Both the position numbers and the translations under genes were made by a program. From NCBI RefSeq assembly GCF_963506605.1, contig NC_083279.1, positions 28,086,001-28,150,000 on the forward strand: a stretch of 64,000 nucleotides of DNA, given 5' to 3'. This DNA is from Zootoca vivipara. Its lineage: Eukaryota. Of this stretch, positions 1 to 64,000 are shown one piece after another. The notes beneath the pieces are model-generated. The model was given only the letters and a program-made list of their open reading frames with translations, was not told the origin of the DNA and made no database searches. Position 1 is the stretch's first letter, and every line of letters begins with the position of its first letter.

Positions 1-67
1 CCAGTGGTCGAGGAAGATGTGAATTGTAGTCCAAAACATCTGGAGGGCCGAAGTTTGGGGGTGCCTG
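1..67. mobile_element. ~136-bp hAT-type MITE (right half)
   Basis: Matches the 3' half of 14546-14681. Confidence 0.75.
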
Positions 68-807
68 CTCTAGCCTGTAATATAAGGCTGTAAAATCACA
101 GAAGGATATTGTAATGATTCCATAGTTCATTAGCCACTGCTTGTGAGGTCAGGGCTGGGCCAAGACATTTGTTGCCTCGGGCAGTAGACAAGATGGTGTA
201 ACCATCTCCATTCCACATGCAGAAGTTGACTGGACTGGCAGCCGAATCTTACATTTGTACAGGCACTAGGACCGCATCCTTCACTGCACCTGAGGTTAGC
301 AAGCTTGTTTAGGGTGCCGCATGACACACAGAGCTCTGTCCACGCCTTTCCCTTCACCATTTGATACCTGGGGCAGCTGCCACACTCTGCCTCATGGTAT
401 GTTTGGCACCAAGCAATGCCCACAGAAGATTTAGTAGGCTGTTATCGCTTACATAGTTATTATTAATTGCTTTCATCCAGTTTTGCTTGAACTGCTCTTC
501 TACAAGGACATTAGAATCTAAGAGTTATAATCACAAAAAGGGAAATTTTGACTCTTGCTGGGAGCTATCGATGCAGAATTAACCACAGGTATAAAAAAAA
601 TTCCCCTGCCTTTCATCAATATTAAAGATAATTAACTACCTGAGATCATTTATGATCCTCTTTTGTCACCTGCCGTTTTAGATCAAACATTATCATATTT
701 ATTTGTTGCTGGCTTCCATTTCAAATTTTGGATTATATTATTTTACTTTACTTCTATTTGTTATTGTGGGGAAGACCATGAAGGATTTTCACATTCCAGT
801 TTAGAAT

Positions 808-1327
808 GTGGTCAGACCTCACCTGGAGTACTGTGTCCAGTTCTGGGCACCACAGTTCAAGGATACTGACAAGCTGGAACGTGTCCAGAAGAGGGCAACC
901 AAAATGGTCAAAGGCCTAGAAATGATGCCTTATGAGGAACGGCTTAGGGAGCTGGGTATGTTTAGCCTGGAGAAGAGAAGGTTAAGGGGTGATATAATAG
1001 CCATGTTCAAATATATAAAAGGATGTCATATAGAGGAGGGAGAAAGGTTGTTTTCTGCTGCTCCAGAGAAGCGGACACGGAGCAATGGATTCAAACTACA
1101 AGAAAGAAGATTCCACCTAAACATTAGGAAGAACTTCCTGACAGTAAGAGCTAGTCGGCAGTGGAATTTGCTGCCAAGAAGTGTGGTGGAGTCTCCTTCT
1201 TTGGAGGTCTTTAAGCAGAGTCTTGACAGCCATATGTCAAGAATGCTTTGATGGTGTTTCCTGCTTGGCAGGGGGTTGGACTGGATGGCCCTTGTGGTTT
1301 CTGCCAACTCTATGATTCTATGATTCT
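808..1327 (+). mobile_element. CR1 LINE 3' fragment (young)
   Basis: [14 protein letters not shown]...[12 protein letters not shown]2 C-terminus; (ATTCTATG)n tail. Confidence 0.95.
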
Positions 1328-1629
1328 AGAACTTTGGCCAACGGCAAGATACTACAGAAAAATCCCGAAAAGCCTCTCTGAAGAAATGGAGAGCCTCTCC
1401 TGAGCAATATTTGTATTTGACCAATGGCAGATAGAAATGAAGTTATTCTAATAATACAGTCATCTAATAGTGAGATTGTAAAAAAGAAAAGAAAAGAAAA
1501 GGTGCATTTTCAACGTAAGTTGTGAAAATCCAAGATATTCAAGTCATGGTTGCTTCTAACAGTCTGAAATATTATTTCTAGCCTCCATTCCTAGCATCTG
1601 CTAAAATTATCGGTGCTTTAAAAGTATTT

Positions 1630-2040
1630 TCTTAATATCTCATAGGATCTTTAGGTCCAGGGTATCTCAGGAATCACCTGAACTCTCATATCCCAGCACG
1701 ATCACTGAAATCATCTTCAGGTGCGTTGCTGTTCCATCCCTGAGTTTGTGAGTCACATTTGACAACAACGAAAAACTGAGTCTTTAGTGCCATCGGTCGA
1801 GACACTCTGCCAATAGAGATCCAGTGTGCCTTCTGTGCCAACTTTTAAAATGCTGATGAAAACCTTTTTATTCCACCAGCGCCTATGCAAGCAATCTCCT
1901 ACAATGGTTTAAGGGTGCTTGTCTTCTACTCTTCTGCTTTTAAATTATTTTTATGCTTTTGTTGTTTGGCTTTTATCTTTTTTAACGTTGTAAACTGCTT
2001 TGATAGGTTTCATGATTTAGCGGTATACTTTTAATACATA
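1630..2040 (+). mobile_element. Old L2 3' fragment
   Basis: LGPGYLR..L-type remnant and T-rich 3' UTR; boundaries approximate. Confidence 0.45.
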
Positions 2041-5000
2041 AATGTACATTCCTTTAAAAAAGAAAACACTAGTATGCAATGGCAGATCATACCAGCGCAT
2101 TAAGTAGCTCATTTCTAAATACTAAAGAATATAAGTTTTCTCACTAACCTTTCTCAAATATTGGACAGTCATTGTTAGCCTTTATAAAGTTAATGCCACA
2201 AACCTGGGGACAGAAGAGAATCAACCACCTTTCAGGTCCAAAAACTTTGTAGAGTCTCATGATGAAGCACCAAACATCTTCTTTCCAGAAAATTCCACCC
2301 CAAAGTTGCCTTGCCCCTTGTTACTGTAATCCTGGAAGAATAGAGTGTGGGTCTTATATGGCAACAGTTCAATATAAAAAGACTGGAAAGTCTACAGTAC
2401 TCCTTAAATGGAAATATAAAAGACTCATCAATATCTCAAATCACCCTTATGTCTGATGAGAGCTCAAAACAGCCGTACCACATCTCGCTTTTTAAAGCTC
2501 TATTGAAGAGGAAAAACCTGTTGCTGCATTCTGATCTCCTCCTCTTTAAAATCAGCTTTTGGCATTATGGAAGTGCGCACATTTGCTGATGGTGAAGACC
2601 ATGAAATTTAGCACCCTGTAGAGTAGTTCCATTGTATGGAATGCCTGCTGTACACCGAACTTCCCAGTGTACACTTCTCGCTGCGTAAGGAAAGCTACAG
2701 AAGCAAGTCTAATCCGTATCCTACCGGATAGAAGTGGAAACTCACAAGCAGGTGTGTGGCAAGAAGAGCTTCGCTCCTCTCCTTTAAACGGGTTTTACCC
2801 GTTTGCAGAGTTGTAGGCAGGGTAGTCGTTAGGGCAAAGCAAACAATTATGCACCAACTTCCAAACAGCACAAATCAAAACTCTGAAAGGGGTGGCTTCA
2901 TTCCCAACACTGGGGGTGGCGTGGGTGTGCTGAGCTCTCTCCAGAGACAAGTTGGAAAAGAGAATCTCCTTTGAAACAAACATGGAATTTCACGCAGGAA
3001 ATTCTTCTGGCCCCTGATTGAGTAAGAGCCATCTGTATGACAGACCAAACAAGTTGAGAGGGAAAATGTGCTTAAAATGTATGGTGTGTATATGCAATCC
3101 AGAGGCTGATATTACCCAACTGCACCTCTGTTTCAAATCATGGTTGCTTCAGAAAAGAGGAGGATATTTTTAGCTCCTCATTTTGAAGTTGTGGGAGGGG
3201 GAGAGAGCGAGCACACGCATGTGTGTCTGTGGTAATTCACAAGAAGAGAAGTCAAACTCTCTCAAATCTCAGCGGATCTCTTGCAGCAAAACAAGTTGGA
3301 ACAGTTCTTCAACTCTAAATTGAAAGGGACACTCCAAGAGCGGTGAAGAGCACGAGATCTTTACCGCATGGAAACGATGTGAGAGGAAGTCAAAGTACCA
3401 GGTCAAGAATGGAAAGGATGTCCGTCAAGTAGCTGGAGAAGAGCTAAGAAATTGCCACATCATTTGCACTTACTAAAATGGCATGTACCAAACCCTATGT
3501 ACTTCCTTCTTAGGGGTTACCAGCTACTGAGTTGGCCACTTGGTCTACATATCCTTTTGCTATGGTGATCACCACATCCTCATTCATACTGTTGGTCACC
3601 AGAGGCATATCTAGGGGTTGGTGAAACCAGCCCCTACTGGGGACACAAAATCACCTATCAGACTATGGAGTGTATGGTGCGTGTGTGTGTCGCAATGTGC
3701 CGCTTCTGTCGCAGTGAGATCAAATGCGGGAGAACCTTCCTCGCACCACGGGACAAAAGTGTGTGAATTTTTCCACCCTTCCTCCTTGCCTCAACCTCAT
3801 TCCAGATGCTTTGAATACTTGGATCCTGTAAAACGTAGTTATTCTAATTGCAGTAAAGTGATTTTTTTTTCCATTGGAAGGAGTGATGATGCAGCTCGTT
3901 GCTAAGAGCGCCAGGGACCCTGGGTACGCCTCTGTTGGTCACTGTAGGGAGTGGGTATATATGCAATCACCCCCAAATGAGTGATCCTTGACCATTACAG
4001 TTGAGGTAGGTGGAAAACGTGCTATGGAGTCTGCTGGGCGCATTGCATATAGGACAAGTAGTCTAGGACTTGCATATCTGAAGATCCCATTCATTTTCAG
4101 CGCAAAGCAACCAACCTGACTTCTACACCCTCACCGCATAGCACAATCCATTGCACAAACCCAAGTACACCTAGAAGTAAGCAACCATTCAGTTGGCTGA
4201 ATCAAACTTCCAGCGGCAAGACCCTCAATGCCCTTGGAGTACAGAAACAAAAGGAAAGGCTGACAGGAATTTACAGGGATGGCGACAGAACTTTCCATAG
4301 CTTTCAAAGTTTTACAAATAACAGTTTCTGAAGCAAGTTGTGTATACCACAACCTTAGGCTAGAACATGGTATGGAAAATTGGAGGTTCTTACAAAACAT
4401 GCAGACAATCTTAGCAGCGTTCATCCTTAGCTTCGACTTGGTGTGTGCCCATTTTAAATGTCTATACACGTCTTGCAAATTTCCCGAGGCACAGTTCAAA
4501 ATAGGTCTCAACAAGCAAAACTCAGAAATATATATTCACCCAGCAAGAATGTTCCCGTTCAATGTGCCAGACAGCGTTCTATTGTTGTGTCCATGATCGC
4601 AAGATCTAGTTCCTCATTAATCAATGCCAGTTCTTCAGAGCTCATTAGCATATGTGATCAGGGGTTGGGGGGGGGAGGTTGGTGACCATATGTATCAATT
4701 TTCACTTCCTGAACTCGGTTGCTATTTCATGACCACAGACTGTCTGAGATTTCAAAATCTTGAGTAGTATGGTGTAATCCACAAATGTAGCCATATTCAC
4801 TGTACATCTGATTCCAGATCATTTATGAATAAATTTAAAAGCAGAAGTCCCAATATAAATTCCATTGCAACACATTCTGCTTGCACCTTCCGCTTTGTTT
4901 AATCAGTCACCAATTCATAAGGAAATCTTTTTGACTGCTAAATTCATTCAGGAGCTTTAAGGGAATGACTTTGCCCAAAGCTTTTGGAAAACAAAATAGA

Positions 5001-5983
5001 TGATGTCTACCAGATTAGCCCCGACTTCACGCTTGTTTGTATGCTTTCAAAGCACTCCAAAACACGTGGCAAGACTTCCTTTTACATAAGTCATGCAGCA
5101 AGGGTTTAAGCCTGCCTTTTTGTTTCATAATAAGGCACTCCAGGAAGTAATCAATGAAGATTAAATACCATGCAATCGTTTTGTTTTATTTTAAATGTAA
5201 GGAATCGGATTGCTGCCGATAATCGGAGACACCAAGAAAACAATGTAGGGGCTATTCAAGTCACAGACATGCCAAGACAAAGATATTTTTGCTTGCTGCC
5301 TAAACCTCACTAGGGCAGGAGCCAAGTTCACCTCTTGAGCCAGGAAATTCCAGAGTTTCGGAACTGCAGCAGGGAAGAATATCCCATGTTTCTGGCAACA
5401 CCACCTCCAGAGATAAGGCACAGAACAGAGCCTCCCCAACAACCTGGGCAAGAGCACATGAGAAGAGTCATTGGGAACCTACCTTAGTTCTTCAGTTACC
5501 TTTGATGCACCTGGCTCAGCATTGTCCACACTGAATGCCAAGCAGCTCTCCGGGGTTTTCATATAGGATTCTTTGGTGAGATGCCAGGAATTGAACCTGG
5601 AACCTAAAGCAGAATTCTGCCACTGAGACACAGCTCTTCTCTAGAAGTCCCTTTCAAGTAACCTGGTCTAAAGCCCATGAGAGCTCAGAATGAACAGAAA
5701 AGCCAGTGGGGTTGATAAAATTCCATTCCTTCCCAATATGGGGAGGAGATACCTTTGCCACACCCTCCTCCCCTGCAAGATGAGGAGAGGTGGACTCTCC
5801 CACAGGGGCCATGTGGGCAACCACATGGGATGATGTGCCCTATAGAAGTGGAAAACAGGCTATTTCAGCCCACTCCATAGATGTCTAATAACGAAGGCAG
5901 AGTAGTGTTTGGGCCTGCCAAGCGCATCAGGGTGAACGCTGGCTGAGAGGGTCACAGTGGGCATGTCAGGTTCATATACCCCA

Positions 5984-6372
5984 GGGACACGGGTGGCGCT
6001 GTGGTCTAAACCACCGAGCCTCTTGGACTTGATGATCAGAAGGTTGGTGGTTCGAATCCCCTCAATGGGGTGGGCTCCCATTGCTCTGTCCCAGCTCCTG
6101 CCAATCTAGCAGTTCGAAAGCATGCCAGTGCAAGTAGATAAATAGGTACCACTGCAGCAGGAAGGTAAACAGTGTTTCCGTGCGCTCTGGCTTCCATCAT
6201 GGTGTTCTATTACTCCAGAAGCAGTTTAGTCATGCTGGCCACATGACCCGGAAGGCTGTCTGTGGACAAACCCCGGCTCCCTCGGCCTAAAGCAAGATGA
6301 GCACTGCACTCCATAGTCGCCATTGACTGGACTTAACCATCCAGGGATCATTTACCTTTTACATTTACCTTA
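5984..6372 (+). mobile_element. Sauria SINE (Squam1), full length
   Basis: GGGAC..GGTGGCGCTGTGG head with A/B boxes (GGTTCGAATCC), TAGGTACC core, (ACCTTT)n-like tail. Confidence 0.9.
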
Positions 6373-6710
6373 CATAAGGAGTACGCAGTAAGGGGGAGGG
6401 GTTTCCTCAGGCCTTGCTGGGTGATCACAGCATGCGCCTGGTAGCTGGCTCAGAAGATGGGAAAGCTGAATGCCTCCAGGCTCCATCAACCCACCTCACT
6501 GCCTGAACCTCATCAGTTTTGGTCAATTTGGTTGAATCATTCTGAATATTCTCTAGTTATTATATTTTAATAAAGATAACCTGTTACCCATCTATCTTGT
6601 CTTGAGTCTTATTGGGTGTGTTGGCAAATATAGTATATGTGTTGTGTTTTGTTTTGTTTTAAAAGGCATCATGGTGTCTTTTAAAGCCAAAAGGTAGAAT
6701 AAATATACTC

Positions 6711-6724
6711 TAAATAAATAAATA
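6711..6724 (-). promoter_or_regulatory. AU-rich element (overlapping AUUUA) in the presumed IL1R1 3'UTR
   Basis: Minus strand reads TATTTATTTATTTA; candidate ATTAAA poly(A) signal at 6571-6566. Confidence 0.45.
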
Positions 6725-7969
6725 GCCGTATACTTTCTTATTAAAAAAACCCCAGCAACAACAAGAAGTTAAAACTATAACTGACACATTTCGGACAAGT
6801 TTCTAAAGTATTTTCAAAGGCAAATCCACAGAATGTGGATGTCAACAAGGCATTAATGATCATGGCTGTGGGACAACGGCCAGCTTTTGACAGGTCTATC
6901 CGATTGCTTAAAATTGATGTTTTCTAATTGATATAGCTGCTCAGGTGCCTTCTTCCTCAACAATGTTTCAGATGTGGGTTTCGCAAAAACCATCCACAAT
7001 AGAGGCAGATATAAAAAAATCATAGGAATCAGTGTATTTGCAAGTTAAATGAATTATGACATAATTACAACAAAATTATTTCACCTATAGAAATAATTAC
7101 ACAGTTGTACAAAAAAAAAGATGATGCCACTTTCTAGCCTTACATATTTGGTTGAGATTTAAAAAGTCAAATCTGGGCTTCCACACCAGAGAATGCACTC
7201 TAAAAATAATGTGAAACATTTCATATTACAGTATAGAGATACAGTTAAAGTGCTCGTGAGTTTGCAAATGTTTGGCCATTTCGAAACATTATGCAAATAA
7301 TCCTTTCAGAAGTGTAAAAAAATAATTACCATCTAATAACTTCACTTAAAGTCACTCGTGTGATTTTTTTTTGCTGCATTAAAGACTATGGCATTACAAT
7401 TTAATTAAAATGTGAATAAATCATAGAGAATTCACTTGCTTTTGCATCTGCTCACTGGTAAGACAATCCACCCAAAAAATATGGTGCTCTCTTACTGTTT
7501 TTCTCCTTGGGAGATACCGTAATAATATGCATAGTATATGGAATTATCCTTTAAAAGGGGGACGAACAGGTATTGAGCAAGTGAAACAAGCTAGAATTGC
7601 TGTTCCAAGTGAGCCCTTATGTTTCAGATTAAAACCTGACTATGTATAAAGTCTGCACATGGGGGGGGGGGGTGGACACACAGTTTCCTTCACATTCGCT
7701 TCCTTCCTCTGTAAAACAATTTTTGGCTCCAGCATTCACATTTTGCCACTTGTCCAAGGAACTCGCTGAACCAAACCGAAAGCTTTCTTCATCCGTGGCT
7801 GATCGCATCCTGGTAGAGAAGGCTCTTCCCAAGTGATCAAAAGTAGACCTTCCTAGGAATTGCAACTCTCAACACCCACTTTCTAGGGTTATTCATGCAG
7901 CACACCTGGAACCATGCCTTGCGCCCCTTGTTTGAACATGTTCAAGAGAACAGTGCATATGTGGTCTTG

Positions 7970-8364
7970 TTATGGCCCTTCTGGTACCCAAGAAGAGTTA
8001 AAAAGTACTGGCAGCAAACGAAACTCCGAGGAAGGTGGTCTTTGGCTGGCTGGCATTTGGTACCTTACATTTTTCCAAAACTTTGTTGATGCCCTTTGAG
8101 ATTTCTCCGAAAGACCCTCTTTCCACCTGAGCACTCCATGTTTTTGTTTAAGGTATTTTAATGATTCCGGCATGTTGTCATAGTCTTTTATTTTATCCAG
8201 CTCAATCAGTATCACTTTAACTCCATCCCGAATAAGAGCGCTGTACATTGCAATTTCATGCTCAGAGGTCAGTCTCTGCGCGCTGAAGCAGGATGAATCC
8301 GGTACCAACACAATGATCACTCTTCTGCATTGCTTCAGAGTTTCGTCAGCAACGCTGACCAGCG
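7970..8364 (-). CDS. IL1R1: IL1R1 last coding exon (TIR C-half and tail)
   Basis: [21 protein letters not shown]...[22 protein letters not shown]...MPESL...[10 protein letters not shown]...stop TAA at 7972-7970. Confidence 0.93.
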
Positions 8365-9880
8365 CTGCAGGTACAAGGAAGGATCAGAATAGGTTAACTA
8401 AGGAATCATATGTACAACTAAATTTGTTTATAAATTAAACATTAAGACTTTTGTTTTCATGAAGAAATATCTAATTCAGGAAAAGCCAACCAGCAGTCAA
8501 TTATGTAAACCCAGCCTTAGTCTTCATTTTCTTTGTCTCCCATCCTTATGGCAGGTGGAACAGGCAACGTTTACAATTCTTACCTGACAGGTAACCCTCA
8601 GAAGAGGCTATGCATTTCCCACTCAGACTGACATAGGAGAGGGAAAGCAGAAGAAGAAATGATGAATGAAATGCATGGGTAAGAAAATACCCAGATGTGT
8701 TACAAGCAGAGTGGACAACATTGTTGAAGGTTAAGACAAAGTGGTAGTCAGGCAGGGGAATTCCACAGCCGAGAGGCCTGGGACAGAACCTTTTTTTAAA
8801 AAAAGTGAAGACAAAAGGGAGTCCTCAAGGCAATACATGAAAGTGTCTCTCCAAAGGTAGAGGTGAGAGAGACATAAGAGAAGCCAGAGGATTATCACTG
8901 AAAAATCCAAGAAGCAAGATGAAATGTCAAGAAAAAGGAAGAAACTGGGTCAAGGAAAAGGCCTGGAATAATGATTAAGAAGGGATTGGGGTGGGCATTA
9001 TGATGATCTAGAACCACAAATGTGGAGGAAAACCACATACACATTTAAATCAACACATGAAGCTGCTATATACAGAGTCAAGCCATTAGTCCAATTAGCT
9101 AAGTCTTGCCTATACTAGCAGCAGCTCTCCAAGGTTTCAGCAATCTTAGCCTACATGGAACTGCCAAAGATGGAAACTGGGACCTTCTGCGTGCAAAGTA
9201 TGGGCTCTAACCCACACAGGGTTGAGCGTTGCCCCCAGCTTTAAAAGTGAAGTAAATAAAGTGACATGCAATGGGTACCTAACTGGTCTCCTGTCCAGGC
9301 ACTGACCAGAACCAAGCCTGCTTAGCTTCAGCAAGGTGGCCGAATAATGTATGCCCTCAGACCTTGCTCCAGGACCATGGCTTGTATCTGATCTTTTTAA
9401 ATGGAAATGCCAAGGAGTGATCTTTGGACCTTTTACAAGCAGCTGAGATGCAATCATAATTTCAAGTGGTTTACCACGGAGGTTGTCTCCGAACAATGCT
9501 CTATCAAACGTAAACACACTTCTTTAATATACATACCTTGCCCTGGCAGATCATCCCTTCCACATATAAAGAGCTTATAGCCACATTGCTTTTCTAAGAC
9601 TTCAGGCAATGCTTTCAGGACAAAGATATCAGATGAATATGCACAGTTGGCTAAATTTTTGGGATACAACACATATGCATCGTAGAGCTTCTCGTCTGAA
9701 ACTAGAGAAAGGTAAATGTAGTTTAGAAACATTGTGCTTTCTAAGTTTTCCTAAAGGAAACGATATCTCGTTCTTTCCTGTTGCTGGAGACTTAGTGTGT
9801 GAACCACCACTATGTGTTTGACTATATCAAATAGATGATATAGATGATATAGATATAGATAGATAGATAGATAGATAGAT

Positions 9881-9924
<44 letters not shown>

Positions 9925-12900
9925 TATTAGTTGTACCCTGCCCATTGGACTGGGTTCCCCCAGCTACTCTGGGTGGCTTCTGACAAGACTGAGAAATTTT
10001 CACCTATCTTTTTTTATACCATTAGCTGTTAAAAGAACCAAGAGACAAATAATACCAATGAAATCAAAAAAGAACAAGTAACTGCTTCTTATTAAACATA
10101 TGCATGGTCTTCTAGATGTTGCTGAACAGCTAGCATAGCCAATGGTCAGTCATGGCAGCTGCATTCCAACAAGGTCTGGAGGATAATATAATAAGGGTCG
10201 CTATACTATCACTGCCTCTCAGCTGAAACTAGGCAAAGCATTCCAATCCCTCCCTTTTTTTATATATAAAAAAAAGCATAGGCAGAAATGGTGAGTGCAA
10301 CATAATCCCTCCTGGAAGCCTTCAAGCATTGACTCCTTGTTACAGTGGTACCTTGGTTCTCAAACGCCTTGGTACTCAAACAACTTGGAACCCAAACACT
10401 CCAAACCTGGAAGAAAGTGTTCCGGTTTGCGAACTTTTTTTGGAAGCCAAACATGCTCCATTTTGAGTGTTACGCTTCCGATCTGAGTGCCACACTTCCA
10501 TTTTGAGTGTTACACTGAGGTCTGTCTGTTTTTGCCATTTATTTTGCGTTTTTGTTTTCTGCAGATTTTTTGTTTTGTTTTTGTGACTGTGTGGAACCCA
10601 GTTCAGCTACTGATTGATTGATTTATTGATTGATTGTGTGACTGCAGTACATTGTTTATTGCTTTCATTTTATGGGTCAATGGTCTTGTTCGATAGCAAA
10701 ATTCATGTTAATTTGCTGTTTTAGGGGTTGTTTTTAAAAGTCTGGAACAAATTAATCCATTTTGCATTACTTTTTATGGGAAAGCGCACCTTGGTTTTGG
10801 AACACTTTGGTTTTGGAATGGACTTCTGGAACAGATGAAGTTTAAGAACCAAGGTACAGCGAAATTTAGAAATGATGGGGAAGAGAAACCCTTTTGTTTC
10901 TCATTGGCCACTAGATGGCATCAAGCTATTGAAAATACAGCAGCAGACTTACCTCTTTTACCGAGAAGAACCTGGCAGGACTCCCGATACCAAAGCACAA
11001 TGTCAACTTTGAAAAACTTGTAGATGAGCAGAGCTGCCAGTATAACAAGAAGCGGGGAAACAAGACCTCCAATCAAATAACCCTGAAAGTTTCGAGCTGT
11101 ATTGGCAAAGGTAAAACAAGAAGTGAAAGAAAAGCGAGGCAAATAAATAATAATGCACAGTGTCATGGCGACAGATTGCGTAAGAAGTTCATGCCCACAT
11201 AAGAAGATGGCTCTGAATCAGGCCAATGGCCCATGCAGTCCAGCATCCTGTTCTCACAGTGGCCGACCAGATACCAGTGGGGAAACTTGCAAGCAGGAGT
11301 CAAGCCCAAGAGTACTCTCCCCTTCTGTGGTTTGCAGCAACTGGTATTCAGAAGCACCGTTTCCTCCAACTGTGGAGGCAGAGCACGGCAATCATGGCTA
11401 GTAACCCCTGATGGTCCTCTCCTCCAAGAATTTGTCTAATCCTCCTTTAAAGCCATCTTGCTTGGTGGCCATCACTGCTTCCTGTAGGAGCAGGCTCCAT
11501 AGTTTAACTATGTGTGAATAGTTGTACTTGTCTTTTCCCTATCTAGAATCTTCTAATGTTCAGCTTCATTGGATGTCTCCAGCCTCTCGCCTTATGAGAA
11601 AACATATCCACATCGGGAATAATTTTCATCTAAACTTAAAAGTCCCAGGTGCTGCCATGTTCCATCATAGGGGAATTGCTCCACCCCCTTGATCGTTTTG
11701 CTTGCCCTTTTCTGAACCTTTTCCAGCTCTACAATAGCAATTTTGAGGTGAGAAGACCAGGACTGTAACACTGGCGTGTGGGTCAGTGGAATCATAGAAT
11801 CATAGAGTTGGAAGAGACCACAAGGGCCATCCAGTCCAACCCCCTGCCAAGCAGGAAACACCATCAAAGCATTCTTGACATATGGCTGTCAAGACTCTGC
11901 TTAAAGACCTCCAAAGAAGGAGACTCCACCACACTTCTTGGCAGCAAATTCCACTGTCGAACAGCTCTTACTGTCAGGAAGTTCTTCCTAATGTTTAGGT
12001 GGAATCTTCTTTCTTGTAGTTTGAATCCATTGCTCCGTGTCCGCTTCTCTGGAGCAGCAGAAAACAACCTTTCTCCCTCCTCTATATGACATCCTTTTAT
12101 ATATTTGAACATGGCTATCATATCACCCCTTAACCTTCTCTTCTCCAGGCTAAACATACCCAGCTCCCTAAGCCGTTCCTCATAAGGTATCGTTTGCAGG
12201 CCTTTGACCATTTTGGTTGCCCTCTTCTGGACACCTTGTCAGTATCCTTCTTGAACTGTGGTGCCCAGAACTGGACACAGTACTCCAGGTGAGGTCTGAC
12301 CAGAGCAGAATACAGTGGTACTATTACTTCCCTTGATCTAGATGCTATACTCCTATTGATGCAGCCCAGAATTGCATTGACTAGGGAGACAAGGCTAGTA
12401 CCCTAAATGTTCCTGGTAAATTAGAGTAATGAAGTACTCAGACCTGGCACATCCTTCCCAAAGCCCAGGAAGTTTGTGCCCAGCCTGGAGAGGGTGGCAT
12501 GATAATCCCACAGGGTCCAAGAGCCCTCCTGCCACCTTCCCAAAGCCCACCCAGCTGCTTTCAGCATTTGACTTCCACCACCCCGGAAAAATTCCTGTGG
12601 ACACCTATGGCTACAATTCTTTCCCATAATATTGCCTGCCCAAATAGAAGCATTTTTTTAAAAAGTATTCTAAAACAAATGTTACCAAGCGTGTTTCTGA
12701 TGCCTGCTTTGTCCCTTTCACTTGTTGCACTAGCTGTGTGTACAACAGAAAACCACACAACATGAGGCTGCACAACAGCATCCTATATGTAAAAAAACTT
12801 ACCTGGGGGTTTTAGCATGATGTATACAACTCTTTGAGCAGTTCTAATAGACCATACAGTGCAGTAGTATTTTTTGTAGTGTTTAGGTTTCACTACAGAA

Positions 12901-15900
12901 ATATTAAACTTTTCTCTCACTAGCTGAAGTTCTCCATTAGGTGACTTATCCCTGATGGCATAAAAAAGCAGAAAAAAATAAGAAATATTAAAGTTTAACA
13001 GGGCTGATTTGTATGGTGTTGTGACACACTTTTCTTGAACAAAGCCACAAGGATTAAAGATAGAGAAACTGTGCTTAAATGTTGGGGAGAATTATTAAAT
13101 TTCCTGGTTTCAGCAAAAAGCCACATTCCTTCAGTTTCACTATGAATCATCCCAGTATCCAAATTACACAGAAGACGGCCTTCTTAGTGTCTGCTCCCAG
13201 ACTTTGCAACTCCCTCCCTAGAGAAATTAAACTTGTTCCCTTCTTGTTATCCTTCTGCCAGCAGGTGAATACTTCCTTGTTCCAACAGTCTTTTGGGAAT
13301 TGACTGCCTTTAATGAAAGAGCTGTGGTGCCATGCTGTTTTCTTTATTGTAATTAGCTGTTTGATTTTAATAGGATATATATTCTAACAATGTTTAATTG
13401 TTTTTAATGGTTGTTTTTAATATGTTTTTAGCTGTTCTTATTTTTACCTGTATGCCACCTGTATTTCCCTCTCAGGGGGGAAAAGGCAGAGTATAAATAA
13501 AAGTATAATAATTATTATAAAATTAATCCTTGATCATTGGTCAGGCCAGGCCAGGCTGTCCACAACATTTGGAAGGCAACACATTGCCTCCTTACAATGA
13601 TTTCAATGTCTAGTCCCATCAAGTAACCCCCCAACTTGTCCCAATTCCAAAGACCAAAGGAAATTGAGTTAGTATTTACAGAGACTGTGTGAGTGTTGCT
13701 TTTAAATCCTGAGTAGAGTTATCCTCAAGGTTCCAGGATACATATGGTTCGTCCCAAATACCCGATGAGGCATTACAGGTCACGGCAATACTGGACCCTA
13801 AAAACATGAAATAATAATTGCAAATAACAGAAACTGTTAGAATGTAGTTTTGTTGTTGTTTAGTCGTGTCTGACTCTTCGTGACCCCATGTACCATAGCA
13901 CGCCAGGCACTCCTGTCTTCCACTGCCTCCTGCAGTTTGGTCAAACTCATGTTCGTAGCTTCAAGAATGTAGTTTAGGACTATTAAAAAATAGTTTCATG
14001 TACATCAAGTACATGACATATATTCAAAAGATAATAAAATAAAAGGATCTGAACATCAAAGCTCAGAAATAGACAAAATCTTGGTGCAAAGCAATGTGAA
14101 ACCTTTATCAAAAATATATGAATTCCTACTAGAGTGGCACACCAAAGATGAAGAGGTCAAGGTAGTGATGACAAGGTGGGCAATAGTCATAGGGTACAAC
14201 ATAGAGACCAACTAAGTTTTTATTTTGGTATGAGCTTTCGTGTGCATGCACACTTCTTCAGATACAGTGAAATGCATTTCATTTCACTGTATCTGAAGAA
14301 GTGTGCATGCACACGAAAGCTCATACCAAAATAAAAACTTAGTTGGTCTTTAAGGTGCTACTGAAGGAATTTTTTTATTTTACTTCGATCCAGACCAACA
14401 CGGCTACCTACCTGTAACCGGTACAACATAGAGTATGACAAATGGATTAAATTATGAACCTCTGGAATAAAATTCACAGCATGCATGTTGCTAAAGGAAA
14501 ATCTATACAAGATGATGTATAGATGGTACCTCACACCATCTAAACCAGGCATCCCCAAACTGCGGCCCTCCAGATGTTTTGGCCTACAACTCCCATGATC
14601 CCTAGCTAACAGGACCAGTGGACAGGGATGATGGGAATTGTAGTCCAAAACATCTGGAGGGCCGAAGTTTGGGGAAGCCTGATCTAAACTGTTTAGAATG
14701 TGTAAAACAGGCAATAAGAGCTGCTGGAAGTGTGGGAAAGAAGAAGGAGATTTTTTCCACATGTGGTTAAGGATTTCGGGGGGGGGGGGAATATATAATG
14801 AACTAAAGAAAATCTGTAAGTACACCTTTAAGAAAAGACCTGAAGCTTTCTTGTTGGGGATGGTAGCGGAGGATGTCAAAAAGAACGACCAAAAACTCTT
14901 TTTGTATGCCACAACAGGGGCAAGATTGTTGTTAGCCCAGGTTTGGAAGCAACACCAAATACCCTCAATAGAAAACTGGTGGCAAAAAAATAACAGAATA
15001 TGCAGGAATAGCCAAATTAACAGGGAAAATTAGGCATCAAGGAGACGAAGTATTTGACAGGGAATGGAAGAAATTCCATATTGAGAAAACAACATGAAAC
15101 TCAAAAAGATAAGATCAGTAGAGAGGAAACAAATGGTATAATGCAATTATATAAATATATAAAGATAATAATGCGTGAGATAAACTTGAAATAAAAAGAC
15201 AGCAAAGGAAGAATGGAAGTCAACAAAAGGAATGATATGATAATACAAATGTTAAACTTGATTGATTGTGAAACGTAATGTATGAAATAAGATTTGTATT
15301 AATGAAGGAAAAATTATTAATTGTAAAATATTTTAACACGAAACTATGTAAAGGGTATGGGGGGTGAAAATCAATTTTAAAAAGGTATTTAATAGAAAAA
15401 GAAAAAATAGTTTCATATTAAGTGCAGTAGTTGCTTACCAAGTTCTACTTCGACTGAATTATTGTTTGGATAAATGATGTCCAGAGGTATTCTCTTTGGA
15501 GGCCCTAACAATGGAAAGAAGTGTTACCAGAAACAACAAATCATTGTTGCACAATCTATTACACGTTGCTGTGCTAGGAAGTTCTTGATATATTTTCTTG
15601 TTACTGCAGACTGTCATCCATTAGCAACCACTTATTTCACTACTCATTAGAAAAAGTCGCTTCATGGTGCATATCCCGATGCTGTACAGCAGGCATCCCC
15701 AAACTGCGGCCCTCCAGATGTTTTGGCCTACAACTCCCATGATCCCTAGCTAACAGGACCAGTGGTCAGGGAAGATGGGGATTGTAGTCCAAAACATCTG
15801 GAGGGCCGAAGTTTGGGGATGCCTATTGTACAAGTAAAACATTTATTGGAAGCCTAGAAACAAAGGTTTATACCTAGTGGTTGCACCAACAGATGGCAGT

Positions 15901-16505
15901 TTGTGCAACCAATCTTCCCCTTCACCTCCTGATAAACCTTCCCAGAAAACCCTCTGAAGAGGCTTTTCAAGGAACTGCAGGGGGTGGGAGACTGATTGGT
16001 GCAAGCTGTCTTCACTTGTGCAATTATTGGCTACAATCCAAAATATTTGCATCTTGACCGGACATTACATGCAAGTACATCACAAATGCTATTAATACTC
16101 CTGAACAAAATCAGACTATCTTGATGCAAATGTTCTGCACATTTATGTCACAATACTTTTCGTTAAGATTCAAGACTCCTCTCTAGAAAAGACAGACTTT
16201 TGGAACCTAACATAGATTACACTTAACTGAACATTAACTCCAAAAGCAGCCAGAGGTCAAATACCACTTTAAGTGTTCAACAGAAGCATCATGGGAGCAA
16301 AAGGACAAAGGAATGCAACAACAAAAATATGATCTTGCCCAATGCTGTTCAGGAACAAAACACGTTTGTTTTAACAATGCATTTATGATGAATTTGTGGC
16401 ATTATTAGATAACCTACATTCTGTAGCGTACCAATAGTATTTTTAGGAATACTCGGACATGTGGCAGTCCTAGCCAATAAAATATCAAGAACCATATACA
16501 GTATA

Positions 16506-16538
<33 letters not shown>

Positions 16539-19500
16539 ATACTTCTTTATACCCCATCTTTCAGGATATAAACTCTTCCAACGCATTTTACAAATAAAAC
16601 TAAACTACATTTTAAAAGCCCCACAAATATCTGCATGTAAGATGCCATCAAGGTTCTCACAGGGCAGCTGGCAAAAAGGAATAGTTTTCTTATTTGCTGA
16701 TACGTGGACCTGTACAATGTCAGCTAGCTCCCATTGGGACTGGTGGAGCAGAAGGGATGAAGGCCAACAGTAGGTAAAACCACAAGCCAATGACAGGCAA
16801 TGCCAACAAATTCTGTTTGCCCCTATCCTCCCCCTGCTAAGTAATGGCAACCCTGAGATTAAGGAGGAGGAAGCAGAGGATATGGTCTGGATGCAAGGAA
16901 GAAGGAAGGCAGATGATCTTAAGGGAATGAAGACTGAATTAGTGGGACAGTGTTCCATTTGCTCTAATGGACCAGCCAAAACTGAACTGGTAGGAGTGGG
17001 GAGGGAAAGTCTAGCCAGAGCAGGCTGGGAGGTGGCCTTTCCCTGCTTCCCTCTTACAAACTTACCAAAAAGAGTTAGACTAATGGCACGAGATACATTC
17101 AATTGCCTTCCCAGATAGGTGTATGTCAGCTGGCATAAATACACTCCTTTGTCTTTCTCCGTTGCATTTTTAATTGCAAGGAAATCCTCAAAATGGCTAA
17201 ATCTCCCATCTTCAGGTAATCCAGGAGTGCATGCCTGAAATATAAAAAGAGGAAGGAAAAATATTATTAAAAGCTGAAGGCAACAAACTTTGTTCATTTA
17301 CAGCAGGCATGGGCAAACTCCGGCCCTCCAGATGTTTTGAGACTACAACTCCCATCATCCCTGACCACTGGTCCTGTTAGCTAGGGATGATGGGAATTGT
17401 AGTTCCAAAACATCTGGAGGGCCAGAGTTTGCCTATGCCTGGTTTACAGAACCCAAACACAGACTGGCACAATAAAAAGCGGAGAAATGTAACCCACAGA
17501 ATGCAGACTCACAAAGCTAAGGACAACTGTTGGGAGGGAATGGAGAGTTGCAAATAAGGATTTATCTCCATGCACAAAAAGGTATTATTACCAAAGTAGT
17601 ATTATCATTCATGACACTAGAGGTGGGGGAGATTGGTTTAGAACCTTCCCAGGCTTCAGGTACCTAGGGGTTCAAATAACCAGAAACTTCAACAAACTAT
17701 ACCTCCACAATTACAAGCCCCTGTGGTGACAAATCAACAGAGACTTGAGGAAATAGAACAACACAAATTTCACCCTCTCAGACAAAATAGGGGGGGGGAA
17801 CTACACTCATTTATTTTCTCACACCAACCTTGAACCAATGAAGTGGAGTCCTTTCACTTTCAAAATTCTGGAGGTCGGGACATGTCAACTTTCCAGTATT
17901 GTGCAAATGTATTCTTTGTGGATAAACGTAATTTCTATTATAGCATAAACCATCATCGTTTTTGAAAACACGAAGTTCCTTCCTATCTCTTGTTGAATTT
18001 CTGTTATGAAAAAGGGGATATCAGCACATCTATTAATTATTAAGAGATACCCACAGGATACTGGCATTATATCAGCATTTAATGATTAGAAAAACATCAT
18101 GAGCATAACCAGATCTGGGTGCACTTTTTGGAATAGTAAGATGTGGAATTGGATCACAATTCAGCAGACAAGAACAAGCTCAAAATAATAACACTCTAGA
18201 AGTGTCTGGCTGTTTATTGTTAGTTTGTTGTTCCAGGAAGTAGAAGAAGAAGAAAATATACGAAGGACAGAATATAAAAATGTGTAAGGGATGGCTTAAG
18301 AGGCAACACTGTGGCCAGGAGGTTTAGTTTCATGGTGTTTATAAAATGCCAGAATTAGTTGGAATAACATGGTGTAACAGTTCTAAAAAAATTACTGGGG
18401 GGGGAAGCAAAAATGATCCTTTTGTTTATATTGGATTGTAGCCAATGCTGCCATTTCACATGCACTACAGACCTCCACTTGTGCAACACAGCTTCCCGTT
18501 GACGGATCCTGTGGGGCAGAATTTGGGGTGCACAGAAAGAAGTCATCCCACTGTGCACCACTTACAGAGACACTCTTTCCCCCCCCCCAAGAATTGTATT
18601 TTTTAGCCTGAAAACTATAGGTTGTTAGGGGCATGACTGAAGTCATGTTCAGATGGCCATCTTCACAAATCATGGCTGAAACCACATGCAAACATGTTGG
18701 CTGCATGCTAACCCCTTCTCCCATCCCCCTGCATCATACACTACCATCCGAGCAAAGAGCATGGATTGCATTCAGCAACAGTTCCCTGTTATCTCCAAAC
18801 GGTGTGCATCAGGCTTTAAAGAAACTACAGTGACTGGAGAGAAATAAAATTTACCTCCTGTATCAATTTTACTAAACACATAGGGGGGGAAAATGTAGTC
18901 GTCTCCAATGCATGTTTTATTTCAAAGAAGTCGGTCTGCTCAGTAGGGTTTATCAGGGCCATCTTAAGCATATCGGCCACCCTGGCGCTGTGGTGCGAAG
19001 ATCGCTCCAGCGCCTCCCCCTGCCCCATTTCCCACCATGGCTGTCTGGCGGGCACAGCGCACCGTGCCGCTGGCGCCCTGTGCCCCTGGCGGCCCGGCAC
19101 CCTGGCGCCCTGTGCCACCCAGCCTTGCCTTAGAGCCGGCCCTGGAGTATATACACAGCCTACAGACTGCTTCTCACTTCAACATTACACAACTGAAGTC
19201 CAAAAGAAATTGTTAAGACAAAACGGGCAAAATTCTAAATTTATGTTTCCCTATCGTTGCTGAACTCACTCAAGTCAGAACTATAGAACCTAACAGTTAC
19301 ATTCAATTGAAGGGGGGGGGAAAGAACTTTGCAGAAACTTACTGAATGCGACACTCATAAAATCCCGAGTCTTCTATCATTGCAGGGCTAAACCAAAGCC
19401 TGTCTCCTCGTTGATGGATCCTGCTGTAATTATCCGTAGTTATGGGTATATCACTACCATTTATGTACCAAGTCACAGAGTAACTGGATTGTTTAGAAGA

Positions 19501-21781
19501 CAGCAGTGGACAGCAGATGGCCCCAGGCTCTCCTGCACGCACATTGGTCGCTAAGCGTACACCTAATGAATAAATTGCATATAATGTGTGCTTATCACTG
19601 TGACAAATGATGTACTTCGCTTGTGCAAACAGATACACTTGCAGTAAGCCTGAAAATTCACAGCACAGCTCTCCATCATTCCACTGTGTGCCTAGCCTCA
19701 CCTGTGCCAACTCTGCCTTTCTTCCTTGTGCCTTGCAATTAGCAATGCTGCCCAAACTTACTATCTAGCTAGTACGAACTCATCCAACTAGTAGTATGAA
19801 TTTGTCCAATGAATGCTTGGATGCATTATGAAACAACAGCACTTTCCCCGCCTCCCCCCAAATCATTCTCCAGCTCCAATTGAATCTGAAGTGCTGAATT
19901 GTCAGGTTACCTGCATCTCCCCCCGTATTCCCCACCCCAAACCCAGGGTGGAAAACTCTCTCCTCCTATTTATCTGGCAACTGCTTCAGCAGGAAAATCT
20001 GACTGGAGGCTTTTGAGAAAGGCTCCCTTCCTCTGGCCTGGAACATGGAAAGACTGCAAGCAACAGATAAGGCAGCCTTGCAAAGGCAGGGTTGTTATTT
20101 GACCCTATTTCATTCCCGAACAGCCAAATCCTAACCACATCTACTCAGGAGCAAGGTGTACTCCAAAGTAAGTAGGGTTAGGATTGCAGGCATAGAGAAT
20201 GCAACAGGGCCCTAACATGGAATTGGCTGGGGGGGGCAGGAGAGGGGGCTCGTATATGAGTATCTGCAAATCACAGCTTGTGCAACACAGCTCTCAGAAT
20301 CTTAGAAATGCAAGCATAACACTATGCAATACACATCTGATACATTCTTAATGCAAAACAGGCAAGATTTAATTGAGACTGCAATTCAGCTTCTTAACAG
20401 AAACACAGTGAAGAGTCCCATTCATTATCAAACAAAATATAATCGCTGGTGATGTAAAATACGGCAATTTAATGTAATTTTGAGTGTGGGGTTGATTTAG
20501 GAAAGTGGCGTGGCACACCCGCTGATCCTCTAGGATTAGGAAGTGTAATACTGGCAAGCCAGTACAATGACAGGTCAGGAGGTAAAGGCATAGGTCAGTT
20601 ACACTGGATGGGGCTTGGTGGATCTGGAAATATTGGGATAGATCTGGCTGAATCAGGCTTGACAGGAGAAGACCAGGATGGGTCACACTTGGGTCAGGAA
20701 GAAGCAATGGTATACAGGTAGAGTCTTGGAAAAGTACTGAGGGTCACAAGATGGAAACGAGGGGGATGTGTGAAGAGCAGGCATGTGACAGGTACATGAT
20801 GTGTGGGATGTGCAGTTCACCACTTCCTTCATGGCGGAAATTTTGGGTGTTGGCAGGAAGTGACATGTACCCAGTCATTACTATGCATGAGGCTACACTC
20901 CTGTAATTGGTTGGAATCTGCATTGCAAGTTAATCATTAGCTGTCAAAGTTGCTGTCAAAAAATATAGGCTCCTGAGCTCCGCCCGGGGCTGGCCTTTGG
21001 GGAACTCAGCCTTGTCTCCCGTCTCGTTATTGGATTATCCATTGCTACACTTGAGTGTTGGCGCATCTGCTGCTTCTTTAAGAGTTTTGAGATGAGAGGA
21101 ATTTTGCTTGAGATTTTCTAGAAGGGTTCATGAGAAGTTCACCTCTGAATATTCCATTCACTGAACAAAGGAAGAGGCACTACAGTATCTAAGTATATAC
21201 AGGCAAGAGCCAGCATGACTGAATATATAAAACACAAAATTAAAAGGTTTTTTTGAAGAATAAATGGATTTAAAAACAGCTCTTCCCATTTTTGTTAGGA
21301 AATGTGCTGCATTTTGAGAAATTGCAACCCCAGTTGACTTTACACATCATGGCGGGTAGAGGGAGAGATAGAAAACTGTGATGGATGTTCAGCACTTGAC
21401 GATAGGTTAACTAGTGGTGCATATACATACAAGCGAAGCACTACAGACCACAGACACAGCCTTCATATTCCCTCATATGCACTGTTTTTCACCTGTGCTT
21501 TTCAAGTTCGCGCATTCTCAGTGTAATTAAGCAAGCAGGCAGAAATAAAGTAAGAGCTATGCACCTGCAAAATAAAGCAAGCAAACCAGCCCCTCATGGA
21601 AGTGGCACTTATCTTTGTGTAACTTTGTAGAGAAACTAGATGGTAGTATGATTACATCCACTGTAGTGTTGCTAATGCAAGCAAGCAAACAAACAAATAA
21701 GAAACATAAATTTGACTTACAAATACTGGACGAAGAAGAAGCCAGACAGATCCAGCATAAGAGCTGCAATACGGATATCAT
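7970..21781 (-). CDS. IL1R1: Interleukin-1 receptor type 1-like, complete spliced CDS: complement(join(7970..8364,9537..9701,10953..11096,12803..12951,13680..13797,15439..15504,17066..17234,17829..18000,19343..19562,21721..21781)), 552 aa
   Basis: Ten exons with GT-AG boundaries and matching phases sum to 1659 nt. Signal peptide, three Ig domains, TM followed by [13 protein letters not shown] boxes YDAYVLYPK / [14 protein letters not shown] / [10 protein letters not shown]. Lies directly downstream of IL1R2 in the same orientation, as in the amniote cluster. Confidence 0.88.
9272..9334 (-). repeat. 5S rRNA-derived SINE fragment
   Basis: Minus strand GAAGCTAAGCAGG...TGGTCAGTGCCTGGACAGGAGACC resembles the 5S internal control region; degenerate and partial. 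Confidence 0.5.
9537..9701 (-). CDS. IL1R1: IL1R1 coding exon 9 (TIR boxes 1-2)
   Basis: [15 protein letters not shown]...[24 protein letters not shown]; ctcTAG / GTATGT; 165 nt. Confidence 0.93.
9831..9924. repeat. (GATA)n microsatellite
   Basis: Direct reading. Confidence 0.95.
10343..10858. mobile_element. Tc1/mariner (Tigger-like) MITE
   Basis: TA-CAGTGGTACCTTGGTT left end, AACCAAGGTAC right end. Confidence 0.75.
10953..11096 (-). CDS. IL1R1: IL1R1 coding exon 8 (transmembrane)
   Basis: [41 protein letters not shown]; ataCAG / GTAAGT; 144 nt. Confidence 0.93.
11187..11789 (-). mobile_element. Older CR1 3' fragment, adjoining the young CR1
   Basis: [15 protein letters not shown] remnant; ACATAAGA-type 3' end. 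Confidence 0.7.
11790..12380 (-). mobile_element. CR1 LINE 3' fragment (young, same subfamily as 808-1327)
   Basis: Near-identical ORF2 C-terminus and tail on the minus strand. Confidence 0.95.
12803..12951 (-). CDS. IL1R1: IL1R1 coding exon 7 (Ig3 C-half)
   Basis: [33 protein letters not shown]...VYIMLKPP; catCAG / GTAAGT; 149 nt. Confidence 0.87.
13680..13797 (-). CDS. IL1R1: IL1R1 coding exon 6 (Ig3 N-half)
   Basis: [24 protein letters not shown]...; tttTAG / GTAAAT; 118 nt, phase 1 to 2. Confidence 0.87.
13851..13963 (-). mobile_element. Short Bov-B 3' end
   Basis: Matches the start of the 35.7-kb copy; 12-bp TSD AGAATGTAGTTT; about 50 nt from an IL1R1 acceptor. Confidence 0.85.
14228..14265 (-). 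ncRNA. Minimal type I hammerhead ribozyme, inverted copy (sense strand of IL1R1 pre-mRNA)
   Basis: Exact reverse complement of 14289-14326. Confidence 0.7.
14289..14326 (+). ncRNA. Minimal type I hammerhead ribozyme (Penelope-type)
   Basis: GTAT CTGAAGA A GTGTGCATGCACAC GAAA GC TC ATAC: stem I GTAT/ATAC, CUGANGA and GAAA cores, palindromic stem II, UC cleavage site. Confidence 0.75.
14546..14681. mobile_element. ~136-bp hAT-type MITE
   Basis: Long TIRs CAGGCATCCCCAAACT...; 8-bp TSD ATCTAAAC. Confidence 0.85.
15439..15504 (-). CDS. IL1R1: IL1R1 coding exon 5 (66-nt Ig2-Ig3 linker)
   Basis: [22 protein letters not shown]; tgtTAG / GTAAGC. Confidence 0.9.
15690..15825. mobile_element. ~136-bp hAT-type MITE
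   Basis: Same family as 14546-14681. Confidence 0.85.
17066..17234 (-). CDS. IL1R1: IL1R1 coding exon 4 (Ig2 C-half)
   Basis: ACTPGL...[33 protein letters not shown]; tttCAG / GTAAGT; 169 nt. Confidence 0.92.
17304..17441. mobile_element. ~136-bp hAT-type MITE
   Basis: Same family; flanks ATTTACAG / GTTTACAG. Confidence 0.85.
17829..18000 (-). CDS. IL1R1: IL1R1 coding exon 3 (Ig2 N-half)
   Basis: [21 protein letters not shown]...GKLTCPDL...LHWFK, not in the ORF track frame; acceptor CAG, donor GTTGGT; 172 nt. Confidence 0.9.
19343..19562 (-). CDS. IL1R1: IL1R1 coding exon 2 (Ig domain 1)
   Basis: GEPGAICCP...VTWY...[24 protein letters not shown]; acceptor ttcattAG, donor GTAAGT; 220 nt. 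Confidence 0.9.
21721..21781 (-). CDS. IL1R1: IL1R1 coding exon 1 (signal peptide [20 protein letters not shown], 61 nt, phase 1)
   Basis: Acceptor ...cctttacCAG/CAG-AAG-ATG; donor GTAAGT at 21720-21715; hydrophobic leader. Confidence 0.85.
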
Positions 21782-21971
21782 CTTCTGCTGGTAAAGGAAA
21801 GGAAAGATATTCAGGTCTGCAATAGCTTTCTAAAATTCTCTGCTACAGCCAAAATGTTCACCATATGTATAAAGGGAGAAGGATGACATATTCAATGCTA
21901 GGACTATTGCATTTAGAAGAAAGTCAAATAAACATGAAGCCCACAAAAATAACTAGTACAGCCACACTTAC

Positions 21972-22036
21972 CGGTACCTACCAGCCACCAGTGGTGTAAA
22001 AGAAGAAACATTTCATAAAGAACCCTGTTTGATCAC
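21972..22036 (-). other. Candidate 65-nt 5'UTR exon of IL1R1
   Basis: Acceptor ttcattcatCAG and donor CCG|GTAAGT, 184 nt upstream of the ATG exon; no transcript evidence. Confidence 0.4.
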
Positions 22037-22941
22037 CTGATGAATGAAATGAATTTGGTTTCAGATCCTGGACCCTATGTGTGTCCTTCTCTCAGCCTAA
22101 TTTACATCAGAGGGTTGAAAGGGTTTTTAAAAGTGATACTCCCCACCAAGCAAGCAGCTATTTGAAAGTTCATGTCAAGCTTGGCTTCTGCCATACCAAT
22201 CTATATACATTCACAAATTGAGAGATATCAGTAATTTCCAGGCTGCATCAACAGCTCAACCATCACCCAAATCACATCTGGAGGGCACCAGGTTGAAAAA
22301 CACTACCTCGGAAGAAGTACTGCCACGAACAACATTCCACAGCTGATCATGACACTTCATTAGCTCCTCCCCCAATATTCTACATTCACAAGAGTTGCAA
22401 ATGTGCTGCATGGGAGATTTCACATCGTTGCTTTTTCTGGGGGAAAGTAGTGGTCACTGCTAAACATGCTGTATACGTTAGGCAGTTTGGCCTTCACGAT
22501 ACCATACCCTCCAACATTTCTCCGATGTAAACAGATACGTCCCTGCCAACATTTCTCCAATGAAAATAGGAACATCCAGTGCTATAGAAAAAGTAGTGCT
22601 GGAACTCACTTTGTTCTCTTAGAATGGCCATGGTGCCCACCTGAGAAGTGCCAGAACTCAGTTCTGGTGAGTTCTGGCTTTAAAAAGCCCTGGGGATGTC
22701 CTATTCCCTCCAACATTTCTCCGATGAAAATAGGGGCAACCTAAGGAAAAGTGGGAGATTCCAGGATCAAATCAGAAATCGGGGTGGCTTCTGTAAATCC
22801 AGGACTGTTCCTGGAAAACAGGGATACTTAGACGATCTATTCTCCTTGGAAGTGGATAATAAGAATAAATTCTTCTAGCATTGTTTTTCTTGTTGACCAG
22901 AATAAACAAAATTAGATTTTCTGTCAAGTTTCATCCTATAC

Positions 22942-23628
22942 CATGGGTAGGTGTAATGGTGTTGTTGCGGCTACTCTTGAGTAAAGATGCCCAAGTCTGT
23001 ACTTGTCTTTAACGGTTTTATTGTGCATAATATTTACAGTGCAGAGATAGCAGAAAATATGACCTCCTATCACTCGCAGAATCCAGGAGTGGACGTTTCC
23101 TGCTGCGTGGCCAGCATAAGAGCTTGGGCACTCCAAAATGCCTCCTCCCAACCTTATGTTTAGTGGCGCGCCTTAATTCAGGCGCCGGAAGGGGCTGCCT
23201 GTTCCCCTCCACCTCTTGGTCAAGGCGGCACAAGGGCTCTCCCACATCACTGAGCCTTGCTTCCTCCATCCCGCTAACTTCCTCATTCCCCCCACCTGAC
23301 CCACTGCTGCTGCTCTCGCTGGGTGAAGTGCTGGTCAGCAGGGTGGGGGGAGGCTCCCTGTAGGAAGGTTCCCTAACAGTAGGCAAACTAAGGCCCAGGG
23401 GCCAAATCTGGCCCAATCGTCTTCTAAATCTGGCCTGCAGACAGTCCGGAAATCAGCGTGTTTTTACATGAGTAGAATGTGTCCTTTTATTTGAAATGCA
23501 ACTCTGGGTTGTTTGTGGGGCATAGGAATTCGTTCATTTATTTATTTTTTCAAAATATAGTCCGGGCCCCCTACAAGGTCTGAGGGACAGTGGACCAGCT
23601 CCCTGCTGAAAAAGTTTGCTGACCCTTG
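22942..23628. mobile_element. hAT-type MITE hosting the solo LTR
   Basis: Imperfect TIRs CATGGGTAGGCAAACT / AGTTTGCTGACCCTTG; 8-bp flanks TCCTATAC / TTCTATAC. Confidence 0.7.
22952..23378 (-). mobile_element. Solo LTR (TG...CA, 5-bp TSD) nested in a hAT MITE
   Basis: TSD GTAGG at 22947-22951 and 23379-23383; minus-strand AATAAA at 23022-23017. Confidence 0.75.
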
Positions 23629-24587
23629 TTCTATACAGCTGAAATTGAGAGGTCCTTCATTCTTGGAGATACTTCGGATCTGGTACAAGACGAAGATGCT
23701 TCCAAACTAGCATGGAACAGTAACTACAGTGCTATCAAATCAACTTAAATGGGAGTGAGAAGCCACCAACAAGGTTCAACAGGGTCACGTTTAATTTAAA
23801 GAGAGGAAAATTCCTCCAAATGGTGGAGATGCATTATAAGGAAGTTGAAAGGGAAAGTATTCAGGAGTCTTGGAGGTTATTTAAAGCTTGTCTGGAGGGC
23901 ACACCACGGATTAAGAAAGACGCCCAACAGAATGTTCGTGTGGTTAGTAATGCGCATCAATAGAGCTGCAAAAGCCAATACTCTTTTCTTTAAAAAGTGC
24001 AAGTCTCATCCAAATAAAGAGAACAAAAAAGAGAAAATAAGCTCTCCTAAAACAAGTTACCAGTGAGGCACATGAGATGATATTTGAGCATATTGTTATA
24101 GGCACGGGGGGGGGGGGGGAGAGATACAAATTTCTTTAAAATCACAAGCAGTGAGCGAGCCTGGGAGTGTCAGACCATTAGAAAACACAATTTTGAAAAG
24201 GACTTTGGAGAGAAACAGAATATTTGCTTCTGGTTTCTCTGCAAAGGATGTTGGATAAAAATACGATTAAAATTCTAGGGCTAAACACCACATTAAAAGC
24301 CAACCCTCGGTCTGGATAGCATGAGGAGTTCATAAATAACATAAAAATGTGAAGCAGTTGGTCATCTAATGCTAAAAATGTAAAATGTCTTTAAATTCAA
24401 AATCCTCACAGGAGGGTTGGAAGGCAACCAATGTGGCACCAGTTTTTAAGAGAGGCGTGACAAATTTACAAGACTTGCAGTCTAATTTCTTTCCTAATAA
24501 AAAATGGCACAAAGCAGGATTAAAGTTAAAATCGGTCAACCTTGGATAATGAGGTATTGCTTACTGTGCTGTGTTACTGGGATGTTA

Positions 24588-24822
24588 CCCTGTTTCTCAT
24601 ATTTTAAGACATGCCCATAAAATAAGCCATAGCAGGATTTTTAAGCATTCAAGGAATATAAGCCATACCCCGAAAATAAGACATAGTGATAGGCGCAGCA
24701 GCAATGCCGGACGCGGCAGGAGGAGGAGGAAAAAAATAAGACATCCCTTGAAAATAAGCCATAGTGTGTTTTTTTGAGGAAAAAATAAATATAAGACATG
24801 TCTTATAATATGAGAAACACGG
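24588..24822. mobile_element. pogo/Tc2-like MITE
   Basis: 26-bp imperfect TIR CCCTGTTTCTCATATTTTAAGACATG; TA flanks. Confidence 0.75.
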
Positions 24823-26008
24823 TAGATGATTGTAAGCCACCTGAAATCAAACAGCAGTGTAGTAGTATTTAGTTGTAAATAAATGAAACGTACAAATGCC
24901 CCCAGAACTTCCGGTTTGCTGCGGAGGCAATGGCGGCACGCTCTGTGTCGTCCGCTTAAGGGATGACAGTTCTAGCTGTAAGGGCTCTTGGGGGTGCGTG
25001 CAAGTGGGGGGGGGTCTAAGGGTCCAGCGGAGTGCGACCCACATCTACCCATCACCGTTCTGCGAAGGGAGAAGGGGAAGAGGCTGGAGCTTCACCGTAC
25101 CCTTCAGCTGAAGGCACATGCCGTCACCGTAAGCAGCGAATTTTCTGATTAGAGGTAAAGACCAAATTAAAGCTTTAAAGAAGAAATTGGGCCTAAATTA
25201 ATTAAGTCAGCTTCCATTTTCTGCGGACAGGCTCAGCAAAGGGGATTTTTGTGTGAATGGGAGCAGAGCACAGTAGTAGCAGCTAATGGAGACAATTTAG
25301 CAACTTTGAATATAAGAGACTTCCCTTCTTTTGGATACATATTGGATACAATTCTGTTTGGTTATTTGTCAATAGAGCAACTTTGAAATACAAGTTGACA
25401 GCTGAGCAGAGATACAATTTGACAGACTGAGTGATACCTGGCAGAGCAGCAAACAAAAAACAAAACAAAAAACCCTCCTGTTTAAAGTGAGGCTTGGAAA
25501 TACAGGAATTAAAACTTTAAACCCTAGAATTTGGAGGCACAAACCGAAGCTAGCAGGACAATTCTCCACCTATTTTGGGGGAGGAATGTCCCAGGAAGGG
25601 AAAAGACCCTGGAACAGCTAGAGCTGGGTTGGATTAAAAGTGTTTACGGAAGACCGGGGTTTTATTGCAATATTATCTGCCAGCAAGCAACTTTCCAACA
25701 TTATCTGGCACTTTTGGAAACATATCTCTTGAAATTCCTAATTTGGAAATTGGACTGCAACATATTAAAACATATTGGATTGCAAATATCTTGGATTGCA
25801 TTGGATTACAATTAGAAATTCCAGATTATCTCTCATTCGCCGTGACCATGGGTGCCTGGGGTCATGGGTGTCATGCAGCATGCATGGCCCTTGCATCCAA
25901 ATTTGTGGGTGCCTAGCACCTTCATAGGGAATTTTGTGGGTGTTCGAGCACCCAGGGCCCCAGGGAGTTGGCACCCATGAAATATACACAGTGCTCTTCC
26001 AAATGTAG

Positions 26009-26011
<3 letters not shown>

Positions 26012-26071
<60 letters not shown>
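26012..26071. repeat. (TC)n(TG)n compound microsatellite
   Basis: Direct reading. Confidence 0.95.
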
Positions 26072-26073
<2 letters not shown>

Positions 26074-28899
26074 CAATTCTTAAGGCCTAGCACCTACCAA
26101 TTCAGCACTGACTCTTGAAGATTAAACAACAATTTCAAACATGATTTTTTATATATATATTTTTAAAAGGTTCTTGAATTCTGGAATACTCGCATTTATT
26201 CTGCACCCACTGTGTTCCAACTGCTGGTTTGGGAAGCAGCTAACAGGCGGTGTTAGCCACAATCCATATCTATGCTGTATTGATCACTGACTTTCGGGAA
26301 AGCACTCTTGCATTAATAGTTTGGAAGCAGAAAGTCCTTTACCCCAAATTAACGGATGTACGGAATGTGCAGCACGGCATCAGGATTGCAACCACCAGGC
26401 TCAGCTCCCTTCCACACACATTGCCTAAACCTCACCCAGCTTATCTACAATGGTTGAATATCACATGTAAGTGGCACCTCTGCACATAGAATCCAGCATG
26501 CCCAGGCCAAATAATACAGTCACATAGTGATGTGAGTACCTAACCCATGCTAAGTTGACATTCTTCCTTACATCCAACACGTGCAGACAAATCAGAACCC
26601 AGGATGGATAGACCAAATCCAACTGTCATATTCAGCAACATCAGAAAATAGTTGCACAAACTTTACAAAGGAGTTACAGGAAATTATAGCTTTGCACTTA
26701 GCCTTGGACCTTAATTTAACTATTTGTGTTGTTTATTCCGTCAGCAGTTGATTTATTAATGCCTGGAAAAAGATATCCGGCATTCCATAAAGCACACACA
26801 GTGCTTTGCTAAATAAGCCAGAAGCAGACATTCGTTTTAGAAAGGTGATGCTTAAAAGTAAACTAAGACCCCCCGCATACACAGTTTCAATTAATATTAT
26901 TAAAATGAATATCACTATCAAGTGAGTCACTAGTTTGTTTTTAATTTTTAAGCCTTTATTAACATTATTAGCAGGTCACTTGCGACAAAAAAGTGAAGAG
27001 CAATAAACCACCGCAATTTTAACGCTTTTACTTCAATTCTGGATAAAAGCTAGCATAATCGAATTTTAGAATTGGAAGTAAGAACATTCATAATAAGAAT
27101 GCAACTCACAATAGACTCCCATACTACTTTCACCTTTTTACCCTGGCCTTTGTCACTCCAAATATATATCCTGACTGCAAACTGTTTTAACAGATTATAA
27201 AAAATAAATAAGTACTGTCGTAACCTGGAACCTTATGGTTTAGGACAAATGAGAAATCCAATAAAAACCATTCTGCTTCTGATAATCATTGATTTAGCAA
27301 CCAGAACTTCAGAATGTCCAACACACAATATCCATGTTGGCCACATTCACAATCTATGCAGGCCACATTCAAGAGAAAGGCAAGCCATAGTTCAACTGGT
27401 TCCTCTCCAGGTGTAGGAGTGGTCAAAACCAAGGCAAGAGAAAGTTAACAGGGAAAGTTCACTCAGCACCTCATAGTTACCATCATCCAGAAAATATGCA
27501 GTAAAGTCAACAATGTCCCATTTACACATTGCACCAAAATAGCAAACAAGTACTTTAACTCTGTGAGAAACATGAAGGAACAAAAGAAGCCAAGGCTCAC
27601 TTAACACCGGGACCAGAGAGAATGTAATGGCATGCTTGAATTTTCAATCATTTATGAACTTTAAATGTACTGCCAAAGCATCACCCATGAATCACTTAAG
27701 AGTTCTTGGCGAAGACTTAACATGCTAGCCATCAAGGATGAGAATCACTTGGCTCTTGTTGGGGAAGGGTGGATTTAAATTGCCCACACCCACAAGTTGT
27801 CATACTCAGAAGAGACCCACTGAAATCAATGGATTTAGGTTAAGATGTGAATTGCATCAGATGTGCTAAACTTTTGGGCCTCCAAATGTTGCTGAGGTAC
27901 AACTCCCAACATCCCAGGCCATTGGGCATTCTTGCCGGGACTGATGGGAGTTGTGCTTCAGCAACATCTGGAAGGCAAATAGTTTCCAGCACATGACTTT
28001 GAAGGATACAATCCAATGGGTGGTACTCAAGTGATTTTAACTAGGAGTAGACCCATGGAAATTAATCAACCTTGGTCTTGTGCATTAATTTCAATGAGTC
28101 CATTCTGAGCTGGTTGAATACCATCCTATGTTTTTAACTCTATGTGAAGCTGCCTCCCTCCCCAAATTACTGGACCAAACCTATGGAGTCAGCTGCATTT
28201 GGAATAGACAGAAATAAGTTACACATCATATGCCAAATACTGCCATTTCCAAAGACAGGCCTTGCATTGGGGGAGATCAGTGAGTATTCATAAAGCTAGG
28301 AGAATTAAATATTCCATTTGGAGATGGGTTGTTGCCAACGGAGTCTAACAGGTAAAGGTGGAATTTAAAAAACTGAGATTACTGTAGCTGGTGCTTTCCC
28401 TCTCTCTGAAAATCACAGGGACTAGCAACTTGTTAAAAGCGATCCCTTGATTCTATAGATAGAAGGTGCTCCTTTGAAAAGGAGGTATCTTGCCTGCTGT
28501 CCTTTTGCCCACTTTAGTGAAAAATCTGAAAAATCCTCAAAGGGGTAAAAAACTGTAGTTTGTTCAAAGTAGAGAACTTGAGAGGATATTAGCAGGTTCC
28601 AGTCGGAAACCAGATTAGGTTTCTAACCTGTTTGGATCCTGCTGGATTCTTCCGTGTTTCTAAATCCACTCAGGTCAACTTCATAAAGGGCCTCTGAAGC
28701 CCATTTCAGAAAAGTGTCCGTCAAGGCAGGCTGCTGAAAAAAAGAGAAACAGCTCTCCACCCATTCAAGACTGGCAGCAACCTGCCTAAAGGAGACGCCT
28801 CTGCAGAGGGATGGCTTCTCTGTGTGTGTGCTTGTCAGGGCTGCTCAGAAAGGATTGCAGCTGAAGCAAGCTCCCTTTCCCTTTCTCCACCTGCTGATT

Positions 28900-29650
28900 T
28901 GCCCCCTTCAAAGGCGCAAGGAAAGGCAACGGCGAAGCTCGCAGCGGAGGCGAGAGGAACCCGGCCGGTCTCCTCCGCCGCGACCCTTGGAAGAGGCACC
29001 ATAGCTGCCAAGTTATCCCTTTTTTACAGGGATTTTCCCTTATGCTGAATAGGCTTCCTCGCGAGAAAAGCGAAAACTTGGCAGCTATGAAGAGGCACCC
29101 AAGAGGCTCGCTCGCCGCCTATTGCAGGACCTGCTGCTCCCTCACGCCCCGGGCCAGCCTGTCTTCGCGGGCAAGGAGAGGCAGCGCTGCCGGGTCCAAA
29201 GCGTGACTCACCCGCCGGTGCCGGGAACTTGCCTCAACTCTTCCCCCCGCGTGCTCATCTTGCGCTCGAGAAAGAGCCACGCAAGACGGCTGCGCCTAAT
29301 CCTCACACAGAGGCAAGGCGGCGGCGAGCTGCCCCCCCCCTCCCTCGCGGACTCTCAATCCCTCAGCAGCCGACCCAGACCCGCGCGCCCTGCGCCAGCC
29401 CCAGCGCTTTCTCCTCACCTGGACTCGCCCGGCCGGCAGCTTCGCCACGACTCGCCCCAGGCACCGAGGGCCGAGGGGAGCTCCGCCCCTGCCCGTTAAG
29501 GCGAAGCCCGCCCCTTGGCGGCCCTGGACGCTTGGGCGGGACGGAGGAGGCGGTGAGCCGCCGCTGCCAGGAGCGCTGGGGCTGCTCTGAATCACCGAGG
29601 AGGGAAGAAGCAGCAGCGCGGAATCATGGATTCGGATCCCGGCCGCTGTG
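28900..29650 (-). promoter_or_regulatory. CpG island / probable main IL1R1 promoter and non-coding first exon
   Basis: The main CpG-rich stretch in the window. GC boxes (CCCGCCC, GGGCGGG) near 29507-29540; minus-strand donors AG|GTGAGG (exon end 29419) and GG|GTGAGT (exon end 29212); AP-1 site TGACTCA at 29204-29210. Confidence 0.7.
29000..29089. mobile_element. 90-bp MITE inside the IL1R1 CpG island
   Basis: TIR CATAGCTGCCAAGTT / AACTTGGCAGCTATG; 9-bp direct repeat AAGAGGCAC. Confidence 0.8.
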
Positions 29651-30019
29651 GTTCAGGGAACATAAACCACAAAAAACGCAACCTGCTAAGAAAATTACAT
29701 GCAATGTCTAATTTATCTCCACATAGGGATAAAACAACAGTTTTTTGTGGTTTATGCTTGAACTGTACATGACCTAGGTTCTTTTGGTGGTGGTTCAGGG
29801 AACAAGCCGAGACTCGCGAGCCTGGCTCCTCAGAAATCAGCCCTGGGCGAGGATAAGAAGAAAAATTACTATTATGTATTGAATTTGTGTACCGCCTTTT
29901 CATCCGTACCTCTCAGGGCGGCTCACAACATCAACATGACAATATGAAAGACACAATAAAAATAAGAACGAAAATAAACCAATAATCTCCCCCCCCCCCA
30001 CACACACACACACAACATA

Positions 30020-30151
30020 CCCTGTATAGCTGGTTAGAGCGTGGTGCTGATAACCCCAAGGCTGCAGGTTTGATCCCCCATATGGGGCAGCTGCATATTT
30101 CTGCATTGCAGGGAGTTGATCCACAGGGTCCCTTCCAAGTCTGCGATTCTA
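30020..30151 (+). mobile_element. tRNA-derived SINE with CR1-like tail (Squam3-like)
   Basis: TAGCTGGTTAGAGC A box, GGTTTGATCCC B box, GGTCCCTTCCAA...GATTCTAT tail. Confidence 0.65.
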
Positions 30152-30386
30152 TATTTCAAGTGTCCACCAGCCCAAGGCCCAGGTTGAAGAAAAACGTTTT
30201 CACCTACCGCCTAAAGGGGTATAATGAAGGCACCAGCGAAACATCCCTGGGGAGAGCATAACTACATTCTGAAGACTCCTTTAACTGGATGGCACTTTTA
30301 ATAAAAACTGGCACCATTCAAAGTGCTGGGTTTGACCTATAAAGTCTTTTGTGGCTCAGGACCCCAACTCTCCAAGGACTGACTCT

Positions 30387-30736
30387 ACCAAGCTTAAAAC
30401 CATGGAGCCACCTGGGATGAACAAAGACATTGGATTCTTATCTCATTATGCATGATCAAGCTTTCTTTAACGCCTCAGCCCTTGCTTTTTCCCCGCAGGA
30501 CCAATTGCAGTCATCAGCAGTCGTTAACAGCCATCTACAGGTTTACCACTCCCATCAGCCCATCACCCATTCCCACCCCCCCACCACCACCACCCTCTGT
30601 ATATACATAAGGGTCTGACTCTTCTGTTTCAAGTGTATCTGAAGAAGTGTGCATGCACACGAAAGCTCATACCAAAATAAAAACTTAGTTGGTCTTTAAG
30701 GTGCTACTGAAGGAATATTTTTATTTTGCTTTGACT
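30387..30736 (+). mobile_element. 5'-truncated Penelope-like element: ORF C-terminus, 3' region and hammerhead
   Basis: 30387-30455 reads TKLKTMEPPGMNKDIGFLSHYA*, like the GxN-containing end of the Penelope GIY-YIG endonuclease; hammerhead at 30635-30672; flanked by TGACTCT on both sides, inside an L2 fragment. Confidence 0.8.
30635..30672 (+). ncRNA. Minimal type I hammerhead ribozyme (Penelope-type)
   Basis: Same 38-nt motif as 14289-14326. Confidence 0.75.
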
Positions 30737-30807
30737 CTCCCCATGTGAGCCCATCTGGAAACTGCAATCATCATCTGAGGGCCCTTCTTTGAGCAAGAGG
30801 TCTGAAG

Positions 30808-30944
30808 CAGGCATCCCCCAAACTTCGGTCCTCCAGATGTTTTGGACTACAATTCCCATCATCCCTGACCACTGGTCCTGTTAGCTAGGGATCATGGGAG
30901 TTGTGGGCGAAAACATCTGGAGGGCCACAGTTTGGGGATGCCTG
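30808..30944. mobile_element. ~136-bp hAT-type MITE
   Basis: Same family, inside an L2 fragment. Confidence 0.85.
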
Positions 30945-31371
30945 TTCTGGAGGATAGCAGCAAGAGAAGGGGCCTTTTCAGTGGTGGCTCCCTGTTTACA
31001 GGATGAGTGCCTGTGCTTTTTTTTTCTGGGGGCACTCAGGGGTACGCAGGACCAGCACCTCCCCCCCAAAAAAATATTAAAAGTATGGCGCTTACTGTAA
31101 AAACTTCATGGTGAATACCGGCACTTTTTAAAAACTTTTTTTAAAAAAGCACTGCTTGGTGCCATAATTACGTATCTTCTAGGGAAGATGATTCATTCAT
31201 TCCATCAGGCTTTGGCTTTTAATTATAGCCTTTTTGTGGGGTTGGGCTGTTTTGATCTACCTTTTTAAAAAATAGAATTTTCTTTCATTCGTTTTTTAAA
31301 TGCTGGATTCCATGTTTGGTTTTTGCTTAAAATATTATAAGTTGCTTTGAGCTGCCATGCAAAAAAGCGAC

Positions 31372-31372
<1 letters not shown>

Positions 31373-31410
<38 letters not shown>
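31373..31410. repeat. (AAT)n microsatellite
   Basis: Direct reading. Confidence 0.95.
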
Positions 31411-31411
<1 letters not shown>

Positions 31412-33149
31412 AGTACATGCAAACAAATTGGGCCCTTAGCAAGCCCCATTTTCTTGGCTGAAGCAGGCAAAACAATCACAACCAGACTGTACTGTTAGTT
31501 ATAGTTTTTTATTTGTGTCGCCTAACCAGGGCTGGCCTTGGGGTGGGTGAACTAGGTGGTTGTCTGGGTTGTGGGGGCACCAAGTTGAATTCAGAGGCTG
31601 TGTTTTTATTTATCCTAGGGTCAGCCCTGCATGTACTTCTCAGGTACTCCCAGCTACATGCAAACAAGTAGTTCTCACCAAAAAATAAAGCAAACAGGCA
31701 AAGCACCATGCTAAAATGTGACACTAGCGTTTTACAATCTACAGTATACACATTTTATGGGAATCAGTGGGTGTTATTCCTAAGTAAATATGCATAATGG
31801 GAACAGCTGTACAGCTTGTCCCTTGACCCTTTTTTGGAGGCTTGGACATATTTACCCTGTGAAGTAATAAATAAACAAAACGAGAGGTTATAATATGGGA
31901 GTCTGAGCTGAACGTCTTGTACCCTTTATTCCCCCATGTTTTTCTCAAACTGGATACTCACCCAAAATCTGGTTAAATTGATATAATATGCTTCAGAATC
32001 CAGTTTACAGTGGCAGGAATCAGCATCTTAGAATGTGCTAAATGCCTTTCTCATCCAGATTGAGTAATGACAGGCAGTTGTTGCCACACTGGTGGTTTCT
32101 AACTTAACAAAATGAAGTTTTCAGCAAGAGCTTGAACTTTCCCCCAGCATGGTACAGGATTAAGCAAAGTGTTCAGCATGTGGCATGCAGGGTTCCAGGA
32201 AAACACTAATTTGCTTTAAGAAGAACATGGAGAAAAATAATATTTGCTGAACACTTGAGACAACTGTGTTTCGTTGCCACAGGCATTCCCAGTTTATTTA
32301 ACTGCTATGTAACTGTCTAGTTTGGGACAGTCAATTTGTATAGAATATACAATGTAGAGCTTAATGAATGCTATGAGGGGTTTTTTCTTTCAAACTGAAG
32401 TACGGCCCAAGATCCTATGTGCTTGGCTGGGAATCATGCACTATGATGCTGTGATAAATATTTTTTTTCCAGAGGGGAATCCACAAGCAGCTAAAAGCAG
32501 GGGCAGATCTACACTCATGGTTTTTAGCATCAAGGAAGGGTTAAGGAATGGTTTTGATAGTGTAGATTGGGGTAGTCAACCTTTTTATACCTACCACCCA
32601 CTAATGCAACTTTATTGATGGTAAGATTTCCTTACCGCCCACCAATGCTGCAGTAACATGTGCCATAGAACCCCCTACTGCCCACCTGTAATCCTGGAAT
32701 GCCCACTAGGGGGCGGTAGGGACCAGGTTGACTACCCCTGTAGACGGACACATGACATCCTACTTTTTACATTCATAATGCATTATTACCTTGTCTTTTT
32801 ATCACTTAATTTTTAATCATTTTATGCTGCCATATAGGTGAAACACTGCTCATATGTCCCTATGTAGTGTTTTGCCTTCTTTTTTACTGCATTAAAATTC
32901 TGATCCCTCCTCCAATGGTATTCAAGGGACAGTGTTCAGTTTCTCCTCCTGTTTTTTGTGTTGTTTGTGTTGTTGCTGTTTTTGCTTTTTCCATCCTAGC
33001 AGGGAAAGAAACAGCATTTTGGAAAATGGTGTGGCCGAGTATTACTTACATTTAACCCCCCCCCCCCAAAGCCAAGGCAATTAACAGGTATGCCCTGTGG
33101 CATTTTAGAAACGACATATCTATATCTTTCCCTCATTGCGAGAAGCCAA

Positions 33150-33376
33150 GTTACAGGGAACCAGGCAGAGGGCCTTCTTGGTAGTGGCACCTGCCCTGTG
33201 GAATGCCCTCCCACCAGATGTCAAAGAGAAAAACAACTACCAGATTTTTAGAAGACATCTGAAGGCAGCCCTACTTAGGGAAGCTTTTAATGTTTAATAG
33301 ATTATTGTATTTTAACATTCTGTTGGAAGCTGCCCAGAGTAGCTGGGGAAACTCATCCAGATGGGCGGGGTATAAA

Positions 33377-33424
<48 letters not shown>
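33150..33424 (+). mobile_element. L2 3' end with (ATT)n tail
   Basis: Matches 44625-44845. Confidence 0.85.
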
Positions 33425-33425
<1 letters not shown>

Positions 33426-35701
33426 TCTAACAGGGGGAAATAATGTTAAACAGGTCAGTGTAGATCCAGCCCTGGTGAGTTTCACAGATCAAGGTACTGA
33501 AACCAGTTGAATGGCAAGTTTACAGGTTAATTCCCAGCTAATCTGCCATCTAGGCATCTCCACCTAAAGAAGGATAAGCCCTCTAGAGCAAGGGTAGCAC
33601 CTGTTGCATCCTTCAGGTATTGTTGGACTATGACTCCCATCAGCATGACTGGTGGTGAGGGATGGTGCAGGTTGTAGTTCAGCAACATCTCGTTGTCTAT
33701 CCCTGCTCTACATAGTCTAGACGTTACTGGACTAGCCAACTAATTACTTTGTCCCCATCCAACTCCCTGCTCAGTTGTACAAGGACGAAACTGAGACTAC
33801 AGAGGAGGAAGCAGGCAGTCAGGGCTGGTTTTAAGTAAGAATGCAGGCTGGTGGTCTTGGAGGAATCAAGACTGAGGTTTGTAGAACAATATCCCATTTG
33901 CCCTAATGGACCAGCCTCCACAGGAATTGCATACCTGAAATCCTGGAAAGCCACACTGGGGAAGCTGAGCTAAGTGCTATTTGTTAATTGGAAAGGTGGC
34001 CTGTCCGTTGTTCAGACACACACACGCAGTGGAAATTGTGGTAGCATTACTAGACTTCAAAGTATCTAGCTGTGCTGCATCACTTGGCTTGATTCTGCAG
34101 CGAGAATGATAAACAGATGGTTTAAAAAATGATCCCAGGAAATCAAGATTTGGCACAGACTGAGATGTAGCCTATTAGAAAGTAATTTCACAATACTCTT
34201 AATTAGTCCATAGCATTATTTAAAAGGTTGTGTGATAGCTAGTCATGTCCCAGATGTTTTTCTTGTGACCTTTATTCACTGAAGTAGAAATAGGCATATG
34301 GTTTTCTTACAGACGTACTATAAACTACCAGTCCTATGCAGTTTCCTCACTGGCTTCTAGATTAATCTTATGCAGCTCTTAAATGATTGTGTTGGTGGTC
34401 ATGGCAGTGCTATAGGTGAAGCATTCAACAATATATTAGTTTGAAGTCAATGATTCATCTGCTTTTTTCAGTTCAATAATTTTTATAAATCACCTTATTA
34501 TCAAGGCTCTACATGGAGGTTTTCCATGAAAAGGGACCCATCATGTTTTAGTTTCACGTGCCCCCCAAACAAATGTATTTTTCAGGTTCTCCAGGCATGT
34601 TAGTAGTATGAGAACATAGATCCTTCTCACTCACTACATGAATATTTGCAGAAGATGACTAAAATGATGTAATGTTAATTACCTAGTCCTCAGTTTCACA
34701 ACAAATCAGCAAGACATATCAAGTAGATAAGAAAGTATACGGTCTGATCAAAAAGGCTATATTACTTTCACAGTGTCTTTGTCTATGCCCTTAAGCATAG
34801 AATGAGAGCTTAGACTTTAAGGTAAAAAACTACTCCATTGTGGGGGAAGTTGCTGTAACAGTGAATTTAATATAAATTAAAGAAACCCCATTCCTGCCTC
34901 TCTCTCAGTGAACTATAAAAATATGGGGATGGGACTGATCTCCCCCCTCCCCCTACATCGCGCTTCAACCCATGCTATTAATATATGAAGATGTAGTAAA
35001 TTGACTCCTAGAAATATAGCATATAAAGATGAAAACATCAAGCAAAGTAGTAGGCATGATGATACTTGTAATATTATATGTATCTGTCTTTGTTGAGCTG
35101 GTCTTGGTGGGTGTCCTTTGTCTGGTCTGCCTGGCTTTTCATTCAGAGCTGGTCTCCTCAGTGAAGTTCAACCGCCATTTTGTCACTCCCGAGCAATGTG
35201 TCAATGTGAAGGTCCCGCTTCTCCTTCTCTTCATTCTTCAACAACTTGGGTAGCTTCAGGGGGTCCCAAGCCACATGCTGTTGAAATCATGGGGGCTCCC
35301 TCATTCTAGAGTGAGTGGTACCATTTCAGACAACAAATAAATGAAAGCGGAAGCCCCAGCAGTACTGAATTCTCGCCTTTCGCAACATGGCCATTACCAA
35401 CCTCAAAGATGATGATGATGATGATGATAATGTTGTTGTTGATGATGATGATGAACCTGGCCGCTGAATTCTGCACCTAGTCTTTTGGCTAGGATTTTGA
35501 AGTACCATTATTGGCTTTCCTTCATAAATCATTACTGGGAATTATTCTCAATTTCATAATTAATTCTCTTTTTTAATAAATTGTGAGAAGTAATGTATAT
35601 TGGAAGAGTGGTGTCTTTAGGTGTATGCATGCTGTGTGCTCGTTCAATGTGGGCACCTATTATTTCAAATCCAGGTATATCTGTCATCAACCATGGTTAT
35701 G

Positions 35702-36147
35702 GTTGTTGTTGTTGTTGTTGTTTAGTCGTGTCCGACTCTTCGTGACCCCATGGACCAGAGCATGCCAGGCACTCCTGTCTTCCACTGCCTCCCGCAGTTT
35801 GGTCAAACTCATGTTCATAGCTTCGAGAACACTGTCCAACCACCTCGTCCTCTGCCGTCCCCTTCTCCTAGTGCCCTCAATCTTTCCCAACATCAGGGTC
35901 TTTTCCAGGGAGTCTTCTCTTCTCATGAGGTGGCCAAAGTATTGGAGCCTCAGCTTCAGGATCTGTCCTTCCAGTGAGCACTCAGGGCTGATTTCCTTCA
36001 GAATGGATAGGTTTGATCTTCTTGCAGTCCATGGGACTCTCAAGAGTCTCCTCCAGCACCATAATTCAAAAGCATCAATTCTTCGACAATCAGCCTTCTT
36101 TATGGTCCAGCTCTCACTTCATACATCACTACTGGGAAAATCATGGT
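35702..36147 (-). mobile_element. RTE Bov-B LINE 3' fragment
   Basis: RVPWTARRSNLSILKEISPECSLEG...YFGHLMRR.DSLEKTLMLGKIEG; (CAA)n tail. Confidence 0.95.
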
Positions 36148-37565
36148 AACATACATTAAAGCCAAATTCTCCCAGTCTTCTGTGCCTTCCAACATCCACA
36201 AAAATGAACATTTCTTCATCTGATGAAAAGCTGCATCAGCTCCAGATTTTTCTTAATCAATTTGCTTTCTCAACATACAGTAGAAATAATAATTGCTCTG
36301 AGTTCTGAATTCCCATGTCTAGAGTTTCAGAGGTTGGTGTTGCAATGTGACCAAGATGCATGCCAAACACAGCCATCTTGGCTCCTAGAGGTTTTAACAT
36401 TGTGCTCCAGCTCTCCATGAGCTCGTGCTTAAAAATGAGCAATTGAGCCACTAATTCCTTCCTGAAGCCAGAGCTTGGCTTGATTCTGAGTTTGCCAGGC
36501 AGATCTTTGTGTTCCAGGAGCCTTCTTTTCTGGCTGCAATTTGCAATTCTGGCCTAGGCCCATCTTTTCCAGAGGATGGAAATAATCAGTAAGAGCACCA
36601 TCTTTATTTTTGGCAATGCCTGGTAACATTCCCTTCACACCTACCAAGTAATAAGAAGTGAATCAGGAGTTGTTTTTGCTGTGAAACAAATGTTTTTGCA
36701 GGAGGAAGGCAGAGCCAAGCAAATATGCAACTTGTAGCTTCACTGAGGCCGCCCCTTGTTAATAACTATTTTAAACAAAGTATAAACTACTCTGTTTGAA
36801 ACAGTCCGTATTTGAAGTATTGTTCAAGAAACATTATAACTAAGTAATCAAGGACAATGAAAATGGTATTGCGGATGACCAATACTTCTCTTCTACCCCC
36901 CACCAAAATTAAATATAGACTCAGAAATCTCAGCATAAGAAGATGAGAAGAGCCTGCTGGATCAGGTCAGTGGCCCATCTAGTCCACCATCCTATTCTCA
37001 TATCAGCCAACCAGGTGCCTAAGGAAACAGAAGGCTAAGCACAACAGCACTTGTGATTCCCAAGAACTGGCACTTGGAGGCATATCAACTCCAATAGTAG
37101 TGGTAGAACCTAGTCTTTATGGCAATTGCAGATATTAAAGTATTGTGCAGCTTGAAGCAACTGGGTTCATAAAAACGGACTCCTTTTGGAATAAAACATT
37201 ATCCAGACCCATCAGATATTATTCAAAACCTTCCTTGCATAACTTTCTTCAAAACAGAACAAAACCCAATAAATGTTACATCCAAACAGTTTTACACTAT
37301 CTTGTCCAAACACATGCTCAGCATCTTATAAAAAAATAAAATAACTTATAATCAGAGCTGACAAACCTAGCTTTCTCTCACACAGGCTCCATTAGCCTGC
37401 CTGCATTCCAGCCCCAAAGACTATGCAGTTCCTGGAGAGGCACCTTACTCCCACACTGGCTGGGAACAAAAAACAACAGCCACCACCCTTCCAAGATAGT
37501 GAATTTGCAATTCAGTAGCCTCCCATATGATCTAAAGTTAAACACCTCATCAGAACACAGTAATA

Positions 37566-37568
<3 letters not shown>

Positions 37569-37616
<48 letters not shown>

Positions 37617-39710
37617 TTTATTGTTTTAATGTTTTAAAATACAAACTTGGTAACAAAAAAAGAAAAATACATACAAAAATTTCAAAAAAATACAAAAAAT
37701 ACACAAAGTATAAGAACTCACACAGAAATTGCCGAGCAAAAGAAAAAGAAAAAAGAAAATGAAAGAAGTATAAACAACAAAAAATAGCCTTAAAAACAGC
37801 TCTTCCAATTATTCTCTCTGTAATTTACGTTATTCTTATTTTATCGCACATTTATGAATGCTGCATCTGCTTATCATTTCATTTCTTACTATTTATACTA
37901 GGTTCAGCCTAAGTCTGCTATTAGGTTTTCAGATATTCCATTTTTCAATAAATATTCTTTAAACTTCTTCCATCCCTCCTGTGTGTTTTGTCTCGTTTGT
38001 CCTCTTATCCTTGCTGTTGTTTTTGCCAACTGTAAATATTCTAACATCAGAGTTTGCCAATCTGTTATGCTGGGTAAATTTTTGGATTTCCAATTTGAGT
38101 CACTAGGACTGTTGCTGCTACTGTTCCATACATTAATAATGTCCTTTTTGTTGCTTTAATATCCTCTGGTATTATATTTAATATTCTGGTTTTTTCTGAA
38201 TGTATGTTTTAGTAGTTTTTTAAATTCTTCATAAATCATATTCCAATAATTACAAATGATGGGGCAACTCCACCACATGTGTATAAAAGATCCCTTTTCT
38301 CCACTACACCTCCAGCACACAGACGATTTGTTTTTATACATTTTGGCAAGTTTCTCTGGTGTTTGGTACATCATCTTTAGTATATTCTCCCTTAGATTAT
38401 AACAGGCAGTAAATTTCATATCCTCCTTCCACAATCTTTCCCATTGTTCTACTAGGACATTATATCTGAGATCTTGGGCCCATTTTATCATTACTGTTTT
38501 TGTTTGTTCTTCTTTAAGTTCCCATTCTAGCAGCAGATCGTATAGGCGTGAAATATATTTTCCTTTTCTCTGAGTCAATTCTATTACAAATTTTGATTTT
38601 TCTTTTGCAAGTCCCAATTTTTTGTCTAAAATAAACCTTTGATTTATTTGGAAACATTGTAGCCAATCAGACAGAAGTTCTTTTATTTCTTCATATTTCT
38701 TTAGACATAACTCCTTTTGTTTCTTTTCTAATAGTTCCTGGTATGTGGCATTTTTAACTTCCATATTAAGTTTTTTCACTGTTACCACCTCTTTTGGTGA
38801 TACCCACAAAGGTATTTTGGGCTCCAGGATTCCCTGATATTTTGCCCAGATTAAATATAATGACTTCCTTATCAGATGGTTTAAAAAGCCTTTGTGGGCT
38901 TTGACCATATCGTAAATTAAGTATGAATGCCAACCGAATCGGTTGTCCACCCCTTCTAGATCAAGTAATTCTGGATCCTTTAAGGTTATCCATTCTTTTA
39001 ACCAGACTAGTCCTGCTGCCGCATGGTATAATTCTAAGTCCGGGAGAGCAAATCCCCCCTTTTCTTTTTTGTCGGTCAGCAGTTGGTATTTAATCCTAGG
39101 TCTTCTACCATTCCAAATAAATTCTGTTATTTCTTTTCTCCATTCCGTGAAACATTTCATACCTCCCAGAATTGGTATAGTTTGAAACAAAAACATCTTC
39201 TTCGGAAGTATGTTCATTTTGACAATTGATATTCTTCCCCACAATGATAGAGACAGCTTGTTCCACATTTCCATATCTTTCTTAATTTCCCCCCATACTT
39301 TCTTATAGTTGTCATCATATAATTTTATACATTTTGGTGTTATCCAAATGCCTAGGTACTTTCCTTTGGTTTTGATTTCTAGTCCTGTCTGTTGTTGTAA
39401 CTCTTTCCTCTCTTTTGCATCCATATTTTTGGTGAGTCACATCGTTTTTTTGATAATTAATTTTCAAACCTGCCACCTTCCCATAAAACTTAATTATTTC
39501 TAATGCTTTTGGTATATTTTCTTTAGGATCTTGAGTTATTATTATTAGATCGTCAGCAAATGCTCTAACCTTGTAGGTATTTTCTCCAACTGCTATTCCC
39601 TTTAGTTTATTTTCATTTCTGATATTATTTAGGAGAATTTCTAACACCATTATAAACAATAGCGGAGAAAGGGGGCATCCCTGCCTGGTTCCTTTTGTTA
39701 TTGGGAAGCT
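37569..39710 (-). mobile_element. 5'-truncated L1-clade LINE (ORF2 RT and C-terminus, frameshifted)
   Basis: KGTRQGCPLSPLLF and AFADDL motifs, YLGI, GGFALPD, CWRC...HMWWSC; 17-bp TSD AGAACACAGTAA[T/C]AGTT at 37552 and 39711. Confidence 0.92.
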
Positions 39711-40190
39711 AGAACACAGTAACAGTTATCAACCTATATAGAAGTTCAGTGAGCTTAATATAGCCCTATGGAAAAACCCCGTGTTAAAGCCTTCAGTAAC
39801 ACACAATCAGACATTCTCCATTTCATTGTCAATTAAACAATTATATTTAACAGTGGCTAGTAGCTATTTTAGCCTTTTTCTCCATAAATGTGTCTATTTT
39901 TTCTATTTTATTTTATTTATTTTATTTCTATACCACTTTATATTTTTAAGAAAAATCTGAAAGCGCTTTACAGCATATTAAATCAATAAAACATAAATAA
40001 AACAATCTGAAGAAAGTCAAATATAGAGTATACAGTCAAAGTAACATAACAGAAAATTAAATATTATCTTAAAGATTTCATAATAAAACATTACAAAGGA
40101 GGTCAGCTACAGAATACATGTTTAACAAAGTAGGGTTGGGTGAGTCTGGGTGAGTCTAATTCTCTTTTAAAGCCATCCAATCATCTAAGC

Positions 40191-40326
40191 CGGTGGTGGC
40201 CAAACTTGGCCCTCCAGCTGTTTTGGGACTACAATTCCCATCATCCCTGACCACTGGTCCTGTTAGCTAGGGATGATGGGAGTTGTAGTCCAAAAACAGC
40301 TGGAGGGCCAAGTTTGGCCACCACTG
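40191..40326. mobile_element. ~136-bp hAT-type MITE
   Basis: Same family; 8-bp TSD ATCTAAGC. Confidence 0.85.
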
Positions 40327-40463
40327 ATCTAAGCAATACTTCAAAGATAGCACTGAATCAATAGCAAGATTAGTTCTAGCTTGAGACACATTTTATTAGA
40401 TAGGGTTTGTTCCGTGTAAATGTATTAAGACTTTAGACTGAAGAAAGCATTCTGGAAAACGTG

Positions 40464-40533
40464 GAAGAAGAAGAAGAAGAAGAAGAAGAAGAAGAAGAAG
40501 AAGAAGAAGAAGAAGAAGAAGAAGAAGAAGAAG
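40464..40533. repeat. (GAA)n microsatellite
   Basis: Direct reading. Confidence 0.95.
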
Positions 40534-41744
40534 ATAATATTTACCTTTAGTTGCTTTTCTTTATTTGCAAAAGCAAGTCTTCTTCAAAGGGTTTCCTTTT
40601 GTATTCTGAAAATAGAACAGTGGCTCATTTCAATTTGTTCGGAAGATTTCAAAGAGCACAGCTGAAAACAAAGATGTTTATGAGCACCCACCGGGTGATG
40701 TGGTTGAATGACCTGGTTTGGGACAAATGTAAAGAAGCAATCTGGTTTGATGTAAGAGTTCTATGCATGATGTGTGACTGATAAGATGAAAACAGAAGAG
40801 TGCTGTTTTATAATGGCTCTGCTTGCTGGCGCTATCAGCCTAGGTTTTGTGACTTTCCCAATTTTCCCAGAATAAAAACTGCTTTATGTTAGGAATTCAT
40901 GGGGCAACCCTATGCTAAGGTTACCAGATTTTTTTCAACGAGTCTGGGGACACTTTTCAACTTCCTACTAAATAGATGGATTTTGTCAGGGGACTGATTT
41001 GTAAATCCTTGGACTGTCCCCGGAAATGGGGACGTCTGGTAACCTTATCCTATGAACACACTTCCCACTCAACACAGTGGAAATCACATCCTGGTAAATG
41101 TTCATAGGAATGTGCAGCTCAGAATTTAAGGCACCTCGTGTATATTATTGCCAGTAGCCAGTAGTGACTATTCTGCTATGTGCACTATGGATGCACTGAA
41201 ATAGTTGCAATGAGAGAAAGTGAAATGTTCTACCTGAGCTCCAAATAGCTTTGTGGGATCTGTGGCTTTCAAAACAGCTAGTGATAGTTTGTAGGGGAAT
41301 GCATTTCCTAATATGCATTTAATTGCATCCAGAAGGAATCACAGTATGAGAATGTAAGCAAGCCTTGGCAGATGATTTCTGAATGGTTCTGGCATTTTTT
41401 TCATGGCTGGCTCTAACAAAAGAACATGTGAGAAACATATTTACTGTATTTCCTTACAAATTACAAAAAGTTATATGACCTCATTCTTCTCCTGCCAATT
41501 TCCTCCCCATGTTAGTTCTCAGTCTATGTTCTTCAGCAGATTTAACACTGAGTTTAACATCATTGCAAATTTGATGCTACAGCTAAAATTCAGAAAGAAA
41601 AGCACAGCTACTAGCCAGGATGTCTGTACTTTGTCTCCGCGGTTGGAGTAAGCATGCTTCTGAATACCTACTGTACAAACTTGGGCTCTTTGCAGATGAC
41701 CTGATGGTCACAGCCCCAGACCCCATAAACATAACAACCACATT

Positions 41745-42400
41745 AAGCAAAGAACAGGTCAGCCAAGGGTGAACACCTGGATAGGCGAAAAGCCGGGAAC
41801 AGGCTATGTCCACCAACCAGATGTCCCCCTGTGAGTCCCTGGATTCCTTTAACAGAATACCCTTCACATAGGGATGGCAAGACAATTCTCCCATACCTAT
41901 CACCTGAACCAGTGCCTATCCACAACCTTACAAGTTGTAATGATTTGCTACGTGGCAGGCAAAACCCAAATGGCAACAGCCAATCAGCCAAGTGGGGAAA
42001 ATTCCTGCTGTGCCCCTGTCCCAACGACAGACGACACACGACGGCATAGCAAGTTCAAGTGCAACCAAGCCCTAAAAGTAGGGAGAGGTGGATGGGTGTT
42101 CTGAATGCACGGGCCAAAAGAGGAAGCTCTGGGTCACATGCATGGGTATATATAGGTCCCTCGATCCATTTGGACTGCGCCCCATTGGCCAGATTGAACC
42201 CGACATCGAGGAACCTACCAATCGTGTGTTGTGGCTGACCAATCTTACCCACCCACAACACAGGAGGTCAGTCTCCAGGTCTCACCGCAACACATGCCCT
42301 CTTTTAGGGAGGACACGATTTGTCTCCCATCTAGATCAGGCCCACACTTGCATAGCTTCGTTTGGCTTTTTGTTCCTAGAACATCCCTGGGTCAACCAGT
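41745..42400 (-). mobile_element. Putative LTR-like repeat of unknown family
   Basis: GC-richer block with minus-strand CCAAT (42188-42184) and TATATATA (42154-42147); termini and TSD not resolved. Confidence 0.35.
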
Positions 42401-43624
42401 TTGAAACACTGACTTTCACCACCCATAAGCATTTCAGTCAGTTCATGCTCTTGTTCAGCAGATTTTTATGTATCATGGAAACCTCTTCAAGGAGCCAAAC
42501 AAATAAACGAAGACTGATACGGTTAACTGTGTCTAGGAGGAAATGCCACAAGCAAGAGGCAATCTTCCTTCCGCCTTCATAACATGATACGTATAAAGAC
42601 AGATACACAAAAACAATTGTCAAGTGATTTGGAATTATTTTCCCACAACTGATTCCAGCTGCTTTCTTGAGCATCGTCCAACGGCAGAGGGAAACTCTGT
42701 TCCCAGAGATAAACCGACACTTGAAAGGCTTTTGAGCAGCCTAAGGACACTACTGCAATCCCTAAGGAAGGAATCATAAAAGAAAATAATCCAAAAATAA
42801 AAAATAAAGAGCTGGTCAATTAATGAAAAGAATGAAAATGCATCTGCAGTTTTAGATGGAATCTGCCCACCCGCACAAAAAAGTAAAAAGAATCAGGAAC
42901 CCAATATGTATGATCAACTTGTTTCTCCTTCTTTGCTTTAATTAAGTAAAGTGCGCTTGTCTGCTTTAAAAATGGTTTGGCTTGTAAACAGTTAACTAAA
43001 TAAGGGGGTGGGGAAGGTGGTAGTTTACCTCTACAATATCTCTGAGGTAGGGATGAACCGCTAGGAGTAAATATACTGCACATATCACATTACCACTTCC
43101 TCTACTTATGTTTGAAGCATGTTATATATATTTTTATTTTAAAAAAATTAGTTGGGGGGGGGGTTTGCCTGGGATTTATTCCACAGTCTAGACATAGAAG
43201 AAAAAAGGCAGACAACTACAACCAGAGGAAAAATCTAATTTGAATCCTATACACTTTATGCTTACAAAATTAGATTAGAATAATCATGTGGCATGAAGTG
43301 CAATGGTGTATTGCTGCACATATTCTTAACCAAGCTCCTGTGTGGTGCCTGCAAATTATAACTATTGGCCGATGATTATGCAATAGTTCCACTGATGAAT
43401 CTCTATTGCTGTGTTCTAATTCATTTGTTAGCTTTGTTGCCAAATTTCATCTCTGACTTTTGCTGTTGTAACAGCCTTACCTGGTTCAATGTTTTTAAAT
43501 AAAATAAACAAGATTTTGTTGTGCCAGTTTCTGAAGATTAGACATCGTATGTTAAGCTGTTTTCTTTTTAAAAAGCTGTTTAAAAAACCCTATGAAAATA
43601 TGAAAGGTTGACTTAATTACAAAA

Positions 43625-43785
43625 TAAAAAATCCTTCCAGTAGCACCTTAGAGACCAAATAAGTTTGTCATAGGTATGAGCTTTCGTGTGCATGCACACT
43701 TCGTCAGATACACTGAAACACTGTATTTTTTATTTTTTATTTTTATTTTGACTGCGTCAGACCAACACGGCTACCTACCTGTTCC
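43625..43785 (+). mobile_element. Penelope-like remnant (inverted arm plus 3' tail)
   Basis: TTACAAAA direct repeats at 43617-43624 and 43786-43793; tail CAGACCAACACGGCTACCTACCTGT. Confidence 0.75.
43674..43711 (-). ncRNA. Minimal type I hammerhead ribozyme, CUGACGA variant
   Basis: Minus strand GTAT CTGACGA A GTGTGCATGCACAC GAAA GC TC ATAC; differs from the other copies only at the free N of CUGANGA. Confidence 0.75.
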
Positions 43786-43972
43786 TTACAAAACTTACAG
43801 TACAAGTAACATTTTTTCACTAAAACTGTGAAAATACTTGAATTTTGGATACAATACATACAGTACTAGACTATGTACATTATGGGCACACAGAATCTTG
43901 TTTTGTGGGAATTAGCTCCAAGGGAACATACTGTTTTACTTACAGGCACTATAGCAGCTCTACATCTCCTTT

Positions 43973-44869
43973 AAATCAGAACCAGTGAGGGCAGTGAAGG
44001 TCCTTGTGTGAGTGCCTGGGGGCAGTTAGATGATGGATGGCGGCTAACAGATTGAGGTTGAATCCTTACAAGACAGAAGTACTGTTTTTGGGGAACAGGG
44101 GGCGGGTGGGTGTGGAGGACTCCCTGGTCCTGAATGGGGTAACTGTGCCCCTGATGGGCCAGGTGTGTAGCCTGGAAGTCATTTTGGAGGCGAAGGTCCA
44201 TTCTGTGTCCAAGGCAGCTGACTACCAGCTCCACCTGGTACGCAGGCTGAGACCCTACCTGCCCACGGACTGTCTCGCCAGAGTGGTGCATGCTCTGGTT
44301 ATCTCCCACTTGGACTACTGCAAAGAGCTCTACGTGGGGCTACCTTTGAACATGACTCGGAAACTGCAATTAATCCAGAATGCAGCAGCTAGACTGGTGA
44401 CTGGAAGTGGCCACCAAGACCATATAACACCAGTCCTGAATGACCTACATTGGCTCCCAGTACATTTCCAAGCACAATTCAAAGTGTTGGTGCTGACCTT
44501 TAAAGCCCTAAACGGCCTCGGTCCAGTATACCTGAAGGATCGTCTCCACCCCCATCATTCAGCCCAGACACTGAGGTCCAACTCCAAGGGCCTTCTGGCG
44601 GTTCCCTCAAAGCAAGAAGTGAGGTTGCAGGGAACCAGGCAGAGGGCCTTCTCGGTAGTGGCGCTCACCCTGTGGAACCCCCTCCCATCAGATGTCAAAG
44701 AGAAAAACAACTACCAGACTTTTAGAAAACATTTGAAGGCAGCCCTGTTTAGGGAAGTTTTTAATGTTTAATGCTGTATCATGTTTTTAATATTCAGTTG
44801 GAAGCCGCCCAGAGTGGCTGGGGAAACCCAGCCAGATGGGCAGAGTAACAACAACAACAACAACAACAA
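43973..44869 (+). mobile_element. L2 LINE 3' fragment
   Basis: WMAANRLRLNP.KTE, SHLDYC, LQLIQNAAARL, HITPVL..LHWLP; (CAA)n tail. Confidence 0.92.
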
Positions 44870-46006
44870 TCCAGTCTTCCCCAACTTGGTGCCCCCCAAA
44901 TGTTGAGTAATACAATTCCCATCAGCCTCAGCCACCACATGTTGGCCAGGACAGATGGGAATAGCAGTTCAAAACCTCTGAATGCTGCTCTCTACTATTA
45001 ACAAGGCGTCTGACATAAAACTTTTTTTGTGAAAGATAAAACAAAACTTCTGAGTTACCCATTGGACCCCTTCATTTGTTGTGTTGTGTTTTATCTTTTA
45101 CCTTCCAAAAAGAAAAGAGAATAGAATCTAAAATCATTATTACATACAGAATTTATTGTTTGAAAACATTGTGGTTAACTCGACACAGACAAGATCCTTT
45201 TGGGGATTGCAACAAGGGACCGAAAGCATTGTTACATTGCTGATCACATCATTTTCTGGAAGGAATATAATGACGAGCCAAGTAGTTTCTGGAAAATCAA
45301 CTTGGGTCTGAAATAATATTACATTTCCCTTCCCATTTCCCCCAAAGACAGATCGTCCAACATGACAGCTGCCTTTCATTCTCTAGCTACCGACCTTTGA
45401 ACAAAAGCAAAACAAAAAACAGAGTCACCTATGGAAGTAATTATAGTTACATATGCCTTCTTTTCTACTGATGTAGAATCATTAAATGAATCCTTTGAAA
45501 ATGAAGCAACTCTCAGACAGAGGTCACTGAACAAATATGGAGAGGTTTTTGGAAAATCAGCCAATTTGCGGTTACTATGACATCAGCACCTGGCATTGAA
45601 AGAAGAAAGGCTGACTTCTTTCTTTCAGCAAAAGCGTTGCAACACAGATTTTATCTTTGTCCATAGGGTGCAGCTGCTAATCTCAGAACAAAAGCTTTCC
45701 AAAGCTTAGAACTACTAGTGCTGGAAAAAATATCTTGGCTCCCAAACTGTTCGTAAGCCCTTTTTATTTAATGCATACACAGGTAAGACGTTGACAGATC
45801 CATACATTATATTCTAGTGCACTACATTGGACACATTTGCCAGCATCCAAATGCAGGCAATGAGAAATGAGAAACTCATTTCAAGAGAGCTTTAGACAGG
45901 TTTAGACAGCAGCTTCCAATTCCGCATGGTGAACAGCTTTTAGAACTGAGGGGAGATTCAAAGCAGTTTGGAATATTGGGTAGGAAAAACTGTTCAATGT
46001 TATGAG

Positions 46007-46142
46007 CAAGCATCCCCAAACTCGGCCCTCCAGATGTTTTGGGACTACAACACCCATCATCCCTATCTAACAGGACCAGTGGTCAGGGACGATGGGAATT
46101 GTAGTCACAAAACTTCTGGAGAGCTGAGTTTGGGGATACCAG
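46007..46142. mobile_element. ~136-bp hAT-type MITE
   Basis: Same family; flanks GTTATGAG / GTTATGAA. Confidence 0.8.
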
Positions 46143-46193
46143 GTTATGAAGTCATTCAAATGGGGATTGCACAAACAGTTCTTTCTATTACTG

Positions 46194-46537
46194 CATAGCT
46201 GCCAAGTTCCGGCCTGAGAAATAAGGGACTGGACCGGAAGGAACAGACCGGAAGTAGCGATGCCGCCATTTTGGAACTGGGCGGAGCATGCTCAGAAGCT
46301 ACTTTTGATGCTGCTCTGCCCTGTTCCAAAATGGCCACCGCATCAGAAGTCACGCTGTGGCCATTTTGGAACTGGGCAAAGCAGCATCAAAAGTTGCTTC
46401 TGAGCATGCTCCGCCCAGTTCCAAAATGGCCGTCGCGCCAGAATAAACCGAGAAAAAACAAAAAAATCCATTTTTCGGCTAGGGACAGCTGGAAAAACGG
46501 GGGTTTCCCAGGGAATATGGGAGACTTGGCAGCTATG
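46194..46537. mobile_element. MITE with the same CATAGCTGCCAAGT TIRs and internal inverted repeats
   Basis: TIRs plus TTACTG flanking repeat. Confidence 0.75.
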
Positions 46538-46657
46538 TTACTGATCTAAGTGTTTTTATTCATTCCACATTAATAGTTTCAAGAAATGAGAGTAGTATTG
46601 AATACTCCTATTTGGGAGTGGAGTACTCCTATTCACAAAATGTTGCAATGTGGAGTA

Positions 46658-46868
46658 CAGTGGTACCTCGGGTTAAGAACTTAATTCGTTATGGAGGTCT
46701 GTTCTTAACCTGAGGCATCACTTTAGCTAATGGGGCCACCGTGCCGCCGCTGCACAATTTCTGCTCTCATCCTGAAGCAAAGTTCTTAACCTGAGGTACT
46801 ATTTCTGGGTTAGCGGAGTCTGTAACCTGAAGCATCTAAACAAGCGTCTGTAACCCGAGGTAACACTA
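46658..46868. mobile_element. Tc1/mariner (Tigger-like) MITE
   Basis: CAGTGGTACCTCGGGTTA TIR, TA flanks. Confidence 0.75.
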
Positions 46869-47149
46869 TACTCTTATTTGGGGTCGCTGCAGCTATGTGT
46901 TTTTACAGAAAGCATCATTTCACACCACCTCCCCACAAGTGTCAGTTAGCCTTCCTTGCTCACTGAGCATGCCCAGTCTTTATTGGGCTGTTTATGGTTT
47001 GCCTCCCCCATTGGTCCCTCCCCCCTTAAGTTTTTTTTTTTTTTTGTAGTTTTACAAATCCCAAGCCTCCTGATACCCACGCCTCTTGTATATGGACAGT
47101 ACCATTTTGGCTGCCAAAGGATCCACACTCAGCAAATGAATTAGATAAA

Positions 47150-47500
47150 AGTTCACTAAAAGACTGGAGGCCTTTTTATTAGGAATCGTGACAACAGAAA
47201 TTAAGAAGAAGTTAGACCACTATTCATGTATGCCACTACTGCAGCCAGGATAGTAATGGCGAGAAATTGGAAAAGCGAAACCATCCCCTCAAAAACCAAA
47301 CGGCAGACCAAACTGATAGAATACCTACAAATAGCAAGGATAACAGGGATAGTGAGAGGAAAATCGATACAAGATGTTAATAAAGAATGGATAGTAATTA
47401 AAGAATACTGTACCTCAAAGGTTACTGTGATAACAAAAGCTTTGTGGCAGATATTAAATGAGGCTTGTAACATAAGGTAATGTCAGAGAAAGCTAGAATC
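47150..47500 (+). mobile_element. L1-clade ORF2 C-terminal fragment
   Basis: MYATTAARIVMARNWK, same motif as the other L1 copies. Confidence 0.75.
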
Positions 47501-47914
47501 AAGAAGGAGAAAAAAGATTAATTTCAAAATAGTTCAACGGGTATATTCGGAAGGTTCTTTTTTATTGTAAACAAAATCATTTTCTATGTCTTTTTTCTAT
47601 TCCTTTTCTCCTTTTTTCTTTTTTCTTTTTCTTCATTCTTTTCTATATTTGTAGTTTGTAATGTCTGTAATGTAACATTTATATTATATTATCAAGCTCA
47701 ATATTGTCTACACAGGCTGGCAGTGGCTCTCCAGGGTGTTCGACAGGGACCTTCCATGCAAGGCCAATGCTCTACCACTTTAAGAGCCCACTAGATGAGC
47801 TATGGCCCTTCTGACACACCTTCTGCTTCTGCAAGGAGCAGCCTTATTTCTGACTAGTGTGAGGAGCCTCAAGCAGCAGATTTGAGAGGTAAATTAACTG
47901 GCAACAATTTGCAA

Positions 47915-47925
47915 TTTATTTTATT
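47915..47925 (-). terminator. IL1R2 polyadenylation signal (two overlapping AATAAA)
   Basis: Plus-strand tttattttatt, about 170 nt after the IL1R2 stop. Confidence 0.65.
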
Positions 47926-48095
47926 AATATATATATATATTTTACCACCGTGGGAAATTACATCAGGCTTTCCTGCCTGTGCCAGCAAAATGTCTTGGGT
48001 GATTTTTGTTTTCATCCAAAAGGTTTCTTGATATATTGGAGCAGATTACCGAGCGGTTGGTTTGTTTTTATGCTAAAAGAAGAACATTTTGTCCT

Positions 48096-48223
48096 TTAGG
48101 ATTTGGCTGCAATATATCCCCTTGCTGATCTTCTCTTCCAACATTTATGCAGGCACACTCCTCCCGCAATCGCGACAACGAGAGCCACAGGAATGAGTGC
48201 CAAGTACCAAGACGTATCGCGTT
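48096..48223 (-). CDS. IL1R2: IL1R2 last exon (TM plus short cytoplasmic tail)
   Basis: ERDTSWYLALIPVALVVAIAGGVCLHKCWKRRSARGYIAAKS*; T-rich acceptor ending taTAG. Confidence 0.9.
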
Positions 48224-51200
48224 CTATAAAAATAAAATAAAAGTTGGTGTCAAACTTTGCACAGCCTAAATTAAAAAAAAAAAGCAGGGGTGTTATTTCA
48301 TAAAGCCCACATATTTCAAATGGAGTATTGAATTCCCAGAAAGGTCATATGACATTTGAGGAAGAAAAATGGAAGAAACTAAGTTACAATGGTTAACAGC
48401 ATAAAAGAAGAGCAGGCCCTTCTAGATCTGGGGAACTACCGTATTGGCCTGAATATAAGCCTCACTCCCCCCCCCCAATTCCGACTGTGAAAAGTTAAAG
48501 TGCGGCATTTGCAACCTTATGGTGTGCAGCCAGGAGCGTGGGGCAAACAGCGCCAGGAGCACAGCACAGCAGCGCCCACCCAGTGCATAGTCCCCCGTCT
48601 TCTCCCCCAAGGCCAGGAAGGGAGACAGCAAGGAAGGGGAAAGGCCATTGGCAATGCAGCTCAGCTGCCCCCCCCCCTCCATGCAGGCTGGAGCAGCAAG
48701 GAAGGGAGTGGCTTATATTCAGGCCAATATGGTATAATCTTGCCCAATATCCTATTTCCAAGAGAGGCTAGCCATATTTGAAGAAAGTGGATAGGGAGTT
48801 CCTTAATCCCTCTTTCATAATACAGTGGTACCTTGGGTTACGAACTTAATTCGTTCCGGAGGTCCGTTCTTAACCCGAAACTGTTTTTAACCTGAGGCGC
48901 GCTTTTGCTAATGGGGCTTCCCGGTGCCACCACACTGCCGCCGCACGATTTCCATTCTCACCCTGGGGCAAAGTTCGCAACCCAAGGTACAGCCATACCT
49001 CGGTTTAAGTACGCTTCGGTTTGAGCACTTTCAGTTTAAGTACTCCACGGACCCGTCTGGAACGGATTAATCAACTTTCCATTACTTTCAATGGGAAAGT
49101 TCGCTTCAGGTTAAGTACGCTTCAAGTTAAGTACAGACTTCCAGAAACAATTACACTCATACTTTGGGTTAAGTACGCTTCAGGTTGAGTACTCCGAGGA
49201 CCCGTCTGGAACGGATTAATCTACATTCCATTACTTTCAATGGGAAAGTTCGCTTCAGGTTAAGTACGCCTCAGTTTAAGTACTGTGCAGACCATCTGGA
49301 ATGGATTAATCCACTTTCCATTACTTTCAATGGGAAAGTTTGCTTCAGGTTAAGTACAGACTTCTGGAACCAATTGTGTACTTAAACCGAGGTACCACTG
49401 TACTACTTCCGGGTTAACGGAGTTTGTAACCCAAAGCGTTTGTAACCCAAGGTACCACTGTACCTTGTGAAACCACTCTCTCTTAGCCCAACAAAGCAAA
49501 AGGTAACACCCTTATACTGTCTGAGAATTGTTCCATGTAGCCAAGTGCTATCTACACTGACTGACAGCGCCCCCAGGCTTTCAAACAAGGGGCTAACCCT
49601 AGCCCTATCTTGAGTTGGAAGAATTAGATATTTTCTTTGCAGTTACCAATACAGCCATGATGCACAATCAGGTTCTCAACCCTGGTAATGTCTTGAAGAG
49701 CTGAACCATTACATTAACAAGTAGAAACAAAATAAAAAAATTCCTTCAGTAGCACCTTAAAGACCAACTAAGTTTTTATTTTGGTATGAGCTTGCTCATA
49801 CCAAAATAAATACATAGTTGGTCTTTAAGGTGCTACTGAAGGAATTTTTTTATTTTGTTTCGACTCAGACCAACACGGCTACCTACCTGTAACATTAACA
49901 AGTAGGGCAATAATAGTATTCCTACACAGACACATACCTTGTTGCTTTACTTGTGCTGCACGTATTTCATGCCCGAGACTATTATGGGCAACACATGTGA
50001 AGTCTGTATTGAAATCAGCTTCTTTCACAGGGTCAAAAATCAAGGGCACCTCAATGTAATTTTCACCATTTTCTACAAGTTCCCTAAAACAAGGAAACAG
50101 CAATTTATAGGATCACTTTTTTTTAATTGATAGCATTTCAAGAACGCTGTAATTTGATTATTATTTTTTAGTCTAGCATTGTGTGGTGGGTGGGTGGTGA
50201 GGTGCATAACAATGAGCACAGCATTTTATAGCACATGGGAATATGTTCATTTCACTACAACACCCTGATTTTGAATATTTTGTATTCAAAATAGTAAGAA
50301 AAGTGGGTTTGACAGGATCTCAGTAGTGAACCATTTTAATGTACAGTAGTTGTTAGTGTGTCAGGGGGATTCCACACTGCAACTAGGTTGTTGGCATGCT
50401 TTAACTTTTGGGATTTCCCCCAGAGAGGGAAAACCTTGCATGCAGCAGGAGCACCAACCCCACAATAACCATCTGTCTGGAAGCACTTTGAGACTAAAAC
50501 CAGGACAATGCAGATTCATATTCTCATTCAGCCACGAAGTATACTATGGTGACTGAATAGGCTTTGAATGTGGTTTAAAGGTGAAAAATATAATAAATGA
50601 TAGAGAGAGGAAGCTGCAGCTCAAGATAGGAAAAGAGGTATTAGGGACCTCATTGCTACTATAAATAAATTAAGATTTGCAGGGCCTGGTGAACTTCATC
50701 CAAGAGTACTAAAAGAATTCGCAGATACGGTCTCAGAGCCTCTGTCTATAATTGCTTAAAAAAATCTTGGGAAACAGATGAGGTCCCCATGGACTGCAGG
50801 CATTAAAAAAGGGAGCAGGCGGAGGAACCGGGAAATGACCAACCGGTCAGCTTGACATTGATACCAGGAATTGTTCTGGAACAGATAATTAAACAGTCTG
50901 TCTGTGAGCACTTAGAAATGGATGTTGTGATTATGAAGAGCCAGCATGGGTTTCTCGAAAGCAAATCATGCCAGACTGAAATCGGACCCAGAACTCTTTT
51001 TTGGATAGAGTTTCAAACTTGGTGGATCAGGGGAATGGTGAGGATGTAGCACATCTTGATTTCAGTAAGGCTTTCAACAAAGTCCCCCATGATATACTTG
51101 TGGAGAAGTTGGTGAGCTAGATGATGTCACAGTTAGGTGGCTAGCTGGAGGTGATGCCAAAGTGAAGTGTAAGTGAACTATGTATACAATAATGGTCAGC

Positions 51201-54200
51201 CTCATCTTGAATTGGGATGTTTTCTTCTCATTGCTGAATCCAAAACTATGGCAGGGTTGTAGTGGCTAGAAACCTAACAGAGGACCAAGATCTGTTAATG
51301 CTGTGAGCCTTTTCATCTTGTGTATATATGTGCAAATAGAACCACGTATCCCAAATATACTGCTGTCTCAAGTGACCTCCATTTTAAAGAAACTAAACCC
51401 AAGGTATGTGTTGGCACCTCTCACTGCTCAGAGATTGGGGTGAGCGTAATAATACTTACTGACGTTCTCCTTCTGTAACTCTGCCCTTTTGATAAAGCCT
51501 ACCAATGTAAGTTTTGTTGGCTAGCCACCAAACCTCGGTATAAAAATGGCTGCTTTCTCCAGTAAGCACTTTACATATCATTGTCAGTCGGGAACCTAGT
51601 TTTGAAAGGAAACATGGAAGTACTGTAAGAACAAACAAATGTTGAGTACTATGTTGAGCAATAATGGATATCACCACTCCTTAATTCTTAAGTCTTCTGA
51701 AGAGCTCAATACATTCTTATTTCAGTTGGCATTCAATGGCCAGGATTAAGTACCGGTAGGTGTGTTATGGTTTTATTGCATGCCCTCTGTTTTAATAAAA
51801 TAAAATAAAATTCCTTCCAGTAGCACCTTGGAGACCAACTAAGTTTGTCATTGGTATGAGCTTTTGTGTGCATGCACACTTCTCTAAGGTGCTACTGGAA
51901 GGAATTTTTGTTTGTTTGTTTCAACTACAGCAGACCAACACACCTGTAACTAGAAGTTTGTTTTAATTGTTACCAAATCAGACTCCTTGGGGAAAGGTAT
52001 ATTAGAAACTGAACTAAATAAACCAACAAGTCTACCCGGAGAAGCAATTGGCCATTATTCATCATGTAAATAAATGTAAATGCTTTTAGTAAAACAGGTG
52101 GAAGAAGAAAATACAATTCTCACACCACTTCTTCTAAAGTCTGATTACCTGCAGACACTTAAAGTGTTGCAAACGTCTTGGTTTTTGTCCACTTCCAATG
52201 CAAATAATGTATTGGGCATCCAGTTCAGCACTTGGCATACGCCAGTCAAATATTGTTGTTAAACACTGCATGGTGCCAGGAATGCCACGGTATAGACAGC
52301 AGCTTACAATTTTCATATATTTGTAAGATTTATATCCCACTTTCCATCACCAAGCAATTCAGGGTGGGTCACAACAATAGAAATATATCACCATTATAAG
52401 AGAACAAAGGAGGCACTCATGGTGAGTTCCAGCAGCTCTTTTTTTCTAGAAAAATAGCACTGAATGTCCTAATAAAAAGAATGCTTTAAAAATAAACTTG
52501 AGTATTATTTGACAACATTTGACCAAGCCTTTTTTGACCAATCGTCCAGCCTAGTAGGGGAACCAAGAAATAGGTAGAGCATTGCAATAAACAACTGCTG
52601 CACTCCAGAGCTTTTATCATCAGCTAACAAGGATCTAATAGGATCAATAAAATGCAGCCGACCCCAACAATCTCAAGGCAAAAGTGACAGATAATTGTCC
52701 TGGCTGAGTGAAATACCTCAGACATCCCCTAGATGAGCAGGAACAGCCCAAAGAAGCAACATTTCCCAGAGATGCCTGAAGCCTCAAAATAAAAACACTT
52801 CTTTAGTAAACATCCCGGAAAGAGGAGTTGGAAGAGATGCTGGTGGAAAGTGAGTTTGAACAGCTTCTTACAGAATTAAAGCAATAAGAGTCAATCTTGT
52901 TTAGCTGATGACCCTTTCTATTTATGCTAGCCAGGATCATGTGGCTTAACCACATCCTTCTTGAGTAAGGAACACATTCCAATAGCCTAGAATAGCATGA
53001 GTCACTGTACTTGTTTGCACATGGAATATTTTATTGCTGCAGAGAAGTTTTTGGTGTTTTTTTTAATGACATTTGCTGGATCTCATTCAAAAGCACAGTA
53101 TCAGCCGGAGATGGCCCTGTCTTCAAAGGGCATTAGGTACAAAATTTCCTTCTCCCATGAAGGCACAATAAAAATATATGCTTTGTTTGAAAGGAAATCA
53201 CTTTCAAACTCGTGCACATATTTAGCAATACCGATCACTTCCTCAACGCTTTTTTTGTTATTGTTGCAAATACTGTATGCCAAGTTAGACTTGAGAACAC
53301 AGTGAACTCTTTGATACATACAATCTGCACTTGTCCGAATGATGGCAAGATGCAAGAAAATTACACACGTTGTTGTAAAATTGTCTGACTGGTGATACAA
53401 TTTGTTTAAAATTAATACAAATTTTTTTTAAAAAAAAAAAAAGATGAAAGAAAAGCCTAGATTTAGCCACAATAGAGGCCAACCTAGAAACCTACTGCCT
53501 ACCGATTGCAGAGGTCATGTTGACATCCTCATTTCCTTCTACATTTGAAGACTTGCTCACACAGAATCCATGGTAGCTCACTAGGCTAGGCCATGAGGTT
53601 CTTGGTTCAAATTACCCAGAGTCCCTGTAAGTTGCACCAATTCTTTTTAGGACCTGGAATATGTGACCACTTGTGGACAAGCGCACATCTCAGATCAGGT
53701 TCTGGGCTCCATATTCCAGCCAGCTTTTGACCTCTAGGTTGGCACAATGTGTTATGTACATGGAGCTGCCTCTGGAGATGGTTCAGAAACTTCAGTTGCT
53801 ACAGAATGCAGCAGTTGCTTACCAGGGCAGGATGGTATGAAGATATATAATGCCAATCCTGGCCTGACTGAACTGGCTGCCAGTTAGTTTCCGGGTCCGA
53901 TTCAAAATGCTATTTTTGACCTATGAAGCCTTAAACTGCTCAGGACTGCAATACTTCAAGGACCAAACTGGCCTTTTCTGAGGTGGCCCCTTGCTTGTGG
54001 AATGCTCTCCCCAGGGAGCCTTGACTGGTGCCTTCATTACATATCTTTAGGGTCCAGGCAAAAAATATTCCTCTTCTCCCAAACCTTTGGCTAATTAAAC
54101 AATATATAGCCTTTTAAAACTGGGGGGGGGGGCAGTATTGTTTTCGTTTGCTACTACAGTATGCATTTTGGTGTTGATATATTGTAAACCACCCTGTGAT

Positions 54201-57200
54201 CCTCAAATGAAGGGCAATTATGAAATGAAGGGCAATTTAGAAATTTAATAAAAATAAAAAGATTTTGGTAGGAGGTCTGGTGAAAACCTTTAGGCTAATG
54301 GTGTGGGGGGGGGCTTTTTCATTTCTTTCGCAAGGCTGGTTTATCCAAAGAGCACACACATTCCTACATTTCTGGAATAGCTGTTAAACAGAAGAAATAA
54401 GTGTTCCATATTATTGACTTTCCCCCAAGCATATAGAACACTCTTTTCTGCACTACACATATGTCATCTTTTTTTTTTCTACTTCAAGTGTCATGCATGG
54501 GTTCTCACAATGATATGGACCATATCTTTGACACCATGGTAGAGGAACAAAGTGCCAAAACTTTTTAAAGTGTTGTCCAAAGAAGAAAGGGTGTCTCGAG
54601 TGCAAGCAACAAAATGTCTTGGGAATTGTAGTTTGATGAGGGCGATCTGCTAAGAGCTCTAACCCCTAGACAGAACTTCAGTTTCAAAAGATCCCTGGAT
54701 AAGGAGAATTAGAGCCAAACAACCTATCTCCTGTATTCAAGGTGTTCTTGTTCCATTTGTTCTAAAATACATGGAAGCTGCTGGTGGTTGAGTGGCCAAC
54801 TGGGATGTCACCATGTCCTGGCAGCTACTTGTTCAATCAAAATCACCCCAGTCTGATTTCTGCCCAAGTAACTGGCAAGGAAAACGGTTCAGCTCCTCCA
54901 CTCCTTTCCTCAGTTTTGAAGACATGAAGGAACAAGGCAGGGAAAGAATCATGACAAGACACATTATGTGCAAGTTTGGTTTGGCCCTGTTCGCAAAAGG
55001 CTGAATTGTGGATCCTCTTCAGGAAGCAGCAGATATCATTAATTCTGCCACAATTATAGCAAAGTCAGTCAAACCACCATTAGCTGTTATTATGGTTGGA
55101 ACTAATGTAGTGCTAAAACCCATTGGTAAGAAATTTAAAACTGAGTTATAATTCATATTTCATAACATAATGGTACTTTGTTTTCAGAAACTGCTTGAAT
55201 AAATTATTGGCCTTACCGAGACCTGCTAATGTAATCTTTTCATTTGGGTAGACAATCACAGGTCGGTTTCTCTTCTTTTGGCCTAGTGAGAGTTCAGAGA
55301 AAAGATGTTGCAGAGAATTACATCTGCTTTTCTGATACAGCAATAGTTTCCATTATTTACCAGGATAGAGAAATAACCTCAGAAGAATAAGGCTCGGCTG
55401 AAATTTAATTGTTACCGTATCACCAGAATGAACATCGATTAGAATTCCAGTGCATTCAGAGATCTTGTGTCTCTCTCTTTCCTCTCTCTTTGCTCTGTGA
55501 AGTTTTCAGAGGTTCTCAGATTGTTTTAAATGAATTGAAATGGGGGAAGAATGTGCAGTTCTTACATTGATGTGAAAACACATTAAGCACACTACCACCC
55601 CCTGCTGGTCAGCCTGTGTACTGACTAACAGGTAAATTAACATATATATATCTATATTCATTTAACAGAGCAGCAGACAAAGAAACCTGTGCAAATTTAA
55701 AAATAAAAGGGGGAAAATGAGACAGGTGTATTTGTCTACCCTTTCCCACTATTAGTTAAATATTGCATTTCCCGAGCTAATGGAAATGACCTCCCAGGGC
55801 TGTTTTTTGGCATAAACTACTCAGTTTTGCAAGCGGAGGCATTTAACCCACAAGCATTCTACCTCCCACAAAGGCTGCGAATTCCTGACACTTCCACTGG
55901 CCACTAGCCAGCGATCTTAGTTCTCTTCTGAAACTATTTCAGGCCCTTATCTGAAGCAAATAGCTGGAATGTTGTGCTGGGTAAGCTCGGGGCTTTAGCA
56001 GTTGGCAGTTGTAATGACGAGAAAGAGTATGAGTCTTTTCTTTCGCTGCCAAAATACATCCTAGGAAAGCTGTTTAGAGACAGGATGTGCACATTCCGTG
56101 AATCTGCAGTTGGGGAACTTTTCTGATCCTGAGGGAGACATTATTTTGACCTCAACAGAAGAGTGTTTGGGGGTGTGACAATGCATGAGAGGAGGGTTAC
56201 CCATTTCCTTCCCATCGGTGACCCCATACATTAAAAATCAGCCCCACACAGGAGACTCAAAAATAGCCTTCTTCTAGTGACAACAGTGAACTGTTTTCAA
56301 GTATCAATAACTCCCTGTGGAGCGGTAAGGGGCTAGATGGGGAGGCCCCATGGCTCACATCTGGTCCACCTCTGGTCTAAATAGAATAGAATAGAATAAT
56401 TTATTGGCCAAGTATCAACCATACTTGGAATTTTGCTTCGACTACATTGCAATGTAAAGAAAAAACGTACCTCATACAACCACTATTCCCCTCACAATAC
56501 AACAGCATAGCGAAAAGGCCCTGACCACCAACTGGCCTCCCTTCCGCCCACAACTACAGATTCAACAATTTGACAAGGGAAAAAGCTATTCTTGTGCCTA
56601 GACATTTTTGTATATAGAGTCCTGTATCGACGTCCGGATGGGAGGAAATCAAACAGGATGCAAAGGGTCTACAGCAAATTTCTCTGCTCTCTTCCTGACT
56701 CGAGCAGAGGCAAACTAACTAACACCAATTACCCTCTCTGCAGTTCTTACTGCTCATTGGAGCCTCTTCTTATCCAGCTTAGAGGCTGTACCATACCAGA
56801 CAGTAATGGAATTACAGAGGACAATTTCAATAATACCTCTATAAAATTGGACCAGCGATTCCTGGGGCAGATTAAATTTCCTTAGTCGTCACAAGAAATA
56901 CAATCTCTGGTGTACCTTTTTAATAATAATATTGATGATATCTGACCAATTCAATTTTTGAGAGATCATAGAGCCCAAGAACTTAAAGGACTCTACCACT
57001 ACAACCATGTTACCAAGAATGGAGATTGGCAACAAGATGGGAGGACGCCTTCTAAAATCAATTATCATTTCCACTGTCTTTTGGGCATTTAGCACCAAGT
57101 TATTCCTGCTGCACCACAAGGCAAGACGATCTACTTCCTGGCCATATGCAGATTCATCATCCTCCCGGATGAGCCCAATGACTGTTGTATCATCTGCAAA

Positions 57201-60200
57201 TTTCAAGATCTTAACTTAACTGATGGATCAGTTGAGGTGCAGTCATTTGTGTATAGAGAAAAAAGGCAGTGGGGAGAGCACACACCCTAAACTGACCGGC
57301 AATGGCTCTCCAGGTTTGCAGTCTTTTCCTGCCTTGCATAGAAATGCCACAGATTAACCCTGGGACCTTTCGTTTGCATAGCTTGTGTTCTGAGCAATGA
57401 CTCCCTGCTATGCATATTTTAACAATATGCACATTTGTATAATTGATCCATGTGGAAAATTCAAAGTTTACTTCATACCAAGTTTGTATTTTTTAAAGCA
57501 AAGCAAAGTGGATCATCTATGTACAGTCCTGCTCATCATTGCATACTTTAGTACTTCAAGAGTAAACATTACCAAGTGCTTCTAACTGAATGGTCCTGGT
57601 GATATTATATTGTCCTGCTTCGTGCCGAAAGGTCAGCTGGCAAGTATAGTAGCCTGAATCATCCAAGGACACAGAGTTTATGATGAGATAATTTGTGCCC
57701 TTCAAAACAGCAAATTTTTGGTTGTCAATAGCCAAAGGTGTTGAGTCCTAGAAACAAAATAAAAATAAAAGTACACAAATAAAATGGGCAGCCAAACATT
57801 TAGTTATGAAATACAGCAGCCAAGAAGTCTTAAGGTGATTTTTCCCCCCAGTGAATTCTTAATGTCACTGAGCTAGTTTAACATCCATTGATGCAGCAAT
57901 GGTGGCATTTTGGAAAGGCCATGAAGCAGTTGAAAGACTTTGCGGCAGGGGTCCGATTCCTGGCTAATTCCAAAGCAGAAAAGTGCCTCCAATAAGCTTT
58001 TTATACACATAAAGCTTAAATGCCACTGTTTATTAATATGTACATGAACACAGAGGATCTTGCAGTAAGCACCAGACCCACACCTTTCCCCCTCCTTTTC
58101 CCCGCACAGAGTCGGAATAAGAGTTATTTTCATTTTCCACAAATCCTGGTTTATTACATTCAAACCAAGGGCAATGGTTTAAAACAAGCTCTGACCAGTT
58201 TAAAAACAGGCGAACTTAACAAAAAACAAAAAAACCATGGGTTATGAAGCTGGCTTCCTTAACTAAGCAGGGTTTGAAAGTGTGGCTATTTGGTTTACTC
58301 CTAACAATAAGCTAGGAAGTGCTGAAGGGGGAACTAACTGGAGAAGACATGGAGAGGGGGAGGGAAATGCAAGGTTCTGGGTGCTCAGTGCAGGCTCTTG
58401 TACATTACACCAAACTATGGGGCAAATGCAGCCAGGGCCGTCTTTACCCGGGGGTGCAAGGGGTGCGGGGCACCCAGGAGCCGAATTCTGGGGGCGCCAG
58501 GTGCCCACCGCTGAAGCCGCCTAAGCTCTAAACTATCTACCTGTTATGAAATAATAAATAATTTTGATCAAGCTAGAAAAACAAAATACATATACCTAGG
58601 TATGACCGAAATGTATACCTACAGTTTCACTAAAGGACTTTCGACTTGAGCTCATTTACCAAAGCCGCGCTGCGCCAACAGCGGTGCTTGTCATTCACAA
58701 CAGCACCGTGCACGCAAAATTAACTCTTGCATCAAAATATTATGTTACGTATTGTATTGAGCTGCTATATTGTATTGACCTTTGGCACGACTGATGTTTC
58801 TCCTAAGTAGGTGCCTAAACAATACTTATAAGTTTAAGTGTGGTGGTGGTGTATATTTAAGTATAAGTGTATTGTAAAGAAATGAGCAAATAAAAAACTT
58901 TGTTTCTTTTTCCTCCCTTCTTTCGTAAACAAGAGATAAGGCGTAAGTGTGGTGTCTGACATGAGCATAATAAAAGTTAATTTGGGGGCTAAACTAAATT
59001 TGGGGGCACTGGGTGGATCTTTGCACCCTGGCGGCGCATATGCTAAAGACAGCGCTGAATGTCCAGCCCAGAAAGTCAGGCAGAGACAAAGGAAGATGGG
59101 GTTTCTATACCTTTAGAAGTGCACTAGAGTGACTAGTCGTAGGACCAACTCTAATTCATGTGACATGCTCTACCTCCTCAAACCCCTTCTTTTTACACTG
59201 TTATTAAAGGTACGGGAAATCCTTTGCTTTGAGTAACTCTGGACTTAAATTCTCTTCAGTTTCAGTGTGGTGCCAGGAAAGGAAAGGGCTCTTTGTGAGG
59301 TCATTCTGTTGGAGTCTTGCAATAAACCACATGGTTACACAATAATGACTAACTATTGTAGTGGCAGTGTAAGTGGAAAATTCCATATTGTATTGATCAA
59401 CTAATGATAGATTAAAAAAGGACAAGCCTCCGTTTCTGGTCCATATCACTTTCACATGTGTTCACCCAGAAATCTTCTCCATCCCATATGTGCATTAATG
59501 TTTTTTTGGGGGGGGGGTTGTTTATTTATTTATTAAAAACCTGAGCAAGAAACATTTAAGTGCTTATTCTCAACTGCATTTTCTCTTAAAACATGCATTT
59601 TGTTTTCTCTCCAAATATTTTTCTTGATAATTTATATTGAACCGAAAATTATGTCAACAGCATCTGGAGAAGTGTGAGATCTGATGGGCATGTTCTGATC
59701 CACACATTAGTCAGTCCAGGAATTGCAGATTAGGCCAGTTCATATCAGAATGAGCGATGATCAAATTCCTCAGGCAAACCTGCTCAAAATGGTTCTCCAT
59801 CACAAAGTCAACTTGGCACGATTCCAGAATAACTTTTTTAAAAGGATCTCGTGATCCTGGGCTTCACTTTCCATTCTTGGCCAGACACTGTTATCACTAA
59901 ATAAAAACTCATGGTCTAGTCAGTTGCTGACAGACCTGGTTTCTAGTGAAAGGGCTATAAACTACAGATAAATTTAGCAGGGCTCTGCAGGATTTCAGAA
60001 CTACTGCCCTCCAGTTACCAAGTCATTAGTGTCAAAATTTAATGTGCACCGTGCACATTCATAATTCAACAGAATTTACACATGGAAAATGGTTTGTTTA
60101 GAATTTGGATGGAGTGGGTGGCTTTAATTAAGAGAAAAGGAGGAAATTAGTTTTGGCGAACTAAATTAAGTGCTAAGCAGTTCCAAAAAAAAAGCCTCAG

Positions 60201-62223
60201 GCTTTGGACTCAACTTAGCATGGTTCTCTTGGATCAGAACTAATGCTGTATCTAGTCTAGCATTCTGAGTTTAACATGGAGATAACCAAGGCACAATGGC
60301 AACAACCTTCTTTTTTGGCTTCGGTATCCGATGCTCAGGGCTATGCTGCCTCTGAACATAAAGAACATTTGGTTTTTGGGGGGAAAGCTTGTGATGGACC
60401 TCTTCTTTGCGAAAACAGCTTGTCATCTTAAATGCAAATATTCTAAAAACAAAGCAAGCTAATGAAACTTTCAGGCTATTGTATCACAGCTTTTAACTCA
60501 AGAGCACAACTTCAGGCCACCATAATCTAAGTCCACATGGAAACGAGCTGTGGAAAACATAGTAACAACTTTAGGATTCAGTCCACAGATCCTACTCACC
60601 ATGGGACACGAACAAGCAAAAAACAACATTAAACAGTGTGTTGTAGACAGAGAACAACAGGTAGACCTAGCCAGGTCCCCAAAAAATTTAATTAGCAAAA
60701 CTAGAAGATACTTGACTTCCCAAATACCATACATAGCTAATCTCAAAATACCAAAACAACGAAGGGCTTTCACTTTGGCCCATTGTCAGGCCCTCCCTTC
60801 AGCAATTCAGGAAGGCCGTTATAGGAAGTTACCTTACAAGGAGAGGATGTGCCCATGTGGCTCTGGGCAGCAGGAAACAACTTTTTCATTGCCAGTATTA
60901 TAGACATTTGAACTAGGCTTATCCAACCCATCTTATATAAGTTTCCTGGGCGTTCAGAACAACACAACATCTTCATATTGCTCCAGGACGAGAGCCCAGA
61001 AGTCACATATTCAGTCGCCAGATTTTGCACTGCCATGATAGATATTCGACAAAGAATGGTCTATGCCAGGCACGTCCAACAGGTAGATCGTGATCTACCA
61101 GTAGATCACCGGACGTCTGTGGTAGATCACTGATAGATTCCTGGCTCCCCACAAAGTAGCTCAACAGCTTTTGTCTCCCCTAATAAAAGCTCCACATTTT
61201 TGCCCTGCACCCCCAAAAACAGTCCTTCCTCCTCCCTAGAAAAGTTCAACAACATTGACTTGAACCCCCCAAAACAGGGCTTTCCTTCCTAAAAAAAGTT
61301 CAACTTTAACCTGAAACCCCCCCCCCCAAAGTGGGTAGATCACTGCTAGTTTTTAACTCTGTTAGTAGATCGCAGTCTCTTGGGAGTTGGCCACCCCTGG
61401 TCTATGCTACAATTCAATCCTAAACTGAAGGCCCATATTGTTAGACCCGCACTTCTGAAGCCTTCCCCATATAGCTGTGTTCACCGATCTTTTATTTTTT
61501 CTTATAAACTTTTACGCACCCATTTTCTATCCTTAATGAAGTATTCTATGTATATGTTAAAATCTATGTTTGGTTCTTGCTCCTATTTATTTAATAATTA
61601 TTCGTTTACATTCATACTGTTATGCTATTTATTTAGATGCTTTGCTTATGCTGGTCTATGACCATAATAAAGTACTTGACTTGAAGGTCTTTGTTCAAAG
61701 CTACAGCTAATCCTAGGCTAAGGATGGGTAATTTATGTCCCTTGAGATGTGGTTGAACTACAGCTCCCATAATCCTGGACCCCTGGTCATGCCAGCTGCA
61801 GAAATCTAGCAACATCTGGAAGACCATTGCAGCCACAATTACGCTAAGATGCCAGTTCAAATGAATGGACTTAGGCATGTCATAACCCTGCATAGGATCA
61901 GTCTGAGGTATTACAAAATTGTGCAATTTCTACCATACTGTCAGCATCTTATGAGTGCAGTGCAGATGATAGTCCCCTAAGCGTTTGGATACTGGAAGTC
62001 CAAGTTCAAATTCCCAAACTGCCATGAAGAAATTACCCATAATAATACCTTGTACCACTTGAGTTCGTAGTTTGTATTCTTTTGTACAAAACTCTCCAAG
62101 GCGGGACAGACAACCTTTCCAGGACTAAATGTGAAGGCCTTCTGGAGATAGGAAATATTTCGAACAGCGCTTTTCTCCACAACTGTGAGAGGAACAGACA
62201 CATCAGCACAGTAAGAAGAATTC
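48096..62223 (-). CDS. IL1R2: Interleukin-1 receptor type 2 (decoy), 5'-partial: complement(join(48096..48223,49938..50083,51460..51595,55217..55282,57573..57747,62049..>62223))
   Basis: Six GT-AG exons in phase encoding Ig2, Ig3 and TM, then a short basic tail with no TIR domain; IL1R2-type motifs VWWLANKT, GRVTEGERQ, ENYIEVPLIFDPV. Confidence 0.93.
48823..49460. mobile_element. Tigger-like MITE with a second MITE (48990-49400) nested at a TA site
   Basis: Two sets of CAG..TACCT TIRs with TA flanks; the inner element has three tandem GGATTAAT...GGGAAAGTT units. Confidence 0.8.
49725..49891 (+). mobile_element. Penelope-like fold-back remnant, ribozyme core absent
   Basis: 14-bp TSD ACATTAACAAGTAG (49711-49724, 49892-49905); inversion centre TATGAGC-TT-GCTCATA. 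Confidence 0.8.
49938..50083 (-). CDS. IL1R2: IL1R2 exon (Ig3 C-half)
   Basis: ELVENGENYIEVPLIFDPVKEADFNTDFTCVAHNSLG; tttTAG / GTATGT; 146 nt. Confidence 0.93.
50670..51150 (+). mobile_element. Old CR1 RT fragment
   Basis: HPRVLKE, PVSLT.IPG..LEQIIK, SQHGF, LDFSKAF.KVPH remnants. Confidence 0.8.
51460..51595 (-). CDS. IL1R2: IL1R2 exon (Ig3 N-half)
   Basis: GSRLTMICKV...TEVWWLANKTYI...GRVTEGERQ; TAG / GTAAGT; 136 nt. Confidence 0.93.
51797..51958 (+). mobile_element. Penelope-like fold-back remnant, ribozyme truncated
   Basis: TGTTTTAAT direct repeats; inverted TTCCAGTAGCACCTT arms; minus-strand core lacks CTGA and has AAAA in place of GAAA. Confidence 0.7.
53720..54240 (+). mobile_element. 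Degraded L2 fragment
   Basis: KLQLLQNAA and WLP remnants; boundaries approximate. Confidence 0.65.
55217..55282 (-). CDS. IL1R2: IL1R2 linker exon (66 nt)
   Basis: GQKKRNRPVIVYPNEKITLAGL; cacTAG / GTAAGG. Confidence 0.88.
56378..57292 (-). mobile_element. Rex1/Babar LINE 3' fragment
   Basis: KFADDTTVIGLI...ESAY..EV..L..WC..NNL.LN..KTVEMIIDFRR; (ATTCT)n tail. Confidence 0.88.
57573..57747 (-). CDS. IL1R2: IL1R2 exon (Ig2 C-half)
   Basis: DSTPLAIDNQKFAVLKGTNYLIINSVSLDDSGYYTCQLTF...YNITRTIQL; ttcTAG / GTAATG; 175 nt; missed by the ORF track. Confidence 0.92.
58432..59057. mobile_element. Non-autonomous DNA transposon (CAGGGCCGTCTT termini; related short copy at about 18954-19145)
   Basis: Imperfect TIRs CAGGGCCGTCTTTA / TAAAGACAGCGCTG. 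Confidence 0.6.
60500..61680 (+). mobile_element. LINE 3' fragment (RTE-X-like), interrupted by a hAT MITE
   Basis: RRAFTLA...LPSA..EGRY..LPY.ERMCPCG zinc-knuckle end; AATAAA near 61665; clade assignment uncertain. Confidence 0.6.
61067..61399. mobile_element. hAT-type MITE
   Basis: CAGG...CCTG termini; 8-bp TSD GTCTATGC. Confidence 0.8.
62049..62223 (-). CDS. IL1R2: IL1R2 exon (Ig2 N-half)
   Basis: NSSYCADVSVPLTVVE...ISYLQ...GKVVCP...LKWYK; ttgCAG / GTATTA; 175 nt. Confidence 0.9.
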
Positions 62224-62599
62224 CTGCAAATGGGCAGGGGGAGAGAAGAAGAAATAAGACATTCATACTCAACAAATAAAGATTTATCATTGCACCATAA
62301 CCCACCATGGCTTTTTATTGTTCAGATTTAACCATTTTGAACAAGTACACACAGGACACTAAAATCACCGCCCTCTGAAAAAGCATCATTGGTTGGCAAC
62401 TTGATTCTTCCGACAATACCTGAGGGACCTGAGCAGCCCCGCTCCTGCTGATTTCAGAGCACACTGAACACAAATGCCAATATGACTAGATTGGCTTGGC
62501 TTCCCGACAGGAGGAACAAATTGTACTGAGCTTATTTCTGCTTTGTTGTGGTGTGGGAGGGTGTGGGTGTGTTAAGCTTCGGAAGGACAAATATCAGTA

Positions 62600-62983
62600 C
62601 AGTCGTACCTCGGTTTGAGTACACAATTGGTTCTGGAAGTCCGTACTTAACCTGAAGCGTACTTAACCTGAAGTGAACTTTCCCATTGAAAGTAATGGAA
62701 AGTGGATTAATCCGTTCCAGACGGGGCCGCGGAGTACTTAAACTGAAAGTACTCAAACCGAAGCGTACTTAAACTGAGGTAAAATAAGAAATTCCTTCAG
62801 TAGCACCTTAAAGACCAACTAAGTTTTTATTTTGGTATGAGCTTTCGTGTGCATGCACACGAAAGCTCATACCAAAATAAAAACTTAGTTGGTCTTTAAG
62901 GTGCTACTGAAGGACTTTTTTTATTTTGCTTCGACTCAGACCAACACGGCTACCTACCTGTAACTTAAACTGAGGTATGACTG
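62600..62983. mobile_element. Tigger-like MITE (same family as 48990-49400) hosting the Penelope palindrome
   Basis: CAGTCGTACCTCGGTTT / AAACTGAGGTATGACTG with TA flanks. Confidence 0.8.
62782..62962 (+). mobile_element. Penelope-like remnant forming a 122-bp spacerless palindrome, nested in a Tc1/mariner MITE
   Basis: 15-bp TSD ACTTAAACTGAGGTA (62767-62781, 62963-62977); palindrome 62793-62914 centred on GTGTGCA|TGCACAC. Confidence 0.85.
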
Positions 62984-64000
62984 TAGATACATTTCATTCA
63001 AATGTATTTTTAGACAATTAGGAAGTATTTTATAGACATATTTCGGTAAATCTATTAAGATTTTAGTATACCCGGCAATATCGGAATAGGTTTGGGGCAT
63101 CAAGTTATTTGTCTAGAGGCTCTGTGGGCCTCAGCCGACAGTTCTGCCTTTTAAGCTGTCAGTCGGGAAGTCTCCCTGAGCTTGTGCAGGCAGCCGCTAT
63201 AAATTGAGAAAATTGTTTGGGAAGGAAGGACAAAGCACTGCAAGCCTTGAGGAAAGAGCAGGGGGGGGGGGGGAGGGCCTGTCTTGTGATGTTTCTCTAA
63301 CCTGAGAGACAACTAACAATAAGCCATTACAGTAACAAGTTAGCAGAACCAGGACTGAAGGACTGAGCAAGAAGACACTGACAAACAGAAGAGATCCTTA
63401 GCTGCTGGAGACTGTTTGTTGTTGTTGTTTAAAGTTCCTTGCTCATGAGGAGAAGCACAAGCCGAGGTTTGTATCTGAGACAGGGATGTTTGTAGGCAGG
63501 AACCTGCTTCATTCCCCCCCCCCTTTTTTTTACTCAGATGAATGTCCTGTAAATCTAACTCCACAAACACACAAACAATAATATCATATGGCAGTGCTTT
63601 TCAACCAGGGTGCCATGATGGTCAGGGGTGCTGCAGGCAACTCTGGCCTCTGTCCCTCTTTCCTTCCCTCCCTCCCTATTCTGATGCCCTCTCGCATCTC
63701 TGCCTCTCAAAGGCTTGTGTGGCTGTTTATTGCAGCAGCCCTGGCAATTGTTGTTGTTGTTTAGTCGTGTCCGACTCTTCATGACCTGTTGCCTCTGGGA
63801 GGCACCTCTGTTTGGGGCAGGGAGGGCAGCTCAAAGACCAGGGACTGTTGCAGCAGCTGCCCAGGGGACTCCTAAGGAGAGGGGAGAGGAGGCTGAGGGA
63901 ACACTCCACAAGGGAGGGTGTTTGTGAGGGATTGCCAGCTCTGCAGGCAAGGGGCGGCATAACTGGGCTCCTGAGCCCCACGGGGGTGCTGCAGAAAGAA

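Follow-up and report, generated by a model that had tools for sequence, protein, structure and literature searches.

The window analysed here, 64,000 nucleotides of the Zootoca vivipara genome, holds two IL-1 receptor genes and, scattered among them, short repeats carrying hammerhead ribozyme motifs. The question raised by this locus is whether these repeats place working catalytic RNA in immune-gene transcripts, as an earlier note on the same DNA had proposed, and, if they do not, what process left them there.

Inserts and genes in the window

The six related inserts of the earlier note are all real and mutually alignable at 70-100% identity. The complete 38-nt hammerhead motifs which it had located were recovered, exactly four in number, and no further copy was gained in the window with up to 5 mismatches allowed. 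As had been claimed, only N7 varies among them (A, A, A, C). The inserts (a to f), the motifs and the genes are the following (TSD, target-site duplication):

14207..14419, inverted: insert a, short-tail arm on the minus strand and long-tail arm on the plus strand, IL1R1-like intron, 14-bp TSD at 14193/14420
14289-14326, plus: complete hammerhead motif in insert a, N7=A, antisense to IL1R1, predicted to be locked in a hairpin
14228-14265, minus: complete hammerhead motif in insert a, N7=A, sense to the IL1R1 pre-mRNA, predicted to be locked in a hairpin
30387..30736, plus: insert b, simple 5'-truncated copy of another subfamily, with the 22 last codons, 3' UTR/pLTR, TATA-like box, hammerhead and short tail
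30635-30672, plus: complete hammerhead motif in insert b, N7=A
43619..43785, inverted: insert c, short-tail arm with a complete hammerhead (minus) and long-tail remnant (plus), 8-bp TSD
43674-43711, minus: complete hammerhead motif in insert c, N7=C
49720..49891, inverted: insert d, tail-only stub joined beside the stem III palindrome, without catalytic core, 14-bp TSD
51797..51958, inverted: insert e, hammerhead without CUGA and with G12>A, IL1R2 intron, 9-bp TSD
62782..62962, inverted: insert f, arms sharing the 14-nt stem II palindrome, no CUGANGA, IL1R2 intron, 15-bp TSD
7973..26267, minus: IL1R1-like gene, span of the exon matches (tblastn of P0002 and P0003)
48096..62225, minus: 3' part of the IL1R2 gene (tblastn of P0231 and P0232), first coding exons beyond the window end

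The four complete motifs occupy three insertions, two of them being the opposite arms of insert a, which are complementary at 68/68 positions. The complete catalytic core is present only in a, b and c, and no CUGANGA box could be found in d, e and f. In five of the six inserts (a, c, d, e, f) a short-tail arm and a long-tail arm are joined head to head in inverted orientation, and the same five are flanked by TSDs of 8-15 bp, while that of insert b is a doubtful 7 bp. Insert b carries the last 22 codons of the parent protein P0001 described below (82% identity, E 2e-6, tblastn), in agreement with the claim that one copy is still attached to a Penelope-like ORF end; 39 more genomic places match its sequence over 334-350 nt at 95-98%. 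The tail and inverted-arm architecture had been missed by the earlier note, as had the genome-wide pattern of copies starting at the proposed cap.

The TIR exon of the IL1R1-like gene is 100% identical to the Zootoca vivipara IL1R1-like protein. Insert a sits between exons 15511-15428 and 13801-13679 of this gene. In IL1R2, insert d lies in an intron about 45 nt downstream of a splice donor (exon 50085-49939), insert e between exons 55289-55215 and 51608-51459, and insert f between the exons ending at 67826 (beyond the window) and starting at 62225. Inserts b and c were placed between the IL1R2 stop codon and the most upstream mapped exon of IL1R1, outside the span of the mapped coding exons.

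The parent element and its hammerhead

Among 20 stretches taken around listed genomic matches, the copy L036 has an uninterrupted 925-codon frame, the first Met of which lies just beyond the long tail. Its protein, P0001, contains RVT_1 (residues 457-601, E 6.5e-12) and GIY-YIG (residues 823-864, E 6.2e-5) domains, both exceeding the Pfam cut-offs, with a CX4CxxC linker (residues 785-793) between the RT and the endonuclease (EN), and the window inserts match the ends of L036 and P0001 at 72-100%. This intact copy supports the Penelope-like origin that had been claimed. The features of EN+ Penelope-like elements (PLEs) were all found: a single ORF with RT and C-terminal GIY-YIG, inverted arms, the TSDs, and two fixed 3' ends, located about 60 and about 96 nt beyond the cut site and hence separated by about 36 nt. 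Since a CX2-5CxxC Zn-finger-like linker between RT and EN marks the Neptune and Nematis clades (Craig et al. 2021, PMC8557442), the element appears to be a young Neptune-type PLE, a clade label given by the linker. Neptune-clade EN+ PLEs are described in the same paper with 5' truncation, an inverted 5' copy and a 30-40 bp tail, as here. Young copies are 99.5-99.9% alike, up to 99.9% in the L036 subfamily, which bears out the proposed recent activity; the squamate host likewise holds, Z. vivipara being a lacertid lizard. The nearest database proteins to the element are turtle sequences of 65-70% identity.

The high copy number claimed for the family, for which a genome-wide count had been asked, was confirmed. 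The exact 34-nt hammerhead core occurs 17,884 times (8,883 + 9,001) in the 1.44-Gb genome, about 12 per Mb, and the exact long-tail end 14,634 times. The reversed pattern of the core, used as control, gave 0 occurrences genome-wide, thus the abundance of the core is not due to chance.

All the listed features of a minimal type I hammerhead could be read directly in the four copies: core boxes, an extra base before helix II, G10.1-C11.1, palindromic 15.2-16.2 and a NUH site; the MFE fold of the motif yields helices I and II. A covariance-model check had also been suggested, and this gave no confirmation: in the Rfam 15 scan of the window no hammerhead family appeared at E<=5, the 37 matches being miRNA-hairpin look-alikes below the gathering score. 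The minimal PLE hammerheads described in PMC4209133 are alike in the CUGANGA and GAAA boxes, the extra base between 9 and 10.1, G10.1-C11.1, the long helix II, the 4-bp helix I, the palindromic 15.2-16.2 and the absence of loop 3. They are likewise dispersed in thousands of copies, known ones being reported in turtle and snakes, but the 17,884 exact copies of one sequence differ from the approximately 4,000-9,000 heterogeneous motifs of coelacanth and Xenopus. In its accessible text that paper places no transcription start and names no such lacertid family.

In 57 ORF-attached copies, a set pre-filtered on hammerhead-like matches and with 20 members from one subfamily, positions C3-A9 apart from N7 showed 1 variant, N7 showed 9 and C17 4. 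The upstream sequence of these copies splits into subfamilies while the hammerhead is near-invariant, although the ungapped upstream columns overstate the divergence. Since the hammerhead is conserved across subfamilies (except N7 and C17), it would serve the element.

Where the copies end

A or G replaces the templated T just before the first base of the motif in 3,805 copies, compared with 374 in a control of the same design placed four bases in, which is approximately ten-fold fewer; the first base of the hammerhead, at -34 relative to the cut, is the exact beginning of about 3,600 copies. The ratio of G to A as flanking base was 78:22 at this start and 31:69 at the control (hand counts of 100 each among the matches listed; Fisher p 3e-11). 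Reading of 91 junctions, taken from the first 30 loci and from 60 stretches that span most of the 70 further places listed, gave 39 inversions, 28 solo inserts with TSD, 5 copies continuing into the element and 19 that could not be assigned. In the inversions (39/91) the G could derive from the other arm. Ten of the 28 solo inserts abut directly, all ending in G; 6 have a single extra base, which is G in 6/6 and is lacking in the target copy of the duplication, and in the other 12 the filler is longer (8 G, 4 A). An untemplated 5' G has been read as a copied cap in L1 and SVA (PMC4859970). In long copies a TATA-like box lies 31 nt upstream of the start, as counted by eye on one copy (L029). 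A TATA and Inr pair has been noted in an Adineta pLTR (PMC3846280), and the Drosophila Penelope is described with a TATA-less internal promoter (PMC2377424).

As 1,706 copies begin one base later, the start probably extends over a few neighbouring bases. The elevation of 5' ends is not confined to a single base but takes in the entire hammerhead and about 25 nt above it, and this, together with the later starts, indicates that pausing or annealing of the RT at the structure contributes. In the window 0/6 inserts end exactly at the proposed start: a and c reach about 10 nt and b 280 nt beyond it, and d, e and f have their ends within the hammerhead.

The count at the position one base above the hammerhead start is uninformative, since a G is templated there in most subfamilies. 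Reading the boundary as a splice acceptor was dropped, there being no AG in the L036 subfamily and the partners being target DNA with TSDs, not exons.

If the template had been cut by the ribozyme, tail-primed RT would stop at the cut. Copies without C17 before the cut number 302, but sorting by eye of 30 among the matches listed left 7 true ends, the remainder of these loci carrying C17 changes including an amplified C17U variant. The true ends at the cut site were thus estimated at about 70, against about 76 and 64 one base to either side (neighbour estimates resting on 19/30 and 14/30 true ends, by eye), and a surplus of 5' ends there, of the kind seen with R2 ribozymes, was not found. Long-tail arms were mapped from 100 places among the matches listed, and 84 were retained after de-duplication and flank and motif filters. 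None of the 84 ended within 2 nt of the cut; 3 ended below it, 39 at 41-3 nt above, 7 at 60-42, 3 at 99-61 and 32 further up. RNA reads (3 runs of one study) showed no pile of starts or ends at the cut and no pile-up of starts at the proposed start, in a fragmented library of which about 6% of each of the 3 runs was read. These reads are largely read-through of genomic stubs, since 49-88% of those placed on the element run on into unrelated sequence. The templates of the RT were likely uncut.

Two other accounts of the stub ends have to be weighed. In one of them there is no start site: the folded RNA stalls the RT, or palindromes anneal the cDNAs, and the G comes from microhomology or terminal addition. 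The elevation of ends across the whole motif, the second cluster at the stem II palindrome (7/160 arms at -22), the joining of d and f at palindromes and the palindromic inverted junctions of Adineta PLEs (PMC3846280) all agree with it. Against it stand the ten-fold spike at one base, the reversal of the G:A ratio relative to a position 4 nt away, G as the extra base in 6/6 solo inserts having no second arm, and a TATA-like box at the usual distance; as the full explanation it is unlikely. In the other account, the model of Cervera and de la Pena proposed in PMC4209133, hammerhead dimers cut the RNA and re-ligate it into a circle, and RT crosses the junction, so that intact motifs would hide cleavage in vivo. 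The palindromic stem III permits a dimer fold, and at the locus L026 four tandem units of an internally deleted element, 598 bp each, all retain an intact hammerhead. A circle, however, has neither cap nor 5' end, which leaves the spike with the extra G unexplained, and any linear intermediate that had been cut should be marked by ends at the cut, where there is no excess. We regard this account as quite improbable for the stubs; it may apply to the long and the tandem copies.

In the reading we prefer, RT likely produced the stubs as run-off cDNAs from the 5' end of the element RNA, which was capped and uncut. No paper was found in the open-access literature that describes a Neptune family from a lizard or a cap G at the start of a PLE hammerhead; subscription papers and Repbase reports may cover them.

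A proposed mechanism for the stubs and its bearing on the receptor genes

In the proposed mechanism the endonuclease of the element would cut the target and the RT would prime inside the RNA, at one of the two "tail" sites. Directed by the TATA-like box of the pLTR, Pol II would begin a capped transcript with the first base of stem I. Because the priming is internal, RT primed in the 5' tail would copy only about 95-130 nt before running off the cap and leaving a stub. Two such cDNAs, made from the two DNA ends, would join head to head, often at hammerhead palindromes as in d and f, while long copies might result when RT primes in the downstream tail of a tandem read-through transcript.

The closest experimental system is PAc (Poseidon_Ac) of Anolis carolinensis, which primes internally at two tail sites and cleaves both DNA strands; its hammerhead is assisted by protein, and insertion in vitro does not depend on that hammerhead (Frangieh et al. 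2024, PMC11167929). PAc is alike in having RT with C-terminal GIY-YIG, two RT start sites that delimit an optional tail, a hammerhead at the pLTR-ORF junction and no RNA-seq ends at the cut. However, PAc belongs to the Penelope/Poseidon clade and has its start codon inside the hammerhead, unlike the element found here with its Neptune-type Zn-finger linker and a first Met past the long tail. Cap-terminated stubs are not described in the main text on PAc, nor did its three text supplements yield any mention on keyword searching. L1 and SVA share the untemplated 5' G on full-length copies as well as inverted insertions, made in L1 by twin priming (PMC4859970). In L1, however, the copies bearing the G are full-length, multi-kb products of priming at the poly(A) tail, whereas the putative cap-reaching copies here are about 100 nt long and would be internally primed. 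The non-LTR retrozymes (bioRxiv 10.64898/2026.07.22.740005) are also non-autonomous PLE-derived repeats with type I hammerheads, but they are tandem units with complete hammerheads, and the window inserts are solo or inverted with TSDs; only L026 fits them. PLE hammerheads, tails and inverted copies as such are already known.

Partition-function folding gave a stem I probability of 0.74-0.86 for an RNA having the first base of the motif as its 5' end, against about 0.01 (<=0.012) for insert b and 0.001 for insert c in context, a contrast that is one of predicted secondary structure. In RNA of either strand of insert a the probabilities of the hammerhead helices were 0.000. Since stem I is predicted only when upstream sequence is absent, a role of the hammerhead would be placed at the 5' end of the RNA, and most likely the motif is kept because the element needs it there. 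Its likeliest job would be a protein-assisted cut removing the cap, 34 nt in. A more far-reaching reading can be put forward tentatively, and as a whole it may well prove wrong: the hammerhead would be the first 38 nt of a capped mRNA and act as a protein-gated decapping switch folding only at the 5' end, uncut in RT templates; once triggered by the protein of the element itself, its cut would remove the cap and end translation. The stubs would then map the start to the base, and internal priming on the mRNA 5' end, not the full-length cycle, would yield a main product of PLE transposition.

The proposal that immune-gene transcripts receive working catalytic RNA from these inserts is not supported, the core being absent in 3/6 inserts, insert a sequestered, insert b antisense and stem I of b and c at <=0.012. 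That the inserts put active self-cleaving RNA into IL1R1 and IL1R2 transcripts and modulate them we consider highly improbable. In its favour, four inserts lie in introns and would be transcribed, long hairpins are predicted for a, d and f, and the window holds 6 inserts compared with 2 in the flanking 200 kb (P 0.004). On the other hand, the sole intronic complete pair, that of insert a, is predicted to be fully sequestered; insert b is antisense to both IL1R1 and IL1R2; and insert c lies 4.3 kb beyond the IL1R2 stop, with 10 AATAAA/ATTAAA hexamers intervening. Exact cores are spread genome-wide, while the remainder of the cluster is nearly empty, the 100 kb holding its other IL-1R paralogues containing one insert. 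Moreover, cleavage by minimal PLE hammerheads is poor or depends on the protein of the element (PMC4209133, PMC11167929). The window has 4 exact cores where 0.79 are expected (P 0.009), two of them sharing one insertion, and at 1-2 inserts per 64 kb, 13-370 windows with at least 6 inserts are expected by chance. The local excess is real, has no positive explanation beyond clumping and window selection, and is not evidence of function. The hammerheads in the IL-1 receptor genes are thus predicted to be catalytically idle.

Taken together, it is quite probable that the six inserts are 5'-truncated, mostly inverted end-repeat copies of a young Neptune-type PLE, likely tail-primed, with hammerheads that are predicted idle passengers. 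Their significance for the host genes is small, as they are ordinary, probably inert transposon stubs. On the side of the element, the finding bears on two open questions named in the literature, the purpose of the PLE hammerhead and the origin of the unusual short and inverted copies of PLEs: the start site is predicted to the base from thousands of junctions, which also give evidence of uncut templates, and a young intact element is at hand.

Tandem copy and events around the hammerhead cut site

The genomic locus L026 contains a tandem array of the Penelope-like element:

G000:C1:2777300-2779750, four near-identical 598-bp units

The units are internally deleted copies with the hammerhead intact in all four of them, and by its tandem units and the intact hammerhead in each the array agrees with the definition of a non-LTR retrozyme. 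It could have been derived from a circular template.

In 8 of the 30 loci inspected (L138, L140, L146-148, L151, L164, L165) a different element with a CTAG terminus was attached one base beyond the cut. In three of these eight the remaining hammerhead part was found 0.8-1.1 kb upstream, followed by TC; by Helitron end rules these three would be Helitron-like insertions between A and T. The C17U change is carried by an amplified sub-lineage of copies (L078, L080, L087, L095) and preserves the NUH cleavage triplet.

Relatives of the element protein

The closest relatives of P0001, the protein of an intact copy, were turtle proteins (65-70% identity), followed by invertebrate, shark and unnamed sequences. 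A named squamate protein was not found among the best 120 database matches. This absence may be an annotation effect or may reflect horizontal transfer.

Other repeats and insert orientation in the receptor cluster

A second repeat family, unrelated to the Penelope-like element, consists of inverted-repeat (MITE-like) elements of about 130 bp, with at least seven copies in the window, and weakly matches mir-5408 in Rfam. An L1-like ORF2 fragment, identified by eye, lies between IL1R2 and IL1R1 and contains a 426-codon open stretch.

14539-14681, MITE-like copy
15688-15824, MITE-like copy
17302-17431, MITE-like copy
27868-27976, MITE-like copy
30808-30944, MITE-like copy
38156-39725, L1-like ORF2 fragment
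40200-40317, MITE-like copy
46005-46135, MITE-like copy

The first TIR exon (9532-9702) is present in the IL1R1-like protein P0003 and missing from the Zootoca IL1R1-like isoform P0002.

The window's four exact long-tail ends (14391, 43758, 49866 and 62937) all lie on the plus strand, antisense to the host genes IL1R1 and IL1R2. The left flank has only one such end, and it shares this orientation. In the stretch 49720-49939, insert d, an inverted tail-only stub, starts about 45 nt past the splice donor of IL1R2's last extracellular exon. Read in the host sense, it begins with a donor-like site and is predicted to form a long hairpin, directly preceding the transmembrane exon. Speculatively, the insert might influence the splicing of soluble IL1R2.
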